Source of the DNA: Burkholderiales bacterium
Lineage (GTDB): Bacteria; Pseudomonadota; Gammaproteobacteria; Burkholderiales; SG8-41
Length of the DNA: 64,000 nucleotides
NCBI GenBank assembly: GCA_035259205.1
Contig: DATFWO010000099.1
Coordinates: 812-64,811, forward strand
Reading direction: 5' to 3'
Position 1 is the stretch's first letter; every line of letters starts with the position of its first letter. This document shows, one piece after another, positions 1-64,000 of the stretch. The notes beneath the pieces were generated by a model. That model saw only the letters and a list, made by a program, of their open reading frames with translations. It made no database searches and had not been told where the DNA came from. The translations under genes were made by a program, and so were the position numbers.

Positions 1-2
1 TG

Positions 3-593
3 GTGGTCGTGCATCCTTCCTTCCCGCCAAGAAGCGTCAAGGAGCTGATCGCGTTCTCGAAGAAGCATCCGGGCGAGATCAATTATGGTTCGTCCGGTAC
101 CGGCACCACCGTGCATCTTTCCGCGGAGTTGTTCCAGGCGATGACCGGCGTCAAGTGGGTGCACATACCGTACAAGGGGGGCGGCCCGGCGGTGATCGAG
201 CTGCTCGCCGGCCACCACGTGCTCTACTTCGGCAACGTGCCGAGCGTCATCCAGCACGTGCGCGCCGGCAAGTTGTGGCCGCTCGCGGTGACGGGCGCCA
301 AACGCCAGGCGGCGGTGCCGGACATCCCGACGGTGGCGGAAAGCGGGGTGCCGGGATTCGAAGTGACCACGTGGTATGGCGTGTCCGCTCCCGCGAAGAC
401 GCCGCGACCTATCGTCGAGAAGCTCAACGCCGAGATGGTGCGGGCCCTCAATTCACCGGATCTGCGCAAGCAGCTGACCAACGCCGGTGCCGACCCCGTG
501 GGCAATACGCCGGAGCAGTACACGGCCTACGTGCAGAATGAGATCGCGAAATGGGGAAAGGTCATCCGGGCTGCTGGAATCAAAGGTGAATGA
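3..593 (+). CDS. tctC: Tripartite tricarboxylate transporter substrate-binding protein (Bug/TctC family), 5'-truncated by window edge
   Basis: ORF open to the window edge. C-terminal half shows Bug/TctC hallmarks (INYGSSGTGT, HIPYKGGGPA, TWYG..APAKTP, KWGKVIRAAGI). Directly followed by tctB- and tctA-like genes. Confidence 0.85.
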   Translation: MVVHPSFPPRSVKELIAFSKKHPGEINYGSSGTGTTVHLSAELFQAMTGVKWVHIPYKGGGPAVIELLAGHHVLYFGNVPSVIQHVRAGKLWPLAVTGAKRQAAVPDIPTVAESGVPGFEVTTWYGVSAPAKTPRPIVEKLNAEMVRALNSPDLRKQLTNAGADPVGNTPEQYTAYVQNEIAKWGKVIRAAGIKGE

Positions 594-744
594 TGCGAAC
601 CTACTTCATCCTCCTCGACCTGCATCCCACATCGCCTCCGTCGCACACGCGTCTATATATGAAATAGGTTCGCAGTGAGGATGTGATTCACCCGGGCGAG
701 CTACGCTCGCCTTCCCCATCAGGGAAGGTCAGGAAGGAGGAGTC

Positions 745-1197
745 GTGAAATCCGGCCTGCTCAACAACAAGGATTTTCTCGCCGGCTTGTTGTTCATCGC
801 GATCGGCGGCTGCGCCGTGTTTTTCGCGCGCGACTACCCGATGGGCTGGGTGGAGCGGATGGGCCCGGGCTACTTCCCGACGGCGCTGGGGATCATCCTC
901 TGCTTGTTCGGCGTCTACGTCATGCTCCGCGGCCTGCTCTCCCGGGAAGCAATCAAGGGCGAGTGGGGCTGGAGGCCGCTCAGTTTCATCACCCTCTCCA
1001 TCGTGGTCTTCGGCTTCACGATGGAGAAGCTGGGCTTGATCCCCGCGCTCCTTCTCATGTTCTTCGCCGCCGCCTACGCCGGCCGCGAGTTCCGGTTCAA
1101 GGAGGTGGCGGTCCTTGCCGCGCTCATGAGCGCCTTTGCCGGGGGGGTCTTCGTCTATGGACTGAAGCTGCCGTATCCGCTGTTTGGCGGGTATTGA
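745..1197 (+). CDS. tctB: Tripartite tricarboxylate transporter small membrane subunit TctB
   Basis: 150 aa, four hydrophobic segments. GTG start preceded by aggaaggagg SD. Located between tctC and tctA. Confidence 0.8.
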   Translation: MKSGLLNNKDFLAGLLFIAIGGCAVFFARDYPMGWVERMGPGYFPTALGIILCLFGVYVMLRGLLSREAIKGEWGWRPLSFITLSIVVFGFTMEKLGLIPALLLMFFAAAYAGREFRFKEVAVLAALMSAFAGGVFVYGLKLPYPLFGGY

Positions 1198-1200
1198 ACG

Positions 1201-2697
1201 ATGGACCTCCTGAACAACCTGATCCTGGGTTTCGGCGTCGCGTTCTCGCTGCAGAACCTGGCGTACTGCCTGATCGGTGTGGCGCTGGGCACCCTGATCG
1301 GCGTGCTGCCCGGCGTGGGGCCGCTGGTGACGATAGCGATGCTCTTCCCGATCACCTTCAATCTGCCGGCGGTGCCGGCGCTCATCATGCTGTCCGGCAT
1401 CTTCTACGGCGCGCAGTATGGCGGGTCGACCACCTCCATACTCGTCAATCTCCCGGGCGAAACGGCTTCGGTGGTGACGTGCCTCGACGGCTACCAGATG
1501 GCGCGGCAGGGACGCGCGGGACCGGCGCTCGCCACCGCGGCGCTCGCCTCGTTCTTCGCGGGCTGCGTCGGCACGCTCCTCATCGCGATCGCCGGCCCGC
1601 CGATGGGCGAATGGGCGCTCGCGTTCGGTGCGGCCGAGTACTGCTCGTTGATGCTGATGGGGCTCGTGGCCTCGGCCGTCATGACCCAGGGCGATATCGT
1701 AAAGGGCCTCGCCATGGTCGTCGTGGGATTGCTCCTGGGGGTGGTCGGCACGGACGTCAATTCGGGAATGTCGCGCTATACCTTCGATGTCCCCCAGCTC
1801 TCCGACGGCATCGGGTTCACGGTGATCGCCGTGGGACTCTTCGCGGTGGCGGAAATCGTGGTGAATCTGGAAATGAAGGAGGCGGGAGAAGTGTTCACCG
1901 GGAGGATCACCAACCTCATGCCGGTCGCGAAGGACGTCCGGGACGCGGCCTGGCCCACCGTGCGGGGGACTGCCGTCGGCGCCATTTTCGGCGTTCTGCC
2001 CGGCACCGGCCCTGCGCTCTCCACGTTCGCCACCTACATGCTCGAAAAGAAGCTCGCGAGGGATCCGTCCCGGTTCGGAAAGGGCGCGATCGAAGGCGTA
2101 GCGGCGCCGGAAGCGGCCAACAACGCCTCCGCGCAGACCTCGTTCATTCCCATGCTGACGCTCGGCATACCCACGAGTGCGACGATGGCGCTCATGCTGG
2201 GCGCGATGACCATGCAGGGCATAGAGCCGGGACCGCAGGTCATGGCATCGAAGCCCGAGCTGTTCTGGGGCCTCATCGCAAGCATGTGGATCGGCAATCT
2301 CATGCTCGTGATACTCAACCTGCCGCTGGTCGGGATCTGGGTGCGGCTGCTGCGGGTGCCGTACCGATGGCTATTCCCCTCGATCATCATGTTCTGCTGC
2401 GTCGGCAACTACAGCGTCAACAACAACGCCGTCGATATCTATCTGTGCGCGCTGATCGGGGTGCTGGGCTACGTACTGGTCAAGCTTGAGTGCGAGCCTG
2501 CGCCGCTGCTCCTCGGCTATGTGCTCGGCCCCCTGATGGAGGAATACCTGCGGCGCGCGCTGCTGATCTCGCGCGGCGACCCCAGCGTGTTTTTTACGCG
2601 CCCGATCAGCCTCGCGTTCATGATAGGCACCCTGCTTATTCTGATCGTCATGGTGGCGCCGGCAGTGCGGCGACTCAAGCCGTCGGCAGGCGCCTAG
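1201..2697 (+). CDS. tctA: Tripartite tricarboxylate transporter large permease TctA
   Basis: 498 aa polytopic membrane protein with TctA-type sequence (GVLPGVGP..., GIFYGAQYGGSTTSILVN). Starts 4 nt after the tctB stop. Confidence 0.9.
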   Translation: MDLLNNLILGFGVAFSLQNLAYCLIGVALGTLIGVLPGVGPLVTIAMLFPITFNLPAVPALIMLSGIFYGAQYGGSTTSILVNLPGETASVVTCLDGYQMARQGRAGPALATAALASFFAGCVGTLLIAIAGPPMGEWALAFGAAEYCSLMLMGLVASAVMTQGDIVKGLAMVVVGLLLGVVGTDVNSGMSRYTFDVPQLSDGIGFTVIAVGLFAVAEIVVNLEMKEAGEVFTGRITNLMPVAKDVRDAAWPTVRGTAVGAIFGVLPGTGPALSTFATYMLEKKLARDPSRFGKGAIEGVAAPEAANNASAQTSFIPMLTLGIPTSATMALMLGAMTMQGIEPGPQVMASKPELFWGLIASMWIGNLMLVILNLPLVGIWVRLLRVPYRWLFPSIIMFCCVGNYSVNNNAVDIYLCALIGVLGYVLVKLECEPAPLLLGYVLGPLMEEYLRRALLISRGDPSVFFTRPISLAFMIGTLLILIVMVAPAVRRLKPSAGA

Positions 2698-2738
2698 GGT
2701 GGTTGGTGTTTCTCTTAACTGCCTATTGAGATGACGAC

Positions 2739-4274
2739 GTGTCGGCCAAGGATCTGATCAAGGACCTGGAAGAAAAGACCACCGAAGTGCTGGCGATGGG
2801 CGGGGAGGAAAAGCTCGCCGCGCGCCGGGCGCAGGGCGTGTTGAACGCGCGCGAGCGCATAGACTATCTGGTCGATCCCGGCAGCTTCGTGGAAACCGGC
2901 CGGTTCGCGCGCAGCATCCGCGCCGAGGTCGCGCACAAGACCCCGGCAGACGGCAAAGTCGCCGGCTTCGCGAAGGTAGACGGACGCGACATCGCGCTCG
3001 TGTCCAACGACTTCACCGTGCTCGGCGCCTCGTCGAGCGTCATCAACATGAAGAAGATCCGGCACGTGAAGGGCATCGCGACCAATCGCGGAATGCCGCT
3101 CGTGCTGCTGGGTGAATCGTCCGGCGCTCGCATGCCGGATCGCATGGGGGCTTCGGGGCGCGCCATCCTCGCGCAGGACCCGACCGAGTACCAGCGCCTG
3201 CGCGAGTCCCCCTGGGTCTCGGCGCTCCTCGGGCAGTGCTACGGTTCCTCCACCTGGTACGCGGCGATGTCGGACTTCGTCGTGATGCGCAAGGGATCGG
3301 TCATGGCGGTCGCGAGCCCCGGTGTCACCTCGATTGCGATCGGCAAGCCGATCGATCCCGAGGACCTGGGCGGGTGGAAGCTGCTGACCGGCGTCTCCGG
3401 GCTGGCGGACATGGCCGTGGATACGGACGAGCAAGCGCTCGCTGCGGTGAAGAAATTTCTGTCGTACCTGCCCTCGCATGCGATGGAGCGACCGCCGGAG
3501 CGCCCGGTGCCTGCGGGATCGGACGAGGGGTGCCGGAAGATCCTGGAGATCGTGCCGGAATCCCGGAACAAGGTGTACGACGTGCGCAAGATCGTCGCGG
3601 CGATCGCGGACCGGGACTCGAGCTTCGAGCTGAAGGAGCGCTACGGCAGGTCGGTCGCGACCGTGCTTGCGCGCGTCAACGGCAAGAGCGTCGGCTTCCT
3701 CGCGAACAATCCCCTGTTCAAGGGCGGGGCGCTCGATCCCGACGCCTGCCAGAAGGCGACGAGCTTCATGGTGCTGTGCGACTCCTTCAACATCCCCATC
3801 GTGTTCCTCGTGGACGTGCCCGGATTCCTGATCGGCATGGAAGGGGAACTGCGCGGCATGCCGGGCAAGATCATCAACTGGATGAATGCGATCTCGCTTG
3901 TCACCGTGCCCAAAATCACCATCATCCTGCGCAAAAGCTACGGCCAGGCCTACATCAACATGGGCGGCGGCCGCAACGCCGACGAGATCGCCTGCTGGCC
4001 CGGCGCCGACCTGGGTTTCATGGATCCGCGGGTCTCGGTCAACGTGCTCTACGGAGTCAAGGAGTCCGACGATCCCGAGCGTTTCAGGCAGCTCGTCGCG
4101 GAAGTCGAGCGGGACACGACGCCGTGGGAGCTCGCGCGCATGTATGAGGCGCAGTATGTGATCGACCCACGCGACACGCGGAGCTGGCTCGCCCGGATGC
4201 TGGAGGTGCACCGGCTGCGGCTGCGAAACTGCGTCGGGCAGCACCGGCTCGCAAACTGGCCCACGAGCTATTAG
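2739..4274 (+). CDS. Acyl-CoA carboxylase carboxyltransferase subunit (PccB/AccD5-like), orphan copy
   Basis: 511 aa carboxyl-transferase domain protein (GVLNARERIDYL, NDFTVLGAS, LVDVPGF, RKSYGQAY). GTG start. Same length and same C-terminal WPTSY as the paralog at 25623-27158. Confidence 0.85.
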   Translation: MSAKDLIKDLEEKTTEVLAMGGEEKLAARRAQGVLNARERIDYLVDPGSFVETGRFARSIRAEVAHKTPADGKVAGFAKVDGRDIALVSNDFTVLGASSSVINMKKIRHVKGIATNRGMPLVLLGESSGARMPDRMGASGRAILAQDPTEYQRLRESPWVSALLGQCYGSSTWYAAMSDFVVMRKGSVMAVASPGVTSIAIGKPIDPEDLGGWKLLTGVSGLADMAVDTDEQALAAVKKFLSYLPSHAMERPPERPVPAGSDEGCRKILEIVPESRNKVYDVRKIVAAIADRDSSFELKERYGRSVATVLARVNGKSVGFLANNPLFKGGALDPDACQKATSFMVLCDSFNIPIVFLVDVPGFLIGMEGELRGMPGKIINWMNAISLVTVPKITIILRKSYGQAYINMGGGRNADEIACWPGADLGFMDPRVSVNVLYGVKESDDPERFRQLVAEVERDTTPWELARMYEAQYVIDPRDTRSWLARMLEVHRLRLRNCVGQHRLANWPTSY

Positions 4275-4375
4275 CCGCCGATAGGACGATAATGCAGCTT
4301 GCGCTACGCGAAGGGAACGTCGCGCTGCGTGACGGTGAGGGGTGACCCGATGAATCGCCTTGGAGCCGGGGAAGC

Positions 4376-5449
4376 ATGGTGACTTTCCTGTGGCCTGACG
4401 CCCTCTGGCTGATGCTCGCGCTCCCAGCGCTGATTGGCACGTACGTCGCATTGTGCCGGCGGAAAAACACCGAGTATCTTCGTTATCCGGCCTTGAGCCT
4501 CGTACGAGAAGCGCTCGCTTCCTCGCAATGGATACGACGCCACGGCCCTCCGCTTTTCTTTCTCCTGGGGCTCGCCGCGGCCCTTCTCGCCATCGCGCGT
4601 CCCGCGGCCGTCACCACGGTGCAGTCGGAGCAGGGCACGGTCATTCTTGCGATCGACGTTTCGCTCAGCATGGCCGCGACGGACGTCGCGCCGACCCGCC
4701 TTGCGGCCGCCAAGGCTGCCATGGTGGACTTCGTCCGGGCACAGCCGGCAAACGTACGCATAGGTATCGTCGCATTCGGTGGCAGCGCGCACGTCGTGCA
4801 ATACCCGACCTCGAACAGACAGGACGTGCTGGCGGCGTTCGAGCGCCTGGAGTTGCAGCCTTATACCGGCATCGGCACCGCTTTGATCACGGCCGTCCTT
4901 ACCCTTCATCCGACGGCGGGCATTGACAATGGGAACGACATCTTCGAAAACGGATGGGAAGCTTCGGCTCCAGCGGGTATTCGCCTGCTCGCTGCGTTCA
5001 ATCCGGTGGAGAAGTCGCAGAAACGCATCACCGCCCCCACCGATTTCTCGACCGCGATCATCCTAGTAAGCGACGGGTGCGGAACGATAGGCGTGTCGCC
5101 GGTCAAAGCCGCCGAGATCGCGGCAGAGCACGGCGTGCGCGTCTATACCGTAGGTGTCGGGACCCCATATGGCGGCACGGGTAACGTCCCGGGATGGGGG
5201 CTCATTCACGGGGAATTTCAGGAGGAGGTCCTGAGGGCGATCGCCGATATCACGCGGGGCGAGTACTTTCACGCCCGCAGCGCGGGCAAGCTGAGCAAGA
5301 TCTACGGCGAGCTCACCAGGCAAGCGGTTCTGGAGAAGAGAAGAGCGGAAATCACCGTGCCGCTCATCCTTATCGGAATGGCACTGCTGCTCACGGCATC
5401 CGCGCTGTCGCTCCTCTGGTGGCATCGTCTGCCGGTCAGCTCGGCCTGA
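4376..5449 (+). CDS. VWA domain-containing membrane protein (BatA-like)
   Basis: N-terminal TM (FLWPDALWLMLALPAL), second TM, MIDAS-like DVSLSM, a further VSDG motif and a C-terminal TM. Typical BatA-type architecture. Confidence 0.75.
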   Translation: MVTFLWPDALWLMLALPALIGTYVALCRRKNTEYLRYPALSLVREALASSQWIRRHGPPLFFLLGLAAALLAIARPAAVTTVQSEQGTVILAIDVSLSMAATDVAPTRLAAAKAAMVDFVRAQPANVRIGIVAFGGSAHVVQYPTSNRQDVLAAFERLELQPYTGIGTALITAVLTLHPTAGIDNGNDIFENGWEASAPAGIRLLAAFNPVEKSQKRITAPTDFSTAIILVSDGCGTIGVSPVKAAEIAAEHGVRVYTVGVGTPYGGTGNVPGWGLIHGEFQEEVLRAIADITRGEYFHARSAGKLSKIYGELTRQAVLEKRRAEITVPLILIGMALLLTASALSLLWWHRLPVSSA

Positions 5450-5479
5450 GCGTCCGAGCCGGATGCGATCCTGATCCAC

Positions 5480-6880
5480 ATGAGCTTCACGACCCAATTC
5501 TGGAACGACGCCATCGTTCCCTCCCTGATCGACTACATCCGGATTCCCGCCAAATCGCCCCACTTCGACAAGGCCTGGGCGCAGAACGGCCACATCGACG
5601 CGGCGGTCGAGCTGGCAGCCAGCTGGTGCGGCAAACATGCGATCGAAGGAATGAAGCTCGACGTGATGCGACTCACGGGACGCACACCGCTGCTGTTCAT
5701 TGAGGTGCCTCCAGCAGGAGGTGCCGGGAAAGCGGGCACCGTGCTCCTTTACGGCCATCTCGACAAGCAACCCGAAATGACCGGCTGGGCCGACGGCCTG
5801 GGACCCTGGACGCCGGTGATGCGTGACGGCAAGCTCTATGGGCGAGGAGGAGCGGACGACGGCTACGCGGTATTCGCATCGATCGCAGCCTTGCGTGCCT
5901 TGCGGGAGTCCGGCCGCCCCCACGGCCGCTGCGCGATCGTGATCGAGTGCTGCGAGGAGAGCGGCAGCTACGATCTTCCCACGTACCTCGACGCGCTCGC
6001 GCCGCGGATAGGCACGCCCGCGCTCGTCGTCGGGCTCGATTCGGGATGCGGAAACTACGAGCAGCTCTGGGGCACGACCTCGTTGCGCGGCCTCGTGAAC
6101 GGCAGGCTCACGGTCGAAGTGCTGACCGAAGGCGTGCACTCCGGCGATGCGAGCGGCGTCGTGGCTTCCAGTTTCCGCATCGCGCGCGCGCTTCTCGAGC
6201 GTATCGACGATACTGCGACCGGTGCCGTGCGCCACGCGGCATTTCACGCGCCGATTCCGGCGGAGCGCGTCGAGCAGGCCAGGCGTGCCGCCGCAGTGCT
6301 CGGAAACGGCATACACGCCAAGTTCCCTTTCGTGCCCGGGATGCGGCCGATGGCCGCGGCGCTCGACGAGCTCGTTCTGAACCGCAGCTGGCGGCCCATG
6401 CTCGCCGTTACCGGAGCGGACGGACTGCCGGTACCGGAGAACGCCGGCAACGTGCTGCGGCCGAAGACGGTGCTTGCGCTCTCGCTGCGCCTGCCGCCGG
6501 TAGTGGACGGCCAGTCCGCGGGGAAGAAGTTGAAGGAACTGCTCGAAACCGATCCACCCTACGGCGCGCGGGTGACCTTCGACGTCGGCCAGGGCGCCAC
6601 CGGCTGGCACGCGCCCAGGACCGCGGACTGGCTCGACCATGCAGTCGACGCGGCCTCGCTGCGCCACTTCGGGAAGCCGGCCATGTGGATGGGCGAAGGC
6701 GGCACGATACCGTTCATGGCGATGCTCGGCGCGAAGTTTCCCCAGGCGCAGTTTCTGATCACGGGCGTGCTCGGGCCGCACTCGAACGCGCACGGTCCCA
6801 ACGAGTTCCTCCACCTCGGCTACGCCGAAAAGCTTACCGCGGCGGTAGCGGACGTGCTCGCTGCGCAGGCGCAGCAATGA
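5480..6880 (+). CDS. M20/M25/M40 family metallopeptidase (dipeptidase-like)
   Basis: 466 aa with YGHLDKQP, GRGGADDGY and ECCEESGS motifs typical of M20 dipeptidases. Confidence 0.8.
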   Translation: MSFTTQFWNDAIVPSLIDYIRIPAKSPHFDKAWAQNGHIDAAVELAASWCGKHAIEGMKLDVMRLTGRTPLLFIEVPPAGGAGKAGTVLLYGHLDKQPEMTGWADGLGPWTPVMRDGKLYGRGGADDGYAVFASIAALRALRESGRPHGRCAIVIECCEESGSYDLPTYLDALAPRIGTPALVVGLDSGCGNYEQLWGTTSLRGLVNGRLTVEVLTEGVHSGDASGVVASSFRIARALLERIDDTATGAVRHAAFHAPIPAERVEQARRAAAVLGNGIHAKFPFVPGMRPMAAALDELVLNRSWRPMLAVTGADGLPVPENAGNVLRPKTVLALSLRLPPVVDGQSAGKKLKELLETDPPYGARVTFDVGQGATGWHAPRTADWLDHAVDAASLRHFGKPAMWMGEGGTIPFMAMLGAKFPQAQFLITGVLGPHSNAHGPNEFLHLGYAEKLTAAVADVLAAQAQQ

Positions 6881-6962
6881 ATCCCTAGCGCAAAAATCTT
6901 GCGTCTTCCTGCTCACCGCTCATCGCGGTTTTTGTTGATACACTGCTAAGAAACGGGTCGTC

Positions 6963-7640
6963 ATGGGCACTTATTCCATCGGCGAGATGCCGCGTCCGCT
7001 GCCGGATGCGCTGTACGCCCAGCTCATTCAGGTCGAGACGGCTACCGTCGGACACCTCCGTCACCTGGGTTTCATGCATCCGGCGATTCAAGCCCTCAGC
7101 GGTGGCCGACGCATCGTCGGCAGTGCCGTCACGCTCGCACTCCCAGCACACGATTCAACCCTTCTGCATCATGCGCTTGGCTTGACGCGGGCAGGCGACG
7201 TGATTGTCATCGACCGCCTGGGCGACGAGCGGTATGCGTGCTGGGGCGGAGGCGTCACCAATGCAGCAAACAAGGCGCGCGTGGCGGGCGCCATCGTCGA
7301 TGGGCCCTGCACCGATCCTTCGGAAATCAGGAGTCAGGGATTCGCGTTGTGGTGCAGGGGTATATCGGCCCTCACGACGCGCGTGGCTGACATCGGCGGC
7401 AGCTTGAACCTGCCGGTAGCGTGCGGCGGAGTGGTCGTTCGGCCCGGCGACATCGTTCTTGCGGATGAGAATGGGGTCGTGGTTCTGGATAGAAACGAGG
7501 GCGCTGCAATTGCGGAAGCCGCGCTCGTGCGACAGGCTGCGGCGGCGGAGCGCATGCGTGCGGTCAAAGAAGGAGCCCTCCTCGGCGAGCTCTCCGGCGC
7601 TACGGCTCTGGTCACACGCAGCCTCGAGCGTGCGAAGTAG
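6963..7640 (+). CDS. RraA family protein (aldolase/decarboxylase-like)
   Basis: 225 aa. The RraA/HMG-aldolase-like core (GDVIVID...WGG..., GAIVDGPCTD) is visible. Confidence 0.75.
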   Translation: MGTYSIGEMPRPLPDALYAQLIQVETATVGHLRHLGFMHPAIQALSGGRRIVGSAVTLALPAHDSTLLHHALGLTRAGDVIVIDRLGDERYACWGGGVTNAANKARVAGAIVDGPCTDPSEIRSQGFALWCRGISALTTRVADIGGSLNLPVACGGVVVRPGDIVLADENGVVVLDRNEGAAIAEAALVRQAAAAERMRAVKEGALLGELSGATALVTRSLERAK

Positions 7641-7654
7641 CCGACTCCTCGACC

Positions 7655-8647
7655 ATGGGACAATTGCCGAAGCGCCGTTCCCTTCTCGGTCTGCTGACGG
7701 TCGCGTCATTCCTACTGCTTGCCGCCGCCACCGCCGAGCAAGCCTATCCGAACCGCCCGATCCGGCTCGTCGTCCATACGACGGCGGGCGCGTCTTCTGA
7801 CGTGACCGCGAGAGCGACGGCAGAGGAGATGGCGAAACGGTTGGGTCAGCAATTCGTGGTCGAAAACCGTTCGGGCGCGGGCGGAATGATCGGCGCAGAA
7901 CTCGTCGCCAAGTCGGCGCCCGACGGCTACACCCTGCTGGCCGGAGCTTCGAGCGTGATCGTCATGATGCCGGCAGTCTCGAAACGCAAGCTGCCCATTG
8001 ATCTCGACATCGATCTCATTCCGATCGGACGTATCACGCACTCTCCCGGCTTCGTCCTGGTCGTAAGCGAGAAATCTCCCTACAGGAGCCTGAAGGATCT
8101 GATCACCGCGGCTAAAGGCAACCCGGGGAAGCTGACGTATGGCAGCGCCGGGCCTGCGACCAATCCGCACATGCTAGGCGAGATGTTGAACCTGCTGGCC
8201 GGCATTTCGCTCAACCACATCGCGTACAAAGGCCCCGGCCCCGCGCAGACCGATCTGCTCGGCGGAGCAATCGACTGCCAGTTCGACACGCCGTCGAGCG
8301 TGATCCAATTCGTCGCCGGGGCTAGGCTACGGGCGTTGGCGATCACCGGACCAGCCCGCTACGTCGGAATGCCGGACGTCCCGACTACGGCGGAGCTTGG
8401 CTTCCCGGACCTGTACCTGCGAGGTTGGACGGGGATGTATGCGCCGCGCGGCACGCCTTCTGTTATCGTCAACAAGTTGCGGGCGACCCTGAGGGCGGTG
8501 CTGGAAAACCCCCAATTCAAGTCGAAGTTGCTGTCGTTGGACCAGCAACCCGGCCTGCTGATCGGAGATGAGCTGCTGCTCGAGCAACGCAGGGAGCGCG
8601 AGATCTGGCGCAAAGTCGCGGCGGCCCGCAACATCGTACTGGAGTAA
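7655..8647 (+). CDS. Bug/TctC-family tripartite tricarboxylate transporter substrate-binding protein
   Basis: Signal peptide, then the AYPNRPIRLVV signature. YGSAGPAT, IAYKGPGPA and RGWTGMYAPRGTP motifs. Confidence 0.9.
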   Translation: MGQLPKRRSLLGLLTVASFLLLAAATAEQAYPNRPIRLVVHTTAGASSDVTARATAEEMAKRLGQQFVVENRSGAGGMIGAELVAKSAPDGYTLLAGASSVIVMMPAVSKRKLPIDLDIDLIPIGRITHSPGFVLVVSEKSPYRSLKDLITAAKGNPGKLTYGSAGPATNPHMLGEMLNLLAGISLNHIAYKGPGPAQTDLLGGAIDCQFDTPSSVIQFVAGARLRALAITGPARYVGMPDVPTTAELGFPDLYLRGWTGMYAPRGTPSVIVNKLRATLRAVLENPQFKSKLLSLDQQPGLLIGDELLLEQRREREIWRKVAAARNIVLE

Positions 8648-8650
8648 ACC

Positions 8651-9838
8651 ATGCAAAAAAGCAAGACCTATACCCGCATACAGGACCTGGAACGCAGCCA
8701 CGATGAGCTGGTCGCATGGCGTCATGCGATTCACAGGCAACCCGAGCTTGCGTTCAGGGAGAACGCGACAGCTCGTATGGTCGCCGACAGGCTTGCGGCG
8801 TGGGGCTATGCCGTGACCGAGCGCGTCGGCACGACGGGAGTGGTCGGCACGCTAACGGCCGGCACCGGCACGCGCAGCATAGGGCTGCGCGCGGACATGG
8901 ACGCGCTGCCGATCGCGGAGCAGACCGGCCTCCCGTACGCGAGCGTGAACGAAGGCGTGATGCACGCCTGCGGGCACGACGGCCATACGACGATGCTGCT
9001 CGGGGCAGCCAGGCATCTCGCCGCCACCCGGAATTTTTCGGGCACCGTTCACATGATCTTCCAGCCGGCCGAGGAGGCGGGTATCGACTGCGGAGCGCGC
9101 CGGATGCTGGCCGACGGCTTGTTCGAGCGCTTTCCCTGCGATGTCATCTACGGCATGCACAACCATCCCGGGAAGCGCGCGCGCACGTTTCATTTTCGCA
9201 GTGGACCCTTCATGTCGGCGTCCGATCGGGTGACGATTACCGTGAAGGGCGTCGGCGGCCACGCTGCGCGCCCGCACCAGGCTGTCGATCCTATCGTGGC
9301 GGCGGCAAGCATCGTCCTGGCGCTGCAGACCGTTGTCGCGAGAAACGTCAATCCGACGCAGATCGCCGTCGTGACGGTCGGCACGATCAACGGCGGCAAA
9401 GCCATGAACGTGATCGCCAATGAGACGACGCTGGGCCTCAGCGTCCGGTCCTTCGACGCCGATGTACGCACGCTCCTGCAGAAGCGGATTACCGAGCTCG
9501 CCACGGCCCAGGCCGCGAGCTATGGGGCAACCGCACAGGTCGACTACGGGCTTGGCCATCCCGTACTGGTCAATGCCGAGCGGGAAACCGAGTTCGCACG
9601 CCAGGTCGCCGAGGAGCTCGTTGGAGCCGACAACGTCGTGGGCCATACCGAGCAGGTGACGGGAAGCGAGGATTTCGCCTATATGCTGCAGCAGCGCCCC
9701 GGGTGCTTCGTGCGCCTCGGTAACGGCATCGGAGACCAGGTGCCAATGCTGCATACCGCCCGCTACGATTTCAACGACAGCAACCTCACGGTCGGATCTG
9801 CATACTGGGCGAGACTCGTCGAGCGCTTCCTTGAGTAA
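8651..9838 (+). CDS. M20 family amidohydrolase (hippurate hydrolase / N-acyl-amino-acid amidohydrolase-like)
   Basis: 395 aa. WRHAIHRQPELAF, ADMDALP, HACGHDGHT, FQPAEE and GSEDFAY motifs of the peptidase M20D/ILR1 group. Confidence 0.85.
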   Translation: MQKSKTYTRIQDLERSHDELVAWRHAIHRQPELAFRENATARMVADRLAAWGYAVTERVGTTGVVGTLTAGTGTRSIGLRADMDALPIAEQTGLPYASVNEGVMHACGHDGHTTMLLGAARHLAATRNFSGTVHMIFQPAEEAGIDCGARRMLADGLFERFPCDVIYGMHNHPGKRARTFHFRSGPFMSASDRVTITVKGVGGHAARPHQAVDPIVAAASIVLALQTVVARNVNPTQIAVVTVGTINGGKAMNVIANETTLGLSVRSFDADVRTLLQKRITELATAQAASYGATAQVDYGLGHPVLVNAERETEFARQVAEELVGADNVVGHTEQVTGSEDFAYMLQQRPGCFVRLGNGIGDQVPMLHTARYDFNDSNLTVGSAYWARLVERFLE

Positions 9839-9857
9839 GTTCTAGACTCGAGTTCCA

Positions 9858-10661
9858 ATGAAAGCCCAACTCGAAGATCTCACGTATGTCGAATTCCGCG
9901 AGCGCCTCAAGGACGACCCCGTCGTCATTGTTCCACTCGGCAGCCAGGAGGAACAGGGACCAAGCGCCCCGATGGGGGACTTCATGCTGGCCAAGGAGCT
10001 CGCCCGGCGCGTCGCTGAAAGGACCGGCGCTGTCGCCGCCCCGACCGTGCCTTTTGGTTATGCCGATTTCTTCAGGCCCATAGCGGGCGGGGTGCAACTG
10101 TCGGCGGATACCTTCAAGCACCTGCTGCGCGACATATTGGATAATTTTCTCGCGCATGGCCTGACGAAGCTCCTGATCTTCAACGGGCATACGGGGAATT
10201 CCCCTCTGATCGATCAGGTCGTAAGGACTGTGAAGCGCGAAACCGGAGTGGTCATTCCCTGGATCAACATTTGGCGCGCTCTGCCGGACAGCGTGTGGCG
10301 CAAAGCGCACGGCGACCGTGCATCCCGCGCGCGCGGCCACGGAGCGGATCCGCTGTCCTCCGCGTATTTGCACTTGTTCCCCGAGCTATACCGGGACGAT
10401 CTGGCCGAGGCCGCGACGGCAGGAGGCGCGTTGATCGGGCTGAAAACGGCTCACCTGCAAGGGCTCGTGTTCCAGGGGCTGGAAGTGAATGCGCCCGTGG
10501 ACATAACCGATCACACGCGCAACGGGATCGTCGCGGGCGATGCGACACTCGCAAGCGCAGAAGCGGGCAGGCTGTTTTCGGATTACATCGTCGAGCGCAC
10601 CGCCGAACTGGTCGATTATCTGAAGACCGTGCAGCAGCCTGTTGAGCCGAAGTCTCGCTAA
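9858..10661 (+). CDS. Creatininase family protein (creatinine amidohydrolase-like)
   Basis: 267 aa. PLGSQEEQGP, LIFNGHTGN and GHGADP motifs typical of the creatininase fold. Confidence 0.8.
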   Translation: MKAQLEDLTYVEFRERLKDDPVVIVPLGSQEEQGPSAPMGDFMLAKELARRVAERTGAVAAPTVPFGYADFFRPIAGGVQLSADTFKHLLRDILDNFLAHGLTKLLIFNGHTGNSPLIDQVVRTVKRETGVVIPWINIWRALPDSVWRKAHGDRASRARGHGADPLSSAYLHLFPELYRDDLAEAATAGGALIGLKTAHLQGLVFQGLEVNAPVDITDHTRNGIVAGDATLASAEAGRLFSDYIVERTAELVDYLKTVQQPVEPKSR

Positions 10662-10668
10662 AAGTCGA

Positions 10669-11538
10669 TCAAAGGCCGGCGCGTTCGGCGATGTAATTGC
10701 CGAGCGCAGCCCAATCCCGATCCCCATATCCGCGCGCTAGGGCAGCCAGATGCTGCTCCATCATGAGGCTCGCCGTCGGCAGCGGCACTGCCGTATCGCC
10801 GGCGGCCTGGAGCGCTAGCTCCATGTCTTTCATCCCCAGCTTCAGCGTAAAGGTTGCTTCCGGAGGCGGCTGCAGTATGCGCTGTCCGTAGAGCTTGTAG
10901 GCCGGCGCATTCATCGATGTGCTCGTGATCACGTCGAGAAACAGAGCCGGATCGCCTCCCGACTTCCGCACCAGCGCGAACGCCTCGCCCAGGCCTTCGA
11001 TGATCGCGCCGAGCAGGAAGTTGCGCGCGATCTTGACGATATTCGCATGCCACGGCTCGCTGCCCACGTTGAACCAGCGCTGCCCGAGCGCCTCGAACAA
11101 CGGCACGCAGCGACCGATCGCGGCCGCGCTGCCGCCGGCAACGATGTCGAGCTGCCCGCTCGCCGCGATTTCCGGCCGGCCGAACACCGGCGCTGAAACG
11201 TACTGACTGCCTGCTCCGCGATGTAATTCCGCGAGTCGCCGTCCCATGCGGAGACTCACTGTCGCCATGTTGAGATGCACGGTCGAAACCGGGACTCTCG
11301 CCACGAGTCCCGGCGCGACCCACACCGCGTCGACGGCGGCATCGTCGGCGAGCATGGAAAGCACGACCTCTGCGTCGAGCAGCTCAGCGGGACTATCAAC
11401 GACGAGCGCGCCGCGCGCCCGTAATGATTCGGCGGCCGCGCGCGAGCGGTTCCAGACGGCGAGTCGGTGTCCGGAGTCGAGGAGCCGGCTCGCCATGCGC
11501 CGGCCCATCTGCCCCAGGCCGATGAATCCGATTTTCAT
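10669..11538 (-). CDS. NAD(P)-dependent oxidoreductase (3-hydroxyisobutyrate dehydrogenase family)
   Basis: 289 aa. N-terminal MKIGFIGLGQMG Rossmann motif and a 6-PGDH-type NAD-binding/C-terminal domain pattern. Confidence 0.85.
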   Translation of the reverse strand: MKIGFIGLGQMGRRMASRLLDSGHRLAVWNRSRAAAESLRARGALVVDSPAELLDAEVVLSMLADDAAVDAVWVAPGLVARVPVSTVHLNMATVSLRMGRRLAELHRGAGSQYVSAPVFGRPEIAASGQLDIVAGGSAAAIGRCVPLFEALGQRWFNVGSEPWHANIVKIARNFLLGAIIEGLGEAFALVRKSGGDPALFLDVITSTSMNAPAYKLYGQRILQPPPEATFTLKLGMKDMELALQAAGDTAVPLPTASLMMEQHLAALARGYGDRDWAALGNYIAERAGL

Positions 11539-11658
11539 GGTGCACGCTCCTCCCTGCCAGGTTTCTGCGATTGTTGCTCAAAAGGAGGACGCTCCGGTAG
11601 ATGGAGCGCGATCATGAACTACAATGACATCAAGGCAGCGCTTCGAGGAGGAATCGTG

Positions 11659-12633
11659 ATGAGCATGGGTCCGGCATCCGCGGCGCGACTGGTCGCAGCG
11701 ATCGCTTTTTTGATCGCAGCCCAGGCCGGCGCCCAGACCTATCCGAACCGGCCGGTGCGCATGGTCATACCATGGCCGGCGGGCGGCATCACGGACGTGA
11801 TCGCGCGCGGAGTGAACCTACAGCTCACCGAAGCACTCGGCCAGCAGATCATCATCGATAATCGGCCCGGAGCGGGAGGAACGATAGGTGCGGCTCTCGT
11901 GGCCAAAGCCAATCCCGATGGCTACACCGTGCTCATGCACGATGTCGCGAGCCACTGCATCTCCGCGACGCTCTATACGGGCTTGCCCTACGACAATCTG
12001 AAGGATTTCGAGCCCATAGCCCTGGTCGCGGGATCGCCCATGGTCCTGGTCGTCCATCCGTCCCTCAACGTGCGCACTGTGGCGCAGTTGATCAAGCTTG
12101 CGAAAGCCAAACCCGGGAGCATCAACTACGCTTCTTCCGGGGCCGGCGCCATCACTCATCTTGCGGCGGTCAGGTTGGAGCGCATGGCCGGCATCAAACT
12201 CGTGCACGTGCCGTTCAAGGGCAGCATCCCGGCAGCAACCTCGGTCATGAACGGCGAAACCTCCATGTCCTTTTCCACCATCCCGGCGGCGCTGCCGCAT
12301 GCGAAGACCGGCCGGCTGGTGATGATAGCGACCTCGTTTGCCAAGCGCTCGCCGCAGTTGCCGGAGCTTCCCGCGATAGCGGAAACTCTGGGTGATTTCG
12401 ATCTGGGCTTGTATTCAGGTCTGTGGACGCCGAAGGGCACGCCGGGGCCGGTCATCCAGCGCCTGCACGCCGAGACCATGGCGGCGCTGGAACATCCCAA
12501 GGTCAAGGAGATACTGGCCACCGTTTCCGCTGTCCGCGGGACCATGACGCCGGACCAATACGGAGCCTACGTGGCAAAAGAAACGCGGGCGTGGGGCGAA
12601 GTCGTCCGCGCCTCCGGTCTCAAAGCCAATTGA
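11659..12633 (+). CDS. Bug/TctC-family substrate-binding protein
   Basis: Start chosen at the ATG 6 nt after gaggagga (11645-11652). Signal peptide MSMGPASAARLVAAIAFLIAAQAGA, then TYPNRPVRMVIPWPAGG. The ORF-track start at 11467 is an upstream extension. Confidence 0.85.
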   Translation: MSMGPASAARLVAAIAFLIAAQAGAQTYPNRPVRMVIPWPAGGITDVIARGVNLQLTEALGQQIIIDNRPGAGGTIGAALVAKANPDGYTVLMHDVASHCISATLYTGLPYDNLKDFEPIALVAGSPMVLVVHPSLNVRTVAQLIKLAKAKPGSINYASSGAGAITHLAAVRLERMAGIKLVHVPFKGSIPAATSVMNGETSMSFSTIPAALPHAKTGRLVMIATSFAKRSPQLPELPAIAETLGDFDLGLYSGLWTPKGTPGPVIQRLHAETMAALEHPKVKEILATVSAVRGTMTPDQYGAYVAKETRAWGEVVRASGLKAN

Positions 12634-12703
12634 GTGACGGGTGACAAGAGCCGCGCTGCTTACCCATCATTCCACCCACTCATCACGCCTCCTAGAGAGA
12701 ACA

Positions 12704-13498
12704 ATGGATCTCGGAATCAAGGGCAGGTCGGCGATCGTGACCGGCGGCAGCCGAGGAATCGGCAGGGAAACGGCACGGCAGTTCCTCGAAGAGGGCGTGC
12801 GGGTGACGATCTGCGGGCGCAACGCGGAGACCCTGGAGCGCACCCGCGCCGAGCTCGCGCTGGCGACCGGGGGAGAGATACAAGCGGTCGCCGCCGACAT
12901 GCTGAAGCCCGAGGACATCGAGCGCCTCGTCGAGGCCGCCAAAAAACGCTACGGCGGCGTCGACATCCTCGTGAACAATGCGGGCCAGATGTACTCCGGC
13001 CGATTCGCCGTGATGACCGACGCGGGCCTGAAGGAGCAGCTGGAGACCAAGCTCTTCGGATTCCTGCGGGCGATCCGGCTGGTCCATCCCCTGATGAAGG
13101 CGCAGCGCTGGGGACGTATCGTCAACCTGATCGGCGGCGCCGGCAAGGAGCCGGATCCGTACATGTTCGGCAGCGGGATCACCAACAGCGGGCTGCTCAA
13201 CATCACCAAATCGCTCTCCACCGAGTTCGGAGAAGACAACGTGCTCGTGAACGCCGTCTGCCCCGGCTGGGTCGACACCAACCTCTGGCGCCGCAACGCG
13301 CAGGGGCTGGCGGCAGAGTTGGGCGCAAAAAGCGAAGAAGACGCGCGGCGACAAGCTGCGCGGAAGAACTCACTCAACCGGTTTGGCAAGCCCGAAGAGC
13401 TCGCCAACGCGATCGTCTTTCTGTGTTCGGAGCGCGCGAGCTATATCACGGGGATTTCGCTCAACCTGGACGGCGGGAGACTCAAGTCGCTCTGGTAG
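12704..13498 (+). CDS. SDR family oxidoreductase
   Basis: TGGSRGIG cofactor motif near the N-terminus, NNAG motif, length typical of classical SDRs. Start trimmed to MDLGIKGRSAIVTGG. Confidence 0.85.
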   Translation: MDLGIKGRSAIVTGGSRGIGRETARQFLEEGVRVTICGRNAETLERTRAELALATGGEIQAVAADMLKPEDIERLVEAAKKRYGGVDILVNNAGQMYSGRFAVMTDAGLKEQLETKLFGFLRAIRLVHPLMKAQRWGRIVNLIGGAGKEPDPYMFGSGITNSGLLNITKSLSTEFGEDNVLVNAVCPGWVDTNLWRRNAQGLAAELGAKSEEDARRQAARKNSLNRFGKPEELANAIVFLCSERASYITGISLNLDGGRLKSLW

Positions 13499-13597
13499 CG
13501 GCGTTGACGCACCGCAAGCGGTATGGTTGACTCGCCCGCTGGATGTGGAAGTGGGCCAAGGAGGAGAGATGCACTCAAATCAAAGGAGCGCGCGGCG

Positions 13598-14497
13598 ATG
13601 AAATCCATGCGCGCGCGCAACATGACGTTCTGCACGCTGGCCGGCGGCACCCTCGGGCTGAGGACGGAGCGCGGTATCCTGGACGTAGCCAGGGCGTCCA
13701 GCCTGTTTCGGATCAGCGCGCCATCGGATGTACACGCCGTCGTCGAAGGGGCCGACTGCTCGCCGCTCCTGAAGCTGGCGGGTAAGGCGTTGAACGACAA
13801 GCGCGCCAAGGGCGTGCTGATTCCGGAAGCGCGTGCCAGGTTCGGCCCGGCCGTTCCGCGTCCCGGCAAGATCATCTGCGTCGGGCTCAACTATCGCCAG
13901 CACGCGCAGGAAACCGGTAATCCGATACCGCCGGTGCCCATCCTATTCAACAAGTACAACAACGCCCTCGTCGGCCATCGCGGGAAGATCCCGCTGCCGA
14001 CGAAGGTGTCTTCGCAGTTCGACTACGAGGTCGAGCTGGTCGTAGTGATCGGCAGGAAAGCGCACGAGGTATCCGAGGAGCAGGCGCTGTCGTATGTCTT
14101 CGGTTACGCGAACGGCAACGATTTCTCGGCGCGCGACTTGATGCGCGCCAGCAGCCAGCTCATGCTCGGCAAGACGTGCGACGGATTCGCACCGCTCGGT
14201 CCCTGGGTGGTGAGCGCGGACCAGATTGCCGATCCGCAGAATCTGAAGATTGCCACTTATGTCAACGGCGAGCAGCGCCAGAACTCGAACACGGCCGACA
14301 TGATCTACGGCTGCGCGCAGATCGTGAGCTACTGTTCGCGCCACATGACCCTGCTGCCGGGCGACATCATTTACACCGGTACGCCGCAGGGCGTGATTCT
14401 GGGCTATCCGCCCGGGAAGCAGGTGTGGCTCAAAGCCGGCGACAAGGTGGTGACCGAAGTCGAGAAATGCGGGTCGCTCGAGGTGACGCTGGTCTGA
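13598..14497 (+). CDS. Fumarylacetoacetate hydrolase (FAH) family protein
   Basis: C-terminal FAH domain (KIICVGLNY..H, FDYEVELVVVIG, ND.SARD, GDIIYTGTPQGV). Start trimmed to the ATG after aaaggag (13582-13588). Confidence 0.85.
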   Translation: MKSMRARNMTFCTLAGGTLGLRTERGILDVARASSLFRISAPSDVHAVVEGADCSPLLKLAGKALNDKRAKGVLIPEARARFGPAVPRPGKIICVGLNYRQHAQETGNPIPPVPILFNKYNNALVGHRGKIPLPTKVSSQFDYEVELVVVIGRKAHEVSEEQALSYVFGYANGNDFSARDLMRASSQLMLGKTCDGFAPLGPWVVSADQIADPQNLKIATYVNGEQRQNSNTADMIYGCAQIVSYCSRHMTLLPGDIIYTGTPQGVILGYPPGKQVWLKAGDKVVTEVEKCGSLEVTLV

Positions 14498-14500
14498 CCG

Positions 14501-15568
14501 CTACTCCTGCGCCTTCTGCAGCCTGCGCTGCGTCACGGCCTCGGCCAGAGACTCCAGCAGCTGCTTGCTGTCATCCCATCCGATACAGCCATCGGTAATA
14601 CTCTGGCCGTAGACGAGGGGCTTGCCGGGAATCAGATCCTGCCGGCCGGACTGAAGGTGACTTTCGGCCATAATTCCCACGATGCGCGCATCCCCCGCCG
14701 CGATCTGCTTCGCGACGTCCATCCCTGCTTCGATCTGTTTCTCGAATTGCTTCGACGAATTCGCGTGGCTCAGGTCGATCATCAGGTTTTGCGCCAGCCC
14801 GGCGTCGCCCAACGCCTTGCACGCGGCGTCGACGCTGGCAGCGTCGTAATTCGGTGCTTTCCCGCCGCGCATCACGATGTGGCAGTCCGCGTTACCGGTG
14901 GTTTTCACGATCGCGCAGGTTCCGGCCTTGGTAACCCCCATGAAATGATGCGGCGCCCGTGCGGCTCGAATCGCATCCACGGCGATACGCACGTTGCCGT
15001 CCGTGCCGTTCTTGAAGCCGACCGGACACGATATACCCGACGCCAGCTCGCGATGTATCTGGCTTTCCGTCGTGCGCGCGCCGATCGCCCCCCAGGACAC
15101 GAGATCCGCGATGTACTGCGGTGTCACCATATCGAGAAACTCGCAGGCTACCGGCATGCCCGCCTTGTTCAGCTCGAGCAGGAGTTGCCGCGCCGTTCTC
15201 AGGCCGTCGTTGATGCGGAAGCTGCCGTCCAGGCCGGGATCGTTGATCAATCCCTTCCACCCGACCGTCGTACGCGGTTTCTCGAAATAAACGCGCATCA
15301 GAACGAGCAGGTCGTCGGCCAGGCGGTGCTTCACTTCCAGCAGCCTGTCGCCGTAGTCCCGGGCGGCCTTTACGTCGTGTATGGAGCACGGCCCGATGAT
15401 GATGACGAGTCTGTCGTCCGCTCCATGCAGTATCCGGTGTATGGCATGCCGCGCCTCGGCGACCACCCGGTTCGCCTTGGAGGTCAGCGCGAATTCACGC
15501 AGGATCTGGGACGGAGGCGTCAGCTCCTCGATTCCCCGCACGCGTACATCGTCCAGGTTCTCTTCCAT
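14501..15568 (-). CDS. aroG: 3-deoxy-7-phosphoheptulonate (DAHP) synthase, class I
   Basis: 355 aa with the class I-alpha signature (LVIIIGPCSIHD, KPRTTVGWKGLINDP, GARTTESQ.HRE, GFKNGTDG). Isozyme (aroF/G/H) cannot be decided from sequence alone. Confidence 0.9.
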   Translation of the reverse strand: MEENLDDVRVRGIEELTPPSQILREFALTSKANRVVAEARHAIHRILHGADDRLVIIIGPCSIHDVKAARDYGDRLLEVKHRLADDLLVLMRVYFEKPRTTVGWKGLINDPGLDGSFRINDGLRTARQLLLELNKAGMPVACEFLDMVTPQYIADLVSWGAIGARTTESQIHRELASGISCPVGFKNGTDGNVRIAVDAIRAARAPHHFMGVTKAGTCAIVKTTGNADCHIVMRGGKAPNYDAASVDAACKALGDAGLAQNLMIDLSHANSSKQFEKQIEAGMDVAKQIAAGDARIVGIMAESHLQSGRQDLIPGKPLVYGQSITDGCIGWDDSKQLLESLAEAVTQRRLQKAQE

Positions 15569-15782
15569 GCGAAGCCGTCTCGAGTGTGGGTATGAAAGTA
15601 TGATACCTCAATGTCGACAGTGATTGCCCTCTCGCACCATGCTCAGCCGCGGGACCGGCACTCGCGCCCGCGTTGCGCGCGGTCGCCGGCATGCGGCTCC
15701 GCCTTGCCAGCCGTAGTCTTGCAGGGAACAATAGCGCCACACCGCCTCGGCAGCATGTTTCGCGCGAGAGGAGGACCAGAGC

Positions 15783-16016
15783 ATGTTTGCAATCGTCTGT
15801 AATGCTGACGGGTTTCCGGTGAGCCGGCGGGTTGGAGGCGATACTGATCTCGTCGTGACCTGGGTTTCGCAGGCAGCGGCCAAGGCTTTTCTCTCCGCCA
15901 AGGGGATAGAGGCCGACTACCAGGTGGTCGCGCTCACCGATGACTCTCTGAATCGCATGGCGCAAGCCATGGGATGCCCGGCCGAGGCAATCGCGTTCGA
16001 CGCGTATCCCGGTTAG
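15783..16016 (+). CDS. Hypothetical small protein (77 aa)
   Basis: ATG preceded by gagaggagg. Composition looks coding rather than Arg/Pro-rich shadow. No family recognised. Confidence 0.45.
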   Translation: MFAIVCNADGFPVSRRVGGDTDLVVTWVSQAAAKAFLSAKGIEADYQVVALTDDSLNRMAQAMGCPAEAIAFDAYPG

Positions 16017-16034
16017 GCGCACCGCCGGGTCGAG

Positions 16035-17450
16035 CTACCGGACATGGGCAAGAGCGGCGAGATGATCGGCCGTGCGCAACCCCATCGCGGCTGATTTCGC
16101 CAGGCCACCGACGTAGCCGGCATTGGGTCCGCCGTCCAGGCCGCCGGTGCAGCAGCCAGCCGCATACAAACCCGGGATCGCGACGTTCTGCCCGTTCAAC
16201 ACGCGCCCCACATCGTCAGTGGCAATTCCGCCCATCGTAAAGGTGATACCCGCGCACAAGGGCAGGGCATAGTAGGGCGGCTGCTTGATCGGATAAGGTT
16301 TGTAGGAGATTGCCGTACGTGGCGGTGCAAGGCGCGCGGATTGATCCGCGGCCAGCGCGGCATTGTATTCGGCGATCGTCGCTTCCAGGGCTCCCGCCGG
16401 CAATCCCAGTTCGACGCCCAGCGATCGCAGGTCTTGCGCCTTGTGAATTTTCGCGCCGCCCGCAATCAGATGCGGATTGGCCGGCAGCACATGCCCGTGT
16501 CCGGGGCCGTTCCAGATCGCCTCGTCGTACACGAGCACCGCCGACAGCGGATCGGCGAGCCGGGCGAGCTGATTGGTCATGTAGACCCCGCCCAGCCCTT
16601 CGTCCACGAATCTGCGTCCCGCCGCATCGACGAGAATACCGGCGGTGCACACAAAATCGACCATGGGATAAGGCCATAACGCATCGTTGTGCATGGCGTC
16701 GCGGGCGAGCAGGTGCCCATAGAATCGGTCCATGCCGACGAGCTGTGCGCCAACTTCGCGCGCCATTTGCAGCGCATCGCCGTTGCCGGTGCCGGCGTTG
16801 CGCTGCTTGAGCTTCTCGGGCTTCGGCATGACGTATTCGCGCAGCAGCGCCAAATTCGCCTGGAATCCGCCATCGCATAAGACGACGCTGCGCGCATCGA
16901 CGCTCACGGCCCGGCCCTGATATTCCGTTTCGAGTCCGACGCAACGAACGCCGTCCATGCGCAGCCGTTTCGCGCTCGCCCCGCGCAATAGCCTTCCACC
17001 GCCGTTTTCCAGAGCCCTCGCGAGCGTCTGCATCAGCACGTCGGCCCCGCGCCCCGGCCAGTTCAAGCCAGGCTTCGCAGGGAGCGCCGGCGCGAGAGTA
17101 TTCTCGCGAAACGTATCCTGCCCGCCCTTGATGAACTGGATTCCCTTGCCCTTGAGCCACTGCACCGCGGTGCGCGTGTCCCTGGCTACGGCTGCCGCGA
17201 GCTCGGCTTTTGCGAACCCGCGCGTGTTTTGCCTGATCGCTTCCACCAGTCGGGCTTCGTCGTCGTTGACGTGGTGAAAGCAGATGTGGAATACGCCGCC
17301 GGAAAAGCGCGCGTTGCATGGGTAGTGCTCATCCCTGCCCTTTTCGAGAACCATTACCGGCACACCGTGGTCTGCAAGACGCAGCGCAGTGCTGAGTCCG
17401 GCAAGTCCCCCGCCGACTATGGCAACCTCGCATTTTTCGATCCCGTTCAC
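16035..17450 (-). CDS. FAD-dependent oxidoreductase (fumarate reductase/succinate dehydrogenase flavoprotein-like)
   Basis: N-terminal VAIVGGGLAGLS dinucleotide-binding motif and C-terminal GLYAAG.C.GG motif of FAD_binding_2 proteins. Confidence 0.8.
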   Translation of the reverse strand: MNGIEKCEVAIVGGGLAGLSTALRLADHGVPVMVLEKGRDEHYPCNARFSGGVFHICFHHVNDDEARLVEAIRQNTRGFAKAELAAAVARDTRTAVQWLKGKGIQFIKGGQDTFRENTLAPALPAKPGLNWPGRGADVLMQTLARALENGGGRLLRGASAKRLRMDGVRCVGLETEYQGRAVSVDARSVVLCDGGFQANLALLREYVMPKPEKLKQRNAGTGNGDALQMAREVGAQLVGMDRFYGHLLARDAMHNDALWPYPMVDFVCTAGILVDAAGRRFVDEGLGGVYMTNQLARLADPLSAVLVYDEAIWNGPGHGHVLPANPHLIAGGAKIHKAQDLRSLGVELGLPAGALEATIAEYNAALAADQSARLAPPRTAISYKPYPIKQPPYYALPLCAGITFTMGGIATDDVGRVLNGQNVAIPGLYAAGCCTGGLDGGPNAGYVGGLAKSAAMGLRTADHLAALAHVR

Positions 17451-17944
17451 GCCGGTCTATCCAACCGCAATGCGCGCGGCGCCCAACCCGATCGCCGGGC
17501 TCCCTCGAATTAATATTGACGCGGATTTATTCCTCGAGCGTCCTGACGCAGCGCAGGCCGCCGATATTTGAGCGCCTGCGCATGCTGCGCTTCAATATAG
17601 CATGAAGCCACGCGGCTCATCGGATACTCGAGGTCACTTTTACACCGCTATTTCGCCGCGCATTCTTGGTACTGTAGAATTTCCGAGCCGGTCTGTAATG
17701 GGGAGGAACCCAACCCGGATAGGACTTGCGCCGCCTGCAGGACGGAACGTGGCAGGATAAGCTGCGTCCGTATCGGGAGGTGTAACGGCGTGAGGATGCC
17801 CGGCTTCGGCTTCGGAGTGCTTCGACTTCCCGGCGGCGAGAGGAACGCCGTCCGGTTTCCACACTGAGCGGCGGCGAGCAGGTTTAACCACGTTTGTGGG
17901 CGTGGACACACCGGATCATTTCCGGCAGCAACGAGAGAGTTTGT

Positions 17945-19084
17945 ATGCTCACGATGTGGCATGTTGTTCATCGGGCCGTGCACGCGGGCGCTGTCGTGGC
18001 GCTGCTCCTCGCCGTCGCCGGCTGCGGGAAAGGCGGTGCGCCCGACTCGGAAAAAAAATCCGCGTCCGCCGGCGGCGTCGCCGCGAAGCCACTCCAGCTT
18101 TCCACCGTCCAGAAGCAGTTCCTGACGATAGAACCGGTAGGCGCCTCCGACGCGGCCGGCGTGCTCGCGCTGCCGGGTCGGGTGACATTTCGGCCACAGG
18201 CGCAATCCGCCGTCGGTGCGACTACGGCGGGTCGCGTGGTCGCATTGCTGGTGCGCACCGGCGAAGTGGTCAAAGCCGGTGCGCCGCTGCTCACGATCGA
18301 GAGCGCCGATGCCGCCGGCGCGCGCGCGGCGCTGGATCAGGCAACGACGAGGCTGGCGGTCGCGGAGAGCGTGTACCGGCGCCATCTCGAAATGATGGAA
18401 AAAGGCGTCGGCCTCGAGGTCGAGCGGCAGGAAGCCGAGGCGCGGCTGAAAGAAGCGCGCACCGAGCTCGCGCGGGCCCGGCAGTCGGTCAGCGTCGTCG
18501 GCGCCGGTGAGGGTAATCGAGTCACGGTGCGGGCGCCATCCAACGGCATCGTCATGTCGATACGGGTTGCACTCGGCGCAACGGTCGCGCCGGGCGGCGA
18601 GGCGCTTCTCGAGCTGGGCGACCCGACCCGTCTGCAGGTGGTTGCGCAGGTGCCGGAAAGCGACCTGGGCCGCGTATCCGCAGGCCAGGAGGCCGAGATC
18701 GAATTGCCTGCTCTAGCTGCCCGCGTCGCGGGACGGGTCGAGAACTTCAATCCGCGCGTGGAACCCGAGTCGCGGCGGGCGCAGGTGTACCTCGCGCTCA
18801 CACAGCCTGTCGATGGCATGCGCGCAGGCATGCTGGCGCAGGTCAGGTTGCGCGTGGGCGCGGAGCCCGGCATCACGGTCCCCGTGACGGCGGTGCTGAT
18901 CAAGGAGGGCAAGCGCCGGGTGGTCTACGTAGAACGGCCGGACGGAAGCTTCGAGTTGCGCGAGGTGGAGATCGGCCGCAACCAGGAGGGCCGCGTAGTC
19001 GTGCTCAAGGGTCTGTCGCGCGGTGAGAGAGTAGTCGTGCGTGGCGCGCTGTTGCTCGACACCCAGGCAGAGCAGCTGCTCTAG
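17945..19084 (+). CDS. Efflux RND transporter periplasmic adaptor subunit (CzcB/CusB-like)
   Basis: Lipoprotein-type signal (LLLAVAGCGKG), HlyD-like coiled-coil and beta-barrel regions. Immediately upstream of the RND pump. Start trimmed to MLTMWH. Confidence 0.85.
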   Translation: MLTMWHVVHRAVHAGAVVALLLAVAGCGKGGAPDSEKKSASAGGVAAKPLQLSTVQKQFLTIEPVGASDAAGVLALPGRVTFRPQAQSAVGATTAGRVVALLVRTGEVVKAGAPLLTIESADAAGARAALDQATTRLAVAESVYRRHLEMMEKGVGLEVERQEAEARLKEARTELARARQSVSVVGAGEGNRVTVRAPSNGIVMSIRVALGATVAPGGEALLELGDPTRLQVVAQVPESDLGRVSAGQEAEIELPALAARVAGRVENFNPRVEPESRRAQVYLALTQPVDGMRAGMLAQVRLRVGAEPGITVPVTAVLIKEGKRRVVYVERPDGSFELREVEIGRNQEGRVVVLKGLSRGERVVVRGALLLDTQAEQLL

Positions 19085-19113
19085 CGGTATGCCGGACCCA
19101 TAGTCCTAGTCCC

Positions 19114-22100
19114 ATGCTGCGACTGCTCATCGAAACCTGCGTGCATCGCCGCGTGGCGGCGGTATTCGCCACGCTGGTAATCGCCGCTTTCGGGTTGCAT
19201 GCCTACTTCAATACTCCGATCGAAGCCTACCCGGACGTCACCAACACGCAGGTTACCGTTATCACCCAGCTCCCCGGCAATGCACCCGAGGAGATCGAGC
19301 GCCGCGTGACGGTGCCGCTGGAGCGCGAGCTGAACGGCACGCCGGGGATGACCTTGATGCGCAGCGAGAGCCTGTTCGGCCTGTCGCTCATCACCCTGAC
19401 GTTTGCGGACGACACCACCGGTTTTCTCGCCCGTACGATCGTATTGCAGCGGACTTCGGCCGCCGAATTGCCGCCGGGAGCCACCCCGGAGCTTGCACCG
19501 GAAGCGACCCCGCTGGGCGAGGTATACCAATTCCGCCTCGCGAGCGACCGCCACGACCTCTATCAGCTGCGCTCCGAGGCGCAATGGAACGTCGTACGCG
19601 TGCTGCGTCAGGCCCAGGGTGTGGCCGACTTCGTGCCTTTTGGCGGCTATTTGAAGGAGGTGCACATCGAAGCCGACCCGGCGCGCCTCTACGCCCTTGG
19701 ATTGACCCTCGCCGACCTCGAGCAGGCGATCGCACGGTCGAACCTGAACGTGGGCGGCGGCTTCTTGCGCCACGGCGACCAGGAGGTAACGGTGCGCGGC
19801 ATCGGCTACCTGGAATCGGCCGAAGACATCAAGCGCATCGTGCTCAAGGCCAAGGACGGCACCGCCGTGACCATAGGCGACGTCTCCCACGTCATGCAGT
19901 CCTACACGCCGCGCCGCGGCGCCGTCGGCGTCGGGCCGGAGAAGGAAGGTGTCGAGGGCTTCGTGTGGATGCGGCGCGGGCAGAATCCCTCGCGCGTGCT
20001 CGACGGCATACACGCCAAGGTGCGGGAATTGAACGAATCCATCCTGCCCAAAGGGATGAAGATCGAGACGTTCTACGATCGCAGCGACCTCGTCGGCCTG
20101 ACCTTGAAGACCGTCCACGAGAATCTCCTGACCGGGTTTGCCCTGGTCGTGGGCGTGGTATGGCTGTTCCTGCGCAGCGTGGTCGGCTCGGCAGTGGTTG
20201 CAGTGGTCATTCCGCTCGCGCTACTGGTGGCCTTCGTGGGCCTCTACGCGCTGGGCCTTCCCGCGAACCTGATATCGATGGGCGCCATCGATTTCGGCAT
20301 CCTCGTCGACGGGGCCGTGGTCCTGGTGGAAAACGTGATCCACGCTTTGCGCCACGAACATCCTGCGGACCGGCGCGAGGTGCTGCGGCTGGTGGTGCGC
20401 TCGGCGGTGGACGTGGGGCGCCCGACCTTGTACGCCATGCTGATCATCATTGCCGCGCTGGTACCGGTCTTCACCCTGCAATCGGTCGAAGGACGCATCT
20501 TCCGGCCCCTGGCGCTTACCTATTCCTTTGCCCTGCTTGGCGCACTGGTGTTTTCGCTGACCTTGGTGCCTGCTCTGTGCGGGGCGCTGTTCCGGCCGCG
20601 GCATGCGCGGCTCGAGGAGCCGGCGTGGATCGAGCGGCTGCGCACGACGTATCGGGGCCACCTGTCGCGGATACTCCACCGCCGGACGGTCGTGCTTGCT
20701 GCGGCGTTCGCCCTCCTCGCCCTGGCCGGGCTTACGATCACGCGTCTTGGCACCGAATTCCTGCCGGAGCTGGACGAAGGCGATATCCAGCTTTTCGTCG
20801 AGATGCCGCCGAGCATCTCGCTCGAGCGGGGTCAGGACATCCTGCTCGAAGTTCGCCGCCGGATACTCACATTTCCCGAAGTGAGCAAAACCTTGAGTGA
20901 GCAGGGCCGCCCGGAGGACGGCACCGATAACGAGGGCGTCAACATGAGCGAGACCTTCATCCGCCTGAAACCCAGGCACGACTGGCGGCCGGGCTACGAC
21001 AAGATTCGCCTGATACACGAGATGCGCGCGTCGTTGACGGAAATTCCGGGGATACGCTACAACTTCTCGCAGCCGATGAAGGACAACATCGAGGAGGCGG
21101 TGAGTGGCGTGCGCGGCAAGGTTGTGCTCAAGATATTCGGCCCGGACCTTGGGAAGATGCGAGCCACCCTGGAACGCGCCAGGGATGCCCTCAAGCCGGT
21201 TGCGGGGATCGTCGACCTCGACCTCTATCGCGACGCCTCGACGCCCCAGTTGCAGGTGCGCTTCGACCGGCAGGCGATCGCCCGCGCGGGCATCTCGATG
21301 GAAGACGCCCAGCGCACCCTGGAGACTGCGCTGGCCGGGCGTGTCACGACGACGATGTGGGAAGGCGAGCGACCGGTGCCGGTGCGGTTGTTGCTGCCGC
21401 TGTCGATCCGGGAAGATGCCGAGAAGATCGCCGCGATCACGATTTCGGGTGAAGCGGGCGCACGGGTCCCGCTGCGCGATCTTGCGACCATAGAATCCGC
21501 GACCGGCCTCGCGTCGATCAACCGGGAAGGCAACAGCCGCTACCTTGCCCTCAAGTTCAACGTCGATGGCCGCGACATGGGATCGGTCGTTAACGACGCC
21601 ATGGCCGCGGTCGGCAAGGAAGTACAGCCGCCCGAAGGTCACTATTTTGCCTGGGGCGGCGAGTTCGAAAACCAGCAACGAGCGATGGCCCGCCTCAAGA
21701 TCGTGGTCCCGCTCGCCGTGCTGACCGTCCTCGGCTTGCTCTATGCGGCAATGAATTCGGGGCGGAGCGCACTGGCCATCCTGTTGACCGTGCCGTTTGC
21801 GCTCACGGGCGGCGCCTTCGCGCTGCTGATCGCAGGAGTGCCCCTGTCGGTGAGCGCGGCGGTCGGTTTCATCGCCTTGCTCGGGCAGGTGTCGTTGATG
21901 GGGCTGCTGGTGCTGAGCGCCGCGGAAGGGCGGCGGCGCAACGGAGAGGATCTACTGCCTGCGCTCATGGTGGGTGCGGCCGAGCGTCTGCGGCCGGTGC
22001 TGATGGCCTCCATGCTGGCTCTGGTGGGGCTGCTGCCGATGGCGCTCTCCACCGGGGTAGGCAGCGAAACGCAGCGCCCTTTTGCGCTGGTCGTGGTCGG

Positions 22101-22203
22101 CGGAATGATCACGACGCTCGCGGTGGCGCTCTTCGTCCTGCCAGTCGTCTATAGCCTGATCACGCCCAAACGTCTGATCACGCCGGAGGAGGCCGACGCA
22201 TGA
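19114..22203 (+). CDS. CusA/CzcA family heavy-metal efflux RND transporter
   Basis: 1029 aa, 12-TM RND architecture with heavy-metal-efflux-type N-terminus (PIEAYPDVTNTQVTVITQ.PG). Cu/Ag versus Co/Zn/Cd specificity not decidable by eye. Confidence 0.9.
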   Translation: MLRLLIETCVHRRVAAVFATLVIAAFGLHAYFNTPIEAYPDVTNTQVTVITQLPGNAPEEIERRVTVPLERELNGTPGMTLMRSESLFGLSLITLTFADDTTGFLARTIVLQRTSAAELPPGATPELAPEATPLGEVYQFRLASDRHDLYQLRSEAQWNVVRVLRQAQGVADFVPFGGYLKEVHIEADPARLYALGLTLADLEQAIARSNLNVGGGFLRHGDQEVTVRGIGYLESAEDIKRIVLKAKDGTAVTIGDVSHVMQSYTPRRGAVGVGPEKEGVEGFVWMRRGQNPSRVLDGIHAKVRELNESILPKGMKIETFYDRSDLVGLTLKTVHENLLTGFALVVGVVWLFLRSVVGSAVVAVVIPLALLVAFVGLYALGLPANLISMGAIDFGILVDGAVVLVENVIHALRHEHPADRREVLRLVVRSAVDVGRPTLYAMLIIIAALVPVFTLQSVEGRIFRPLALTYSFALLGALVFSLTLVPALCGALFRPRHARLEEPAWIERLRTTYRGHLSRILHRRTVVLAAAFALLALAGLTITRLGTEFLPELDEGDIQLFVEMPPSISLERGQDILLEVRRRILTFPEVSKTLSEQGRPEDGTDNEGVNMSETFIRLKPRHDWRPGYDKIRLIHEMRASLTEIPGIRYNFSQPMKDNIEEAVSGVRGKVVLKIFGPDLGKMRATLERARDALKPVAGIVDLDLYRDASTPQLQVRFDRQAIARAGISMEDAQRTLETALAGRVTTTMWEGERPVPVRLLLPLSIREDAEKIAAITISGEAGARVPLRDLATIESATGLASINREGNSRYLALKFNVDGRDMGSVVNDAMAAVGKEVQPPEGHYFAWGGEFENQQRAMARLKIVVPLAVLTVLGLLYAAMNSGRSALAILLTVPFALTGGAFALLIAGVPLSVSAAVGFIALLGQVSLMGLLVLSAAEGRRRNGEDLLPALMVGAAERLRPVLMASMLALVGLLPMALSTGVGSETQRPFALVVVGGMITTLAVALFVLPVVYSLITPKRLITPEEADA

Positions 22204-23480
22204 AACCAGAACTTCGACGCTGGGCCCTGGTCGCGGCGGGGTGCGCTTTCTGGAGCACGTCGGCAGTGGCGCAGGAAGGCGCGCCGCCGGACGCCGTGGA
22301 TCTTTCCGCGGTCGTTCGCCTGGTGAAGGAAGTCAGCCCGCGGCTGGCCGCCGAGCGCCAGTCGGTCGCTGTCGCCGAAGCGGAACGGGTCGGCGCCGCG
22401 GCCCTGCCCAATCCCACTGTCGGCTACAACTATTTCCGCCCGAGCGGAGGCGCCGCGACGGTTTTCGAAGGCAGCCGACAGCAGCAGTTCGGAGTCGAGC
22501 TGCCGGTTCCACTCAGCGGTCAGCGCGCGGCCCGGATGGAAGCGGCGGAGCGCGGCGTCGATGCGGCGCGGGCACGCGTGCTCGCGGGCGGCAGTACGCT
22601 CGCTGCCGACGCAGCAGCCGGACACATCGACCTGCTGGCGGCGCAGGAGCAAATGGGCCTGCTCAGCGCGTCGGTGACGGAGCTCGAGCGTCTGCGCACC
22701 ATCATCGTCGGGCGCCAGGCGAGCGGCATGGCGAGCCGCTACGAAGTGACCCGTATCGAGGTCGAGCTCGGCGGCACGCGGGCGCGCCTCGGCGAGGCGC
22801 GCGCCAAGGTTGCCGACCGTGCGGGAACACTGGCTGCGCTGCTGGGTTTTCCGCGATGGCGGCCGCAGGCCCTGGGTTCGCTTGCGCCGCTCGAAATCGG
22901 GACTGAAGCTCCGGCAACGGCCCAGGAGCGAGCGTCTGGAAGTCCGGCGGCCGTCGCGGCGCTGCGCGAAGAAGAAGCAGCGCGCGCCGGCATAGAGGTC
23001 GCCAAGCGCGAACGCATCCCGACGCCCACGTTCAACGTCGGGCGGACCTGGACGAGCGACCCGTTCGGCGCAGCCAATTTCGTGGGCATGAGCGTCGAGA
23101 TTCCGATCCTGGACGCCCGCCGGGGCCCTCAGGCCAAGGCGGAGGCGCAAGCCATCCAGGCCAACTTGCGGCGCCAACTGGTCGAAGCCGAGACCGCGGC
23201 GAACCTGGACCGCCTGGCGCAGATCATTTCCCACCGGAAGACCTCACTCGAGCATTTCGACCGGGAAGCCACGCAGCGCATTGCCGCCCTCAAACAGATG
23301 GCGGAAGACGCTTATCAACTGGGACGCGGCTCCATACTCGAGCTGCTCGATGCGGTGCGCTCGCGCTACGAGCTGCAACAGGCGCGCGTGGAACTGGCTG
23401 CGGCCTTGCTCGAAGCACAGGTGCGCTACCTTGCCCTGAACGGAACGCTGGAACAGCGGCTGGGCAGCGCGCGGCGTTGA
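22200..23480 (+). CDS. TolC-family outer membrane efflux protein (CzcC-like)
   Basis: Signal peptide plus two OEP-type repeats. Start ATG overlaps the pump stop codon (ATGA). Confidence 0.85.
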   Translation: MKPELRRWALVAAGCAFWSTSAVAQEGAPPDAVDLSAVVRLVKEVSPRLAAERQSVAVAEAERVGAAALPNPTVGYNYFRPSGGAATVFEGSRQQQFGVELPVPLSGQRAARMEAAERGVDAARARVLAGGSTLAADAAAGHIDLLAAQEQMGLLSASVTELERLRTIIVGRQASGMASRYEVTRIEVELGGTRARLGEARAKVADRAGTLAALLGFPRWRPQALGSLAPLEIGTEAPATAQERASGSPAAVAALREEEAARAGIEVAKRERIPTPTFNVGRTWTSDPFGAANFVGMSVEIPILDARRGPQAKAEAQAIQANLRRQLVEAETAANLDRLAQIISHRKTSLEHFDREATQRIAALKQMAEDAYQLGRGSILELLDAVRSRYELQQARVELAAALLEAQVRYLALNGTLEQRLGSARR

Positions 23481-23493
23481 GTCGGAAGGCGCC

Positions 23494-24444
23494 TCAGGGT
23501 GCGACCGGCGTGGCGCGCGGGAGAACGATGCCCAGCTCGCCCGCGACCTTGCGCAGCAGGTCCGGCCGGTCGGAAACGATGCCGTCCACCCGCCATTCGA
23601 TCATGCGACGCATATCGGCCATGTCGTTCACTGTCCACACCAGGACCTTCAGTCCCAGGCGCCGCGCTTCGTCGATCAGGTCCCGCCGGATTTCCTCGTA
23701 GTAGCAGGACCAGACGGCGCCGCCTGCGGCCTCGATCATGCGCGGGATGGAACCGCCGAAGCGGCTGACGTGCAGAGGTTCGGTCCACGGTGAAGCCGTG
23801 CGGGCGGCGAGGATATTGTCCTGCCACGCTTGCTGGGCGGTGAGATAGACGGTCGGGATCTCGGGCGCCTCTTCCTGCACCACTTTCAACGGCTCCCAGT
23901 CGAACGAAAGGATGGCGGTGCGTGCTGCTACGTTGCCGTCACGCACGGCGGCGATTACCTTGCGCGCGAACGTTGCGGGATCGGCTGTTTGCTCGCGCCT
24001 GAATGGAGAAAGCTTCAACTCGAGGTTGAAGCGTACGGTGTCGTTGCCGGCTTTGGCGGTAAGCGCGAAAAGATCGGCGAGCCGTGGGATGCGGGTGCCG
24101 TCCACCGGCTGCTGCCCGGAAAACCGGCCGGCGTACTCCGAGCCCGGCTTGATCCGGCCGACGTCGTAGCGCAACACCTCGGCGTAGGAAAGCTGGAAGA
24201 TTGCCGGTCCCGCAGCGTCCAGCCATTTTCCGTCGGGGGTGCGGGTGATGTCGGGATTGAGCAGCGGATCGTGACTGATGACGACGACGCCATCGCGCGT
24301 GATCGCGCAGTCGAGCTCGAACGCCGAGACGCCGATGCCCAGCGCGTGCGCGAAACCCGGTAACGTATTCTCAGGGGAGAGGCCTCGCGCGCCGCGGTGG
24401 CCTTGCAGCTCGAGCGCCCACGGGGCTGCCTTCATCATCTCCAC
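23494..24444 (-). CDS. Glycerophosphodiester phosphodiesterase family protein
   Basis: GDPD signature HRGARGL.PENTL..F and ELD...T.DG. GTG start as in the ORF track; an internal ATG 6 nt downstream is also possible. Confidence 0.8.
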   Translation of the reverse strand: MEMMKAAPWALELQGHRGARGLSPENTLPGFAHALGIGVSAFELDCAITRDGVVVISHDPLLNPDITRTPDGKWLDAAGPAIFQLSYAEVLRYDVGRIKPGSEYAGRFSGQQPVDGTRIPRLADLFALTAKAGNDTVRFNLELKLSPFRREQTADPATFARKVIAAVRDGNVAARTAILSFDWEPLKVVQEEAPEIPTVYLTAQQAWQDNILAARTASPWTEPLHVSRFGGSIPRMIEAAGGAVWSCYYEEIRRDLIDEARRLGLKVLVWTVNDMADMRRMIEWRVDGIVSDRPDLLRKVAGELGIVLPRATPVAP

Positions 24445-24453
24445 CTACTGCGG

Positions 24454-24501
24454 GTCACGGCTCGGGTTACGAGTCGCGGATCACGGATCACCGATCTTCG
24501 G
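24454..24501. repeat. Tandem heptamer array (TCACGGA type)
   Basis: gtcacgg (24454) and gttacga (24466), then contiguous heptamers tcgcgga/tcacgga/tcaccga/tcttcgg at 24474-24501. Fills the spacer between two co-directional minus-strand genes. Confidence 0.7.
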
Positions 24502-24503
24502 TG

Positions 24504-25211
24504 TTATCCGCCCGCCGGCGCAAACCCCGTCATGCGCCAGCCGCTTTCGGTCTTGACGAAGCAGGCGCTGTGCTCGATAGCGCTGCGCACCTGTTCCTCG
24601 GGAACATAACCCTCACCGCTTTTTACTTGTACCTTCACCCAAAGTTGCTTCTCGGTCGGCACCTGGTTCGCGACCTCCCAGTCGGTGACGGCCACGATAT
24701 CGTATGAGAGCGTCTGCAGGGTTTTCGCATCGCTGCTGGGGGCCGCCTTCACCAGGACGTCGCGGGTAATGATGACCCCGTAGTCGTGTGGTATCAGGTC
24801 CTGCGGCCACTTGGCGAGCAGATATGGCGCACAGAGCTCGCGCGGCCCCTTGTCGCGCTTCAGGTAGGCGGACCCGAGAAACAGCGCGGCCTTCAGTTCC
24901 CGCCACAGCGGGCTGTCCGCCGCGGTCACATCCCATTGCTTCCTGAATTCCGGTATGCCTCGCTGGCGGTTCAGGCTCGAGCGTACGTTGCGGTCGAGTA
25001 TGCTCAACACGAACTTGAGATCGCGCTTTTCCACAGCGTTGAGCAATCGGTTCCGGAAGCTGATCCACGACGGGTCCGCGGCGGCCTCGTCTACCGGCTC
25101 GAGCTTGCGTTCCTGGCAGAAGCCCGCGGTCGACGCGATCATCAGCAGCGACAGCAGAGCGTGGACGATCTTCGGCGCTGCTCCGAATAGATGCATTGCT
25201 GGCTTCGACAT
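24504..25211 (-). CDS. Hypothetical exported protein
   Basis: Start trimmed to MSKPAMHLF... with a hydrophobic signal-like segment (LLSLLMIASTAGFC). No family recognised. Confidence 0.5.
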   Translation of the reverse strand: MSKPAMHLFGAAPKIVHALLSLLMIASTAGFCQERKLEPVDEAAADPSWISFRNRLLNAVEKRDLKFVLSILDRNVRSSLNRQRGIPEFRKQWDVTAADSPLWRELKAALFLGSAYLKRDKGPRELCAPYLLAKWPQDLIPHDYGVIITRDVLVKAAPSSDAKTLQTLSYDIVAVTDWEVANQVPTEKQLWVKVQVKSGEGYVPEEQVRSAIEHSACFVKTESGWRMTGFAPAGG

Positions 25212-25310
25212 GGCGCGGCGCTGGGGACTTTGCATAGTGCTAGAATCGACGCTGCATCCTACCACTACGCGGACGCCGGCAACAATTTCCGGCGCCACCG
25301 CATTCCGCTC

Positions 25311-25532
25311 ATGGCGCGCATCGAAATCAAGTCAGAGATAACCGGCACGGTATGGAAGGTGCATTCCAAACCCGGCGACAAGGTGGAATCGGGGGATACG
25401 CTCGCCGTGATCGAGTCGATGAAGATGGAAATTCCCGTAATCACGGAGGACGCCGGCACTGTCAGAGAGATTCTGGTCAAGGAAAAGGATGCGGTAGCGG
25501 AAGGCCAGGTCGTCGCCGTGCTCGACGGTTGA
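25311..25532 (+). CDS. Small biotin carboxyl carrier / biotinyl-domain protein (73 aa)
   Basis: Complete biotinyl domain with the canonical attachment motif IESMKMEIPV. Start trimmed to MARIEIKSEITG. Confidence 0.85.
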   Translation: MARIEIKSEITGTVWKVHSKPGDKVESGDTLAVIESMKMEIPVITEDAGTVREILVKEKDAVAEGQVVAVLDG

Positions 25533-25573
25533 CGGCCAAAGGGGAAGGAAGGCCCCGCGCAGCTACGATCTAC

Positions 25574-25609
25574 CAGTCATGCTCTATCAGTCACGCATCA
25601 CCAGCCACG
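25574..25609. repeat. 14-bp-period array, core CAGTCACG (3 units)
   Basis: cagtcatg at 25574, cagtcacg at 25588, cagccacg at 25602. Exact 14 bp spacing. Spacer between the biotin carrier and carboxyltransferase genes. Confidence 0.75.
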
Positions 25610-25622
25610 CTTCATCAAAGAC

Positions 25623-27158
25623 ATGCCATTCGAGACGCTGATAGCTGAGTACGAAAAGCGCCGGGCCAAAGCGCTCGGGATGGGCGGACCGGAAAAGCTC
25701 GCCAAGAGAAAGAAAGCGGGCGTGCTCAACGCGCGCGAGCGGGTCGAGCGCCTGTTTGATCGAGGCACGTTTCTCGAGTCGGGGCTGTTCGGCGCCTCCG
25801 GGGTGTACCCGGACGAAGCCGACGAGACGCTGACGGACGGCAAGATCGCGGGCTACGGCAAGATCGGCGGGCGCGACGTGGCGGCAGTGGTGAACGACTT
25901 CACGGTGAAGGGCGCTTCCACCAGCGCGACCAACAGCAAGAAGGTCGCCCACATGAAGCGCACCGCGACCGAGCGCGGCATACCGCTCGTGATCATCGGG
26001 GAATCCACTGGCGCGCGGCTGCCCGACGCCATGGGCTCGCGCGGCATGGGACAGTTGCTCGGCAACGACCCCACGCAATTTCGTCGCATGCGCGAGACAC
26101 CTCTTGCAACTGCCGTGCTGGGTCCGTCATTCGGCTCTTCGGCGTGGCTCGCCTGCCTCGCCGATTTCGCGGTCATGCACAAGGGCGCCACGATGGCGGT
26201 CTCGAGCCCGCGGCTGATCGAGATGGCGCTGAACGAGAAGGTGAATTTCGAGGAGCTGGGCGGGTGGCGGCTGCACGCGGAGACGACCGGCCTGGTGGAC
26301 CAGGTGGTGGACAAGGAAGAGGAGGTGTTCGAGGCCATCCGGCGCTTCTTGTCCTACATGCCGGGCCACAACCAGGAAGCGCCGCCGGATGCGTCGGTGC
26401 CCGAGGGCTCGGGCGCGGAGATGGCCGCCGTCTTCGGCGTGCTGCCGGAGAGCCGCACGCAGGTCTACGACATGAAGCGCATCATCCGCGCGGTCGTGGA
26501 CCGGGACACGTTCTTCGAGCTGAAGCCCCGCTTCGGCAAGAGCGCGGTGACGGCGCTCGCCCGGCTGGGCGGCAAGAGCGTGGGGGTCGTCGCCAACAAC
26601 CCGCTGCATCGGGGCGGCGCGCTCGATGCCGATGCGTGCCGCAAGATAACGGACTTTCTCGTCCTGTGCGATTCCTTCAACGTGCCGATCGTCCTGCTCG
26701 TGGACACGCCGGGCTTCCAAATCGGCACCGAGGCCGAAAAGAGCGGCGCGCCCGGAAAGATCATGAACTTCATGAACGCGATGACGTTGCTCACAGTGCC
26801 GCGGCTTTCCGTCATCATCCGCAAGAGCTACGGGCGCGCCTACGTCTGCATGGGCGGCGGCCGGCATTCGGACGACGTGGCGGCGTGGCCCACGGCGGAG
26901 GTAAGCTTCATGAGTCCGGATTTCGCGACGCGCATCGTGCACGGCGTAAAGCCGGGCGATCCCGCCTTCCAGGAGAAACTCGCGGAGATCGAGCAGGAAA
27001 GCGATGTCTGGGGACTGGCCTCGGTGTTCGCGGCGCAGGCAGTGATCAAACCCGAAGAGACCCGCGACTATCTCATACGCATGCTTGAAGTTTACCGGCT
27101 GCGAATGACGCGCGGCGTCGGGCAGCATCTGATGCGCTGCTGGCCTACCTCTTACTGA
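25623..27158 (+). CDS. Acyl-CoA carboxylase carboxyltransferase subunit (PccB/AccD5-like)
   Basis: 511 aa carboxyl-transferase protein (GVLNARERVERL, NDFTVKGAS, LVDTPGF, RKSYGRAY). Roughly half the positions match the copy at 2739-4274 by eye. Confidence 0.9.
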   Translation: MPFETLIAEYEKRRAKALGMGGPEKLAKRKKAGVLNARERVERLFDRGTFLESGLFGASGVYPDEADETLTDGKIAGYGKIGGRDVAAVVNDFTVKGASTSATNSKKVAHMKRTATERGIPLVIIGESTGARLPDAMGSRGMGQLLGNDPTQFRRMRETPLATAVLGPSFGSSAWLACLADFAVMHKGATMAVSSPRLIEMALNEKVNFEELGGWRLHAETTGLVDQVVDKEEEVFEAIRRFLSYMPGHNQEAPPDASVPEGSGAEMAAVFGVLPESRTQVYDMKRIIRAVVDRDTFFELKPRFGKSAVTALARLGGKSVGVVANNPLHRGGALDADACRKITDFLVLCDSFNVPIVLLVDTPGFQIGTEAEKSGAPGKIMNFMNAMTLLTVPRLSVIIRKSYGRAYVCMGGGRHSDDVAAWPTAEVSFMSPDFATRIVHGVKPGDPAFQEKLAEIEQESDVWGLASVFAAQAVIKPEETRDYLIRMLEVYRLRMTRGVGQHLMRCWPTSY

Positions 27159-27163
27159 AGAGC

Positions 27164-27295
27164 GTGATGAGTAATGGGTGATGAGTGATGGGCAAAATCG
27201 TAAGTTGAACTGTTGGCTTACTACCAGAAGAAACAATCTAGCGCGACCAAGCCCTCGCTAGAGGGCAGTTCTACTCATTACCCATCACCCATCAC
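27164..27295. repeat. Mirror heptamer arrays (GTGATGR x4 / complement x3) flanking a central hairpin
   Basis: gtgatga gtaatgg gtgatga gtgatgg at 27164-27191. Complementary ctcatta cccatca cccatca c at 27273-27295. Perfect hairpin gccctc-gcta-gagggc at 27251-27266. Confidence 0.8.
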
Positions 27296-27296
27296 G

Positions 27297-28646
27297 ATGT
27301 TCAATAAGATAGTCGTTGCGAATCGCGGTGCTGTCGCTGCTCGCGTAATCCGTGCATTAAACGAGATGGGGCTACGCTCCGTCGCGGTCTATTCCGAGGC
27401 GGATGCCGGGGCGCCCTACCTGGAGCTGGCCGGCGAGTCCCATGCGATCGGCCCGGGACCTGCGCGCGAGAGCTATCTCAACCAAGATCGATTGCTTGAA
27501 GTGCTGCGCGAGTCACACGCCGACGCGCTTCATCCGGGGTATGGCTTTCTATCCGAGAATGCCGGGTTTGCGCGGCGCGTCAACCAGAGCGGCGCGCGCT
27601 TTGTCGGTCCGTCGCCGCGGTGGATAGAAGCGATGGGCCACAAGACCCAGGCCCGGGAGCTCGCGGCGCGCTACGGCATGCCCATGTCGAAGGGCTCGGG
27701 GATATTGCCGGAAGAGAGGGAGGCGATCGTGGCGGCAGCGCGCGAGATCGGGTTTCCGGTGCTGGTGAAACCGGCAGGCGGAGGGGGTGGCATCGGGATG
27801 CTGCCGGCGGCGGACGAATCCGCGCTGCTCGGCGCGGTCGAGCGCTCTCGATCCATGGCTGCCCGCGGTTTCGGCACGTCCGAAGTCTTTCTCGAGCGGT
27901 TGATGGAGCGTCCGCGCCACGTCGAGTTCCAGGTCCTCGGCGACATGCACGGCGCCATGGTGCACCTCTACGAACGGGATTGTTCCACACAGCGCCGCAA
28001 TCAGAAGGTAATCGAAGAAGCTCCCGCACCTGGAATCGCGCGCCCGCGCGCCGTCGCGCAGGCGGAGCAAGTGGCCGGCATCGTGCGCGAAATGGGCTAC
28101 GACAATATCGGCACGGTGGAAATGCTGATGGAGACCGAAGGCGCGTTCAGCTTCCTCGAAATGAACACCCGGCTGCAGGTAGAGCACGGCGTGACCGAGG
28201 AAATCACGGGCGTAGACCTGGTGAAAGCCCAGATCCGCGCCGCCGCCGGTGAGAAGCTGGCGGATATTCTGCCCGCTGGGATAGAAGTGCGCGGTCACGC
28301 GATCGAGGCCCGCGTTTACGCGGAGGACCCGAAGAATTTCTTTCCCTCGCCGGGGCGACTCAGGGTTTTCCGCCCGCCGCAAGGTGGGGGCATACGGGTC
28401 GAAACCGGCTATGCGGAAGGCCGCGAGGTGACGCCGCACTACGATCCGATGCTCGCCAAGGTGATCGCTCACGCCGAAACGCGGGAGCAGGCGGCGGCGA
28501 GATTGGCTGAGGCGCTGGAAGCGTTTGCGATCGAAGGGCCGAAGGTCAACGTGCCCGCGGTGCTCGCCGTGCTGCGCTCGGAGCCGTTTTGCGCCGGGCG
28601 CGTGCACACCGGCCTGATTCCTGAAGTACTGGGGAGAAAATCCTAG
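27297..28646 (+). CDS. Biotin carboxylase (ATP-grasp, AccC-like)
   Basis: Start trimmed to MFNKIVVANRGAVAARVIRA. GYGFLSEN, KPAGGGGGIGM, EMNTRLQVEH and HA.EARVYAEDP motifs of biotin carboxylases. Confidence 0.9.
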   Translation: MFNKIVVANRGAVAARVIRALNEMGLRSVAVYSEADAGAPYLELAGESHAIGPGPARESYLNQDRLLEVLRESHADALHPGYGFLSENAGFARRVNQSGARFVGPSPRWIEAMGHKTQARELAARYGMPMSKGSGILPEEREAIVAAAREIGFPVLVKPAGGGGGIGMLPAADESALLGAVERSRSMAARGFGTSEVFLERLMERPRHVEFQVLGDMHGAMVHLYERDCSTQRRNQKVIEEAPAPGIARPRAVAQAEQVAGIVREMGYDNIGTVEMLMETEGAFSFLEMNTRLQVEHGVTEEITGVDLVKAQIRAAAGEKLADILPAGIEVRGHAIEARVYAEDPKNFFPSPGRLRVFRPPQGGGIRVETGYAEGREVTPHYDPMLAKVIAHAETREQAAARLAEALEAFAIEGPKVNVPAVLAVLRSEPFCAGRVHTGLIPEVLGRKS

Positions 28647-28737
28647 CCACGGAAACACACGGAAGGGCACGGAATTTTCCAGAAGAAAGCCGCTGACGTT
28701 TGGTGCAACCCTCCGCGTGATTCCGTGGTTCCGTGGC
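28646..28737. repeat. CACGGAA / TTCCGTG inverted array element, copy 1
   Basis: cacggaa at 28648, 28658 and 28668. Inverted ttccgtg at 28721 and 28729. The left arm is near-identical to 59815-59848. Confidence 0.8.
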
Positions 28738-28759
28738 TGAATTGACTTCGTGATACGCA

Positions 28760-29464
28760 ATGGACGGGCGTAAACTGATTTTGGAGGCCAGGAAGCAGGG
28801 ACGGTCGGCGCTCGATGAGCTAGCGGGCAAGCAATTGCTTGCGAGTTACGGCATTGCTGTGCCGAAATCCCTCGTAGTCCGCGATGCAGCGCAGGCGGCT
28901 TCGACGTGCGCGACCCTCAAGCCGCCGCTGGTGCTCAAGGTGATGTCGCCCGACATCCTCCACAAGAGCGACGTGGGCGGCGTCAGAGTCGGTCTGAACA
29001 GCGGCGAAGCGATCGTCGAGGCGATCAGGGAGATGATGGCCACGCCGCAGATCGGCAACGCGCGCATCGACGGCTTTCTGGTCGAGGAGATGGCGCCGGC
29101 GGGGCAGGAGATCGTCATCGGCGGCGTGCGCGATCCGCAATTCGGCCCGCTCGTCATGCTGGGGCTGGGCGGGCTGTTCGTCGAAGTTCTGGCGGATGTT
29201 GCATTCCGCATTTGCCCGATCACCGGGCTCGATGCCGAAGAGATGCTTGATGAGCTGAAGGGCGCTGCGCTGCTCGCCGGCGCGCGCGGGCGCAAGCCGG
29301 CGTCGCGTGCCGCCGTTTTGGATTCGCTGCTCAAGGTGGGTGGTGCGGGGGGCCTGCTGATGGGCTACGCGGACGACATCAAGGAGGCGGACATCAATCC
29401 GCTCGTCGTTTCGGAAACCGGCGCGATGGCGGTCGATGCGCGCTTTGTTTTAACCAAAAGGTGA
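28760..29464 (+). CDS. ADP-forming acyl-CoA synthetase, beta (ATP-grasp) subunit
   Basis: 234 aa ATP-grasp_5-type domain (KV.SPDILHKSDVGGV, ADINPL), as in NDP-forming acetyl-CoA synthetase beta subunits. Confidence 0.8.
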   Translation: MDGRKLILEARKQGRSALDELAGKQLLASYGIAVPKSLVVRDAAQAASTCATLKPPLVLKVMSPDILHKSDVGGVRVGLNSGEAIVEAIREMMATPQIGNARIDGFLVEEMAPAGQEIVIGGVRDPQFGPLVMLGLGGLFVEVLADVAFRICPITGLDAEEMLDELKGAALLAGARGRKPASRAAVLDSLLKVGGAGGLLMGYADDIKEADINPLVVSETGAMAVDARFVLTKR

Positions 29465-29579
29465 CGAGGTACGGGTGACGAAGATGCGGGTGACGAGATA
29501 CAGGTGACGAGATACGGCTGGCCCTGGTTGTAGGTCACCCTTATTCGTCACCCTTATTCGTCACCTTTATTCGGCACCT
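29461..29579. repeat. Mirror arrays: 4 x GTGACGA (14-15 bp period) and 4 x GTCACC (13 bp period)
   Basis: gtgacga at 29461, 29475, 29490 and 29504. gtcaccc/gtcaccc/gtcacct/ggcacct at 29534, 29547, 29560 and 29573. The first unit contains the upstream TGA stop. Confidence 0.85.
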
Positions 29580-29584
29580 CTTTG

Positions 29585-31069
29585 ATGAGCGAGAACGTAA
29601 TCGAGCGCTTCCGGCCGCTGTTCGAGCCGAAGACAGTGGCGGTCCTCGGCGCGTCGAGCCGCGGCGGGACGGTTTCCAACATCTTCATCCGCCGCATCCG
29701 TGAGTTCGGCTTCGAAGGAGCAATCTATCCGATACACCCGTCGGCCGAGAGCATAGACGGACTGCCGGCCTATCGCAGTCTCGCCGGCACGCCCGACGTC
29801 GTCGACTATGCGTTCATCGCGATTCCCGGTGGACAGATACCGTCCCTGCTCACGGAGGCGCGGGGACGCGTGCGATTCGCGCAGGTGATTTCCAGCGGAT
29901 TCGGCGAGGTCGACGAGGGCAGGCAGCTGCAGGACCAGTTGGTCGCGGCAGCGCGCGAGGGAGGCATGCGGCTGATCGGCCCCAACTGTCTGGGCCTCTA
30001 TTCGCATCGCGGCAAGGTCACCTTTACCGAGACCTGGCCGCAGGAGCTGGGCACGATAGGGGTCATTTCACAAAGCGGCGGGCTTGGCACGGACATCGTG
30101 CGCCGGGGAATCATCCGGGGCCTCAAGTACTCCGCCGTGGTGACTGTGGGCAATTGCGCTGACGTCGGGCCGAGCGAGCTGCTCGAGTACTATCTGGCCG
30201 ACGCGCAGACCCGCGTCGTCGGAATGTATATCGAATCGGCCGGTGACGGTCGGCGGCTGTTCGAGATGCTGCGCGCAGCGCAAGCGAAAAAACCGGTCGT
30301 GATCCTGAAGGGAGGACGCACGCGACTGGGCAAGATGGCCGCGGCCTCGCACACCGGCTCGCTTGCTGGCGATGATCGCGCGTGGGTCGCTCTGTCCCGG
30401 CAAACAGGGTGTGTCCTGGTGGAGACGCTGGATCAGTTCCTGGATGCGCTGCTCGCGTTCCAGACGCTCAAGCCGCGGCCGCAGCATCCCACGCGGGAGA
30501 CCGTGTTGTTCGGCAACGGCGGCGGGGCGAGCGTGCTGGCAACCGATACCTTTGCCCGCCTGCAGCTGGAGGTCGCGCCGTTCGCCGAACAGGCGCTGGA
30601 GGCGCTCGCTGCGCTCAAGCTGCCGCCCGGCAGCAGCATATCGAACCCGGTGGATACTCCGGTCAGCACGCTCCGCCACGAGGATGGGGCGGTCGCGGAA
30701 AAAATCCTCGAGGCGATCTACGGGGTTGGCCGCCCGCAGGCGCTGGTCATGCACCTCAATCTGTCCGCGTTCGTGGGCCGCACCCAGAGCGACGTCCTGG
30801 GCAACCTCATGGAGATCGCGCTGCGAGTGCAGGCGCGCTATCCCGGGCAGGCGCACTTCATGCTGGTGCTGCGCGCGGACGGCGAGCCGGCGCTGGAAGA
30901 GCGCAAGCGGCAGTTCCGCGCCCGGGCGACGGCGCTCGGGATACCCGTGTACGACGAGCTCGAGCACGCGGCCCGCGCGCTCGCGGCGCTGGCCTTTCAC
31001 GAGCGGTTCCTGCATTCGAGAGCATTGACCGTGACTCGTGACTCGACCCCGATTACGGAAGCTTGTTAA
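29585..31069 (+). CDS. ADP-forming acyl-CoA synthetase, alpha (CoA-binding/ligase) subunit
   Basis: CoA-binding N-terminus (VAVLGASSRGG), GPNCLG, and the phospho-histidine loop AASHTGSLAGDD. ATG at 29585 preferred over the TTG at 29582 in the ORF track. Confidence 0.85.
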   Translation: MSENVIERFRPLFEPKTVAVLGASSRGGTVSNIFIRRIREFGFEGAIYPIHPSAESIDGLPAYRSLAGTPDVVDYAFIAIPGGQIPSLLTEARGRVRFAQVISSGFGEVDEGRQLQDQLVAAAREGGMRLIGPNCLGLYSHRGKVTFTETWPQELGTIGVISQSGGLGTDIVRRGIIRGLKYSAVVTVGNCADVGPSELLEYYLADAQTRVVGMYIESAGDGRRLFEMLRAAQAKKPVVILKGGRTRLGKMAAASHTGSLAGDDRAWVALSRQTGCVLVETLDQFLDALLAFQTLKPRPQHPTRETVLFGNGGGASVLATDTFARLQLEVAPFAEQALEALAALKLPPGSSISNPVDTPVSTLRHEDGAVAEKILEAIYGVGRPQALVMHLNLSAFVGRTQSDVLGNLMEIALRVQARYPGQAHFMLVLRADGEPALEERKRQFRARATALGIPVYDELEHAARALAALAFHERFLHSRALTVTRDSTPITEAC

Positions 31070-31141
31070 GCTGCCGTTAAATCACGCCTCATCAGTCGCG
31101 CCTCGCCAGTCACGAACCATCAGTCACGCATCAGCAGTTAC
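31031..31141. repeat. GTGACTC x2 followed by 5-unit 14-bp-period CAGTCACG array
   Basis: gtgactc at 31031 and 31038 (inside the 3' end of the upstream CDS). aaatcacg, cagtcgcg, cagtcacg, cagtcacg and cagttac at 31079, 31093, 31107, 31121 and 31135. Confidence 0.8.
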
Positions 31142-31147
31142 TTTCCC

Positions 31148-32356
31148 ATGTACCAGTCCGATTTCAGAGCAGTTCACTATCCCTATCGCCTTTACAGCGG
31201 CAAGAACGCCCTCGACAAGCTGCCCGATGAAGTCGGCCGGCTCAAAGCGCGCCGCGCGTACATCGTTTGCGGCCGCACCGTATCGCGCAAGACACCGCTC
31301 ATTTCGCACATGCGGGAACTGCTGGGCACGGCTTGCGCTGGCGTGTTCGACGAAGTCGACAAGGAAACCACCCGTTCTTCCATGGTGCGCGCGACCGAGG
31401 CGGCGCGTGCGGCGCAGGCGGACCTGATCATAGGGGTGGGAGCAGGCAGCGTGATACAGGGCGCGCGTATCGTTGCGATCCTGCTCGCGGAAAAGAAACC
31501 GATCGAGGAGCTGATTACGAAGTATCCGGAGCAGGGTCCCGCCGTGAGCGCGCGGTTGATGGAGCGGAAGCTCCCCATCATCAATGTACTCACCGCGCCG
31601 ACAACGGCGCAGAATCGGGCGGGTTCGAGAATGAAAGACGACGAAACCGCCCGCGGCATGGAGTTCTTCGACCCGAAGACGCGGCCCGCGGCGATTTTCT
31701 GGGATGAGGACGCGCTGCTCACCGCGCCGGTATCGCTCATACGCTCGACGGCGAGCGCGGTTTATTGCCGCGCAGTGACGAATCTGGGCGGTGTTGCGAT
31801 CAATCCGCTGGTGGAGGGCGACCGGTTGCAGGCCTATCGGCTCACTTCCAGGGCGCTCGCGCGTATCGCCGCTCTCGCCGACGCCGGCCCGCGCTACGAC
31901 CTGTGCGCAGCGACCTTGCTTCAGAACCGGGAGAACGACGACGGCGGCGCCCAGTTCGAGCGTCTGTGGGCGGTGCGCGTGGCGTATGCGCTGTCAACTG
32001 CGCTCATCAGCATTTGCGGGCACGTCGGCCAGGGCGAGGCCTACAGTTCGTTGATGGGCACGGTAACGCGGCAGCTGGGGGCGCGGGATCCGGAGGCAAT
32101 GGCGCGGATCGCCCATGCGCTGGAAATCGCGAAGGAGGGAGAGCCCCCGGCGCAAATGCCGGCACGCGTTGCCGATAGCTTCGACGCGACTTTTCGCTCG
32201 ATCGGCATGCCGATTCGCCTTTCGCAGCTGGATATCGATCGCGCGGTTTTTCCGCGCCTGGTCGAGCACTCGCTCACCAACTTCAACGCGGACCCCAAGC
32301 GCGAGTTCCGCCGTGAGGGGGAGATGCTGACCGAGGTTCTCGAAGCGGCCTGGTAA
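31148..32356 (+). CDS. Iron-containing alcohol dehydrogenase family protein (maleylacetate-reductase-like)
   Basis: 402 aa Fe-ADH fold with IIGVGAGSVIQGAR in place of the GGGS loop. Last gene of the carboxylase operon. Confidence 0.7.
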   Translation: MYQSDFRAVHYPYRLYSGKNALDKLPDEVGRLKARRAYIVCGRTVSRKTPLISHMRELLGTACAGVFDEVDKETTRSSMVRATEAARAAQADLIIGVGAGSVIQGARIVAILLAEKKPIEELITKYPEQGPAVSARLMERKLPIINVLTAPTTAQNRAGSRMKDDETARGMEFFDPKTRPAAIFWDEDALLTAPVSLIRSTASAVYCRAVTNLGGVAINPLVEGDRLQAYRLTSRALARIAALADAGPRYDLCAATLLQNRENDDGGAQFERLWAVRVAYALSTALISICGHVGQGEAYSSLMGTVTRQLGARDPEAMARIAHALEIAKEGEPPAQMPARVADSFDATFRSIGMPIRLSQLDIDRAVFPRLVEHSLTNFNADPKREFRREGEMLTEVLEAAW

Positions 32357-32639
32357 CTCGGCTCGGCATCTACTTACGGTTCCCGTGAAAGTCGTCAAGG
32401 CGATCGGGTTGAAGATCCAGTAATCCTGACGAACGTCGAACGTGCGTGGTCCGGCACATGCTCAACGATTGGACATCAAATGAGGAATATCCCTCTACTT
32501 CCAGCCATCCTGTAGCGATGTCCGCAGGATGACTGTTTACATTCTGTTACCAAATCAAGGTACACCACGGCGAGCGCCGGGGCGTTGTGGTGGGCTGGGT
32601 GGGAGTTCCCACAAACCTGACCAGCCTGAGGAGAACCAG

Positions 32640-32975
32640 ATGAAGCTCAAATCGACGATGATCGCACTGATGATTGCCGCGCTGCCCGGTGTAGCGCTAG
32701 CCCAATCCACCGGCACCAAATCCACGCCGCGCATCGACCAGCGTCAAGTCGACCAGGAAAAACGCATCGAGCAGGGCGCGAAGTCCGGCCAGTTGACCGA
32801 CAAGGAAGCGGGGCGGCTCGAAAAAGGGCAGGCGCACGTGCAGAAGATGGAGGACAAGGCGGTTGCCGACGGCAAGGTGACGAAGAAGGAAAGAAAGAAG
32901 ATCGAGCACGCGCAGGACCAGCAGAGCAAGAAGATCCACCGCGAGAAGCACGACAAGCAGACGGCTGCGAAGTGA
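32640..32975 (+). CDS. Small lysine-rich periplasmic protein (111 aa)
   Basis: ATG 6 nt after gaggag. Sec signal MKLKSTMIALMIAALPGVALA. Two imperfect internal repeats G.[LV]T.KE...[LI]E..Q. Confidence 0.6.
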   Translation: MKLKSTMIALMIAALPGVALAQSTGTKSTPRIDQRQVDQEKRIEQGAKSGQLTDKEAGRLEKGQAHVQKMEDKAVADGKVTKKERKKIEHAQDQQSKKIHREKHDKQTAAK

Positions 32976-32984
32976 TGCTTCGCT

Positions 32985-33015
32985 GTAACTGCCGCGCCGG
33001 TCGCGCGGCAGTTAC
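32985..33015. terminator. Perfect 13-bp GC-rich palindromic hairpin between convergent genes (candidate bidirectional terminator)
   Basis: gtaactgccgcgc (32985-32997), loop cggtc, gcgcggcagttac (33003-33015). Lies between the stop of 32640-32975 (+) and includes the TAA stop (33012-33014, minus strand) of the sorB-like gene. Only a short T run follows. Confidence 0.55.
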
Positions 33016-33659
33016 TTGCAGTTGGTCATGCAGCGTACCGCCCTGGTATCGGGCCGGTCATCGAGGATGAAGCCGTCGCGATTGGGCATCTGCACCTTGG
33101 GCAGGCTCGCAGCATCCATCACGGCCTCGCCCGGTATGAGGCCGTTGAGGTTGAGCAGATACGCCGAGACCGCGTACACCTCGTTTGCGGTAAGGCTCTG
33201 CGGGCGATCCATCGGCATTGCGCGCCGGATGTAGTCGAAGAGTATCGGCGCGTAGGGGTACATGCTCCCCGGCGTCAAGACGCGGGCGTTGGTTGTGAAG
33301 GACCCGATGCCCCCCACCATGGATCCGTAGACCGGACCGCCTTTCCCTTCGGCGCCGTGGCAGGAAGCGCATTTCGCGTCGTACACCTTGCGGCCTTCCG
33401 CAACCGATCCGCGGCCCGCCGGCAGGCCCATGCCGTCGGAAGTGCGAATGTCGATGTTCCAGGCCGCAAGATCGCTTTCGCTTACCGCCTGACCGAAGCG
33501 TGGCTTGTCGGGCAGTGGCTGCACCGGGTGCGCCCCGGTCGCTCCCAGTGGAATACCGTCGGAAGATTTGGGCGCCACATCGCCCACGTTGGCGCAACCC
33601 CAGATTGCGGCTGCTGCGGCTAGCGCTGCCGCGGCAAGACTAAGCTTGGCCGATCGCAT
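33012..33659 (-). CDS. sorB: Cytochrome c subunit of sulfite dehydrogenase (SorB-like)
   Basis: Signal peptide, single CASCHG haem-c motif, distal Met region. Overlaps the 3' end of the SorA-like gene by 20 nt. Confidence 0.7.
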   Translation of the reverse strand: MRSAKLSLAAAALAAAAAIWGCANVGDVAPKSSDGIPLGATGAHPVQPLPDKPRFGQAVSESDLAAWNIDIRTSDGMGLPAGRGSVAEGRKVYDAKCASCHGAEGKGGPVYGSMVGGIGSFTTNARVLTPGSMYPYAPILFDYIRRAMPMDRPQSLTANEVYAVSAYLLNLNGLIPGEAVMDAASLPKVQMPNRDGFILDDRPDTRAVRCMTNCK

Positions 33660-34899
33660 TGCGCACCTCGCCGTTCGTGTTGACGGACCATGGCTGGATA
33701 CCGTTGTGATGCTGTACGAAGCCGCTGATCGCGCGCGCCTTCTGGATGTCCTGCACGCTCGGCTGCACGTAACCCGTGCTGTCGACCGCGCGGCTCATCA
33801 GCACGGCGGGAGCGCCATCCCAGTTCCAGCCGATCTTGAAGCGCGTAAGAGACTTGTCCATGACCGGCTCCTCCAGCATCGCCTCGCGCCAGTTCCTGCC
33901 GCCGTCGAAGGACACGTCGACCGCGCGTATCCTGCCTGCGCCCGACCATGCCAGACCTCTTACCTCCTGGAACCCCGGGCCCTTCAACTGCTGCCCGCCG
34001 GAGGGCGTGGTGATGACGGACTTGCATTCCATCACCATGCTGAACTTGCGCCATTTGCCGTCCGGCATCGGATCCGTGTAACGCGCGGTCTCGCTGCGGA
34101 AATACCACGGCTGATCACCGACTTTGATGCGCCGGAGCCATTTCACGCTGACGTTGCCTTCCCAGCCGGGAATCACCGCCCGTACCGGGTAGCCGTTCTC
34201 CGGGCGCAGGGCCTCGCCGTTCATGGCGTAGGCGATGATCGTGTCGTCCAGGACCTTCTCGATCGGAATCGAGCGCGTGTGCGCGGAAGCGTCGGCGCCC
34301 TCGAACAGCGCCCATTTCCCGCGCGGATCTATGCCCGCCTCCTCCAGCAGCGTCGAGGCCGGGACGCCGGTCCACAGCACGCCCGATAGCAACCCGTGTG
34401 TCTGCTGTACGGTGGTCGAAGCAGGCTTCAGCCAGTCGGTCAGCCCGTTGCCCGAGCACTCGTGGAAATGAAAGCGCGATACCGACGGGTAGCGCACGAG
34501 ATCATCCATGGTGAAGACAAGCGGTTGCTTCACCATGCCGTGCACCGCCAGCCGATGCGTCTTCGGGTCGATATCCGGCGTGCCTGCGTGGTGGCGCTCG
34601 AAAACCAGTCCGTTCGGCGTGATGATCCCCGGCTGATGCTGCAGGGGCGTCATGCTCCAGTCGGACCAGTTCTGCCGGTTCTTGAGAACGTCGGTACGGC
34701 GCCGCGCGACGTACTCCTCGTGCTTCGACGGCATGCCGTAGGCGGCAGGTTCGATCGGTCGCCCGGTTTCCCGGGCGCTCGACGGGACCGGCAGAGGCGC
34801 GGCGCGCGCCGCGCTGGTTGCGGCGAGCGCGCTTCCGGTCAGGGCTGCTGTTCTACGGAGAAAGTTCCTGCGATCGCGAGTATCGGGCGGTTGCGCCAT
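33640..34899 (-). CDS. sorA: Sulfite dehydrogenase molybdopterin subunit (SorA-like, sulfite oxidase family)
   Basis: Twin-arginine signal (RDRRNFLRRTAALTG), oxidoreductase molybdopterin-binding domain with an ECSGN-type Mo-Cys motif, and a Mo-co dimerisation domain. Confidence 0.8.
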   Translation of the reverse strand: MAQPPDTRDRRNFLRRTAALTGSALAATSAARAAPLPVPSSARETGRPIEPAAYGMPSKHEEYVARRRTDVLKNRQNWSDWSMTPLQHQPGIITPNGLVFERHHAGTPDIDPKTHRLAVHGMVKQPLVFTMDDLVRYPSVSRFHFHECSGNGLTDWLKPASTTVQQTHGLLSGVLWTGVPASTLLEEAGIDPRGKWALFEGADASAHTRSIPIEKVLDDTIIAYAMNGEALRPENGYPVRAVIPGWEGNVSVKWLRRIKVGDQPWYFRSETARYTDPMPDGKWRKFSMVMECKSVITTPSGGQQLKGPGFQEVRGLAWSGAGRIRAVDVSFDGGRNWREAMLEEPVMDKSLTRFKIGWNWDGAPAVLMSRAVDSTGYVQPSVQDIQKARAISGFVQHHNGIQPWSVNTNGEVRNAIGQA

Positions 34900-35074
34900 G
34901 GTGCCTCCCCGGGTTGCAAGCAGAACGTGACAGCCTCGACAGCAGGGAGAGCGACATCGGGCGGCGGCATGACGATGCGGCAGTCGACATCGCTACCTTG
35001 CCTCATCATGCGAGTATAGCGCGTACGGCTCATGGAGGACTCCCGCCTGCTCACCCGGGCGCGGGCAGGATCGC

Positions 35075-35935
35075 CTACCTGCGCCGTTCGGCCCCCGGCA
35101 GCGGATCGCGCGCGTCGTATTCCATGCAGGCCGATACCATCGTCGTGAACGTCGCCCCGCCGTCGGAGAGATGCTTCAGCAGCTTCTCGAGGATCATCAT
35201 CCTGTAGCCGCGCCCGATGACGAAGGGATGAAACGTGTAGGTCAGCACGCCCCAATCGACGGTCCGTTTCATGTATTCGAACTCGTTCACCCAGTTGTCC
35301 AGAACCAGGTTCGCGTTCTGCAGGCCGGGGAGCAGGGACTCCCTGGTACGGACGTACTCGAAGTGCGGATAATCGTCCAGCGACCAGCTGATCGGCATTT
35401 CGATCAGCCGTGTCGGCTGGCCGAACGCGGCGGGTTTTTCGAGCTCGATCACGTCGCCGCGACGCACGCGGTACGGGAGGTAGTCGTGACCCATCATCGA
35501 GCTGTCGTAGAGGAAGCCGTGCTTCAGCAGCAGATCGACGGAGGACGGGCTCAAGTCCCATGACGGGGAGCGGTAGCCGCGCGCGCAGCTGCCGGTCAAC
35601 GACCTGATCTGCTCGTTGGCGCGCGAGAGCTCCTCCTCTTCCTGCTCGCGCGTCAAGGTCGCGGGCGGGCGATGCGTCCAGCCGTGATGGCCGATCTCAC
35701 ATCCGGCGTCAGCGACCCTGCGCGAGGCCTCGGGATAGGTCTCCAGGGTATGCCCTGGAATGAAGAAGCTTGCCGGCACGCGATACTCGCCCAGCAGCTT
35801 CAGTATGCGCGGTACCGCGACCACGCCGAACTCGCCGCGGGAAATCGGCGTGGGGCTTGTGAGTCCACGCGCGATGAAGCCGGACATCGCATCGAAGTCG
35901 AACGTGATGCAGACGAGAAGTCTTTTGCCGGGCAT
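35075..35935 (-). CDS. Polysaccharide deacetylase family protein
   Basis: Start trimmed to MPGKRLLVCITFDFD. NodB-type motifs (TFDFD, GHHGWTH, RGYRSP). The upstream 74 codons of the ORF are Arg-rich extension. Confidence 0.8.
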   Translation of the reverse strand: MPGKRLLVCITFDFDAMSGFIARGLTSPTPISRGEFGVVAVPRILKLLGEYRVPASFFIPGHTLETYPEASRRVADAGCEIGHHGWTHRPPATLTREQEEEELSRANEQIRSLTGSCARGYRSPSWDLSPSSVDLLLKHGFLYDSSMMGHDYLPYRVRRGDVIELEKPAAFGQPTRLIEMPISWSLDDYPHFEYVRTRESLLPGLQNANLVLDNWVNEFEYMKRTVDWGVLTYTFHPFVIGRGYRMMILEKLLKHLSDGGATFTTMVSACMEYDARDPLPGAERRR

Positions 35936-35946
35936 AGCCTTGTCCT

Positions 35947-36774
35947 CTACCGAGGCCTGCGCGATGCGTCCCGTGCGTGCTTCAGAAGGAAGCGCCTGTA
36001 GTCCTGCGCACACCTGTCGGGCACCGCGTCGGTAATGTTGTGCGGGAGTCCGTCGTATACGACGAATTCGCAGTCCGCGATCTTCTCCGGCAGCGCGCGA
36101 TAGTGATCGACGGTATGTATCGGATCGCCGCCGGGAGCAATGGCGAGCGTCGGACATCGAATCCGGTGCAGATCCGAAATGAAGTCAAAGCTGCGCATCA
36201 TCGGCACGAACCGTTCCAGGGTCGCTACCGGCGTTCGCGACGACTCGGCGATGAACCAGTCCACGAATCCGGGCTGCACCGAGCCGAGGTCGACGCGGTC
36301 CGCGATCGTGTCACGCAGGAAGGCAGCCAGGCCCTTCTCGCCTATTTTCCGCACCCAGGAACTCTGATCCTGCAGTCCGTGCCTGATGCCTCCCGTGCAG
36401 GCAAAAGCACCTAGGCTCAGCACGCGCTCGGGATAGGCGATAGCGGTCTTTGCTGCAACAGCAGAGCCTGCCGACGACCCGGCGATGTGGAAACGCTGCG
36501 CGCCGATATGATCGGCCAGTTCGATGACATCCCGGGCAAGCCGTTCCACTGTAAGCTCATCGGACGCCGTGAGACGGGTCGCCCCGTGGCCTCGCATGTC
36601 GATGCGCGCGACGCGGAAGTCGCGGGCCAGCTGCGGCACCCACGCATAAAAGCGCACCGAGCTGCCCATCGCCGCGTGCACCAGGATGACGGTATCGGCC
36701 GGCCGCCACGGGTCGGCGTAGTCATCGAGGGTGTAGGCGACTTCCAGGCCGTCCGACGCCGTGAAGCGGTTCAT
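35947..36774 (-). CDS. Alpha/beta hydrolase (3-oxoadipate enol-lactonase-like), paralog A
   Basis: Start trimmed to MNRFTASDG. Nucleophile elbow AGSSAGS, HAAMGSS and DMRGHG motifs. Start overlaps the stop of the upstream paralog (ATGA). Confidence 0.8.
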   Translation of the reverse strand: MNRFTASDGLEVAYTLDDYADPWRPADTVILVHAAMGSSVRFYAWVPQLARDFRVARIDMRGHGATRLTASDELTVERLARDVIELADHIGAQRFHIAGSSAGSAVAAKTAIAYPERVLSLGAFACTGGIRHGLQDQSSWVRKIGEKGLAAFLRDTIADRVDLGSVQPGFVDWFIAESSRTPVATLERFVPMMRSFDFISDLHRIRCPTLAIAPGGDPIHTVDHYRALPEKIADCEFVVYDGLPHNITDAVPDRCAQDYRRFLLKHARDASRRPR

Positions 36775-37595
36775 GAGATACGGTGCTTCATGAGAAAGCG
36801 CAGAAGGTCTTCGGCGCAGCGCTCCGGGGCCGAATCGGTGATGTTGTGCGGCAGCCCGTCGTACCAGATATATTCGCTGTGCGGGACGTGTTTCTGGTAG
36901 ACCTCGTACTGCGCTTTCGACCCCAGAGGATCGTGACCCGGCATGACGTTGAGCATCGGGCACTTGATCTTGTGCAGATCTGCCGTGTAGTCGACTTCCT
37001 TCATCATCGGGCCAAAGCGGGCGAACAGGTCGACATCGGTTTTCGCGGACTCATCGATGAACCACTTCAGAAAACCTTTGTCCTGGGCGTTCGGGAACCG
37101 CTCCTCGATCGTCTCTTCGAGGAAGGTTTTGAAGCCTTTCGCCTTGATGCCGTTCACCCACTTGTTCATGTCGATGTTCGAGGGCTTGAGTCCCGGCGTC
37201 GACGCGAAATTGGCGAGTGTCAGGACACGCTCGGGGTTATCGATAGCGGTGCGCATCGCGACGATCGAGCCGGCCGACGAGCCTGCGAGATGGAAGCGCT
37301 TGAGGCCGAGGTGATCGGCGAGCTCTATGACATCCTTCGAGAGCCGCGTGAGGGAGAGTTGATCGGGCCCCGGGATCTGCGTCTCGCCGTGGCCGCGCAT
37401 GTCGGGACGCACGACGCGGAAATGGCGCGACAGTATCGGGATCCATTTGTAGAGCCGGCGCGAGCTGCCCATCGCAGCGTGGATGAGGATCAGCGTTTCC
37501 TGCGGGCGCCAGGGATCCGTGAAGTCGTCCACGCAGTAGCCGAGCTTCAACCCGTCGCTTGCGGTCAACACGTTCATGACGGACGATAACGGCAT
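36771..37595 (-). CDS. Alpha/beta hydrolase (3-oxoadipate enol-lactonase-like), paralog B
   Basis: 274 aa, same motifs as paralog A (roughly half identical by eye). GAGGA SD upstream of the ATG at 37595. Confidence 0.8.
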   Translation of the reverse strand: MPLSSVMNVLTASDGLKLGYCVDDFTDPWRPQETLILIHAAMGSSRRLYKWIPILSRHFRVVRPDMRGHGETQIPGPDQLSLTRLSKDVIELADHLGLKRFHLAGSSAGSIVAMRTAIDNPERVLTLANFASTPGLKPSNIDMNKWVNGIKAKGFKTFLEETIEERFPNAQDKGFLKWFIDESAKTDVDLFARFGPMMKEVDYTADLHKIKCPMLNVMPGHDPLGSKAQYEVYQKHVPHSEYIWYDGLPHNITDSAPERCAEDLLRFLMKHRIS

Positions 37596-37707
37596 CTGGA
37601 ATCCTCGAACGGAAGATGCTGCGCGGGGATCGGAGCGCTGCGCGCTTGAGTCCGCAACACGGACGGTGCTGGCGCGCGCTGGAACCTATCTTCGAACCGA
37701 TCCGATT

Positions 37708-38715
37708 ATGCTCATAGTCGCAGCACGGGGCAACCGAAAGCCCCGGCTCCTCTCCGCCGGCGCGCTCGTCAGCGCCGCGAGCGTCTCGCTCGCGTGCGCG
37801 GCCGCTGAATCCCCCGATACCTATCCGTCGAAACCCGTTCGCATCATCGTTCCTTTCTCACCCGGTGGCGGCGCCGACAATCTCGCCCGCATCCTGCAGC
37901 CGGCGCTCAGCGAAGCGCTCGGGCAACCTCTGGTTCTGGACAACCGTCCCGGCGCAAGCGGCATCATCGGCACCGAGCTCGCCCTGCGCGCTGCGCCGGA
38001 TGGCTACACGCTCGTGCTTATCACGACGACGCATACCGTCACGCCCGGGCTCATGAAGCGGCTCCCCTACGATCCGGTCAAGGACATTGCGGGCGCGTCA
38101 TTGGCCGCGACGCAGCCCAACGTGCTCGTCGTCCACCCGGCGGTTCCCGCGAAATCGGTGAAAGAGCTCGTCTCGCTTGCGAGGGCGAAACCGGCGGCCC
38201 TGACCTATGCATCCGGCGGCAGCGGCAGCGCGCCCCATCTCGGAGGCGAGCTTCTGCAGATGGTCGCCGGCGTCAAGCTCATTCACGTGCCGTACAAGGG
38301 CGCGGGCCCCGGTGTCGTCGCACTGCTCGGCAACCAGGTGACGATGATGTTCGTCGGCCCGATCTCCATCGAGCAGCACGTCGCCGCGGGCAGGCTGCGC
38401 GCCCTGGCGACTGCGGACAGGAAACGCTCGGCGATCCTGCCCGATGTGCGGACGGTGGCGGAAGCGGGCTTTCCCGGCGTCGAATCCGGAACGTGGTATG
38501 GTTTCGCCGCGCCCGCGAAAACCCCGCGTGCGGTGCTGGAAGCCTTCCATGCTGCGACGCTGAAAGCGCTGGCCGCGCCGGAAACGAAGAGGCGCCTGCT
38601 CGCTCAGGGCATGGAGATCGTCGGGGGCGGGCCGGGCGAGCTCGATCGGACGATACGGGACGAGGTCGCGAAATGGGGGAAGCTGGTCAAGACTGCAGGC
38701 ATTACCGCCGAATGA
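37708..38715 (+). CDS. Bug/TctC-family substrate-binding protein
   Basis: Start trimmed to MLIVAARG.... Signal peptide, then TYPSKPVRIIVPFSPGGGAD. YASGGSGSAPH and VPYKGAGPG motifs. Confidence 0.85.
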   Translation: MLIVAARGNRKPRLLSAGALVSAASVSLACAAAESPDTYPSKPVRIIVPFSPGGGADNLARILQPALSEALGQPLVLDNRPGASGIIGTELALRAAPDGYTLVLITTTHTVTPGLMKRLPYDPVKDIAGASLAATQPNVLVVHPAVPAKSVKELVSLARAKPAALTYASGGSGSAPHLGGELLQMVAGVKLIHVPYKGAGPGVVALLGNQVTMMFVGPISIEQHVAAGRLRALATADRKRSAILPDVRTVAEAGFPGVESGTWYGFAAPAKTPRAVLEAFHAATLKALAAPETKRRLLAQGMEIVGGGPGELDRTIRDEVAKWGKLVKTAGITAE

Positions 38716-38776
38716 AGCCCGCAGGGCGGGAACACACGACACGCCCCGAGGCGCTCGTTTCTTACACGGAGTGGGA

Positions 38777-39163
38777 ATGGATACGCTGAAAGTCGGAATG
38801 AAGCACACGCAGGAATGGGAGGTCACCGAGGCACGGACGACGACGCGCGGCGACTACAAGGTCTTCTCGACGCCGCAGATGACACAGCTCATCGAGTCGA
38901 CGGCCAACGAGCTGGCGAGACCGCACCTCAAGCCCGGCCAGGGGCAGGTCGGGGTCGTGGTGACGGTGCGGCACATGGGACCGACACCGCTCGGCAAAAA
39001 GGTGCGCGCCGAGGCGGAGCTCGTGGCGATAGACCGCCGCCGGCTCACGTTCAAGGTCAAGGTATTCGACGACGTCGAGCAGGTCGGCGAGGCCGAGCAC
39101 GAGCGCTTCGTCGTCGACCTCGACAAGTATTTCGAAAAGCTGAAGAAGAAGATCGGCGGCTGA
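38777..39163 (+). CDS. Hotdog-fold thioesterase (fluoroacetyl-CoA-thioesterase-like family)
   Basis: About 128 aa, typical small thioesterase pattern (VFSTP.M..L.E). ATG at 38777 lies 5 nt after GGAG; the ORF track begins at the GTG at 38771. Confidence 0.65.
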   Translation: MDTLKVGMKHTQEWEVTEARTTTRGDYKVFSTPQMTQLIESTANELARPHLKPGQGQVGVVVTVRHMGPTPLGKKVRAEAELVAIDRRRLTFKVKVFDDVEQVGEAEHERFVVDLDKYFEKLKKKIGG

Positions 39164-39203
39164 GCACTCGCCGATCTGAAGCTTTGATACCGGAGACGAC
39201 GCC

Positions 39204-40970
39204 ATGACCGAGCCCCGCGACCCCTACGCACGCACTGAAGTGCGCGACGGCATGCGCATCACCTGGCACCAGCCGATCGCTATGGACGACGGACTGGTGC
39301 TTCGCGCGGATATTTACCGGCCCGTCGGAGACCTGCGTTGTCCGGTCATCCTGACCTACGGCATCTACGCCAAGGGGCTCGCGTACCAGGACGGCTACCC
39401 GTTGCAGTGGGAGAAGATGGTCGCGGACTATCCCGAGATCCTGAAGGGGTCGAGCAACAAGTACCAGAATTGGGAAACCACCGACCCCGAATGCTGGGTG
39501 CCGCACGGTTACGCCGTCGTGCGCGTGGACTCGCGCGGCGCGGGCTGGTCGCCCGGCTTCATGGATCCGGGCTGTCCGCGGGAGACGGAGGACCTCTACC
39601 AGTGCATCGAGTGGGCGGGCACACAACCGTGGAGCAACGGCAAGGTGGGCATGCTCGGGATCTCGTACTACGCGAGCAACCAGTGGCGCGTGGCGGGCAT
39701 GCATCCGCCGCACCTCGCCGCCATCATCCCGTGGGAAGGGCAGAACGACCGCTATCGCGATTCGGGCTACCACGGGGGCATCCTGAGCCAGTTCCAGGAG
39801 CGCTGGGCCAAGCACCAGGTGGCTAACATCCAGTACGGCCGGGGCGACAGGGCGAAGAAGAATCCGAACACCGGAGAGTCCGTCGCCGGTCCCGTTACGT
39901 TGACTGATGAGGAACTGGCGAGGAACCGGGTGGACGCCTTCGAGGAGCTGAAGAAACACCCTCTCGACGACGAATGGCACCGTTCGCGCTCGGCTGATCT
40001 CTCCAAGGTGCGCACACCGTTGCTCACCTGCGCCAACTGGGGTGGCCAGGGCATCCATCCGCGCGGCAACTTCAACGGTTACACGGAGACCCCGGACGAC
40101 ACGCCGAAGTGGCTGGAAGCCCACGGCGACTCGCACTGGTCGCTCTTCTCGAGCGGCTACGGCGTCGACCTGCAGAAGCGCTTCTTCGACCACTTCCTCA
40201 AAGGAATCGCGAACGGCTGGGACAAGCAGCCTCGCGTTCAGCTCAATATCCGGCAGCCGGGTGAAAAGTTCGTACGCCGCTACGAGAACGAGTGGCCGCT
40301 CGCACGCACGCAATGGACCAGGTTCTACCTCGACCCCGCGAATCAGAGCCTCAGCACGAAACCTGTGGCGCAGGCGGGAAGCGTCGAGTACGACGCCTTA
40401 GGGGGCGGCGTAACGTTCCGTATGCCGCCTCGGGACAAGGAGACGGAAATCACCGGGCCGATGGCGGCGAAGCTCTTCATCGCATCCTCGACCGCGGACG
40501 CCGATCTCTTTCTCATCGTCCGCGTCTTCGACCCCTCGGGCAAGGAGCTTACGTTCATGGGCTCCACCGATCCGAACACGCCCATCGCCAACGGCTGGCT
40601 GCGCGCCTCGCACCGCCGGCTCGACCCGAAGAGAAGCCGGCCCTACCGCCCCTGGCATCCGCACGACCGCGTAGAGCCGATGACGCCCGGCCAAATCTAC
40701 GAATGCGATGTCGAGATCGTGACGAGCTGCATCGTCGTTCCGGCCGGGTGGCAGGTCGCCCTTACCGTCCGCGGGAAGGACTACGAATACGAAGGCGAGC
40801 TCTCGGAGTTCGGGAAAAAGTTCCACTATGGCACTCGCGGCACCGGCGGCATGACCCACAACGATCCCGACAGCCGCCCCGCCGCGCTCTTCGGCGGGCG
40901 CGTCACGCTGCACGCGGGCGGTGAGCGTGAGTCGTATCTGCTGCTGCCGATCATTCCCTCACGGGAATAG
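39204..40970 (+). CDS. CocE/NonD family hydrolase (S15 X-Pro dipeptidyl-peptidase fold)
   Basis: 588 aa. D.RG.G.S.G and the GISYYASNQW nucleophile region, plus a C-terminal jelly-roll domain typical of CocE/NonD. Confidence 0.85.
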   Translation: MTEPRDPYARTEVRDGMRITWHQPIAMDDGLVLRADIYRPVGDLRCPVILTYGIYAKGLAYQDGYPLQWEKMVADYPEILKGSSNKYQNWETTDPECWVPHGYAVVRVDSRGAGWSPGFMDPGCPRETEDLYQCIEWAGTQPWSNGKVGMLGISYYASNQWRVAGMHPPHLAAIIPWEGQNDRYRDSGYHGGILSQFQERWAKHQVANIQYGRGDRAKKNPNTGESVAGPVTLTDEELARNRVDAFEELKKHPLDDEWHRSRSADLSKVRTPLLTCANWGGQGIHPRGNFNGYTETPDDTPKWLEAHGDSHWSLFSSGYGVDLQKRFFDHFLKGIANGWDKQPRVQLNIRQPGEKFVRRYENEWPLARTQWTRFYLDPANQSLSTKPVAQAGSVEYDALGGGVTFRMPPRDKETEITGPMAAKLFIASSTADADLFLIVRVFDPSGKELTFMGSTDPNTPIANGWLRASHRRLDPKRSRPYRPWHPHDRVEPMTPGQIYECDVEIVTSCIVVPAGWQVALTVRGKDYEYEGELSEFGKKFHYGTRGTGGMTHNDPDSRPAALFGGRVTLHAGGERESYLLLPIIPSRE

Positions 40971-41020
40971 CGTCCCAGGTACATCGTCCCAGGTAGGGCG
41001 TCCCAGATGCAGCGTCTTAG
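40971..41020. repeat. 14-bp-period array, core CGTCCCAG (4 units)
   Basis: cgtcccag at 40971, 40985 and 40999, and cgtcttag at 41013. Begins 1 nt after the CocE/NonD stop codon. Confidence 0.8.
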
Positions 41021-41221
41021 AGGAGGCGCCGGTTTCAAATTGCCAGGGCGCTCAGCTGGCCGGGTCCTGTCGGAACGGCTGACGCCTGAAACTTTCCCCT
41101 CCTGCAAATAGGAGGGTGGCGCGCGTAGGCCCGCCGGGGTGGTCAGGTTAGTGGAAGAAACCGCGAAGCTGGAAGGCCTGCTTCTGCCTTCCTCCTTCCG
41201 CCGTCTGCCTTATGTAGTGAC

Positions 41222-41743
41222 TCACTCCTGCGGATACCGCCACGGCTTGTCGGGCTGCGTGGCGCTCTCGTCGATGGCCCACTGCGGGAGCGAGAGGCCC
41301 GGGCCGGCGTCGGAGAACACCATGCGCACGCGCGTGCCGATGCCAACATTCTTTACGAGGTCGGGCGGCGCGAGCTTGCCGTCGGGCGTGACCAGGTTGC
41401 CGACGACGCGCAGGGCCTCGTCAACGGTGGGCTTGCCCTTCTGGGTGTCGAGATCGACCAGCAGGATCAGGTAGGGCGTGTAAGCCCTGAACGCCGGCTG
41501 GATGGCGTGATGCACCTCCGTGTAGGAGTGCACCGCGCCTTTGCCCTCGACGAGCACCCATTCGGCCCCGCGGCTCATGCACCAGGGGCAGGCGGTGGTG
41601 GGCGGATAGCGCAGCAGCTTGCAGTCGTCGCACTGCTGCAGGTGGAAACCGTGCTCGGCGCAGTGCTTGAAGTACGCGACGTTCTCGCCGTCGAGATCAT
41701 CGAGCCTGAGACCCATTCCGAGATAGTCGGCCGTGATGGACAT
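41222..41743 (-). CDS. Zn-ribbon/OB-fold protein (DUF35 family)
   Basis: 173 aa with a rubredoxin-like CDDC...CPWC zinc ribbon followed by an OB fold. Sits 16 nt downstream of the thiolase-like gene. Confidence 0.8.
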   Translation of the reverse strand: MSITADYLGMGLRLDDLDGENVAYFKHCAEHGFHLQQCDDCKLLRYPPTTACPWCMSRGAEWVLVEGKGAVHSYTEVHHAIQPAFRAYTPYLILLVDLDTQKGKPTVDEALRVVGNLVTPDGKLAPPDLVKNVGIGTRVRMVFSDAGPGLSLPQWAIDESATQPDKPWRYPQE

Positions 41744-41759
41744 GATGTTGTCTCCCCAC

Positions 41760-43016
41760 TCAATCGCGCCGCATGACCATCGCCGACCCGGTGCCCGGAT
41801 TGGCCCAGCCGAGGTTGGCGGTCACCTCGCAGTTCTTCACCTGCCGACAGCCCCCTTCCTTGTAGTCGTAGGTGTGCCTGCGCCTGCCGTCAGGGCCGAC
41901 GGGGCAGCTGTCGTCGACGTCGTGGCGCAGCTGGCGTACGTTTTCGATCACCATGTTCATGCCGTGCGTGTAGCCCTCGCACAGATGGCCGCCGCTGGTG
42001 TTGTTGGGGCGCCTGCCCCCGAGCCGGATGGTGCCGTCGCTCACGTACTGGCCGCCTTCGCCCTTCCTGCAGAAGCCGTAGTCCTCGAGCTGCAGCATGG
42101 TAGTGAAGGTGAAGGCGTCGTAGGAGCCGGTGACGTCGACATCCTGCGGGCCGACACCGGCGTTGGGCCACAGGATCTCGCGCGCGTATCTGCCGGCCAC
42201 CGTCGAGATCGGCCCCGTCTGATAGTGCATGTCGGCGCGCGGCTTGCACACGCGGCCCGCAATGGCGCGTATCAGCGCTCGGGGGTGGCGGCAGTCCCTG
42301 GCGCGGTCGGCGCTCGTCACGACGATGGCCGTGGCGTTGTCGGTCTCCACGCAGCAGTCGAGGAGATGCAGCGGCTTGCAGATGACGCGGCTCGCCAGCA
42401 CGTCCTCCACCGTCACGCGGTTCTTGTAGAGGGCCTTGGGGTTGTTGGAGGCATGCGCGGAGTGCGTGGCGCGCACCGCGGCGACCTGCGCCGGCGTAGT
42501 GCCGTAGTCGTGCATGTGGCGCATGAAGGTGAAGCTGAACATCTGCCCGGCGCTTTGCCAGCCGTAGGCGCGGGAATGCAGCATGTCGCCGACGATCGGC
42601 GCGGCCGAGCGGGCCCCGGTGCCGCCGATACGCACCTGGGAGTAGCCGTTCATGGCACGGAAGATGACGACGGTCTTGCACATGCCGGCTTCCATCACGC
42701 CCATGGCGATACCGATCAGCGCTTCGGTCGACGAGCCGCCGCCGAACACGTCCATGAAGAAGTTCAAGCGGATGCCGAGATCGCCGGCGATGAAGGTTCC
42801 GAAGGTGGAATCGCCCGACTGGTAGGACAGCATGCCGTCGACGTCGGCGGCCTTGAGCCCGGCATCGAGGATGGCGTTGCGCACCGCCCAGGCGCCGAGC
42901 GCGCGGGTGGTCATGCCGGAGCCGCGCGTGTAGGTGGTCTCGCCCACCCCCACGATGGCGTACTTGTCCCTGAGGTGCTTCGGACTGGTGACGTCCGTGT
43001 CGGCTGGCAGTGGCAT
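41760..43016 (-). CDS. Thiolase-like protein (SCP2/lipid-transfer-type thiolase)
   Basis: 418 aa. YAIVGVGET... N-terminus and the thiolase-fold pattern characteristic of non-specific lipid-transfer/SCPx thiolases that pair with DUF35. Confidence 0.8.
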   Translation of the reverse strand: MPLPADTDVTSPKHLRDKYAIVGVGETTYTRGSGMTTRALGAWAVRNAILDAGLKAADVDGMLSYQSGDSTFGTFIAGDLGIRLNFFMDVFGGGSSTEALIGIAMGVMEAGMCKTVVIFRAMNGYSQVRIGGTGARSAAPIVGDMLHSRAYGWQSAGQMFSFTFMRHMHDYGTTPAQVAAVRATHSAHASNNPKALYKNRVTVEDVLASRVICKPLHLLDCCVETDNATAIVVTSADRARDCRHPRALIRAIAGRVCKPRADMHYQTGPISTVAGRYAREILWPNAGVGPQDVDVTGSYDAFTFTTMLQLEDYGFCRKGEGGQYVSDGTIRLGGRRPNNTSGGHLCEGYTHGMNMVIENVRQLRHDVDDSCPVGPDGRRRHTYDYKEGGCRQVKNCEVTANLGWANPGTGSAMVMRRD

Positions 43017-43088
43017 GGGGCGCGATCCTCCGTGCTGTCGGGCGATTGTGCCGGGCTGAACGGCTGATGGCTAGCATCGAGCTCCGCA

Positions 43089-43126
43089 GTGACGAGCTGC
43101 GCGGTGACGAGTTTCACGGTGACGAG
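43089..43126. repeat. 15-bp-period array, core GTGACGAG (3 units)
   Basis: gtgacgag at 43089, 43104 and 43119, in the spacer between the cupin and thiolase genes. Confidence 0.75.
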
Positions 43127-43300
43127 CTGAGCGGTAGCGCGTCGAGGGGCGGGGTAGTGCCCCGTTTACGTGTCTGCCTGAGGGTCAGATCACGTTCCTC
43201 AAGCGAAGCGTGTTGCGAGGATGTCAGACCGTCATGTCAAGACCTGAACCCCGTCAACGCCTGCGCCTGACCGCTGACGCCCGACCCCTGACGGCCTCGT

Positions 43301-43774
43301 TCAGCCACGCCGTTTCTCCTTCGGATACGGTGTCCCGTCTCGGTGTGCGTAGCCCTGTCCGGCGACCGTTCTCAAGTCGATGTCCGGATAGAACGCCTCG
43401 TCGCCTTCGACGCGCGTTCCGATTTCCATGATCACTGCGTCGCTTGCGGAGCGGTTCTGGAAATGATGCCCGTTGCGATCTCCCGCCTTGAACCCCGCGC
43501 TGTCACCCGTCCGCAGGGTATCCTCGCCCTCGTCGGTCACGAGCACCACCTCGCCGGAGACGACATAGATGAGCTCGTCTGTCTTTGTATGCCAGTGGCG
43601 CTGACTGGACCAGGCGCCCGGGGGTAACGTGCAGAAGTTGACGCCGAACTGGGTCAATCCGGCGGCGTCACCGAGCTTGATCCGCCGTCGCGCCCGACAC
43701 GGCTTGTCGAAGGGTGGTGGATACAGTGTGCCGTCGGCCCTTGGTGCGGTGGCGAGGTCGATCTTCCGCGACAT
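43301..43774 (-). CDS. Cupin domain-containing protein
   Basis: Start trimmed to MSRKIDLATAP. Cupin motif HWHTKTDELIYVVSGE....GD..GF. Confidence 0.75.
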   Translation of the reverse strand: MSRKIDLATAPRADGTLYPPPFDKPCRARRRIKLGDAAGLTQFGVNFCTLPPGAWSSQRHWHTKTDELIYVVSGEVVLVTDEGEDTLRTGDSAGFKAGDRNGHHFQNRSASDAVIMEIGTRVEGDEAFYPDIDLRTVAGQGYAHRDGTPYPKEKRRG

Positions 43775-43963
43775 GTTCCCTCCCTGTGACGCGAACCTTG
43801 ATATGGGGAGCCGAAATTGCTGATGACTGGAACAGAAGCATAGCGGAAACACGAGCCCGGTTCCTCCCGCTCGCTTCTTACATCGGGCGAAAGGGGTGCG
43901 TCCCCTATGGTCCCCGCGAACGGTGCTACGATGCCACGTCCGTTTTTCCGGGGGAGCTTGCGA

Positions 43964-44938
43964 ATGCCGACGATCTCTTCAAAGGCGCTGTGGACGGCGG
44001 CGGCGGTTGCGATGGGCTTTGCCGCAGGTGCTGCGCACGCCCAGACGTTCCCGTCCAAACCGCTGCGCATCATCGTGCCGTTCCCGGCAGGCGGTAACGC
44101 GGACCTGACGAGCCGCATGCTCGGCGAGCCCTTGAACAAGGCGCTGGGACAGCCGGTGATCGTCGACAATAGACCGGGCGCGGGCGCGGTCATCGGCTAC
44201 GAGCTGGCCGCTAAAGCGCCGCCCGATGGACATACGCTGCTTATCGTCTATCCGAGCTTCATCATCAATCCGTCGATTCGCCGCGTGCAGTACGACCCGC
44301 TCAAGGATTTCCGTCCCGTGACGCAGTTGATCGCGCTGCCGATGATGATCGCGGTCCATCCGTCTCTGCCGGTGCGCACGTTCAAGGAATACGTTGCGCT
44401 TGCACGTGCGCGTCCGGGCGCGATTTCCTACGCCTCGCCCGGCGTGGGCACCATCCAGCACGTCGTCGCCGAGCTGATCAAGCAGACGACGAAGACAGAC
44501 CTCATCCACGTTCCGTATACCGGCTTCGCAATAGCGATGCCCGCGCTGGTGGGCGGACACGTCACGAGCGCTCTCGGGAACGTCTTCGACGTTGTCCCGT
44601 TCGTGCAGAGCGGCAAGGTGCGTGCGATCGTCGTCACCGGTTCCGCGCGCACGGAGTTGCTGCCGGACACTCCGACGATGCGCGAGACGGGCTTTCCGGA
44701 ATTCGAGGCGATGAACTGGGGCGGCTTCGTCGTGCCTGCCGCAACCCCGACGGCCGCTGTGATACGGCTCAACAACGAGCTCGTGCGCATCCTCAGGACG
44801 GCCGAAATCCAGGAGAAGTTCCGGATGCAGGGACAGACCGCAGTGTCGAGCACGCCGGAGCAGCTCGCGTCGCTGCTGCAATCGGAAAGCGCTCGCTACT
44901 CGAAGATCGTCAAGGCGGCGGGAATCCGCGCGGAATGA
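43964..44938 (+). CDS. Bug/TctC-family substrate-binding protein
   Basis: ATG 7 nt after gggggag. Signal peptide MPTISSKALWTAAAVAMGFAAGAAHA, then QTFPSKPLRIIVPFPAGG. Earlier in-frame ATGs at 43907 and 43931 are possible. Confidence 0.85.
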   Translation: MPTISSKALWTAAAVAMGFAAGAAHAQTFPSKPLRIIVPFPAGGNADLTSRMLGEPLNKALGQPVIVDNRPGAGAVIGYELAAKAPPDGHTLLIVYPSFIINPSIRRVQYDPLKDFRPVTQLIALPMMIAVHPSLPVRTFKEYVALARARPGAISYASPGVGTIQHVVAELIKQTTKTDLIHVPYTGFAIAMPALVGGHVTSALGNVFDVVPFVQSGKVRAIVVTGSARTELLPDTPTMRETGFPEFEAMNWGGFVVPAATPTAAVIRLNNELVRILRTAEIQEKFRMQGQTAVSSTPEQLASLLQSESARYSKIVKAAGIRAE

Positions 44939-45001
44939 CAGCGTAAGTGGGGCTGCCGCTGCTCGGTCGGCAGGTCTGAAGACGCATGACCCCTCACGGG
45001 G

Positions 45002-45484
45002 TTAACGCCCCCGCCGCGCCGCCTCGATCTTGGCGATGTCGATCTTCCTCATCGTCATCATCGCGTCGAACGCACGCTTGGCCGCTGCGCGGTCCGGGTC
45101 TTTGATCGCGTCGGTCAGGGCGCGTGGTGTGATCTGCCAGTTCAAGCCCCACTTGTCTTTACACCATCCGCACGCGCTTTCCTGACCGCCGTTTCCGACA
45201 ATCGCATTCCACAACCGGTCAGTTTCAGCCTGATCGTCGGTCGCGATCTGGAAGGAGAACGCCTCGTTGTGCTTGAACTGCGGCCCGCCGTTGATGCCGA
45301 GGCAGGGGATGCCGACCACAGTGAACTCGACCGTCAGGACATCGCCCCGCTTGCCGCTCGGATAGTCGCCCGGCGCATGCATCACCGCGCCCACCGCGCT
45401 GTTGGGAAGGGTTTTCGCGTAGAACCGAGCTGCGTCCAACGCGTTATCGTCGTACCAGAGGCAAATCGTGTTCTTGTTGGCCAT
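45002..45484 (-). CDS. VOC family protein (3-demethylubiquinone-9 3-methyltransferase-domain / PhnB-like)
   Basis: 160 aa. CLWYD....A..FY and GWC.DK.G..WQI motifs characteristic of this small family. Confidence 0.75.
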   Translation of the reverse strand: MANKNTICLWYDDNALDAARFYAKTLPNSAVGAVMHAPGDYPSGKRGDVLTVEFTVVGIPCLGINGGPQFKHNEAFSFQIATDDQAETDRLWNAIVGNGGQESACGWCKDKWGLNWQITPRALTDAIKDPDRAAAKRAFDAMMTMRKIDIAKIEAARRGR

Positions 45485-45579
45485 TCCAGTTACTCCTGTA
45501 AGGGTTAAGAGGCATCCACTCCTGATCTAGTCGAACGGGAGCGTGGGAAATCGACACCGCCGACCCGCAGAAAATCCAG

Positions 45580-46767
45580 TCAGAATACGTCAACTGTCGG
45601 GAAGTGCGGTTCCCCCGTGATGCAATCCCAGAGATAGATCGCCAACCCGACGTCGCCGGTCCATAGCGAGAAGCGGCCCCTCCCCAGCTCGGCGCGCGCC
45701 TCGCGGCACTGCGCGATCGCCGTCATCGCGAACGCGCGGGCGCGCTCCAGCCAGATCGAATCGCCCGTCCTGCCATGAAGCTTGAGGAAAGCGTATCCAT
45801 TGCCGCCGGTGCCGTGGCAGAGGTTCGACCCCTTGGCGAGGGGCCCGGCTGACCAGGTGAACGTGCCGCCTTCGACGAGTAGCGCATCAAGCTCGGGCGA
45901 CGCGAACGGCGTGTCGGCGAACGTCGTCACCATGCCTGGCGCGCCGTGACAATGCTGACAAAGGGCCGGCGGGTTCGTCCGCGTCGCGACCGGACGCCAC
46001 GTCGCGCCGAGCTCGGACCGGTACGCCGTCGCGGCCAGCGTGCGGGGCACGGCGCCGGCGACCGTTGCGCGCTGGGAGGCCGTCAGCCATTCCCAGCCCC
46101 TGAGCAGCGGAATCATGTTGCCCGCGTATCCGTGCACGGGCCCGAGCCAGGGCTGCACGTTGCCGTAGAGGTCCACGTTCCACAACGGGCCGAGGACCGT
46201 CTCCTCGAGGTCGTCGAGCAGGCGCGCGGCCTGCGCTGAGAACAGGTGGCGCCACAGCGGCTCGTGCGTCATCGCGTGCATGTGGATGCAGGCCAGCATC
46301 GAGCCCGACAGCCCCCACATCAGCTCACGGATCGGCAGCGCGGCGTTCCTCGCGCAGCGCTCGTATACGAGGTCGGCGATCTCCGCCGACCCGCCGATTC
46401 GCATGGCGACGAGCGCGGTGCCCAGGTCGCCGAGCAGGAAGGCGCCGTGCGCCGCGTAGTCTCCCCGGGTAGAGAGTTCGGCGGCGCCGACCTCGAGCAA
46501 CCGCGGCAGGACGGGACCGAAGTCCAGGCGCGGGTGCGTCACGCCCGAGCGCGCGAGATAGTCGAGCCCCCAGATCACGCCCGCGGCCCCGACCCAGAGG
46601 TTCGCCATCCCGTCCGGCAGTCCATCCTCGCGGGGGTGCGACGGCCAGAGGCGCTCGGCGTCGAAGTGCGCAAGCGCATCCGCAACGATCTCCTCGATCG
46701 CCGCGGACGCATCGACCGGGCTCCACGGGGTCGACCGCAACGGGACGTGCCGGGAGGGGTCGATCAT
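45580..46767 (-). CDS. LanC-like (lanthionine synthetase C-like) protein, stand-alone
   Basis: 395 aa alpha-toroid-like repeat pattern with G-rich repeats. Zn-ligand-type motifs CQHCHGAPG and NLCHGTGGNGYAF, plus SLWTGDVG near the C-terminus. Confidence 0.75.
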   Translation of the reverse strand: MIDPSRHVPLRSTPWSPVDASAAIEEIVADALAHFDAERLWPSHPREDGLPDGMANLWVGAAGVIWGLDYLARSGVTHPRLDFGPVLPRLLEVGAAELSTRGDYAAHGAFLLGDLGTALVAMRIGGSAEIADLVYERCARNAALPIRELMWGLSGSMLACIHMHAMTHEPLWRHLFSAQAARLLDDLEETVLGPLWNVDLYGNVQPWLGPVHGYAGNMIPLLRGWEWLTASQRATVAGAVPRTLAATAYRSELGATWRPVATRTNPPALCQHCHGAPGMVTTFADTPFASPELDALLVEGGTFTWSAGPLAKGSNLCHGTGGNGYAFLKLHGRTGDSIWLERARAFAMTAIAQCREARAELGRGRFSLWTGDVGLAIYLWDCITGEPHFPTVDVF

Positions 46768-46798
46768 CGGGCCTCGCTGCCCCGCAACCTGAAAAATG

Positions 46799-46878
46799 GT
46801 GATGAAGGACAGTAATGAATACTGGTGACGTACATCATCATTTTCTCATCACTTCTTCTCAGCACCAGTTCTCATCGC
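46799..46878. repeat. Mirror 13-bp-period arrays (GTGATGA type / TCATCAC type)
   Basis: gtgatga at 46799, gtaatga at 46812, gtgacg at 46825. Then catcatc, tcatcac, tcagcac and tcatcgc at about 46833, 46846, 46859 and 46872. Confidence 0.7.
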
Positions 46879-46886
46879 GCCCCGAC

Positions 46887-47131
46887 CAGCTGACCGGGTC
46901 CTGTCGGAACGACCGGCGCCTGCCTCCGATTCTCCCAGCGTACCTGCAAGAAGGATTTGGCCGTCGCGTTTTCATGAGATCGTACCGAGCTCGGGAGAAT
47001 CGGATCAGTCACCGGCCATTCCGCCACCCGGCCGCTGTTCGGAGACTGGACTGCCCGCGAAACCATATTTCTTAAAGTGGGCCCGCCAGCCCTCCCCATC
47101 CGCCCCAGCAAGGACAGGACCCGGCCAGCTG
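46887..47131. repeat. MITE-like element bounded by 19-bp imperfect terminal inverted repeats
   Basis: cagctgaccgggtcctgtc (46887-46905) versus the reverse complement of gacaggacccggccagctg (47113-47131), 18/19 match. Internal perfect 11-bp inverted repeat ccgattctccc / gggagaatcgg (46926-46936 / 46993-47003). No ORF with coding character inside. Confidence 0.6.
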
Positions 47132-47161
47132 CGAGGCCGCAGTTCGGGTCTGTGCGAAGAT

Positions 47162-48190
47162 ATGCGGATGACACTAAATAAGCCACGACAGCGCGTGGGT
47201 CGCCTGGGATTCTTCACGCGCTTGCTCGATCAGGCGCCCCCTGCAGAGCGCTATCGCCTGGCCACCGAGCAGATCACGCATGCCGAGCGCCTGGGCTTCG
47301 ATGCGGCCTGGGTCGCCCAGCACCATTTCCACGAACCCGAGGGCGGGCTGCCGGCGCCCTTCATCTTCCTGGCGCAGATCGCCGCGCGGACCTCGCGCAT
47401 CCGGCTGGGGACCGCGATCATCACCCTGCCGCTGGAGCTGCCGATCCGGGTGGCCGAAGATGCGTCGGTGCTCGATATCATGTCGGGCGGGCGCCTCGAG
47501 GTCGGCGTGGCGCCGGGCGGCAACTTGAACAGCTATACCGCCTTCGGCCTGGACAGCAAAGACCGTCACACCCTGATGGTCCATCACCTCGATATGATGC
47601 GCGATGCCTGGACCGGACGCGCGCTGCCCGGCGGGGACAATCTCTATCCCGTGAACCCGACGCTCGCCGACCGCATCTGGCAGGCGACCTTCAATCTCGA
47701 CGGTGCGCAGCGCGCCGGGCGCGCCGGCGATGGCCTGATGCTGTCGCGCAACCAGCCCCGTGAGTTTGGCCCGGGACGACTGACGCTGGACCAGATCCAG
47801 AACCCGTTGATAGACGCCTATCTGGAAGCGCTGCCTCCAGGCCGGGAGCCGCGCATCCTCGCTTCGCGCACGGTGTTCGTGGCCGACGATCGCAAGGAGG
47901 CGCTGCGATTCTGCGAAGCCGGCTTTTGCGCCTACGGTGCGAGGCGGGCCGGCATGAGGCGCATGCCGCCGGGCGCTTCTCTCGAGGAAACCGTCGTCGC
48001 GCTCGACATCCACACCGGCACCCCCGAGGAAGTCATCGCCTCGCTGCAGGCCGACACCGCGCTGGCGCGTGCGACCGACTGGAGCGTGCAGGTGCATTCG
48101 ATCGATCCGCCGCACCCTCACATCCTGCGCTCGATCGAGCTGATGGCCCAGGTCGTGGCGCCGGCCCTCGGCTGGCAGCCGGCCCTGTAA
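47162..48190 (+). CDS. LLM class flavin-dependent oxidoreductase (luciferase-like monooxygenase)
   Basis: 342 aa. AERLGFDAAWVAQHHF and RLGTAIITLP motifs of luciferase-like monooxygenases. Start could be the second ATG at 47168. Confidence 0.8.
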   Translation: MRMTLNKPRQRVGRLGFFTRLLDQAPPAERYRLATEQITHAERLGFDAAWVAQHHFHEPEGGLPAPFIFLAQIAARTSRIRLGTAIITLPLELPIRVAEDASVLDIMSGGRLEVGVAPGGNLNSYTAFGLDSKDRHTLMVHHLDMMRDAWTGRALPGGDNLYPVNPTLADRIWQATFNLDGAQRAGRAGDGLMLSRNQPREFGPGRLTLDQIQNPLIDAYLEALPPGREPRILASRTVFVADDRKEALRFCEAGFCAYGARRAGMRRMPPGASLEETVVALDIHTGTPEEVIASLQADTALARATDWSVQVHSIDPPHPHILRSIELMAQVVAPALGWQPAL

Positions 48191-48300
48191 GGCAAGGAGG
48201 AAGGCAGAAGGCGGAAGGAGGAAGTAACGGCCGGCGTCGTCACTGTGGAACTCGTCACCGCGCAGTCGTAACTGCAACGCTCATCACCGCGAAGCCGCGA
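48189..48300. repeat. Purine-rich heptamer array (AAGGNNG) followed by 14-15-bp-period CGTCAC array
   Basis: aaggcag aaggcgg aaggagg aagtaac at 48201-48228, with looser units from 48189. cgtcac, cgtcac, cgtaac and catcac at 48238, 48253, 48267 and 48282. Confidence 0.7.
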
Positions 48301-48312
48301 AAGGAAAAGACC

Positions 48313-49164
48313 ATGGCTCTCAAGTATCCGCTGGTGCACGTCGACGATGTCCGTCCCGAGAACATGAAGGAAGGCGAGGGCTGGGCGATTTCCGAGTTCC
48401 GGCTGCCGATCTCGGGGCGGAATGGCAGCTCCACGACCGTTTTCCACTCTATTTTTCGGCCGGGGTCCAGGCACGCCAAGCATCTGCACAGCCGCTGCGA
48501 CGAGATCGCCGTCTATCTCAAGGGTCATGGCGTCGTCGGGCAGGGAGCGGAGCGCACGGAAGTCCGCGGAGGTCACTGCCGCCTGATGCCCAGGGGCTCC
48601 GAGCACTTCTTCTTCAACGAGACGAAGGACGAGGAAGCGCTCGTCATCGGCTTTTACGTAGGCGCAAGGAGCGTCGCGGACACCGGCTATGAGTTTCGCG
48701 GCAACGTGACGGAGGCGGACATCGGCATGCCGCGCCGCCAAACGTTCAGCGAGGGAATTCTCATCCATATCGACGACGTGAACCCGGCTCGGATGAATGT
48801 GAAGGAGGGCTGGAGCATCACCGACTTCCGCATGCCGATCGGCCGCCACAACGGTAGCTCGAGCACGCTCTTCTGGGGAACATTCCTGCCCGGCGCGGTC
48901 CACAAGAAGCACCGGCACGAAAACTGCGAGGAGGTCTACTACGTCATCCGCGGTCACGGCATGGCAGGAGCCGGCCCGGACCGCTCCGCAGTCCGCGGCG
49001 GCCACGTCCACTACATTCCCAAGGGCGTGGAGCACTTTCTCTACAACCTGAGCCCGACCGAGCCGCTCGAAGTGATCGGCGTCTACACAGGGGCGGGCAG
49101 CGTCGAAGAAACCGGCTACGTCTATTCGGGCGACGTGACCGACGCTGATCTCCACGCGCCCTAG
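48313..49164 (+). CDS. Bicupin protein (two cupin_2 domains)
   Basis: Start trimmed to MALKYPLVHVDD (ATG after aaggaaaag). Two homologous halves, each with H.H....E..Y...G and G...Y.P.G..H motifs. The 129 upstream codons of the ORF are Arg-rich extension across the spacer repeats. Confidence 0.75.
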   Translation: MALKYPLVHVDDVRPENMKEGEGWAISEFRLPISGRNGSSTTVFHSIFRPGSRHAKHLHSRCDEIAVYLKGHGVVGQGAERTEVRGGHCRLMPRGSEHFFFNETKDEEALVIGFYVGARSVADTGYEFRGNVTEADIGMPRRQTFSEGILIHIDDVNPARMNVKEGWSITDFRMPIGRHNGSSSTLFWGTFLPGAVHKKHRHENCEEVYYVIRGHGMAGAGPDRSAVRGGHVHYIPKGVEHFLYNLSPTEPLEVIGVYTGAGSVEETGYVYSGDVTDADLHAP

Positions 49165-49225
49165 ACGCGAGGCCGGAAACGACGCCCTTTCGCCGTAGCC
49201 TTCAAAACAGGCCCGGACTGCTGTG

Positions 49226-49690
49226 TCACGCGACCTTTGAGCCCTCTGAAGACTGTCGCGGGACCATCAGGACGGCCGCGATGACGAGAACGACGAGCAC
49301 GGGCATGACGTATTCGAGAAATACCTGCGCCACCCCGCCCGCCGTTCCCTTCTCCTGAAACATGCTGGCGCTCACGAGCCACAGCATGCTGTAGTACGAG
49401 GAAAGCGCGGCCAGAAACGAGTCGGTCGTCATGGTGGTCATGCGGAGGACACGAATGACGTAAAGCAACAGATAAATCGACGAAGCCAGTAGCACGGCGG
49501 CACGCCAGTACTTGAAATTGAAAACCACTGCCGCGCATGCGACCACGCCGCAAAGAGCCGCAATCTGCACCGAGGCGAGGTAATTGGGGTAGTACAGAAA
49601 GGCGGCGCACAGTATGAACATCAACCATGTAGCAACCGCCAGTGCTCCCGGTACGGTGGCGAGAGGGTGTTTTTGAGTGTATTCGGGCAT
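49226..49690 (-). CDS. Hypothetical integral membrane protein
   Basis: Start trimmed to MPEYTQKHP (gggagaaac SD). Four or five hydrophobic helices. No family recognised. Confidence 0.55.
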   Translation of the reverse strand: MPEYTQKHPLATVPGALAVATWLMFILCAAFLYYPNYLASVQIAALCGVVACAAVVFNFKYWRAAVLLASSIYLLLYVIRVLRMTTMTTDSFLAALSSYYSMLWLVSASMFQEKGTAGGVAQVFLEYVMPVLVVLVIAAVLMVPRQSSEGSKVA

Positions 49691-49705
49691 GTTGTTTCTC
49701 CCAAT

Positions 49706-49758
49706 GTAACTGACTCTGATGAATGTGACTGTCTCATCAGTCACGCCGCACCAGTCAC
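49706..49758. repeat. GTGACTG / CAGTCAC palindromic units
   Basis: gtaactg at 49706 and gtgactg at 49725. cagtcac at 49738 and 49752. 49725-49744 is a perfect 7-bp stem with a 6-nt loop. The last unit overlaps the stop of the hydrolase gene. Confidence 0.75.
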
Positions 49759-50639
49759 TTCTTTTGAATCCTTGATCGCGGGTCGCGCGGCCGCCAGCGT
49801 CCGGAGTCCACCAGGGTCAGGAACTCGTCGGTGATCTGATTGAACAGGCCGGGTTCCTCGATGTTCACGACGTGACCGGTGGCCGCCACCACCGTCAGGC
49901 GAGCCGCGGGACAGGTGCGCTTGATGAACAGACCGGGATCGAGGGAGCTTTCGTCCTCGTCCCCGACGATCACGTGGGTCGGCACTTTCATGCGCGCAAG
50001 CTGACGCGCGAAGCTGTAGAGCACCGGGCGGCGCATCTGTACGCCACGCAGGGTATTTGCCTGGCCGCGTGGCGAATGCTCGGCGAATCGCATCAGGAAC
50101 TCCCGGAAGCCGCGCGGATCCTTGTTGTCGAGCTGTATGCGGTTGGGAGCGTTCTTGTATCCCTTGAGCGCCCAGGCCAGACCTTCGTTCTCGAAACGGC
50201 GTGCCGAAGCTGCGCTGGACTTGATGAACGCGGCCCGCCTGCCGGGATCCGAGCCGGCGCCGGCGCCGACCGACGTAAGAGAAAGCGCCCGCCGCGGGTA
50301 GCGCAGGCCGAACTGGAGCGTGGCGTAAGCACCCATCGAGCAGCCGATAATATGGGCTCTCGCGATTCCCAGATGCCGCATCACGCTGGCGATGTCATCC
50401 GCGGCCCCCGTATAGGAATACCTGGACGCCGAGGCGGGAATCTCGGAAGGAGGGTAGCCGCGGGCGTTGTATGCGATGCAGCGGTAGCGCCGGCTGAAAT
50501 AGCGCATCTGCGCCTCCCAGCTGCGGAAATCGCCCGAAAATTCGTGCACGAACACAATCGCCGTGCCGCGCCCCGCTTCCTCGTAGTAGAGGCGCACTCC
50601 GTTCGAATCGGCGTATGGCACTGTTCCTCCATCAGTCAC
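49755..50639 (-). CDS. Alpha/beta hydrolase, paralog 1 of second tandem pair
   Basis: 294 aa. HEF...RSW and the GCSMGAY nucleophile elbow. GTG start overlaps the stop of the upstream paralog (GTGA). Confidence 0.8.
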   Translation of the reverse strand: MTDGGTVPYADSNGVRLYYEEAGRGTAIVFVHEFSGDFRSWEAQMRYFSRRYRCIAYNARGYPPSEIPASASRYSYTGAADDIASVMRHLGIARAHIIGCSMGAYATLQFGLRYPRRALSLTSVGAGAGSDPGRRAAFIKSSAASARRFENEGLAWALKGYKNAPNRIQLDNKDPRGFREFLMRFAEHSPRGQANTLRGVQMRRPVLYSFARQLARMKVPTHVIVGDEDESSLDPGLFIKRTCPAARLTVVAATGHVVNIEEPGLFNQITDEFLTLVDSGRWRPRDPRSRIQKK

Positions 50640-51517
50640 TTCGTTCGAGCCATGGTGGATGGGTTGTAGGAGCGCGGATCGCGCGGGCGCCAGCGGCCCG
50701 AGTCCACCAGCGCGAGGAAATCATCGGTAATGCGGTTGAAGAAATCAGGCTCTTCGATGTTCACCGCGTGACCGGTACCCGGCACTACCGTGAGCCTTGC
50801 GGCAGGGCAGGTGCGCTTGATGAATATCCCCGGTTCCAGGCAGTTGTTGTCTTCGTCGCCCGTTATGATGTGCGTGGGCACTTTCATGCGCGCCAGACCG
50901 CGCTCCAGGCTGTAGATCGTCGGCCGGCGCGCCTGCACGCCGCGCAGCGTATTCGCGCAGCCCAGTGCCGGATGCTCCGCGAACTGCGCGCAGAATTCCC
51001 TGAACGCCCGCGGATCCTTGTTCTGCAGCTGCACCCGGGCCGGCCCGATCTGATAGACCTTGATGGCTTCGGGCGTGTCCAGTTCATCGAATCGGCGCGC
51101 CATTACCTCGGTATCCCGCAGAAACTGCCGGCGCTTGTCCGGGTCGGAGCCGTAGCCTGCGCCGATGACGGTGAGCGAGCTGGCCATGCGCGCATGGCGC
51201 AATCCGAAGTGCAGCGTCGCGTACCCTCCCATCGAGCAGCCTATGATGTGCGCCTTGCGGACGCCTGACTGGCGCATGACCGCCGCAATGTCGTCCGTGG
51301 CGATCGCCTGCGAATAGGCGGAGACCCGCTTTGGCACGTCCGACGGCGGGTAGCCCCGCGCGTTGAAGGCGATGCAGCGGTAGCGCCGGCTGAAATGGCG
51401 CAGCTGCGCCTCCCAGCTTCGAAGATCGTCGGCGAACTCGTGAACGAACACAATGCTTGTTCCACGGCCCGCTTCCTCGTAATAGAGCTTCACTCCATTG
51501 GACGTCGCGTACGGCAC
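50636..51517 (-). CDS. Alpha/beta hydrolase, paralog 2 of second tandem pair
   Basis: 293 aa. Long identical runs with 49755-50639 (LYYEEAGRGT, SRRYRCIA, IIGCSMG, KRTCPAARLTVV, LVDSGRWRPRDPRS). GTG start after gaggaggag. Confidence 0.8.
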   Translation of the reverse strand: MPYATSNGVKLYYEEAGRGTSIVFVHEFADDLRSWEAQLRHFSRRYRCIAFNARGYPPSDVPKRVSAYSQAIATDDIAAVMRQSGVRKAHIIGCSMGGYATLHFGLRHARMASSLTVIGAGYGSDPDKRRQFLRDTEVMARRFDELDTPEAIKVYQIGPARVQLQNKDPRAFREFCAQFAEHPALGCANTLRGVQARRPTIYSLERGLARMKVPTHIITGDEDNNCLEPGIFIKRTCPAARLTVVPGTGHAVNIEEPDFFNRITDDFLALVDSGRWRPRDPRSYNPSTMARTK

Positions 51518-51536
51518 TTCGCTCCTCCTCGTGAGG

Positions 51537-51680
51537 CGTGACTACTAAAACGTGACTGATACAGCGTGACTGATGAATCGTGACTGTTAATGCGTGGTCT
51601 TCTGGGGGCGCTCTTTCAGATACGTTACACCAGTCACGCCGTTTCAGTCACGTGGCACCAGTCACGCATCAACAGTCACG
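51537..51680. repeat. Mirror-symmetric array: 5 x CGTGACTG then 5 x CAGTCACG, exact 14-bp period
   Basis: Direct units at 51537, 51551, 51565, 51579 and 51593 (degenerate). Inverted units at 51617 (degenerate), 51631, 51645, 51659 and 51673. The 16-nt centre is 51601-51616. The 6-nt inter-core segments are not complementary between arms. Confidence 0.9.
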
Positions 51681-51687
51681 CACCATC

Positions 51688-52608
51688 TCACAGGGTTGGC
51701 TCGCGGCGTGCGAGCTCGGCCTCGTGGGAGATGCGGATTCCGATCAGCACCACGATCCCTCCCGCGATCTCGATGGCGCCCAGGGTTTCACCGAGCAACA
51801 CCCAGGCGAGCGCCGCTGCCGTCACGGGCTGCAGCAACAGTCCTATCGAAGAAAAGGTCGCGGGCAGGTGCGCCATGGCGTGGGCGATGAGGCTTTGTCC
51901 CGCGACCTGGGAGATCAGCGCCAGCCCGAAGAGCTTCACCCAGCCCATGGCCGTCACCGGCAGGATCTGTTCGCCCGAAAGAAGAGCAACCGGCAGGAGA
52001 GCCACGGCGGTGACGAGGCTGCTCCACGCCATGATGCTGGAAGTGGCGGCGCGGCTGCGCAAGCGCGTTACCGTGAGCTGGTATGCGGCGTAAAACATCG
52101 CCGTCACCACGCCCAGGCAGTCTCCGACTAGTGCTTTGCCGGAAAGGCGGAAATCACCGCCAAGCAGCGCAGACGTCCCTCCGAGCGCCGCGGCGAGGCC
52201 GGTGAGGAACAGGCCTCCGGGGCGCCGCCCGTACAGCATCCATACCGCCAGCGTGACGAAGATAGGCGCGATGTTTGCCAGCAGCGTCGCGTTCGCGATA
52301 CTCGTGAGCACGATAGACCAGTGCCACACGGCAAGATCGCCCGCGAAGAACAGTCCAGCCGCGATCATCAGCGGTCGCTCGCGCACGAAGCTCTCACGGT
52401 GATCGCCGCGCCGGCCGATCACTGCCCACGTCCACAGCAAAGGCAGCGCCAGGGTCACGCGCCAGAACCCCGTCGCCACCGGTCCGGCCTCGCTTACCCT
52501 GACGAAGAGCGCGGAAGTCGCGATCGCGACCGCCCCTGCAAAGAGAGCGAGCAGCGCCGCGGTCCGGGCGCGCTCGCCGCCGCCGGATGGCGATTGGGTC
52601 TTCACCAT
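51688..52608 (-). CDS. DMT family transporter (EamA-like)
   Basis: 306 aa, ten hydrophobic segments arranged as two EamA-type halves. Confidence 0.8.
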   Translation of the reverse strand: MVKTQSPSGGGERARTAALLALFAGAVAIATSALFVRVSEAGPVATGFWRVTLALPLLWTWAVIGRRGDHRESFVRERPLMIAAGLFFAGDLAVWHWSIVLTSIANATLLANIAPIFVTLAVWMLYGRRPGGLFLTGLAAALGGTSALLGGDFRLSGKALVGDCLGVVTAMFYAAYQLTVTRLRSRAATSSIMAWSSLVTAVALLPVALLSGEQILPVTAMGWVKLFGLALISQVAGQSLIAHAMAHLPATFSSIGLLLQPVTAAALAWVLLGETLGAIEIAGGIVVLIGIRISHEAELARREPTL

Positions 52609-52618
52609 GGCGATAGGA

Positions 52619-52716
52619 CGCGACTGGTGAAGCGTGACTGGTACGACGTGACTGATATAACGTGACTGCTGTGGCGTTCTTGTCGCACCCGTTGCCTGCT
52701 AAGCCCGATCAGTCAC
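52619..52716. repeat. 14-bp-period array, core CGTGACTG (4 units) plus one distal inverted unit
   Basis: cgcgactg at 52619, then cgtgactg at 52633, 52647 and 52661. Single cagtcac at 52710-52716. Confidence 0.85.
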
Positions 52717-52719
52717 TGT

Positions 52720-53700
52720 CTACTGTTTCGCGAGACCCAGCTCGACCAGCACGGCTTTCATGCCGTTATAGTCCTCGGCGAGGTCTTTGCGGAATGGCTC
52801 GCCGGTAACGAAGTCATCGGCCCAGAAATTCTGCTCGATATCCGCCTTCCATTCCGGCGCCTGCGTGGCTTTGCGCAGCACCCCTTCCCAGTAGGCGACC
52901 TGCTGCGGGGTCAGGTTTTTCGGCGCCATGATCGCCCGCCATCCGCCGAATACGAGATTGACGCCCTGCTCCCGCCACGTTGGGATATCGGCCAGCGGCC
53001 CGGGAAAGCGCTGGGTAGCCGAAACCGCTACGACGCGCAACCGCCCTGCGGCGACGTGCGGCGCGGCATTACCGGCGGCGGTCGTCACAACCTCTATATG
53101 CCCGCCGATGGCGGCTGTAATCGCCTCGGCCGATCCTTTGAACGCTACGACCTTGAGGTCGCGGGCGTTTCCGCCAAGCGCCTTCATGAGGAGGCCCGCC
53201 GCGATGTGATTGTGACTGCCCAGCACCGTGGCAAAGCCGATCGTTACCGACTTGGGGTCCTTTTTCAACCGCTCCGTGAGATCCTTCCCGGACCTGATCG
53301 GCGAGGCCGGGCTTGCGGCAAATACCACGAAGTCATTGAAGAGCGAGGCGATCGGCGTGAAATCGGTGTAGTTGAGCGGGCTCAGGCCCACGATATGGTT
53401 GGTAAGCAGCGACGGCGTGCCGACCAGCAGGTAGTGCGCATCTCCAGGATGCTGGCTCACGTAAGTGAAAGCGATATTGCTTCCGCCCCCGGGTTTGTTG
53501 ACCACAGCAAGGCTCGCGTTGACCAGCTTGTTCGAGACCACGATACGCTCGACCGTGCGCGCGGTCTTGTCGTTGCTGCCGCCCGGCGCGGAGCCGACGA
53601 CGATCTCCACGTTCTTTTGCGGCGACCAGCCTTGAGCCGCCGCAGCCGCGCACCAGCAGGCGAGCGCCAGTGTCGGGATGACTCGCAGGGGAGCTTTCAT
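52720..53700 (-). CDS. Bug/TctC-family substrate-binding protein
   Basis: Start trimmed to MKAPLRVIP (gaggagg SD at 53709-53715). Signal peptide, VVGSAPGGSND, AFKGSAEA and GGWRAIMAPK motifs. The upstream 124 codons of the ORF are shadow extension. Confidence 0.85.
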   Translation of the reverse strand: MKAPLRVIPTLALACWCAAAAAQGWSPQKNVEIVVGSAPGGSNDKTARTVERIVVSNKLVNASLAVVNKPGGGSNIAFTYVSQHPGDAHYLLVGTPSLLTNHIVGLSPLNYTDFTPIASLFNDFVVFAASPASPIRSGKDLTERLKKDPKSVTIGFATVLGSHNHIAAGLLMKALGGNARDLKVVAFKGSAEAITAAIGGHIEVVTTAAGNAAPHVAAGRLRVVAVSATQRFPGPLADIPTWREQGVNLVFGGWRAIMAPKNLTPQQVAYWEGVLRKATQAPEWKADIEQNFWADDFVTGEPFRKDLAEDYNGMKAVLVELGLAKQ

Positions 53701-53717
53701 TCTGATTTCCTCCTCGC

Positions 53718-55929
<2,212 letters not shown>

Positions 55930-55941
55930 CTGCTCAAGAAA

Positions 55942-56514
55942 GTGCGCAGCGACAATCTCTACGAACTTCCGCCCAACCTCCCCGTTCCGGAGAACGATGG
56001 GGCGTGCGATCACCTGCCGGGGCTGAAGCTGCCGGGGATAGCGTTGCTTTCCACGACGGGACGCAAGGTCGAGCTCCGCGCGCTAAAGGGCAGAACGGTC
56101 GTCTACGTTTATCCGCGCACCGGCAGGCCCGATCAGGAAACGCCTCCAGGATGGAACGAGATTCCCGGCGCGCGCGGCTGCACGCCGCAATCGTGCGCGT
56201 TTCGCGATCACTACGAGGAGTTGAGGCGCAGTGGCGCGAAGGAGGTCTACGGCTTGAGCACGCAGGATACCGACTACCAGCGCGAGGCCGTGGCGCGCCT
56301 GCACCTGCCCTTCGAGATACTCTCCGACCAGAAACTGGAGCTCGCCCGCGCGCTCAGGCTGCCGACCTTCGAGACCGCGGGCATGACGCTGATCAAGCGC
56401 CTCACCCTGATCGTACGCGATGGGGTCATAGAGCACGTCTTCTATCCGGTGTTCCCGCCGGACCGCAACGCCGGCGACGTGCTCGCCTGGCTATCCGCGA
56501 AATCACCAGGCTGA
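55942..56514 (+). CDS. Peroxiredoxin (AhpC/TSA-Redoxin family, BCP-like)
   Basis: 190 aa. GCTPQSC active-site motif. GTG start as in the ORF track. Confidence 0.75.
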   Translation: MRSDNLYELPPNLPVPENDGACDHLPGLKLPGIALLSTTGRKVELRALKGRTVVYVYPRTGRPDQETPPGWNEIPGARGCTPQSCAFRDHYEELRRSGAKEVYGLSTQDTDYQREAVARLHLPFEILSDQKLELARALRLPTFETAGMTLIKRLTLIVRDGVIEHVFYPVFPPDRNAGDVLAWLSAKSPG

Positions 56515-56563
56515 AAGCTTCACCGCAAAGTAGCAAGGGGCGCACTTTGTAATGAGGCGTTCC

Positions 56564-57532
56564 TCACTCGAACTTGAGCCCGGCGCTCTTGGCTACCCTA
56601 CGCCACTTCTCCAGCTCGTCTTTGATCAGCTTACGGAATTCCTCGGGCGAGCTCGAGTCGGGATCCGCGCCCAGGCTGCGGAAACGCTCGCTCACCGCCG
56701 GCGTGTCCATCACCTTGACCATCGCGGCATGCAGCTTTGCGACAACCGGCTTGGTCATGCCGGCCGGGCCGAGCACTCCGATATAGGTCGAGGCCTCGTA
56801 TCCCCGTAATCCCGACTCGTCGAGCGTGGGCACGTTGGGCAGCAGCACCGAGCGCTTTGCGCTCGTTACCGCAAGTGCCCTGAGGCGTCCGTCGCGAACG
56901 TAACCGATCGAGGCGCTCAACTGGTCGAACATGGCGTTCACCTGCCCGCCGAGCAGCTCGGCGAGCGCCGGGCCGCTGCCCTTGTACGGCACGTGCAGAA
57001 CCTTCGTGCCCGTCATCGCGACGAAGAGCTCCAGGCTCAAATGGTTGCTCGTTCCGGTTCCAGGGGAGGCGACGGTCAGCTTGCCGGGCTCGGCTTTCGC
57101 GCGATCGATTAGTTCCTTCACCGAGGTGATGCCGGATTTCTGGCTCGCCAGCACGATGAGCGGAACGACGTGCACGGTCGAGATCGGTGCGTAGTCTTTC
57201 TCGGCGTCATAGGGCATGTTGGGCGTGACGATCGGGTTTACGGACAACGGTCCGCTCGATCCCATCAGCAGCGTATAGCCGTCTGGCGCGGATCTCGCGA
57301 CCAGCAGGGCTCCGATGTTGCCGCTAGCGCCCGCGCGATTGTCCACGACGATCGTTTGTCCCAGCAATTCGCCCAAGGTAGGACTGATGATGCGGGCCGT
57401 AAGGTCCACGTTACCGCCGGGCGGGTAGGGCACGATGAGCCGGATCGGCCGCGCCGGATACGGTTGCCCTGAGACGACACAGCTCGACCCGGTCAACAGG
57501 ATGCCTATTGCGACAAGGAGGCAGCGCTTCAT
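56564..57532 (-). CDS. Bug/TctC-family substrate-binding protein
   Basis: Signal peptide, then PYPARPIRLIVPYPPGGN. VASPGTGTSNH and VPYKGSGPA motifs. Confidence 0.9.
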   Translation of the reverse strand: MKRCLLVAIGILLTGSSCVVSGQPYPARPIRLIVPYPPGGNVDLTARIISPTLGELLGQTIVVDNRAGASGNIGALLVARSAPDGYTLLMGSSGPLSVNPIVTPNMPYDAEKDYAPISTVHVVPLIVLASQKSGITSVKELIDRAKAEPGKLTVASPGTGTSNHLSLELFVAMTGTKVLHVPYKGSGPALAELLGGQVNAMFDQLSASIGYVRDGRLRALAVTSAKRSVLLPNVPTLDESGLRGYEASTYIGVLGPAGMTKPVVAKLHAAMVKVMDTPAVSERFRSLGADPDSSSPEEFRKLIKDELEKWRRVAKSAGLKFE

Positions 57533-57537
57533 GGTCT

Positions 57538-57577
57538 CGTCACCCGTTAGTCATCACTAAGTCATCACTCGTCACCC
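57538..57577. repeat. 10-11-bp-period array (GTCACC / GTCATCAC units)
   Basis: cgtcaccc at 57538, gtcatcac at 57550 and 57561, cgtcaccc at 57570. Spacer between the MBL hydrolase and Bug genes. Confidence 0.65.
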
Positions 57578-57602
57578 ATCGGCGACGATTTCGTCGATAT
57601 TC

Positions 57603-58673
57603 TTACAGATCAACCACGGTCGAAAGGACAACCTGCGCCGGAGCGAATACGCGCGCCCAGTCCTCTCCCGTCTTGGGTCCTCCAAACGCCGGGATCACGA
57701 TCTGCGCTCTGGTCGCTCGGACGAGGGCAACGTTGTCGGAAAAACGAGGATGCACGTTCCACCGGATGTACTTTGCACGCCCGCTTCGCGTCGTGCGCTC
57801 GGCCGGCGTCCCCGGCGGCAGGTAGCCGGTGAAGATGATATCGGGCGCCGAGGCCTGCTCGTACTTTTCGATCAGACGAGCGGCCATGCCGGCTGTCCCA
57901 TCGGCCGTGGCGGCGAGCGAGATGCCGCGCCCGCCGATGGCAGGCGCGTCGCGGGCGATGCGAGCGAGCTCGCTCCGCACCCCAGGCAGCGCGCTCTCCG
58001 CGTGCTCCGCCCCCAGCCAGCCGGTCGCCTGTCGCACGGCGTCATCGAGGGCCGGCGCGACGCCCTTGCGCACAAAATGGAGCGCGATCTCCGGCGCGCG
58101 CCCTCCGGGAGGGAGCGGCATCAGCACGTCTTTTCCGAGGCACTGCTCGTCGAGCATGCGCGCGCATTCAGTGAGCGGCGTCTCGTATGAGCCGTATGAT
58201 GTGTCGATAATCACGATGCGTGCCGGAGGTGGCGGGTCGTAGGCATAGATCAGGGACTCGAAGCAGCAGTCTCCCATGTAGAGCACGCCGCCGCAGGTAT
58301 CGACGTGTATCCACACGCCTCCGGGCGCGTGTCCGTTGCGGCCCGTGGTGACCTTGAATCCCATTACCTCGGTCGTGTCGTGCAGCGGAAATATCCCGCC
58401 GATCGCATGGTCTTTCAGCAGGTGCGCGAGTGGCTCGCTCAGATACAGCGGCGGATTTCCGATATCGGGCAGGAGCTTCAATCCTCCGGCGTGATCGCGG
58501 TGCGCGTGCGACAGCAGCAACGCATCAACCTTGCCGACGCGGGACACGTCGGGCCACAGACCGGGTTGGGGGCCGTAGCCCAGGTCCAGGAGCAGCCTGC
58601 GGCCCTCCGCTTCCAGCAGAAAGCACGCCGGACCTTTGGCGCCGCCGCCGGATATTGCGGTTAGCAATCCCAT
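57603..58673 (-). CDS. MBL-fold metallo-hydrolase
   Basis: 356 aa with the HAHRDHAGG (HxHxDH) motif. Confidence 0.75.
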   Translation of the reverse strand: MGLLTAISGGGAKGPACFLLEAEGRRLLLDLGYGPQPGLWPDVSRVGKVDALLLSHAHRDHAGGLKLLPDIGNPPLYLSEPLAHLLKDHAIGGIFPLHDTTEVMGFKVTTGRNGHAPGGVWIHVDTCGGVLYMGDCCFESLIYAYDPPPPARIVIIDTSYGSYETPLTECARMLDEQCLGKDVLMPLPPGGRAPEIALHFVRKGVAPALDDAVRQATGWLGAEHAESALPGVRSELARIARDAPAIGGRGISLAATADGTAGMAARLIEKYEQASAPDIIFTGYLPPGTPAERTTRSGRAKYIRWNVHPRFSDNVALVRATRAQIVIPAFGGPKTGEDWARVFAPAQVVLSTVVDL

Positions 58674-58706
58674 GATCGAATAGTACGCTGCGATGCCTGC
58701 TTCATT

Positions 58707-58870
58707 GTGCGACCGGGGGTGCGGGGGGAAACGGGAAGGCTCCGATGATTTAGAGGAAGGGACCGTTCGTCACCGTTCATCTCTCGCTGAGGATGTTCCA
58801 CGTGTGACCGGGGGGCGCGGGGGGAACGGGAAGGCTCCGATGATTTAGAGGAAGGGGCCCGTTCCCCCCG
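58707..58870. repeat. Two ~65-bp direct repeats 95 bp apart; second copy carries a perfect 13-bp inverted repeat
   Basis: Copies at 58707-58775 and 58802-58870 share an identical 31-nt core acgggaaggctccgatgatttagaggaaggg (58731-58761 and 58826-58856). In copy 2, cggggggaacggg (58818-58830) pairs perfectly with cccgttccccccg (58858-58870). Confidence 0.85.
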
Positions 58871-58876
58871 CTCCTT

Positions 58877-59872
58877 TCACTCAGCCTTTGCGCCCGACTG
58901 CTTTACAACGCGGGCCCATTTTGCGACTTCACTTCTCAAGTAGGCGCCGAATTCCTCCGGCGAAGAGGGAGCGGGCTCGAGGCCTTGCGCGGTGAACTGT
59001 TCGTTGAGCCCGATGGAGCTCAACACCTTTGCTGTTTCCAGGTTCAGCCGGGCTATCACGGGCCGGGGTGTAGCGGCCGGTCCCAGCAATCCGTACCAGG
59101 TGCTGAATTCGTAGCCGCGCACGCCAGCCTCGTCCATGGTCGGGACTTCCGCAAAGAAGGGCGAGCGTTTTGATGTGGTAACGGCCAGCGCTCGTATTCT
59201 GCCGGCTTTTATCTGGGGCAATGCGGAGGCCATGGTCGAGATCACGGTTTGCACGTGTCCGCCCATGAGATCCGTGAGCGCCGGCCCCAGCCCCTTGTAG
59301 GGAACGTGGACCAGCTCGACCCGGCTCATCGTGCTGAGCAGCTCGGTCGCGAGATGTCCCGCGGTTCCCACTCCGCCTGATCCGTAGTTGATCTGGCGCG
59401 GCTTGGCCCTCGCGAGGGCCAGGAGGTCGCGGACCGACCGTGCCGGCACTGACGGATGCACGACCAGGACGCTGGGCTGCCGCCCCAGGAGCGTGACCGG
59501 CGCAAGGTCCCTCAAGGTGTCGTACGACAGCCTCGGGTACAGCGTCGCGTTAATCGCCAGGCTGATGTTGTTGACGAGCACGGTGTATCCGTCGGCAGGC
59601 GCCTTGGCCGCGAGGTCCGTTCCGATCGTGCCGCCGGCGCCGCCCCGGTTGTCGACGATGACCGTTTGGCCGAGCTCCTCGCCGAGCCGCTGCGCGACGA
59701 TGCGGCCGACGATGTCGTTGCCGCCGCCGGGCGGGAAGGGGACGATCAGGCGGATGCTTTTCGCCGGATAGCCAAGCTGAGCGCCCGCCGGTGGCGCAAC
59801 CAACATCAATAAGGCTGCGGAAACGCACGGAAGGGCACGGAAATTTCCCGCGGCGCGAATGATTCTGCTCAT
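58877..59872 (-). CDS. Bug/TctC-family substrate-binding protein
   Basis: GYPAKSIRLIVPFPPGGGND, YGSGGVGTAGH and VPYKGLGPA motifs. Start at MSRIIRAAG is uncertain (no clear SD); the signal-peptide codons overlap a DNA repeat arm (59815-59848). Confidence 0.8.
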   Translation of the reverse strand: MSRIIRAAGNFRALPCVSAALLMLVAPPAGAQLGYPAKSIRLIVPFPPGGGNDIVGRIVAQRLGEELGQTVIVDNRGGAGGTIGTDLAAKAPADGYTVLVNNISLAINATLYPRLSYDTLRDLAPVTLLGRQPSVLVVHPSVPARSVRDLLALARAKPRQINYGSGGVGTAGHLATELLSTMSRVELVHVPYKGLGPALTDLMGGHVQTVISTMASALPQIKAGRIRALAVTTSKRSPFFAEVPTMDEAGVRGYEFSTWYGLLGPAATPRPVIARLNLETAKVLSSIGLNEQFTAQGLEPAPSSPEEFGAYLRSEVAKWARVVKQSGAKAE

Positions 59873-59983
59873 GACTTGGGTGGAAGTCGGTGCCTTGGGT
59901 CTGCACCGCGCACGCACCGCCTGAAAAACGTCCGCCTCAGGAAGTGCTGTCTTGTCCGTGTGTTTCCTTGTGATTCCGTGGCC
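59815..59983. repeat. CACGGAA / TTCCGTG inverted array element, copy 2 (arms about 100 bp apart)
   Basis: Left arm ctgcggaaacgcacggaagggcacggaaatttcc (59815-59848) is near-identical to 28646-28680. The right arm (59950-59983) contains ccgtgtgtttcc and gtgattccgtggc, matching the complement and right arm of copy 1. Confidence 0.75.
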
Positions 59984-59988
59984 GGGAT

Positions 59989-61368
59989 CTATCGCGGCGA
60001 GTGGCGCTGGCCTGCAACGCGTGCAGCCTGGGCTGCCGGTTGGTCGAATTCAACATCCGGCAGTTTCTCGAGGCGCCACAGCACGGCGAGCAGCGCGCGC
60101 GCCGCCGGCTCGCCCACCACAGGCATCGCGAGTTCGAGGAACTTGTCATTGATATCGTCATCGGTGAGCGGCATCTCCGGATCGCCTTTGCGGGTCTCCT
60201 GGAAATGCGCGACCCGGCGCCCGTCGGCAAGCTCGATCTCGACTCTTGCGGCGCGCTGGCGGGGGAACGCCTTGGACAGCTCCGGGTCGGCCGTAAGCTC
60301 GGTTTTCTTCATGAGCTCCCGGATCGACGGGTTGCTGAGCTTGTCGGCGCCGTATGCGTCCAGCCGCACGGGACCGTACACCAGCGCGTGCGCGACGACA
60401 TAGGGCAGGCTGAACTTCGCCTGGTAATCGCCTTCGGGCTCGTAGTTATTCACGACGTCGAGGCCCCCCTGGTAAGTCGCTATGCGGATCTTGCGGACGT
60501 GCCGGTGGTCGAGCTGGTGCTTTTCCTTGAGCACCTGGACGGCATCGATCGACGGGAACGTGTGCCCGCAGCAACCGTGATTCTTGAAAGTGATGCGCGT
60601 GATGTGATAATCGGTTCCCAGCCCGCGCGTCGCCTTCGACCAGTCCGCGCCGGCGCTCATCGCCGCCCCGAAACCCACCTCGCCTTCCAGTATGTCGTGC
60701 ACGCCGGTCAGTCCTTTCGCCGCCCCCATTGCGGCGAGGGCTCCCGCTTCCGCGGCGTGCCCGGCATGCATGGGCTTGCTCATGGCTTCCGACCGGAACG
60801 CCTGCTGGAGCCCGGCGGCGAACGTTCCTACGGTGCCCAACGCGTTCATGAACTGCTCGCGGTCGCAGCCGAGCACCGTCGCGGCCGCTGCGGCGGCGCC
60901 AAAGCAGCCGACGGTGCCGGTGGTGTGCCAGAACTTGTAGTGCGAAGGCATGACCGCATCCCCGATGCGCGTCGAGACCTCGTAGCCTACGATTACACCG
61001 CGCAGAAACCGCTCACCGCTCGCGCCCTGCGTTTGTGCGGCGGCGAGCGCTGCGGCGATCACCGGCGCGCCAGGGTGATACACGGCGTCGCGCCAGATGT
61101 CGTCGAACTCCACTGCGTGAGAAGCTGCGCCGTTGACGAGCGCAGCCGCGCGCAGCGTGGCGCGGCGTCCCGAGCCCAGGCGCGCCTTCCCGCGATCGAG
61201 CTCCTCCGCGAGCGCCTGCTCGAGGAGCGTCGCGGGCGGCACGCGGCTCCCGGGCAGGAGCGAGGCGTACCAGTCGATCACCGCGCGCTTCGCGTGGTGA
61301 ATGACTTCCGGCTTCAGATTCGCGGTCTGTTCCTTGACCGCGTAGTCAGCGATGGTTTGCAGCAGCAT
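59989..61368 (-). CDS. MmgE/PrpD family protein (2-methylcitrate dehydratase-like)
   Basis: 459 aa, two-domain MmgE/PrpD pattern (NGAASHAVEFDD, HPG...AAALA). Confidence 0.85.
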   Translation of the reverse strand: MLLQTIADYAVKEQTANLKPEVIHHAKRAVIDWYASLLPGSRVPPATLLEQALAEELDRGKARLGSGRRATLRAAALVNGAASHAVEFDDIWRDAVYHPGAPVIAAALAAAQTQGASGERFLRGVIVGYEVSTRIGDAVMPSHYKFWHTTGTVGCFGAAAAAATVLGCDREQFMNALGTVGTFAAGLQQAFRSEAMSKPMHAGHAAEAGALAAMGAAKGLTGVHDILEGEVGFGAAMSAGADWSKATRGLGTDYHITRITFKNHGCCGHTFPSIDAVQVLKEKHQLDHRHVRKIRIATYQGGLDVVNNYEPEGDYQAKFSLPYVVAHALVYGPVRLDAYGADKLSNPSIRELMKKTELTADPELSKAFPRQRAARVEIELADGRRVAHFQETRKGDPEMPLTDDDINDKFLELAMPVVGEPAARALLAVLWRLEKLPDVEFDQPAAQAARVAGQRHSPR

Positions 61369-61398
61369 GGTGGTTCTCCGGAGAGCGGGGCAGATAAG

Positions 61399-61449
61399 GC
61401 GACTCAGGTGAAGCGGCTCAGACAGGGCGGCTCAGACAGCGAAGCCTGA
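61399..61449. repeat. 14-bp-period array, core GCGGCTCAG (4 units)
   Basis: gcgactcag at 61399, gcggctcag at 61413 and 61427, gaagcctga at 61441. Spacer between the Bug and MmgE/PrpD genes. Confidence 0.8.
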
Positions 61450-61525
61450 AGTATAGTGAACTTCCGATAGCCCCACTCGCGCTCGAGCTATGCCGCGCTG
61501 CGTGGCGGCCACTTGAGGACTGGCG

Positions 61526-62515
61526 TCATTCGAGCACGACGCCGGTTTCGCGGAGGTGGCGAATGATCTGCTCCCACTTTGCGATTTCCAGCCTCAGGAA
61601 GTCGGCGAGAGCCCGCGGTCCATTTATCGCCTGCTCCATGCCTTCCTGGACAAGTGTTGCTTTCACGGCCGGATTCTCCGCCGCCATGCGGACTTCATTG
61701 AAGATCCTTTCAGCGATGGCCGTCGGCGTGTTCCTGGGCGCGAACAAGGCAAACCACTGAAGGGACTCGAATCCCGGCACGCCGGACTCCGCTACGGTGG
61801 GAACTTCGGGAAACACGGCCGAGCGCCTGGCGCCGGTGACGGCAAGCGCTCGCAGGCGCGATGCTCTTACATGGGGCAGAACCGGGATCGCCGTGGTGAC
61901 GACCAGCTGCACGCGGCCGCTCATCGTATCGATTACTGCAGGTGGGCCGCCCTTGTACGGGACGTGCACCATGGCAATGTCGGTGGCGCGGTTGAGCAGC
62001 TCGATCGTCAGATGATGGATCGAGCCGATCCCTGGCGACGCGAAGAGAAGCTCTCCGGGCTTGGCCTTTGCGAGGCTGACGAGCGCCTGCACCGACGTGA
62101 CGGGCAGCGCGGGATGGCTCGCGACGACGAGTGGCGCAATCGCGACGAGCGTCATGGGAACGAAGTCATGCACCGGGTCGTACAGGCGCTTTTTCGCGAG
62201 GAACGGGACGATGGAGACACTACCTCCACCGCTGAAGAGCACCGTATAGCCGTCGGCGGGCGAAGCCGCGACGATCTGTGCCGCAAGGACGCCGGCCCCG
62301 CCCCCGCGATTGTCGACGATGACGGACTGTCCCAGCGATTCGGAAACCTTCGGCATGATGACGCGCGCCATCACGTCGGGAGCCGTACCCGGCAGCCCTC
62401 CGATGACGAGCCTGACGGGCTTCGCGGGGTAAGGCTGGCACCGCGTGGACGGGCTCGCCGCCAGTGCAAGGGTTGCGCACCCTAACGCAACCGATCGAAA
62501 CAGCGCCGTCCTCAT
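61526..62515 (-). CDS. Bug/TctC-family substrate-binding protein
   Basis: Start trimmed to MRTALFRSV (aggagg SD at 62523-62528, 7 nt spacer). PYPAKPVRLVIGG and VPYKGGPPA motifs. Confidence 0.85.
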   Translation of the reverse strand: MRTALFRSVALGCATLALAASPSTRCQPYPAKPVRLVIGGLPGTAPDVMARVIMPKVSESLGQSVIVDNRGGGAGVLAAQIVAASPADGYTVLFSGGGSVSIVPFLAKKRLYDPVHDFVPMTLVAIAPLVVASHPALPVTSVQALVSLAKAKPGELLFASPGIGSIHHLTIELLNRATDIAMVHVPYKGGPPAVIDTMSGRVQLVVTTAIPVLPHVRASRLRALAVTGARRSAVFPEVPTVAESGVPGFESLQWFALFAPRNTPTAIAERIFNEVRMAAENPAVKATLVQEGMEQAINGPRALADFLRLEIAKWEQIIRHLRETGVVLE

Positions 62516-62635
62516 GCGCGTGCCTCCTGCAGGTCGCCGCCGCCGCAACGCTCGCCGGGTGCCTGCTTTCCGGGCACCTTACGCCCGAGGCCCGGGCGCG
62601 GCAAGCGCGCTTCCGCCGCCGCATCCGGGCCACCC

Positions 62636-64000
62636 TTACGCCATCACGAGCAATCCATCCACCGCCACCACGCCCTCGGGCTTGACGATCAAAGGATTGA
62701 TCTCCGCTTCCTGTACCGCCGGGGCGAGATATGCGAGCTGGGAGAACGCCGCCACGGCCCGGGCAAGCGCGTCGCAATCCCCGCGCTGCATCCCGCGATA
62801 GCCGCGGACGACGGCGAGCCCTTTCACCTCGTCGATCATGCAGCGCGCTTCCTCTACGCTCACCGGTGCGAGGCGAGATGTGAAGTCCTTGTAGATCTCG
62901 GCGAGGACGCCGCCGATCCCGAGCACCACCACCGGGCCGACCTGCGGGTCGCGCTTGAAGCCGACGATGACCTCTGCAAGACCCTTCACCATTTGCTGCA
63001 CAAGCACGCCTTCGATGCGGGCGTCCTTCCGATAAGCGCGCGCGTTTGACAGTATTTCGTCGTGCGCTGCCGCAAGTTCCTCGCGGGATTGCAAATTGAG
63101 CCGCACGGCGCGCGCTTCGGTCTTGTGCAGGATGTCGGGCGAGAGGATCTTGGCTGCGACCGGAAACTCGATATCGACCGCTTGTCCGCGCGCGGCGATC
63201 ACGGCGGTCGTTGCGGGCGTGACGCCGAGCGCAGCAAAAATCTTGCACGCCTCGTATTCGTTGAGCCGCGTGGCCGCGCTTGCCGCGAGCACCTTCCCTA
63301 TGGCATCCAGTTTCGCCCGGTCGGGCGCGGGAAATTCCAGCGGAGCCCTCCAGTCGCGCCAGGCACGCACGGCGTCGGCACAGGCCTCGGGCGTGCGGAA
63401 TCCGGCGACGCCTGCCGCGCTCAGCAGCTGGAGCGAGCGCTCCGCGTGCGGCGCGAGGAAGGCCGCGAGGACCTTGCCGCGTCGATCCGCCTCGATGACC
63501 GGCGCAACCGCGACTTCCGGATGGAACTGGGCCGAGCTGCCCGCGACGGCCAGAACCATCTCGCAATGGTCGGACGCAAGCAGCTCGTTCAACACCGCGC
63601 TGTAGATCTCCTTCTTCGCGCCCGCGAGCGTCAGATCGGTGATGCGCGCCTTGTTGATACTGATGTTCTTGCGCGCGAGGGCCGCGATCACCTGCTCGGT
63701 CGGCTGCACCACGTCCACCCCGTAAGTCCCGAGCCGGTCCACAACGGCGGCGGCCCCGCCGCCGGTCGTGGTCATGACCGCGACACGGTGACGCGTGCGG
63801 GGCCTCTCGTTCGCTATCAGCGGCGGCAGCTCGAAGAGCGTTTCCAGCACGTCCACACGCAGCATGCCGTGCGCGCGGAAAAACGTGTCGGCCAGCTCGT
63901 CCGATCCGGTCATTGCTCCAGTGTGCGAGGCGGCGAGATCCTGTCCGACTTCCGAGCGCCCGAGCTTGTAGACGACGACGGGCTTGCCTGCGGCGTGTGC
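62636..64000 (-). CDS. ADP-forming acyl-CoA synthetase, fused alpha-beta type, 5'-truncated by window edge
   Basis: Reading frame stays open upstream of the ATG at 63913 to the window edge (..KPVVVYKLGRSEVGQDLAASHTGAMTGSD, the phospho-His loop). C-terminal ATP-grasp part matches the beta subunit at 28760 (SPDILHKTEA, EINPL). Confidence 0.8.
   Translation of the reverse strand, partial: AHAAGKPVVVYKLGRSEVGQDLAASHTGAMTGSDELADTFFRAHGMLRVDVLETLFELPPLIANERPRTRHRVAVMTTTGGGAAAVVDRLGTYGVDVVQPTEQVIAALARKNISINKARITDLTLAGAKKEIYSAVLNELLASDHCEMVLAVAGSSAQFHPEVAVAPVIEADRRGKVLAAFLAPHAERSLQLLSAAGVAGFRTPEACADAVRAWRDWRAPLEFPAPDRAKLDAIGKVLAASAATRLNEYEACKIFAALGVTPATTAVIAARGQAVDIEFPVAAKILSPDILHKTEARAVRLNLQSREELAAAHDEILSNARAYRKDARIEGVLVQQMVKGLAEVIVGFKRDPQVGPVVVLGIGGVLAEIYKDFTSRLAPVSVEEARCMIDEVKGLAVVRGYRGMQRGDCDALARAVAAFSQLAYLAPAVQEAEINPLIVKPEGVVAVDGLLVMA

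Follow-up and report, generated by a model that had tools for sequence, protein, structure and literature searches.

Intercistronic arrays in the window

The window is a 64 kb stretch of DNA from an uncultured Burkholderiales bacterium of soil or groundwater. Approximately 15 of its spacers, all between 24.4 and 61.5 kb, bear short-period tandem arrays that form a true family filling gaps inside probable operons; the arrays of the preliminary description are thereby confirmed, at a count slightly below the one it gave (at least 16 spacers). The six spacers between 1 and 24 kb are free of arrays, and similar arrays are found in relatives. Four hairpin-bearing junctions, termed J1 to J4, belong to a carboxylase / acyl-CoA-synthetase operon; z values compare predicted folds with shuffled sequence unless another quantity is named.

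24454..24496, minus strand: weak heptamer array, GGTGATCCGTGATCC on the transcribed strand, flanked by gene 24504..25298 (no Pfam match) and the GDPD gene 23494..24444; the sole arm whose complementarity to the 3' tail of 16S rRNA clearly exceeds the compositional expectation (z -4.9)
25575..25616, plus strand: single pyrimidine-type array, CAGTCACGC x3, 14 nt period, no mirror, ending 6 nt upstream of the carboxyltransferase gene start (25623); unstructured by prediction (z +1.7)
27163..27296, plus strand: hairpin spacer J1, carboxyltransferase to biotin carboxylase; 5' arm GTGATGA x4 (27164-27192), 3' arm CATCACC-type (27270-27296); stem from 5 nt past the TGA stop to the last base ahead of the ATG at 27297 (start assigned by Pfam domain position); minimum free energy -55.3 kcal/mol, z -5.2, 0/200 shuffles as stable
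28646..28740, plus strand: hairpin spacer J2, biotin carboxylase to ATP-grasp subunit; 5' arm CACGGAA x3, 10-11 nt period (28647-28677), 3' arm TTCCGTG x2 (28717-28737); base helix includes the stop codon (TAGCC paired with GGCTG); -43.7 kcal/mol, z -2.4
29455..29584, plus strand: hairpin spacer J3, ATP-grasp subunit to CoA-ligase subunit; 5' arm GGTGACGA(N6) x4, 14 nt period (29460-29517), its first unit containing the TGA stop; 3' arm GTCACCCTTATTC x3.5, 13 nt period (29534-29578); ATG at 29585 directly past the stem; -61.2 kcal/mol, z -6.2
31018..31145, plus strand: hairpin spacer J4, CoA-ligase subunit to Fe-alcohol dehydrogenase; 5' arm of TGACTCG-type heptamers (31026-31045) within the final codons of the upstream ORF; TAA stop (31067) in the conserved loop motif GCTTGTTAAGC; 3' arm AGTCACGC x4-5, 14 nt period (31082-31143), ending 4 nt from the ATG at 31148; -36.1 kcal/mol, z -2.5
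40969..41016, plus strand: single array CGTCCCAG(N6) x3.4, 14 nt period, no mirror, in a convergent spacer, overlapping the TAG stop of the peptidase S15 gene (40968-40970); unstructured by prediction (z 0.1)
41181..41211, no strand assigned: heptamer array CTTCCGC x4.4, adjoining the stop of minus-strand gene 41222..41743
43078..43137, minus strand: 15 nt array x4, CGAGCTGCGCGGTGA on the plus strand, transcribed strand pyrimidine-rich, ~60 nt upstream of a thiolase-like gene start (43016); z +0.5
43260..43293, minus strand: 14 nt array x2.5 (CCTGACGCCCGACC), 7 nt past the stop of cupin gene 43301..43852
46798..46876, minus strand: hairpin within the 5' leader of the LanC-like gene 45580..46767, where the spacer is divergent; GGTGATGA-type units (46798-46834) opposite TCATCAC x3.4 (46835-46876), the GTGATGA arm being the 5' arm on the transcribed strand, as elsewhere; -29.2 kcal/mol, z -2.1
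48194..48224, plus strand: Shine-Dalgarno-like heptamer array AAGGAGG x4.4, 3 nt past the TAA stop of a luciferase-like monooxygenase gene and ~89 nt ahead of the likely cupin gene start (48313); anti-Shine-Dalgarno complementarity z -1.95
51533..51680, minus strand: strongest hairpin of the window, between EamA transporter and alpha/beta hydrolase genes; GCGTGACTG(N5-6) x4.4 (51536-51596) opposite CAGTCACGC(N5-6) x4-5 (51614-51680); unpaired GAGGAGGAG Shine-Dalgarno sequence between stem and start at 51517; -71.9 kcal/mol, z -8.8, 0/200 shuffles as stable; core conservation P = 0.016-0.028
52617..52716, minus strand: CGTGACTG(N6) x3.7 (52617-52668) and one CAGTCAC (52710-52716); on the transcribed strand a lone GTGACTG past the stop and four CAGTCACG units, the last 8 nt from the start (52608); no stable hairpin when folded against shuffles (z 0.14)
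57538..57577, minus strand: mixed units CGTCACC / AGTCATCAC x2 / CGTCACC; on the transcribed strand GGTGACG and GTGATGACT, ending 5 nt from the TctC gene start (57532)
59955..59980, minus strand: 10 nt array TCCGTGTGAT x2.6, CACGGAA-type on the transcribed strand, beginning 8 nt past the stop of a PrpD-like gene
61399..61441, minus strand: single array GCGGCTCAG(N5) x3, 14 nt period, CTGAGCCGC on the transcribed strand, 30 nt upstream of a PrpD-like gene start with a GGAG Shine-Dalgarno sequence in between; z +1.1

Over the whole window, the spacers, 4.4 kb in total, contain 14 arrays with a Tandem Repeats Finder score of at least 40 (3.2 per kb), and the 59.6 kb of coding DNA contains 4 (0.07 per kb), a density ratio of ~47. 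One of the latter four, AAGGAGG x4.4 at 48194-48224, counts as coding only through an over-extended ORF start and is actually intergenic. When the spacers are shuffled with dinucleotides preserved (n = 100), the mean is 0.09 arrays and the maximum 1; the arrays are thus well above chance. Autocorrelation, a check suggested at the outset, peaks in the spacers at lag 14, with 0.307 for all of them and 0.333 for those of 24.4-64 kb; lag 28 (0.292) and lag 7 (0.288) come next, over a baseline of ~0.26; coding DNA shows period 3 only.

Thirteen of the 15 array spacers lie between co-directional genes. The preliminary description had stressed this placement, which is correct but not clearly above the window background (13/18 array-free spacers). 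Its statement that arrays often adjoin stop and start codons is borne out by tabulation of the co-directional spacers, with the upstream stop within 12 nt of the array in 10/13 and the downstream start within 9 nt in 8/13. It had also noted that TGA-containing cores place stops in all three frames; the arithmetic is right, but such blocking does not set the array spacers (8/13) apart from ordinary, array-free ones (6/13).

All seven cores named previously are present at their loci. They are partly common to several loci and not simply locus-specific as had been proposed: CAGTCAC/GTGACTG occurs in 15 copies over five spacers, 31-fold above coding DNA, GTGACGA in 13 copies over five spacers, and CGTGACT is enriched 42-fold. 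The reported period of 7 or 13-15 bp describes most arrays of the window; two (28647, 59955) have a 10-11 nt period, and relatives build the same architecture from 8, 9 and 10 nt units. The layout of conserved core plus variable remainder is only modestly supported (P<0.035 in 3/10 arrays; Fisher combined p 0.0095). The suggestion that 14 bp units are double heptads is weak for the arrays of the window, with 34% identity between half-units, though evident in a related locus (L004).

Hairpins formed by paired arrays

A mirror array of the reverse-complement core is present in 7/15 spacers, one of them partial, in keeping with the earlier estimate of about half; approximately half of the arrays lack one. 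The array and mirror start at 27164/27270, 28647/28717, 29460/29534, 31026/31082, 46798/46835 and 51536/51614, with the partial pair at 52617/52710. Six of these seven spacers are predicted to form spacer-spanning hairpins (z -2.1 to -8.8), of which three are more stable than every shuffle (z -5.2, -6.2 and -8.8) and three have z of -2.1 to -2.5. Array-free control spacers have z ~0, except 595-744. The value for that array-free spacer is -2.9. The existence of paired arrays as conserved, stop-anchored hairpins goes beyond what could be seen in the preliminary description.

Twelve spacers of the window and related loci have z below -4. Their predicted stems start at -6 to +8 of the stop codon in 10/12, and end 0-5 nt before the start codon in six, 7 nt before it in one and 10-29 nt before it in the rest. 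The stop codon is thus the anchor of the modelled hairpins, which usually extend close to the start codon; about half of the strongest come to within 10 nt of it. The hairpin at 46798-46876 occupies a 5' leader position with no stop codon upstream.

Hairpin orientation is fixed relative to transcription. In counts that take in minus-strand operons, the 5' arm is richer in purines than the 3' arm in 21/22 hairpins; TGA occurs 36 times in 5' arms versus 11 in 3' arms, and TCA 2 versus 33 times. The sense RNA fold is more stable than the antisense in 11/22 hairpins, and the seven G-U pairs of the J2 helix are no more frequent than A-C mismatches (five). Selection for RNA structure and for DNA structure are therefore not distinguished by these measures. 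Two spacers of relatives (L024 J4, L047 J0) each contain two non-complementary arrays.

Conservation in related genomes

Comparison of orthologous spacers, as had been recommended, reveals the same architecture at the same junctions with other units and cores. Many related MAG contigs show array hairpins at the four junctions of the carboxylase / acyl-CoA-synthetase operon, with units of 7-10 nt and differing cores, even where the proteins share only 65-80% identity. The (GTGACTC)n arrays of L003, L002, L001 and L047 are orthologous to J4. At J2, the core pairs across genomes are CACGGAA:TTCCGTG, CACAGAG:CTCTGTG, CGCCAAG:CTTGGCG and CGCAAAG:CTTTGCG. In the J2 base helix of nine genomes, 88.9% of cells are paired, a share that drops to 26-42% once the partner is displaced by 1-3 columns, and 6/13 pairs show two-sided changes. 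Such changes fill 16 cells versus 5.3 +/- 2.0 after shuffling (0/500 shuffles reach 16), the orthologous comparisons not being phylogenetically independent. By these alignments, the paired arrays are conserved, co-varying hairpins whose arms keep complementarity through two-sided changes.

The arrays are not hypervariable, and their conservation exceeds that of synonymous sites. Four strains from separate samples, 99.8-99.9% identical, differ at 47 columns, 47/47 of them coding; the 1445 bp of spacer contains no variants among them and no copy-number difference. Over 2.1 kb, L038 and the window share 93.5% identity, and in the J3 spacer 119/120 positions agree. In L048, where coding DNA is 76-77% identical and third codon positions 57%, J3 retains the architecture of the window with arms 92% and 85% identical and an unrelated loop; the differences include whole 14 nt units gained or lost. 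The same junctions are tight or overlapping (-1 to 8 nt) in distant relatives. They are also tight in a close relative, L051, and the elements are therefore dispensable.

Two-sided changes could also be made by template-switch (quasipalindrome) correction, which requires no selection for pairing. There are hints, too, that some other factor reads the sequence of the arms, since their conservation, unpaired segments included, exceeds what pairing alone needs. Selection on the arrays as repeat-derived spacer elements is very probable, and their main reading is that of lineage-specific intercistronic elements made from simple-sequence repeats.

Possible origin and function

Xanthomonas and Burkholderia, with their heptamer repeat arrays, provide the nearest precedents. 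Xanthomonas GGGAATC arrays are 89-93% intergenic, mostly between co-oriented ORFs, and form 70-75 convergent pairs per genome (PMC4692102), a precedent for the array-plus-mirror form that had been described as matching neither REP/BIME nor STRR. Heptanucleotide long simple-sequence repeats are over-represented in Burkholderia, according to Mrazek 2007 as related in PMC4679880, and heptamer-derived satellites of 14 nt have been described (PMC6749651). As the preliminary description held, the arrays are neither REP/BIME elements, though proposed to work similarly, nor cyanobacterial STRR. They have no match in Rfam, and the array spacers of the window contain no terminator-like or promoter-like signals. 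The RAYT or Y1 transposase partner that had been envisaged is not encoded in the 64 kb window, to which the search was confined, nor is any other transposase; one could be located elsewhere in the genome.

Under the main reading, the 7-15 nt units are laid down and then reshaped as whole units are added or lost, a slipped-strand type of turnover as proposed for heptanucleotide repeats elsewhere among bacteria. About half of the spacers have a purine-rich, often TGA-containing array at the upstream stop and its reverse complement just ahead of the downstream start, and the arms are predicted to pair in the transcript as a single long interrupted stem-loop across the spacer. In mRNA such hairpins may behave like the intercistronic stem-loops of the REP/BIME type. 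With the stop codon inside the stem or adjoining it, each ribosome that completes the upstream gene would have to melt the structure, transiently freeing the pyrimidine-rich 3' arm and an adjacent start codon that is usually without a Shine-Dalgarno sequence. Initiation at the second gene would thereby be made dependent on translation of the first, as in the RNA-unfolding model of translational coupling, for which a hairpin between phage f1 genes VII and IX is described (PMC12548453). Coupling would then span spacers of 80-180 nt in place of the tight ATGA-type junctions of relatives. Protection from 3' exonucleases and stalling of terminating ribosomes would be compatible side effects, the latter as shown in E. 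coli, where REPs stall ribosomes if they lie no more than 15 nt from a stop codon (PMC12306157). Arrays that lack a mirror may give unstructured leaders, or be decayed or incipient halves.

The predicted effect on coupling is modest on average. With pairing blocked under a ribosome footprint at the stop codon, the start region is predicted to be more open, its unpaired probability going from 0.40 to 0.48 (paired Wilcoxon p = 0.002); at J3 of the window it rises from 0.25 to 0.55, and at J1 there is no effect (0.19 to 0.20), the arms re-pairing in another register. None of the six genes behind a start-adjacent pyrimidine-type array (25623, 27297, 28760, 29585, 31148 and 51688) has a Shine-Dalgarno sequence, which is not significant at a background of ~30%. 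A published screen, in which structure just past the upstream stop correlates negatively with coupling (PMC12548453), counts against the coupling reading. That coupling is the main role of the spacer hairpins is doubtful; the chances that the elements function as RNA structure are about even. The overall picture of repeat-derived intercistronic stem-loops under selection, REP/BIME-like in their working and possibly coupling the translation of neighbouring genes, is about evenly balanced between right and wrong. The conserved spacer hairpin arrays represent a variant of an already known type of bacterial repeat, for which a role between neighbouring genes is proposed.

Tandem arrays in intercistronic spacers

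The tandem arrays are a real, non-random and conserved feature of this DNA. With spacer and coding sequence separated on a gene map built from third-position G+C, Tandem Repeats Finder (TRF, score ≥40) identifies 14 arrays in 4.4 kb of spacer (3.2/kb) versus four in 59.6 kb of coding sequence (0.07/kb). Shuffled spacers (100 dinucleotide-preserving shuffles) yield a mean of 0.09 arrays and a maximum of one. The spacer autocorrelation peaks at a lag of 14 (0.307 overall and 0.333 within 24.4–64 kb, with a baseline of about 0.26), lags 7 and 28 are the next highest, and coding DNA exhibits period 3 only. Units are 7–15 nt in length, including 7, 10, 11 and 13–15 nt, and TRF match levels are 72–93%. 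In co-directional spacers the arrays lie ≤12 nt away from the upstream stop codon in 10 of 13 cases and ≤9 nt from the downstream start codon in 8 of 13. The first 24 kb (window 1–24400) differ from the rest, as none of the six spacers of ≥35 nt found there carries an array, versus 15 of 27 in the remainder (hypergeometric p about 0.017), and the lag-14 autocorrelation is 0.223 as compared to 0.333.

The preliminary description had placed arrays with periods of 7, 13, 14 and 15 at particular sites, where TRF also finds them, and its view that the arrays exceed chance is borne out within the window by the TRF, autocorrelation and shuffle results. Its count of at least 16 array spacers is reduced to about 15, and the estimate that about half have a mirror array (a reverse-complement partner) agrees with the 7 of 15 observed. 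The cores (the conserved parts of the units) were said to differ between loci, but CAGTCAC/GTGACTG recurs 15 times in five spacers and appears 6 times in 59 kb of coding DNA; the spacer enrichment of this pair is 31–42-fold. Nor is the proposed preference for co-directional genes clear, since the proportion among array spacers (13 of 15) is not clearly higher than the window background (13 of 18). The partition of units into a core and a variable remainder is modestly significant (Fisher p = 0.0095), whereas their interpretation as double heptads is weak in the window, the halves sharing 34% identity there. At least some 13–15 nt arrays are double heptads, for instance that of a related locus, L004. 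Stop codons in all three frames, offered as a further characteristic, occur in 8 of 13 array spacers and 6 of 13 array-free spacers and are not distinctive of the arrays; a function as stop-codon trap was rejected on the same counts.

The window has a G+C content of 64% and an ordinary metabolic gene content, with hydrolases, an RND efflux pump, two carboxylase clusters and many TctC/Bug solute receptors beside a TctAB transporter. In the 64 kb, the TctC/Bug-family receptor domain is present in 12 genes (one truncated by the window start), and there are the one TctAB transporter, two paralogous carboxyltransferase genes (2739–4274 and 25623–27158), and two ATP-grasp_5 genes (28760 and 62636). 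The nearest relatives of the encoded proteins come from uncultured Burkholderiales and Betaproteobacteria MAGs (soil, groundwater, lakes) at 65–82% amino-acid identity, and one metagenome contig (L038) shares 93.5% DNA identity with the window over 2.1 kb. The RAYT (IS200/IS605-type Y1 transposase) suggested as a partner is absent from the 64 kb window, as Pfam scans of all called genes (about 59) reveal no transposase, integrase or RAYT.

Arrays also extend into coding sequence, as at 31026–31069, where the CoA-ligase-subunit ORF runs through the 5' arm with its last ~15 codons. Long-ORF calls run too far through arrays at 27213, 29582 and 47926. In a related contig (L001, 5557–5574), the third GTGACCR heptamer provides the in-frame stop, adding a short VTSDR tail to the protein.

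No match to Rfam 15 is found at the gathering score in the whole window, and no tRNA or tmRNA was found. The array spacers contain no terminator-like sites (a GC-rich stem followed by a U-run), with counts at or below shuffle expectation, and no sigma-70 promoter-like signals. CRISPR arrays and iterons were dropped as candidates on account of a period too short for them and of the many operon spacers occupied. A dispersed repeat of about 36 nt, CAGCTGRCCGGGTCCTGTCGGAACG..., is unrelated to the arrays and occurs at 41053–41088, 46887–46922 and 47113–47138 (inverted). The pair inverted around about 210 bp (46887–47138) is MITE-like, and the third copy falls in a convergent spacer at 41053. A G-rich direct repeat of about 60 nt, GACCGGGGG.GCGGGGGGAA.CGGGAAGGCTCCGATGATTTAGAGGAAGG, is located at 58700–58760 and 58795–58860 in the 203 nt spacer upstream of a metallo-beta-lactamase-fold gene (57603..58673), and has no Rfam match.

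Predicted hairpins in the window

Six of the seven spacers that contain both an array and its mirror are predicted to form a long interrupted hairpin on the transcribed strand. The operon junctions referred to here (J1–J4) and the three hairpins with the lowest z (fold energy relative to shuffled sequence) are as follows.

27163–27296, + strand: spacer J1, between carboxyltransferase and biotin carboxylase genes
28646–28740, + strand: spacer J2, between biotin carboxylase and ATP-grasp subunit genes
29455–29584, + strand: spacer J3, between ATP-grasp and CoA-ligase subunit genes
31018–31145, + strand: spacer J4, between CoA-ligase subunit and Fe-ADH genes
27150–27299, + strand: predicted hairpin at J1, -55.3 kcal/mol, z -5.2, equalled by 0 shuffles
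29455–29590, + strand: predicted hairpin at J3, -61.2 kcal/mol, z -6.2, equalled by 0 shuffles
51530–51675, minus strand: predicted hairpin, -71.9 kcal/mol, z -8.8, equalled by 0 shuffles

Three further hairpins in the window have z of -2.1 to -2.5. The conserved cores pair with the mirror cores and the variable segments form internal loops. The stem starts at or adjoining the upstream stop codon: the TGA stop at 29462 is inside the first unit, and the stop at 28644 is itself paired (TAGCC with GGCTG). At the other side the stem ends at or just 5' of the start codon, with the last paired base adjoining the ATG at 27297 and that at 29585. The spacer at 52605–52722, with a single mirror unit, shows no stable fold (z 0.14), and single arrays that lack a mirror are no more structured than their shuffles (z 0 to +1.7).

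Array-free control spacers have z near 0 in five of six cases. The exception (595–744, upstream of tctB) is predicted to form a spanning hairpin (-54.8 kcal/mol, z -2.9) in which the Shine-Dalgarno region of the following gene (GGAAGGAGGAGU) is paired with CUUCAUCCUCCUC.

Conservation at orthologous junctions

The four junctions of the carboxyltransferase–biotin carboxylase–ATP-grasp subunit–CoA-ligase subunit–Fe-ADH operon were traced through about 50 related contigs. In distant relatives, serving as outgroup, the genes overlap or are separated by 2–8 nt. In a large array-bearing clade the spacers are 80–180 nt and show the same architecture with other units (7, 8, 9 and 10 nt) and other cores, each core having its own complement: CGCCAAGGA...TCCTTGGCG, CACAGAGGA...TCTCTGTG, GTGAACGA...CGTTCAC. 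One relative with a GAAGGAT...ATCCTTC pair reaches -89 kcal/mol. Arrays are kept at the same junctions down to 65–70% protein identity. In the 12 spacers with z < -4, the stem starts within -6 to +8 of the stop codon in all but two, and ends 0–5 nt before the start codon in six, 7 nt before it in one, and 10–29 nt before it in the rest.

The base helix of J2 was aligned for nine genomes; the alignment is hand-anchored and fitted to the structure, and the sequences are related. In this alignment 88.9% of cells are paired, versus 26–42% with slid partners, and 6 of 13 pairs show two-sided changes. One pair is A-U in three genomes, G-C in three, C-G in two and G-U in one. Two-sided changes number 16 cells versus 5.3 ± 2.0 after shuffling (0 of 500 shuffles as high), a compensation that template-switch conversion could mimic. 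G-U pairs show no excess over A-C mismatches in this helix.

A (GTGACTC)n-type array is common to J4 of the window and of four related contigs (L001, L002, L003 and L047), which also have a loop motif, TTGYTAAGC, conserved among them. The junctions of L051, a close relative, are tight, so that loss of the elements is possible unless this relative never gained them. Two non-complementary arrays in one spacer are found at J4 of L024 and at J0 of L047.

Spacers of far greater size occur in some relatives. J3 of L049 (1860–2139) is 280 nt long with a predicted energy of -109 kcal/mol and a long extra palindrome between the arrays. In L048, two nested array hairpins of about 300 nt (3763–4071, -110 kcal/mol) lie upstream of the ATP-grasp gene, which there has other genes around it and stands behind a LytTR response regulator. 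Contigs from three MAGs titled 'uncultured Streptomycetaceae' or 'Bordetella parapertussis' (L002 and L049 in CAZQJF01; L009 and L020 in CAMDDY01 and CAMDLH01) carry a Burkholderiales-type operon with 66–86% protein identity and the array architecture. This suggests that the titles are wrong, through mis-binning or mislabelling.

Stability, constraint and orientation

Four contigs from different samples, 99.8–99.9% identical to one another, contain 47 variable columns, of which 47 are coding and none falls in the 1445 bp of spacer. Array copy number does not change among these four strains, nor at 93.5% identity. Hypervariable contingency loci were ruled out as a candidate, given the lack of polymorphism among near-clonal strains. 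Between the window and the relative at 93.5% DNA identity, 119 of 120 positions of the J3 spacer are identical. Differences in the J2 spacer lie mostly in the loop, and two stem changes keep or better the pairing. In the more distant L048, the J3 arms are 92% and 85% identical to those of the window, unpaired segments included, as compared to 76–77% for coding sequence and 57% for third codon positions, the arm values being somewhat inflated because repeats are easy to align. The J3 loop is unrelated in the two sequences, which also differ by the gain or loss of entire 14 nt units. The arrays look to be under more constraint than synonymous sites.

Of the 22 hairpin spacers, which include those of minus-strand operons, 21 have the purine-rich arm on the 5' side in the transcript. 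TGA occurs 36 times in 5' arms versus 11 times in 3' arms, and TCA twice versus 33 times. At least ten of the 22 junctions scored for polarity are independent. Predicted folding of sense and antisense RNA does not differ, sense being the more stable in 11 of 22. Polarity is the only evidence favouring action at the transcript or translation level over the DNA level, because the RNAs of both strands fold equally well.

Comparison with known repeats

The GGGAATC heptamer arrays of Xanthomonas are 89–93% intergenic, mostly between co-oriented ORFs and near the neighbouring ORF; each genome has 70–75 convergent pairs able to form a stem-loop, and arrays occur between the same genes in related species with varying length and sequence (Rehm et al. 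2015, PMC4692102, where the GGGGAYT heptamer arrays of Nostoc are also treated). The arrays described here are alike in lying between co-directional genes (13 of 15) and in being paired with a mirror (7 of 15). However, Xanthomonas has one dominant G-rich core per genome, studied as a G-quadruplex former, whereas here there are many cores and no G-tracts (runs of ≥3 G are absent from the window cores), units of 7–15 nt including 14 nt core-plus-spacer units, and a stop codon involved in the pairing. The hosts also belong to different classes, the present one being Betaproteobacteria.

Long simple-sequence repeats with 5–11 nt units are dominated by heptanucleotides and Burkholderia is among the richest genomes (Mrazek, Guo and Shah 2007, as summarised in PMC4679880). 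Satellites of 12, 14 and 16 nt derived from 6–8 nt units are described in Burkholderia, and (GATAGRA)n in Chloroflexus (PMC6749651). Common features are the heptanucleotide units, the order Burkholderiales, a proposed origin by slippage and the possible derivation of 14 nt satellites from heptamers. The 7, 10 and 11 nt arrays are head-to-tail runs longer than composition predicts and fall within the 1–11 nt unit range of this class, which the 13–15 nt arrays of the window exceed. Long simple-sequence repeats are near-perfect runs, often tied to hypermutability and genome rearrangement; in contrast, the present arrays are short (3–5 units), imperfect (TRF match 72–93%), without copy-number difference between strains, mirror-paired and anchored at stop and start codons.

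As first proposed, the arrays match neither REP/BIME elements nor STRR heptamers. The REP/BIME elements of enterobacteria and pseudomonads (including REPINs) are likewise abundant intercistronic or 3'-proximal hairpin-forming repeats, often in inverted doublets. They affect mRNA stability and, within 15 nt of a stop codon, also translation of the upstream gene (PMC12306157, PMC3733652). A REP is defined by a palindromic unit with a stem of 5–13 bp and a loop of 2–20 nt (PMC3733652), and comprises a 20–40 nt palindrome with an unpaired GTAG or CGTC head, one consensus being spread genome-wide by RAYT. Here the units are non-palindromic 7–15-mers in tandem without self-complementarity, the cores are many, and there is no head motif: GTAG is not found as a head in the arrays and CGTC appears only within the paired core CGTCACC. 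STRR heptamers of heterocystous cyanobacteria are noncoding tandem heptanucleotides, some of them in operons, such as GGGGATT between pecE and pecF (PMC4692102). They are defined cyanobacterial sequences (STRR1–3) in long near-perfect runs with few inverted pairs, unlike the present cores, which differ from the STRR sequences and belong to a betaproteobacterium (all best hits are to Burkholderiales or Betaproteobacteria MAGs).

MIRU elements (mycobacterial interspersed repetitive units) are tandem repeats in intercistronic operon spacers that touch the flanking stop and start codons, and are similar in this respect. Their units are roughly 40–100 bp with small ORFs bridging both genes, and their copy number varies between strains. 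Here units are 7–15 nt, copy number is stable, and ORFs from the repeated GTG of the J3 array end within about five codons. The TAACTGA heptamers of marine Beggiatoaceae, cyanobacteria and Bacteroidetes (MacGregor 2015, PMC4679880) are intergenic and TGA-containing, with 2–6 copies per set, mostly a few nt upstream of starts without canonical ribosome-binding sites, and a post-transcriptional role has been proposed. They consist of one fixed heptamer with one indirect repeat among 170 sets, whereas here cores are many, mirrors are frequent and the TGA-type array is on the stop-codon side.

What appears to be new is the presence of many cores in one genome, the use of 7–15 nt units in one architecture, stems that take in the stop codon and run to the start codon, covariation of the arms across a clade, and the demonstrated stability of arrays between strains. 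No published account of such elements in Betaproteobacteria was found in an incomplete search of the literature.

Possible function and alternative explanations

These repeat-derived elements are anchored to stop and start codons, kept complementary, conserved and oriented. Our best guess at their function is a stem-loop between cistrons that works at the RNA level and may also serve coupling. The elements would act in the mRNA: a ribosome ending the upstream gene would have to melt the base of the stem, which would free the pyrimidine-rich 3' arm and the start codon. The predicted stems touch both codons, as a coupling hairpin would. With a modelled ribosome footprint on the stop codon, accessibility of the start region rises from 0.40 to 0.48 (partition function, p = 0.002), although not in every case; the modelled effect is strong at J3 of the window (0.25 to 0.55) and absent at J1, where the repeats re-pair in another register. 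This modelled effect fits the RNA-unfolding model of translational coupling (PMC12548453), and data cited in the same review indicate that structure just after the stop codon can lower coupling. In E. coli, stop-proximal REPs stall terminating ribosomes (PMC12306157). Ribosome stalling and 3'-end protection are equally compatible roles.

None of the six genes behind start-adjacent pyrimidine arrays has a Shine-Dalgarno sequence, which is not significant against a background of only about 30%. Some cores (GGTGAT, GGTGAC and AAGGA) resemble the complement of the 16S rRNA 3' tail. A general function of the arms as Shine-Dalgarno or anti-Shine-Dalgarno mimics was rejected, as duplexes of the 5' arms with GGAUCACCUCCUUA are no better than those of their own dinucleotide shuffles (z +0.7 to -1.1), with exceptions at 24445–24503 (z -4.9) and in the AAGGAGG array (z -1.95).

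A more far-reaching form of the stem-loop reading is that an uncultured Burkholderiales clade swapped the overlapping stop/start junctions of many operons for an undescribed class of regulatory RNA element, a self-renewing hairpin with complementary tandem-array arms that bridges the 80–180 nt from stop to start and makes translation of the downstream gene, or access of Rho to the C-rich 3' arm, depend on upstream translation. We hold this to be rather improbable as a whole. If it were true, slippage of the repeat arms would let the stem grow, shrink or change register, and a dedicated factor might read the conserved periodic cores.

The arrays could also be a functionless by-product of replication or repair bias that slips 7–10 nt units, followed by intramolecular template switching that copies an array into its inverted complement, with confinement to spacers because coding DNA cannot tolerate them. 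Heptanucleotides are the commonest long simple-sequence repeats in many bacteria, Burkholderia being among the richest (PMC4679880, citing Mrazek 2007), and polymerase slippage has been proposed as their cause (PMC4679880, PMC4692102). Gain and loss of whole units, variation of cores between genomes, presence or absence among relatives (e.g. the tight junctions of L051), non-complementary pairs, single arrays and RNA folding without strand bias would all be expected. However, slippage does not readily account for 0 spacer variants among 47 variable columns in near-clonal strains, arms 85–92% identical where third codon positions are 57% identical, persistence at the same junctions to 65–70% protein identity, stems anchored at stop and start codons, or the single transcript polarity of 21 of 22 hairpins, and such an origin seems to us rather unlikely. 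Strand polarity and codon anchoring are not expected for a strand-symmetric function in the DNA, in which inverted arrays would be extruded as cruciforms or be bound by gyrase or nucleoid proteins, a proposal made for BIMEs, and would buffer supercoiling between genes, the transcript fold being incidental. The arms are almost purely Watson-Crick complementary and both strands fold equally well. In E. coli, IHF is reportedly recruited by REP/BIME elements (PMC3479197). Gyrase and DNA polymerase I also bind such elements. Cruciforms are impossible for single arrays, and we regard a DNA-level function as highly unlikely.

Alternatively, a multimeric RNA- or DNA-binding protein might read the cores (GTGAC-type, CACGGAA, AAGGAGG and others) as arrayed sites, with the hairpin controlling access; candidates would be S1, CsrA-like proteins, a cold-shock protein, a factor specific to this lineage, or Rho for the C-rich 3' arms. 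GGA, the motif typical of CsrA sites, is present in CACGGAA and AAGGAGG. Cores are conserved even in mirrorless arrays (e.g. 40969 and 61399), GTGACTG/CAGTCAC is enriched 31–42-fold and found in five spacers, unpaired inter-core segments are kept between the window and L048, and, in the case of the Beggiatoaceae TAACTGA repeats, S1, Csp and CsrA have been suggested (PMC4679880). Yet one 40 kb stretch has at least six unrelated cores, and cores change freely at orthologous junctions, which makes a single sequence-specific reader unlikely; the 5' arms are no more complementary to the 16S rRNA 3' tail than composition predicts, two arrays excepted, and the window contains no candidate partner gene. 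Recognition of this kind is judged unlikely. Core families common to several spacers of one genome might instead reflect REP/REPIN- or MITE-like mobile array pairs spread by a RAYT-type or other transposase encoded elsewhere. The arrays are inverted, hairpin-forming and intergenic like REP doublets (PMC3116915; PMC3733652) and differ in presence among relatives, but single units form no palindromic stem-loop and have no unpaired head (GTAG or CGTC). Unit number, spacing, loop and flanks vary among copies of one core, which have no full-length element in common. Orthologous arrays, with conserved loop motifs and conserved pairing of the stop codon, evolve where they are, and the 64 kb window encodes no transposase or RAYT. 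Mobility is a very unlikely explanation.

Implications

Arrays of this kind may mislead gene callers, as in the over-extended ORF starts and C-terminal ends seen here, and repeat and CRISPR finders run on MAGs may likewise be misled. Some bacteria are known to be rich in heptamer-type repeats beyond expectation, and what these repeats do has been a question since 2007. Comparisons within this lineage provide unusually clear evidence that such arrays can be structural elements kept by selection and not debris of mutation, in that the junction and the anchoring to stop and start codons are kept while both arms exchange their core. Should the hairpins gate translation or the fate of the transcript, they would offer a simple means of tuning expression ratios within operons, one that would evolve in small steps through gain and loss of units, and the purpose of bacterial heptamer arrays would become testable.

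Follow-up and report, generated by a model that had tools for sequence, protein, structure and literature searches.

A conserved operon of uncultured Burkholderiales links a divergent biotin-dependent carboxylase to an ADP-forming acyl-CoA synthetase

The window analysed here is the whole 64,000-nucleotide stretch of contig DATFWO010000099.1 from an uncultured Burkholderiales bacterium of soil. Between positions 25311 and 32356 it carries six intact, co-directional ORFs, all on the plus strand, for a biotin carboxyl carrier protein (BCCP), a carboxyltransferase (CT), a biotin carboxylase (BC), the beta and alpha subunits of an ADP-forming acyl-CoA synthetase (ACS-beta and ACS-alpha) and a protein with the fold of iron-dependent alcohol dehydrogenases (Fe-ADHs). 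The genes have the coordinates given in the original prediction, and comparison with orthologues indicates that all six are full length. A Logan contig from the probable source sample covers positions 24000–28467 with 0 differences from the assembly, and another from an independent soil sample spans the BCCP–CT junction (25406–25916), also with 0 differences. Repeat arrays enlarge every spacer of the operon, and a promoter and terminator scan gave nothing above shuffled expectation.

The six-gene operon is confirmed to be real and conserved. Approximately 80 loci in metagenome-assembled genomes (MAGs) of uncultured Burkholderiales have the order BCCP–(CT3)–CT–BC–ACS-beta–ACS-alpha–Fe-ADH–…–FlK-type thioesterase, CT3 being a second carboxyltransferase. 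When only loci with flanking sequence there to read are counted, ACS-alpha adjoins ACS-beta in 61 of 66, the ligase is preceded by BC in 48 of 54 and by CT in 40 of 44, and the Fe-ADH-fold gene is next downstream in 44 of 68. This linkage is far beyond chance; synteny of the neighbouring genes is conserved across genomes. The linkage persists at 57–63% identity in G039, a genome from a different family that has a fused beta–alpha ligase. Of the 61 Burkholderiales families sampled, only 4 have a ligase orthologue. The CT clade and its constant pairing with an ADP-forming ligase of archaeal type are common in soil, groundwater and lake metagenomes, where thousands of near-identical proteins are found; none of those encountered was from a cultured organism or had been characterised.

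The BCCP (25311–25532, plus strand) is a stand-alone carrier of 73 aa (PF00364, E 1e-16), which scores 86.5 bits against NF004547 (cut-off 75), passes a PRK05889-type carrier model and is 84–90% identical to the copies of the relatives. Its biotinylation motif, SMKME, conforms to the (A/S)MKM pattern, with Lys38 as the biotinyl-lysine. The BC (27297–28646, plus strand; PF00289, PF02786 and PF02785) comprises 449 aa from an ATG codon, at which the orthologues begin; the frame is open from a TTG at 27213. Its catalytic motifs HVEFQV, RRNQKVIEEAP and EMNTRLQVEH are intact, and its 507 bits against NF006367 lie under the cut-off of 597. This is the layout of multi-subunit carboxylases, in which the BC and the small BCCP are separate and the PccB-type CT is a single chain; the same three components and domain families are found in the archaeal acetyl/propionyl-CoA carboxylase (with a CT like 1x0u of S. 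tokodaii), in the PCC of S. coelicolor (PccB, 1xnw) and in mycobacterial AccA3/AccD, the carrier of which has 71 aa.

The CT (25623–27158, plus strand) is a divergent PccB-type protein of 511 aa (PF01039, 328 bits, E 1.5e-97) that covers positions 3–478 of the 493 of the family model, that is, the full-length two-lobed domain. It is only about 35–38% identical to 1x0u, 1xnw and AccD-type CTs and belongs to another clade. Against TIGR01117 it scores 322 bits (cut-off 999), and it reaches no NCBIfam equivalog. In our tree, CT and its paralogue CT2 form a clade apart from the canonical PCC clade (SH-aLRT 96–99). The outcome named in advance as refuting the prediction, a CT inside a well-characterised clade with neighbours not conserved in synteny, did not occur in either respect. 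CT lies outside every characterised carboxylase group and is distinct from ACC, PCC and MCC. The original prediction did not recognise the gene combination as a characterised pathway, and this assessment stands. Literature searches for a carboxylase linked to an ADP- or NDP-forming synthetase gave no relevant result, and neither did those for a carboxylase that acts naturally on glycolyl-CoA.

Three otherwise conserved motifs are altered in CT: GESTGARLPD, GPSFGSSAW (Ser172 and Ser173) and YGRAYVCM (Arg405 and Val408). The archaeal, S. coelicolor and mycobacterial CTs have DSGGAR in place of GESTGAR, and glycines at the oxyanion holes in place of Ser172/Ser173 and Arg405. The oxyanion-hole pairs G182-G183 and G419-A420 of PccB correspond to G171-S172 and R405-A406, and the changes at both holes are kept across four families. 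The backbone amides could still serve at these positions. With Ser and Arg in place of the glycines, the chemistry could be other than simple alpha-carboxylation. Val408 occupies the position of PccB Asp422, where some true PCC and ACC enzymes also have Val; the Asp422 specificity rule is uninformative for CT, as true PCCs also have Val or Cys there. An attempt to map His143 of glycolyl-CoA carboxylase (GCC) onto CT gave ambiguous results (Met142 with HMMER, Asn148 with MAFFT).

These data bear on a rival explanation of the locus, a redundant propionyl- or acetyl-CoA carboxylase that works with an acetate or propionate ligase in ordinary short-chain fatty-acid assimilation. The solved structures closest to CT are indeed of the PccB type, databases name the protein ACC or MmdA, and the Val408 position is shared with some true PCC and ACC enzymes. 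However, CT scores only 229–288 bits against solved PccB-type CTs (288 for the best PDB match), compared with 574–735 bits for the PCC-beta of the same genome, and neither its clade nor its motifs are those of the canonical enzymes. Moreover, the genome encodes elsewhere a canonical PCC-beta (735 bits to 3n6r), an MCC-beta (835 bits to 3u9r), AccA and AccD, so that the operon is not the housekeeping set and specifies an extra, specialised carboxylase. We consider redundancy quite unlikely.

CT2 (2739–4274, plus strand) is 52% identical to CT and is its sister in the tree. Its gene adjoins TctC/TctB/TctA transporter genes and is accompanied by neither a BC nor a BCCP gene; CT2 probably shares those of the operon. 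In relatives, a single BC and BCCP serve two or three CT paralogues, an arrangement also found in mycobacteria, and CT2 lies 6–8 kb from the BCCP gene. The nearest other representatives of CT (38–46% identical) come from Dehalococcoidia and other MAGs; they are encoded alone or next to fused CoA-transferases or a fused BC–BCCP, on contigs that are short or in contexts that are inconsistent.

Both subunits of the NDP-forming ligase are present with their domains and key residues, as are the three components of the carboxylase, which agrees with the original prediction. ACS-beta (28760–29464, plus strand) is the ATP-grasp subunit (PF13549, 232 bits, E 8e-69), with His68 in the sequence LHKSDVGGV; from structures of ADP-forming acyl-CoA synthetases (ACDs), we take this residue to be the second conserved histidine. 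ACS-alpha (29582–31069, plus strand), the CoA-binding/ligase subunit (PF13380 and PF13607), has the phosphohistidine loop SHTGS, and its His257 is invariant among orthologues. The structures closest to ACS-alpha are the alpha subunits of archaeal ACDs (2csu, 4xyl) and the thaumarchaeal 4-hydroxybutyrate (4HB)- and 3-hydroxypropionate (3HP)-CoA ligases (8wzu and 9y43, respectively), which have the same domain set and both phosphohistidines. The order beta-then-alpha, fused in G039, is the layout of the 3HP ligase. The best NCBIfam matches of ACS-beta are likewise 3HP- and 4HB-CoA ligases, far under cut-off; the equivalog matches of the operon ligase reach 183–315 bits, with cut-offs of 567–1300. 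In contrast to the archaeal and thaumarchaeal enzymes, it has a bacterial host and is co-operonic with a carboxylase. Conversely, the archaeal, S. coelicolor and mycobacterial carboxylases are not hard-wired to an ADP-forming ligase as this one is.

The sixth protein (31148–32356, plus strand; PF00465, 98 bits) has an AlphaFold model with pLDDT 78 that superimposes on Fe-ADHs in Foldseek with TM 0.79–0.81, and an ESM Atlas search with it found generic Fe-ADH clusters only. It shares the fold and a glycine-rich dinucleotide loop (GVGAGS) with group III Fe-ADHs (FucO, DhaT and the ADH domains of AdhE and of BdhE, 9ldl), but the metal ligands differ. In two independent alignments (9ldl, 5yvr) all four are replaced: Asp by Ala204, and the three His by Arg208, Tyr280 and Gln295, the last three residues being invariant in 14 orthologues. 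A protein without all four ligands is not a standard iron ADH. This result, and the absence of the gene from about one-third of the related loci, argue against the suggestion that it reduces the product of the pathway. Nor does the label of maleylacetate reductase-like protein hold, since such matches have E values of approximately 1e-3 and are confined to the N-terminal 100 residues, and the TM of 0.70–0.71 is below that of ordinary ADHs.

The original gene inventory was correct for the six genes and left out CT2, the CT3 of the relatives and an FlK-type hot-dog thioesterase (38771–39163, plus strand; PF22636, 108 bits). In relatives the thioesterase gene lies directly 3′ of the Fe-ADH-fold gene and ends the operon; in the window it has been moved 6.4 kb by an insert with genes for SorAB, a deacetylase, two hydrolases and TctC. 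A gene for a small exported protein without a Pfam match, hyp148 (32529–32975, plus strand), represents a family (f13) found between the Fe-ADH-fold and thioesterase genes in 19 related loci. The thioesterase has in common with the fluoroacetyl-CoA thioesterase FlK (3kv7) the PF22636 hot-dog fold and four residues: Thr42, Glu50, His76 and Arg120 of FlK, the Thr-Glu-His triad and the arginine that it uses, align with Thr34, Glu42, His68 and Arg112. However, the match is of only 65 bits, the region of the Phe36 gate is unaligned, and the context is a carboxylase operon instead of fluorometabolite resistance.

The operon of the window is a trimmed form: most relatives also have CT3, a GntR regulator and a divergent hydratase, which are absent here. 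With these absences and the displaced thioesterase, the operon in the window may function in another way than those of the relatives, or not as well. That it is a decaying remnant of a fuller operon with no working pathway now, for which the swollen spacers would also speak, seems very unlikely to us: the six ORFs retain full length and their catalytic residues, other MAGs (L047 and L107) have an equally trimmed operon in which CT comes straight after BCCP, the sequence from the independent soil sample is identical, and a second CT could come from CT2.

Variant operons of relatives add genes for uptake and acid handling, often with a GntR-FCD regulator: they encode TctC, hydratases, a CoA-transferase of family III and a dehydrogenase similar to tartronate-semialdehyde reductase or HIBADH. 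Such a composition is that of a catabolic or assimilatory organic-acid operon. None of ten accessory proteins matched NCBIfam at an equivalog cut-off. Because relatives have a cytoplasmic sulfite-oxidase-family Mo enzyme and ETF within the operon, because SorAB is encoded between the Fe-ADH-fold and thioesterase genes of the window, and because a sulfatase–ComA pair lies nearby in G039, a role in sulfite or organosulfonate metabolism was considered and rejected. The Mo enzyme of the relatives is without the arginine of R-x-H, the substrate motif, has CAGND for CAGNRR and scores far under the SorA and SoxC cut-offs, and the sulfatase–ComA pair is a separate transcription unit.

The reading that we favour, with moderate confidence, is that the operon encodes an orphan, substrate-specific acyl-CoA carboxylase module, which would run in the carboxylating direction on an acid that is activated first. 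The analysis establishes the gene content, the intact catalytic motifs, the conserved linkage and the separation from ACC, PCC and MCC; the order and direction of the steps are inferred, as is what the thioesterase and the Fe-ADH-fold protein do. The two-subunit ACD-type ligase would convert a small organic acid into its CoA thioester, with ATP going to ADP, through phosphorylated His257 of the alpha subunit and His68 of the beta subunit. BC would carboxylate the biotin of the 73-aa BCCP at the expense of a second ATP, and CT would transfer the carboxyl group to the alpha-carbon of the acyl-CoA to give a substituted malonyl-CoA. In the full operon, the FlK-type thioesterase would probably hydrolyse this alpha-carboxylated, alpha-acidic product, or proof-read. 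The metal-less Fe-ADH-fold protein would be accessory, perhaps NAD(P)-dependent or a carboxylate binder by way of its invariant Arg208. Our guess for the substrate is a short, polar or alpha-substituted C2–C4 acid, not plain propionate.

ACD enzymes are reversible and in archaea run in the acid-forming, ATP-conserving direction, so the ligase might be ATP-forming. It could then be the last step in the breakdown of a substrate, with the CoA ester for carboxylation made otherwise, for instance by a CoA-transferase. Some operons of relatives do hold the family III CoA-transferase with a TctC gene, and the presence of a thioesterase shows that release of free acid is part of the scheme. Yet, of the 40 loci that extend far enough upstream, only about 7 have the CoA-transferase, whereas the ligase is in essentially all loci; the window cluster has no CoA-transferase, and a thioesterase beside an ATP-conserving ACD would squander the thioester energy. 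We regard this alternative as unlikely. Full reversal, in which decarboxylation of a carboxy-acyl-CoA with energy conservation is followed by substrate-level phosphorylation at the ACD, had also been suggested, the CT half-reaction and the ACD being reversible in principle. Here the evidence is unfavourable: a BC, ATP-dependent and with its catalytic motifs intact, is co-encoded in every case, the beta subunit of Na+-pumping decarboxylases (PF03977) had no match in the 93.6%-complete genome although two control genomes were matched, and ATP-forming biotin decarboxylases are not known. Such a reversal appears extremely improbable.

A more specific version of the carboxylating module would be a natural carboxylase for hydroxy- or other alpha-polar short acyl-CoAs, for example one that turns glycolyl-CoA into tartronyl-CoA, and we consider this a long shot. 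In glycolyl-CoA carboxylase engineering, Asp407 was reportedly changed to Ile; Val408 of CT is at this position. Thr100 of CT is at the position of L100S/L100N in the engineered enzyme. Weak hints of an alpha-polar substrate are these two residues and the extra Ser and Arg lining both oxyanion holes, the thioesterase type, which recognises alpha-electronegative acyl-CoAs, the tartronate-semialdehyde reductase-like dehydrogenase of some variants, and the GntR-FCD regulator, of a type found in hydroxy-acid catabolism. On this reading, nature would have its own version of the synthetic tartronyl-CoA (TaCo) module, which combines a glycolyl-CoA synthetase with a glycolyl-CoA carboxylase engineered from the PCC of M. 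extorquens (PMC10729300). The operon and TaCo follow the same logic of an acid-CoA ligase feeding a PccB-type carboxylase; unlike TaCo, the operon does not encode a tartronyl-CoA reductase.

Biotin-dependent acyl-CoA carboxylases are of few kinds (ACC, PCC, MCC, GCC and long-chain), and with every further substrate class another pathway has come to light. A PCC that proved to be only slightly unusual would be of modest interest; the Fe-ADH-fold protein without a metal site poses a second, small question. Knowledge of the substrate would tell what this conserved operon does in an abundant uncultured lineage, and could provide synthetic CO2 fixation with a carboxylation module that evolved in nature. 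If an alpha-polar carboxylase proved true, the operon would represent a CO2-fixing route by which abundant uncultured Burkholderiales of soil and freshwater assimilate a common C2–C3 acid.

The stretch at 25311-32356 contains six co-directional open reading frames, all high in third-position GC and free of competing frames. Pfam and NCBIfam profile searches identified them as a 73-aa biotinyl carrier (BCCP; carrier model NF004547 above cut-off), a full-length carboxyltransferase (CT; PF01039), a biotin carboxylase (BC) in which all three domains were found, the ATP-grasp (beta) and CoA-binding/ligase (alpha) subunits of one NDP-forming acyl-CoA synthetase (ACSbeta and ACSalpha), and an Fe-ADH-fold protein. 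Lys38 of BCCP lies within SMKME, BC retains the motifs HVEFQV, RRNQKVIEEAP and EMNTRLQVEH, His68 of ACSbeta lies within LHKSDVGGV, and His257 of ACSalpha, within SHTGS, is invariant among orthologues. Logan contigs assembled from two samples, the probable source and an independent soil sample, span the BCCP-CT junction and show no differences. The domains, the key residues and these contigs confirm the six-gene cluster described in the original prediction. The source is a soil metagenome-assembled genome (MAG) in 414 contigs, 93.6% complete, of 6.55 Mb, compared with 2-5.9 Mb (mostly 3-4 Mb) in relatives from the genus; estimated contamination is 4.9%, and the bin may be a mixture of strains or genomes.

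The neighbourhood proved to be conserved. In 13 loci from genomes of the same genus and order searched by tblastn, the order BCCP ... CT-BC-ACSbeta-ACSalpha-FeADH, followed by a thioesterase of the type of the fluoroacetyl-CoA thioesterase FlK, is kept at 63-90% identity. A census added 80 further loci, all from MAGs of uncultured Betaproteobacteria/Burkholderiales from soil, groundwater and lakes. Its consensus comprises upstream, divergent genes for GDPD, hyp264, an enoyl-CoA hydratase and a GntR-FCD regulator, then BCCP, a further carboxyltransferase (CT3), an optional insert, CT, BC, an optional FadB-like gene, ACSbeta, ACSalpha and the Fe-ADH-fold gene, and finally the FlK-type thioesterase, optionally preceded by further genes (TctC, a tartronate-semialdehyde reductase/HIBADH-like dehydrogenase, glutaredoxin) and a small exported protein. 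The CT3-CT insert occurs in two versions: one codes for a cytoplasmic Mo enzyme belonging to the sulfite-oxidase family together with ETF-beta and ETF-alpha, the other for TctC and a family III CoA-transferase. Counted only over loci whose flanks permit it, ACSbeta is present in 61/66, BC in 48/54 and CT in 40/44; the Fe-ADH-fold gene adjoins in 44 of 68 and the thioesterase is found in 27 of 38. Of 301 genomes sampled within the order, 19 (in 4/61 families) have the ligase orthologue; a further 400, sampled across the phylum, yielded none. All close homologues of CT and of the Fe-ADH-fold protein come from uncultured Burkholderiales.

The Mo enzyme found within the operon of many relatives (L014:6599-7843 and its equivalents in L016, L017, L055, L062, L078 and others) lacks a signal peptide and the substrate arginine motif, and its position directly 5' of the ETF-beta and ETF-alpha genes is an unusual pairing. 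In G039, which belongs to a more distant Burkholderiales family and whose CT is 63% identical, the core consists of CT, a ligase with its beta and alpha subunits fused, BCCP and BC, with an enolase-superfamily (MR/MLE) gene adjoining; the ligase is a single 726-aa protein (L018:7559-9739), and a sulfatase-ComA (phosphosulfolactate synthase family) pair lies near this operon.

The copy in the window is a trimmed form. CT directly follows BCCP, as in the related loci L047 and L107; the operon lacks CT3, the GntR regulator, the hydratase, the Mo enzyme and ETF, and orthologues of CT3 and of the Mo enzyme were found nowhere in the assembly. The FlK-type thioesterase (38771-39163) lies behind a 6.4-kb insert coding for a small exported protein, SorAB, a polysaccharide deacetylase, two alpha/beta-hydrolases and TctC. 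Within this insert, between the Fe-ADH-fold gene and the operon's usual thioesterase, the minus strand (33012-34899) codes for a molybdenum sulfite dehydrogenase of the SorA type, which has a twin-arginine signal, and for a cytochrome c subunit. The hydrolases are tandem paralogues (35947-37595, minus strand), upstream of the deacetylase in their reading direction, and the pair recurs in the matching insert of the closest relative, L039. Short tandem arrays of 7-, 13- or 14-base units are found in most operon spacers (25533-25622, 27159-27296, 28647-28759, 29460-29581 and 31026-31147), for example GTGATGA x4, or GGTGACGAGATACG x4 followed by GTCACCCTTATTC x3.5; at the same junctions in relatives the genes are a few bases apart or overlap. 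Further downstream, a DUF35/ChsH2-type OB-fold protein adjoins a thiolase-like (Thiolase_C_1) protein (41222-43016, minus strand), a pair typical of retro-aldolase or SCP-x-type thiolase systems.

The carboxylase of the operon is not the housekeeping enzyme. The source genome has six CT-domain genes, two of which are AccA and AccD. Contig C223 carries a canonical PCC-beta (735 bits to Ruegeria PCC; 574-735 bits against every solved PccB/AccD5/12S-type chain) and contig C92 a canonical MCC-beta (835 bits to P. aeruginosa MCC). CT and its paralogue CT2 (2739-4274; 52% identical to CT) reach only about 325 bits each to Pfam, solved PccB-type chains match CT at 229-288 bits, and CT reaches no equivalog cut-off in the NCBIfam search. 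A maximum-likelihood tree was built from 109 sequences: the CT types of the lineage, the PCC and MCC of the genome, and 100 full-length representatives of 50% clusters. In it, a nine-row clade (SH-aLRT 99) unites CT and CT2 inside larger supported clades. A supported split divides them from the 32-row clade holding the canonical PCC-beta, and CT3 falls in another clade again. The tree and the bit scores thus place CT outside the canonical propionyl-CoA carboxylase group, membership of which, had the neighbourhood also lacked conserved synteny, would have spoken against the original prediction.

CT2 directly follows tctC-tctB-tctA and is not accompanied by a dedicated BC or BCCP. An M20 amidohydrolase lies directly 3' of CT2 in relatives, whereas a VWA-domain gene separates the two in the window. 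CT2 and BCCP are only 6-8 kb apart in relatives, whereas in the window they are separated by about 21 kb of other genes; this stretch, absent from the compared relatives, includes an RND efflux operon that is complete, with genes for a membrane fusion protein, an AcrB-type pump and an outer-membrane factor (17894-23480).

Three motifs that are near-universal in PccB-type enzymes are altered in CT, and the alterations are kept across four families: DSGGARIQEG is replaced by GESTGARLPD, GPCAGGAVY by GPSFGSSAW and FGGAYDVM by YGRAYVCM. Consequently, Ser172 and Arg405 stand in place of glycines of the two oxyanion holes. We compared CT with the engineered glycolyl-CoA carboxylase, which carries an L100S/N substitution (PMC10729300). 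The numbering was verified by aligning the PCC-beta of the source genome to 6ybp. At the L100S/N site CT has Thr100, and its Val408 aligns with Asp407, which is reportedly changed to Ile in the engineered enzyme; the counterpart of His143 is ambiguous in the alignments. The searched literature contains no natural glycolyl-CoA carboxylase. Thr100 and Val408, together with the FlK-type thioesterase and the tartronate-semialdehyde-reductase-like dehydrogenase of some variants, raise the possibility that the substrate is a short hydroxy- or polar acyl-CoA, although as a lead this is improbable. A link to organosulfonates or sulfite was also considered as a substrate clue and dropped. Every aligned counterpart of FlK Thr42, Glu50, His76 and Arg120 is kept in the window thioesterase. 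Because FlK prefers substrates with an acidified alpha-proton, a property shared by alpha-carboxylated acyl-CoA, we infer by analogy that the thioesterase may act on, or proof-read, the carboxylase product.

The AlphaFold model of the Fe-ADH-fold protein (pLDDT 78) superimposes on Fe-ADHs with TM 0.79-0.81. When its sequence is aligned independently to 9ldl and to 5yvr, Ala204, Arg208, Tyr280 and Gln295 fall at the four metal-ligand positions, the last three being invariant among 14 orthologues. Judged from these replacements, the protein is no standard iron ADH but a conserved representative of the fold that is predicted to lack metal. Its proposed likeness to maleylacetate reductase was only marginal in sequence alignment and structure comparison.

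The original prediction also allowed for operation in reverse, with energy conserved through decarboxylation. This is unlikely, since BC is co-encoded and, from its retained motifs, looks catalytically competent, and a profile search that matched in control genomes found no membrane decarboxylase beta subunit in the source genome. The ADP-forming acyl-CoA synthetase (ACD) may itself run in the ATP-forming direction; against this, CoA-transferases are found in the operon far less consistently than the ligase. We favour, if only slightly, the forward direction as the best-supported reading: an acid would be activated by the ACD-type ligase and its CoA ester then carboxylated. The operon is genuine, conserved and lineage-restricted, and in it an acyl-CoA carboxylase is coupled to an ACD-type ligase.

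Follow-up and report, generated by a model that had tools for sequence, protein, structure and literature searches.

The stretch of DNA considered here (the window, 64,000 nt from a Burkholderiales bacterium) carries an operon of six cistrons, all on the forward strand and all confirmed by Pfam. They encode, in order, a biotin carboxyl carrier protein (BCCP) of 73 aa (25311-25532; Biotin_lipoyl), a carboxyltransferase (25623-27158; Carboxyl_trans), a biotin carboxylase (27297-28646; Biotin_carb_N, matched from residue 1), the ATP-grasp_5 subunit of an ADP-forming acyl-CoA synthetase (28760-29464), a CoA-binding/Succ_CoA_lig subunit (29585-31069; identified from Pfam and the sequence) and a member of the iron-containing alcohol dehydrogenase family (31148-32356; Fe-ADH). 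The start codons assigned in a sequence-only reading of this DNA gain support from relatives, where for most cistrons the tblastn match sets in at residue 1 or 2. A scan of the spacers for promoter-like or terminator-like sites found none.

Periodic arrays had been claimed for all five intercistronic spacers, and TRF and a repeat finder detected them in each. The tandem periodicity is significant throughout: 12, 0, 0, 0 and 2 of 1000 dinucleotide shuffles matched the score of spacers 1 to 5, respectively. Inverted complementarity is significant in spacers 2 to 5 (scores reached by 0, 0, 2 and 36 of 1000 such shuffles) and absent from spacer 1 (984 of 1000). The four spacers with mirror arrays, in which a left array near the stop codon faces a complementary right array near the next start, occupy 27159-27296, 28647-28759, 29465-29584 and 31026-31147.

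All arrays are described on the forward strand. Spacer 1 contains, 5 nt past the BCCP stop codon, a short purine-rich run, AAAGGGGAAGGAAGG (25538-25552), which belongs to a GGAAGGN heptamer family found also at 41181-41211 and 48194-48224 of the window; the homologous junction of relative L030 has a long form of it, GGCGGAAGGAGGAAGGCGAAAGGCGGAAGGG. The start-proximal array of spacer 1 detected by TRF (25574-25614), CAGTCATG / CAGTCACG / CAGCCACG with 14-nt spacing, is pyrimidine-rich and unpaired and ends 8 nt from the ATG at 25623; CAGTCACG occurs 15 times against 2.6 expected. Both programs found the arrays of spacer 2: GTGATGA/GTAATGG heptamers (27164-27192) beginning 5 nt past the TGA stop, and their reverse complement ACTCATTACCCATCACCCATCACG (27272-27296), which runs up to the last base before the ATG at 27297. 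The repeat finder placed in spacer 3 three copies of CACGGAA with 10-nt spacing adjoining the TAG stop (28647-28675), with orthologous arrays in L029, L004, L035, L041 and L033, and a right array, CGTGATTCCGTGGTTCCGTGGCT (28716-28738), that covaries in alignment A1. Spacer 4 has 4.1 copies of GGTGACGAGATACG (29460-29517; TRF score 86), the first unit of which contains the TGA stop, and 3.5 copies of GTCACCCTTATTC (29534-29578; TRF score 76); in relatives, TGACGAG units continue from the stop right into the start. In spacer 5 the left array found by TRF, TGACCGTGACTCGTGACTCG (31026-31045), lies within the 3' end of the CoA-ligase reading frame, so that the last codons of cistron 5 traverse it, and the homologous array in L005 and L030 begins with the stop codon. 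The right array of spacer 5 (31082-31138; TRF score 58) is of the CAGTCACG type, with 4.1 copies at a period of 14 nt, and reaches to 9 nt from the ATG at 31148.

RNA folding separates spacer 1 from the others. It is predicted to be unstructured (z +1.9, less structured than 199 of 200 shuffles), while the predicted energies of spacers 2 to 5 are -54.7, -41.5, -52.9 and -33.2 kcal/mol (z -5.15, -2.74, -4.54 and -2.49). Spacer 2 pairs 27163-27169 with 27290-27296; spacer 3 forms a stem of 28644-28654 with 28729-28739 that includes the stop codon; spacer 4 pairs 29466-29470 with 29576-29580; and spacer 5 forms a hairpin over 31026-31133. The predicted stems of spacers 2 to 4 begin 4, 0 and 1 nt past the stop codon (or inside it), and those of spacers 2 to 5 end 0, 20, 4 and 14 nt upstream of the AUG. 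The idea that arm pairing brings stop and start together holds for spacers 2 to 4, where the stop comes to lie within 0-20 nt of the next start; in spacer 5 the left arm is inside the CoA-ligase reading frame and the stop codon is therefore in the loop. A set of 98 distinct long spacers from orthologous junctions shows the same stop-to-start geometry (median fold z -3.3; 64 with z < -2), and in roughly 60 of 87 the helix starts no more than about 3 nt from the stop. These predicted folds support the structural premise of the sequence-only reading. Sense and antisense strands fold equally well, however (31 vs 32), and arm mismatches are strand-symmetric (47 G.U-type vs 47 A.C-type, hence no sense-strand G.U excess), so that nothing identifies the maintained entity as RNA rather than as a DNA palindrome or a copying mechanism.

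The absence of a Shine-Dalgarno sequence from all six starts was borne out by anti-Shine-Dalgarno duplex energies, which range from +3.6 to -2.4 kcal/mol (-1.7 for BCCP), random window sequence being stronger (median -3.0). Strong Shine-Dalgarno sequences, said to be common elsewhere in the window, proved not to be the norm: of 56 genes called roughly, only 20 have a first start at -6 kcal/mol or below, as compared to 17.5% of random positions. Weak Shine-Dalgarno sequences are not tied to array-bearing junctions, since relatives without arrays have them too, and the median energies at long and short spacers (-3.0 and -4.2 kcal/mol) give p = 0.13. Conversely, arrays stand upstream of the genes at 51517, 61368 and 49690, which have good Shine-Dalgarno sequences. 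The pattern that the earlier reading described, repeats before starts that lack a Shine-Dalgarno sequence, resembles the TAACTGA direct repeats of marine Beggiatoaceae, cyanobacteria and Bacteroidetes (MacGregor 2015, PMC4679880). Those tandem heptamers lie a few nucleotides before start codons, apparently in place of a Shine-Dalgarno sequence, in genomes where use of that sequence is low; about 10% of the repeat-bearing intergenic regions have one as well. Unlike the arrays of the window, they consist of a single unit, nearly always in direct repeat (1 inverted case in 170 sets), and neither a stop-anchored partner array nor a hairpin is described for them (PMC4679880).

Arrays are not special to this operon, though they are unusually frequent in it. 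The 24 to 62 kb part of the window has about 18 array loci, some of them after the terminal genes of convergent pairs, and dozens of uncultured Betaproteobacteria have arrays at the same operon junctions. Density is 5.7 times greater in intergenic than in coding DNA, and arrays occur at 89 of 171 of this operon's junctions (52%) as against 9 of 133 other co-directional junctions (7%), figures that are uncorrected for phylogeny and depend on crude gene calls outside the operon. A period of 7 dominates (64 of 130 arrays), with others of 8-10 and 13-14 nt, and at least eight unrelated unit families occur within the 64-kb window; unit families are also common to non-orthologous junctions and to different genomes. 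Relative to the end of the stop codon, the median position at which left arrays begin is -0.5 nt; the median distance from the end of a right array to the start is 10 nt. The purine content is 67% in stop-proximal arrays (above 50% in 58 of 64) and 39% in start-proximal ones, and this polarity relative to the coding strand is kept by 16 of 19 unpaired arrays. At the coal>adh and bccp>ct junctions of relatives there are usually two arrays that are not complementary to each other. The spacers very probably belong, then, to a lineage-wide class of short-unit tandem-repeat arrays with fixed polarity at gene ends. I am similarly confident of the rule that governs the class: a purine- or G-rich array begins at the stop codon or overlaps it, and a pyrimidine- or C-rich array reaches to about 10 nt from the next start.

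This architecture is in all likelihood the one published for the GGGAATC repeats of Xanthomonas campestris and X. axonopodis (Rehm et al. 2015, PLoS One, PMC4692102), here present in uncultured soil Burkholderiales and in many unit families. Those repeats are tandem heptamers, typically of about four units, strongly intergenic and chiefly between co-oriented ORFs. Their G-rich array, on the coding strand, overlaps the stop or lies no more than 50 bp from it, and the complement array is at most 50 bp upstream of the ORF that follows. Each genome has 70-75 convergent, stem-loop-capable pairs, at junctions shared by related species with variable length and sequence; the function is described as unknown, no regulatory role having been found (PMC4692102). 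The window arrays have the same stop-anchored G-rich and start-proximal complement layout. They differ from the single, G-quadruplex-forming family of Xanthomonas in the number of families, none of which in the window has a G3 quadruplex motif, in periods that reach 8-10 and 13-14 nt, and in their host, an uncultured Betaproteobacterium. New are the several unit families unable to form quadruplexes, the strong enrichment at the junctions of one operon, and the concerted, compensatory evolution of both arms, with some homologous spacers more conserved than their flanking genes and others turned over; arm evolution and conservation of this kind are not among the results in the portions of Rehm et al. 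(2015) cited.

The evidence on arm evolution is as follows. Across alignments, 86% of arm cells are paired, as compared to 36-45% with a slid partner; double changes occur in 22 of 30 arm pairs, and compensatory cells number 92 as against 35 +/- 5 in shuffles. Pairing is maintained by compensatory change, which likewise supports the structural premise. At one junction, where the units read CACGGAA / CACAGAG / CGCAGAG / CGCCAAG, point changes are common to all units of both arms, a pattern of concerted evolution. Divergence is 3-8 times slower in homologous spacers than at third codon positions (again uncorrected for phylogeny), and some of them, loops included, exceed both flanking genes in identity; the 120 nt of spacer 4 show 1 change from those of L029, as against 8.5-10.8% at third codon positions. 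Where copy number changes, it does so by whole units, and it is constant over third-position divergence of 6-30%. Short spacers occupy these same junctions in many relatives and read TGACGAGTG or stop-GCCAAGGAG-N-ATG. In others, these very junction words stand in 2-4 tandem copies, so the stop-proximal units look to have been amplified in place from the junction sequence.

How might such arrays act? It is an established concept that intercistronic structure unfolded by an upstream ribosome can couple translation of two cistrons, classically through short local structures that overlap the ribosome-binding site. Where both arrays come from one unit family, as in spacers 2 to 5, they would be reverse complements, and the polycistronic transcript would form a hairpin of 20-30 bp that loops out the whole insert and puts the stop codon about 0-20 nt from the next start. 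A ribosome terminating at the stop would have to melt the base of the stem, freeing the strand that adjoins the next AUG, and a downstream cistron without a Shine-Dalgarno sequence would stay tied to its upstream neighbor despite a spacer of 110-140 nt. The arms would co-vary, on this proposal, because selection keeps the stop-to-start geometry. The folds make such coupling geometrically plausible: the stop codon is at the helix base, the other strand adjoins the next start, and the downstream cistron lacks a Shine-Dalgarno sequence. Unlike the classical cases, the helix would bridge 80-140 nt and consist of tandem repeats, and the initiation region would be unpaired in two of the four mirror spacers.

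The sequence-only interpretation is thus supported in part, in its structural half; its functional half, that coupling or segment stability might set subunit stoichiometry in this operon, is conjectural. The enrichment of 52% vs 7% favors some operon-linked role. Against a device dedicated to the operon stand the lack of a hairpin in spacer 1 and the mostly non-complementary arrays at the coal>adh and bccp>ct junctions of relatives, the arrays elsewhere in the window (after convergent terminal genes and before genes with good Shine-Dalgarno sequences), the weak Shine-Dalgarno sequences that are not array-linked and the missing G.U excess. Coupling itself is further opposed by the arrays behind the last genes of convergent pairs, which have no further cistron to be coupled with, and by the predicted stems of spacers 3 and 5, which end 14-20 nt before the AUG and so would leave the initiation region free without coupling; nor was a regulatory role found in the Xanthomonas study (PMC4692102). 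Coupling through the mirror-array hairpin is accordingly a tentative proposal, possible but doubtful, and the combination of class identity with hairpin coupling, the best explanation as a whole, has in my estimate a probability of about 40%.

The arrays may instead be a non-adaptive by-product, a doubtful reading though one with a real chance of being right. Heptamer-scale replication slippage would amplify junction words, template switching would copy arm onto arm, and the arrays would persist since the gap between stop and ribosome-binding site is the only tolerated place, their complementarity kept by DNA-level copying, not by selection on expression. The strand-symmetric mismatches and equal folding of both strands fit this well, as do concerted evolution, whole-unit copy number changes, units that match native junction words, the short spacers of many relatives and the polymerase slippage proposed for an excess of heptamer repeats (cited in PMC4692102). 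It accounts poorly for spacers and loops more conserved than flanking coding DNA, for stable copy number, for the operon enrichment and for the purine polarity of unpaired arrays. Rather unlikely is an effect on the mRNA, not on downstream initiation, like that of the REP/BIME elements of enterobacteria and pseudomonads, which are extragenic, transcribed and hairpin-forming, mostly 3' of genes and between co-oriented genes, and which stabilize upstream mRNA or, within 15 nt of the stop codon (as in Escherichia coli), lower the output of the upstream gene (PMC12306157, which summarizes Liang, Rudd and Deutscher 2015 and Newbury 1987 as precedents). A hairpin at the stop codon could block 3' exonucleases and RNase E, giving segments with different half-lives, or could stall the ribosome just before termination and so reduce what the upstream cistron yields, the effect known from the E. 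coli REPs. The window arrays are likewise extragenic, hairpin-forming and at gene 3' ends; hairpins of -33 to -55 kcal/mol are predicted 0-4 nt past the stop codon, also across orthologs, and the arrays after terminal genes suit a 3'-end role. The sense-strand G.U bias is absent, however, single arrays and non-complementary pairs cannot make such hairpins, and the fixed distance of about 10 nt between right array and next start is left without a reason. A REP unit is, moreover, itself an imperfect palindrome of 20-40 nt, from one or few families linked to RAYT transposases, whereas the arms here are tandem arrays of non-palindromic 7-14 nt units from many families.

It is improbable that the arrays are multivalent single-stranded RNA or DNA sites for a protein reading about 7 nt per domain (a cold-shock-domain protein, ribosomal protein S1 or a CsrA-like protein), with the hairpin secondary or a competitor. 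Cold-shock proteins, S1 and CsrA have been proposed for the TAACTGA repeats (PMC4679880), CANGGA/AAGGA occurs in many left units, and the dominant heptamer period, the unit families shared by non-orthologous junctions and several genomes, the conserved arm sequence and the open structure of spacer 1 are all to be expected of such sites; yet at least eight unrelated families in one window would call for many specificities or none, and the motifs of mirror spacers would be buried in a duplex of 20-30 bp. Less probable still are MITE-like or REPIN-like miniature transposable elements inserting beside stop codons. Arms would then be terminal inverted repeats, orthologous junctions are indeed filled in some genomes and empty in others, similar CACAGAG-type elements occur at different junctions in L008, L016 and L076, and spacers look younger than their flanking genes. 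This reading is weakly refuted by the lack of near-identical copies at non-orthologous sites (similarity is 73-76%, in arms only, the loops being unrelated) and of an evident target-site duplication, as well as by units that derive from local junction sequence and by non-complementary array pairs.

A more distant resemblance is to the 5' region of hmw in Haemophilus influenzae, which, in the excerpts of PMC12721329 considered, has a heptamer repeat tract with an RNase III-targeted element, again intergenic repeats where mRNA structure and processing could matter. As those excerpts present it, that tract is a phase-variable contingency locus of variable copy number upstream of a promoter-proximal gene, unlike the arrays described here, which lie inside an operon and are stable in copy number.

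The six cistrons of the sequence-only reading are borne out by Pfam, which recognizes, in order, a BCCP (bccp, 25311-25532), a carboxyltransferase (ct, 25623-27158), a biotin carboxylase (bc, 27297-28646), an ATP-grasp_5 subunit (grasp, 28760-29464), a CoA-binding/Succ_CoA_lig subunit (coal, 29585-31069) and an Fe-ADH (adh, 31148-32356). The gaps between them will be called spacers 1 through 5. Start codons are for the most part backed by tblastn matches in relatives that begin at residue 1 or 2. The arrays reported in all five spacers are also there according to TRF and a repeat finder (periods of arrays in the window are 7, 8, 10, 13 and 14 nt), and their tandem periodicity is significant in each, the observed score being reached by at most 12 of 1000 dinucleotide-preserving shuffles. 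The left (stop-proximal) and right (start-proximal) arms are significantly complementary in spacers 2-5, where 0, 0, 2 and 36 shuffles per 1000 reach the observed score. Arm complementarity was not found in spacer 1, where 984 of 1000 dinucleotide-preserving shuffles do so.

The RNAs of spacers 2-5 are predicted to fold into long hairpins of -54.7, -41.5, -52.9 and -33.2 kcal/mol (z of -5.2, -2.7, -4.5 and -2.5), and for spacer 1, 199 of 200 shuffles are more structured than the RNA itself. On the left, the stems of spacers 2-4 begin 0-4 nt past the stop codon or inside it, and on the right, those of spacers 2-5 end 0, 20, 4 and 14 nt before the AUG. The left arm of spacer 5 lies within the CoA-ligase ORF. 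At 31026-31069 that ORF runs through the left array, with its stop 22 nt further on. In L005 and L030 (such handles denote fetched relative loci with the orthologous operon), the stop codon forms the beginning of the homologous array. About 37 residues at the C-terminal end of the window's CoA ligase are conserved in no relative, matches finishing at residue 457.

None of the six starts has a Shine-Dalgarno (SD) sequence, as had been claimed: the energies of their duplexes with the anti-SD lie between +3.6 and -2.4 kcal/mol and are weaker than those of random sequence from the window (median -3.0). The companion claim, that strong SDs are common elsewhere in the window, was overstated, since of the 56 genes called roughly no more than 20 have a first start that attains -6 kcal/mol, an energy also reached at 17.5% of random window positions. 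Among the orthologous operons, the median SD energy is -3.0 behind long array-bearing spacers vs. -4.2 behind short ones, but the link between the presence of arrays and loss of the SD is not significant (p = 0.13). Weak SDs are therefore not tied to the arrays and are a trait of the operon and of much of the genome.

The source of the window is a soil Betaproteobacterium not yet cultured, and the genomes closest to it are Burkholderiales MAGs, with an amino-acid identity of 77-82%. Exact-sequence lookups of the window's carboxyltransferase brought up no contigs other than identical ones from the same samples and so were uninformative on evolution. The set of relatives consists of 25 genome loci and 80 metagenome loci with the orthologous operon. 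At the same operon junctions, dozens of relatives have arrays and others have spacers of 0-30 nt. I analysed 98 distinct spacers that are long (at least 60 nt), for which the median fold z is -3.3, with 64 of them below -2. A long-range helix is present in 87, beginning no more than 3 nt from the stop in about 60. As called by TRF, left arrays have a median starting point of -0.5 nt relative to the end of the stop codon, which often lies within the first unit, and the median gap between a right array and the start is 10 nt. The 130 junction arrays have TRF periods of 7 (64 arrays), 8 (16), 9 (25), 10 (11) or 13-15 (14), and arrays are 5.7 times as dense in intergenic as in coding DNA (1.69 vs. 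0.30 per kb). Stop-proximal arrays are 67% purine (G 37%, C 18%) and start-proximal arrays 61% pyrimidine (C 34%, G 20%).

Arrays are found at 89 of 171 junctions of the operon vs. 9 of 133 other co-directional junctions in the same loci (Fisher p of about 1e-18, uncorrected for shared ancestry). Outside the operon, arrays occur in 1 of 14 divergent regions, in 8 of 72 that are co-directional and in 3 of 19 that are convergent, and no array lies in the three divergent regions of the window; these numbers are low, and the crude gene caller overlooks the BCCP gene of 73 aa.

Clear mirrors, in which the two arms are reverse complements, make up 38 of the 89 array-bearing spacers. The purine bias of stop-proximal arrays is kept in 16 of 19 non-complementary spacers. 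Non-complementary pairs (CGTGAAT three times followed by AACCTTG eight times, for example) occur often at the junctions coal>adh and bccp>ct, and spacer 1 of the window is of this type. In the sense folds of 64 mirror spacers, pairs with A in the 5' arm and T in the 3' arm number 728 vs. 346 of the reverse; A-first pairs are thus twice as frequent, and the mirror elements have a fixed purine-first order, which inversion cannot alter. Nested in the loops of array hairpins of L033, L034, L035, L036, L081, L014, L052, L061 and L108 is an element of another kind, a palindrome rich in G+C (CCCCTCCTCAACGAGGAGGGG is an example), which recurs at junctions that differ from genome to genome. The bc>grasp spacers of L050, L055 and L081, 226-247 nt long, are nested mirrors, with one CGCCAAG-type hairpin inside another.

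The two arms evolve together. At bc>grasp the unit differs between clades (CACGGAA, CACAGAG, CGCAGAG, CGCAAAG, CGCCAAG), each point change being common to all units of both arms, with the matching complement on the right for every variant. In a stem-anchored alignment of 14 bc>grasp sequences, whose right anchor was picked by eye and by maximum pairing and so somewhat favours pairing, 86% of cells are paired, as compared to 36-45% when the partner is slid, and 22 of 30 pairs have changes on both sides. Compensatory cells number 92 vs. 35 +/- 5 in shuffles, none of 500 shuffles reaching 92.

Clearly homologous spacers evolve much more slowly than the third codon positions of the neighbouring gene. 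Spacer 4 of the window has diverged from that of L029 by 0.8%, with a third-position divergence of 8.5%; the corresponding spacer and third-position values are 0.05 and 0.22 for grasp>coal of L045 vs. L076, 0.05 and 0.40 for grasp>coal of L033 vs. L034, and 0.095 and 0.41 for bc>grasp of L033 vs. L041. Identity profiles show such spacers as islands above both flanking genes, and because identity falls on both sides, recombination blocks were rejected as the source of the conservation. Other pairs with similar gene divergence have spacers that cannot be aligned. Taken together, the conserved and the unalignable pairs indicate that spacer evolution is bimodal, with turnover breaking into long stasis.

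The junctions of short-spacer relatives hint at where units come from. These read TGACGAGTG, or the stop codon followed by GCCAAGGAG-N-ATG, and other relatives have two to four tandem copies of the same junction words, running up to the start codon. The comparison suggests that units were amplified in place from a junction sequence made up of stop codon and SD-like word, an origin that would explain their purine richness. At grasp>coal of L048, L072, L052 and L027, tandem TGACGAG runs from the stop straight into a GTG start, each unit containing a GTG start that overlaps a TGA stop (GTGA). Such junctions look like early stages of array growth. Stops in all three frames occur within 36 nt of the stop codon in 25 of the 98 spacers vs. 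4% in shuffles. The effect is limited to GTGA-type units and gives no general rule, so arrays as all-frame stop traps were rejected.

Intergenic heptamer repeats are known from cyanobacteria, Xanthomonas and Beggiatoa, along with a general bacterial excess, and have gone decades without a function (PMC4692102, PMC4679880). The closest counterpart is the GGGAATC heptamer of Xanthomonas, for which Rehm et al. (2015, PMC4692102) describe a G-rich array on the coding strand, overlapping the stop or within 50 bp of it, and its complement no more than 50 bp ahead of the next ORF. Each genome has 70-75 such convergent pairs; the repeats are transcribed and are rare between divergent ORFs, and that study found no function. 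I found no later work on the function of these repeats and nothing in the literature on the literal array sequences. The arrays considered here share with the GGGAATC repeats (PMC4692102) the head-to-tail units of about 7 nt in 2 to about 5 copies, the purine/G-rich stop-proximal array on the coding strand, the C-rich complementary array before the next ORF (the mirrors of spacers 2-5) and the scarcity in coding DNA. Unlike the GGGAATC repeats, the present units lack the four G3+ tracts of a quadruplex, and the G-quadruplex hypothesis made for Xanthomonas was rejected for the operon, the five spacers containing no G3 or C3 quadruplex motif. The TAACTGA heptamers of MacGregor (2015, PMC4679880) lie just upstream of starts, apparently in place of an SD.

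A MITE or recent transposition was rejected: a blastn search with every long spacer against 768 kb gave no near-identical copy at a non-orthologous site, matches there being at 73-76% only and in the arms only, and arrays of the same family in the window have unrelated loops. Intrinsic terminators were also rejected, as the spacers contain no terminator-like site and the region has 5 vs. 6.1 expected. Nor do the spacers contain promoter-like sites beyond chance; for transcription of the arrays, the lack of both kinds of site gives only indirect support. An Rfam covariance-model search of the window found nothing at gathering score, with only two chance-level matches (E of 0.23 and 0.3) within 25200-31300. 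REP/BIME elements are associated with RAYT (Y1) transposases and exceed 100 copies per genome. Their unit is an imperfect palindrome of 20-40 nt, whereas the units here are non-palindromic 7-14-mers and complementarity arises only between the two arrays together. An effect on mRNA like that of REPs is one alternative to coupling. As summarised in PMC12306157, the gene upstream is translated less when a REP lies no more than 15 nt from a stop codon, and REPs also stabilise the mRNA upstream of them.

The entity maintained may be an RNA hairpin, a DNA palindrome or a copying process, and the data do not single out RNA. Sense and antisense folds are equally stable (31 vs. 32) and the mismatches in DNA-level arm alignments divide equally between G.U and A.C types (47 vs. 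47), so that selection at the RNA level could not be demonstrated. Further alternatives are a non-adaptive process acting on DNA and a protein-binding role. If the arrays are a self-maintaining mutational by-product, they would offer a clean case of the concerted evolution of palindromes without selection, and a warning that covariation should not be taken to prove a functional RNA structure. Translational coupling agrees with the geometry of spacers 2-4 and with the enrichment of arrays in a multi-subunit operon, and I consider it the most likely effect, with a probability of roughly 0.3, although it is not specifically supported. The geometry expected of a coupling element is found in spacers 2 and 4 (0 and 4 nt to the AUG), partly in spacers 3 and 5 (20 and 14 nt), and is absent from spacer 1.

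A bolder and rather improbable form of the coupling proposal is that stop-anchored purine arrays and start-anchored pyrimidine arrays constitute a dedicated, SD-independent coupling device, widespread in uncultured Burkholderiales and present with other units in Xanthomonas and cyanobacteria. The hairpin would loop out the spacer and pass the terminating ribosome to the next start codon or, in a variant, the 30S subunit would be kept by the SD-like left units and then passed on. Such a device would account for the long-unexplained excess of intergenic heptamers in bacteria. More generally, if arrays control termination-linked initiation or the fate of mRNA, they would represent a layer of operon regulation that is widespread and has been overlooked. 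The observation itself is real, and it belongs to a class that is known but unexplained. What is new is the number of non-quadruplex unit families in an uncultured Burkholderiales lineage, the concerted compensatory evolution of their arms, and the conservation of some spacers above that of flanking genes. The operon is a favourable test bed, because across about 100 metagenomic relatives its junctions are either a few nt long or filled with arrays, the latter showing clear compensatory evolution and in some cases conservation beyond that of neighbouring genes.

From 24 to 62 kb, the window has arrays of the same kind at about 18 loci. Examples outside the operon are 24445-24503, 40971-41016, 41181-41211, 43078-43293, 46795-46876, 48194-48224, 49700-49760, 51536-51680, 52617-52720, 57533-57602, 59826-59988 and 61395-61450. 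Their density is strongly regional, positions 1-24000 having none, the nine-gene co-directional cluster at 1201-10661 included. Some lie 3' of the last gene in a convergent pair, and some precede genes with a good SD (51517, 61368, 49690). The octamer CAGTCACG occurs 15 times in the 64-kb window vs. 2.6 expected, mostly at an exact spacing of 14 nt and at five loci (25588, 31107-31128, 49738, 51551-51680 and 52633-52668). In the mRNA sense its units are almost always just 5' of a start codon, with a good SD between array and start at 51517 and 49690.

Purine-rich, SD-like GGMGGAA heptamer arrays stand directly after stops (mRNA sense) at 41181-41211, 48194-48224 and 25538-25552, with no complementary partner nearby. 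The minus-strand mirror element at 59826-59988 has a left CACGGAA array after the upstream stop codon and a right arm (TTCCGTG twice) within the stretch of the next gene that encodes the signal peptide; the start codon of that gene (ATG at 59872) is therefore in the loop. A dispersed, non-tandem REP-like element, CCAGCTGRCCGGGTCCTGTCGGAACG, is found in two intergenic regions (41060-41077 and 46894-46911), each time adjoining an array. A direct duplication of about 60 nt (GACCGGGGG.GCGGGGGGAA.CGGGAAGGCTCCGATGATTTAGAGGAAGGG), at 58700-58761 and 58795-58856, lies in the spacer upstream of a minus-strand gene that starts near 58673.
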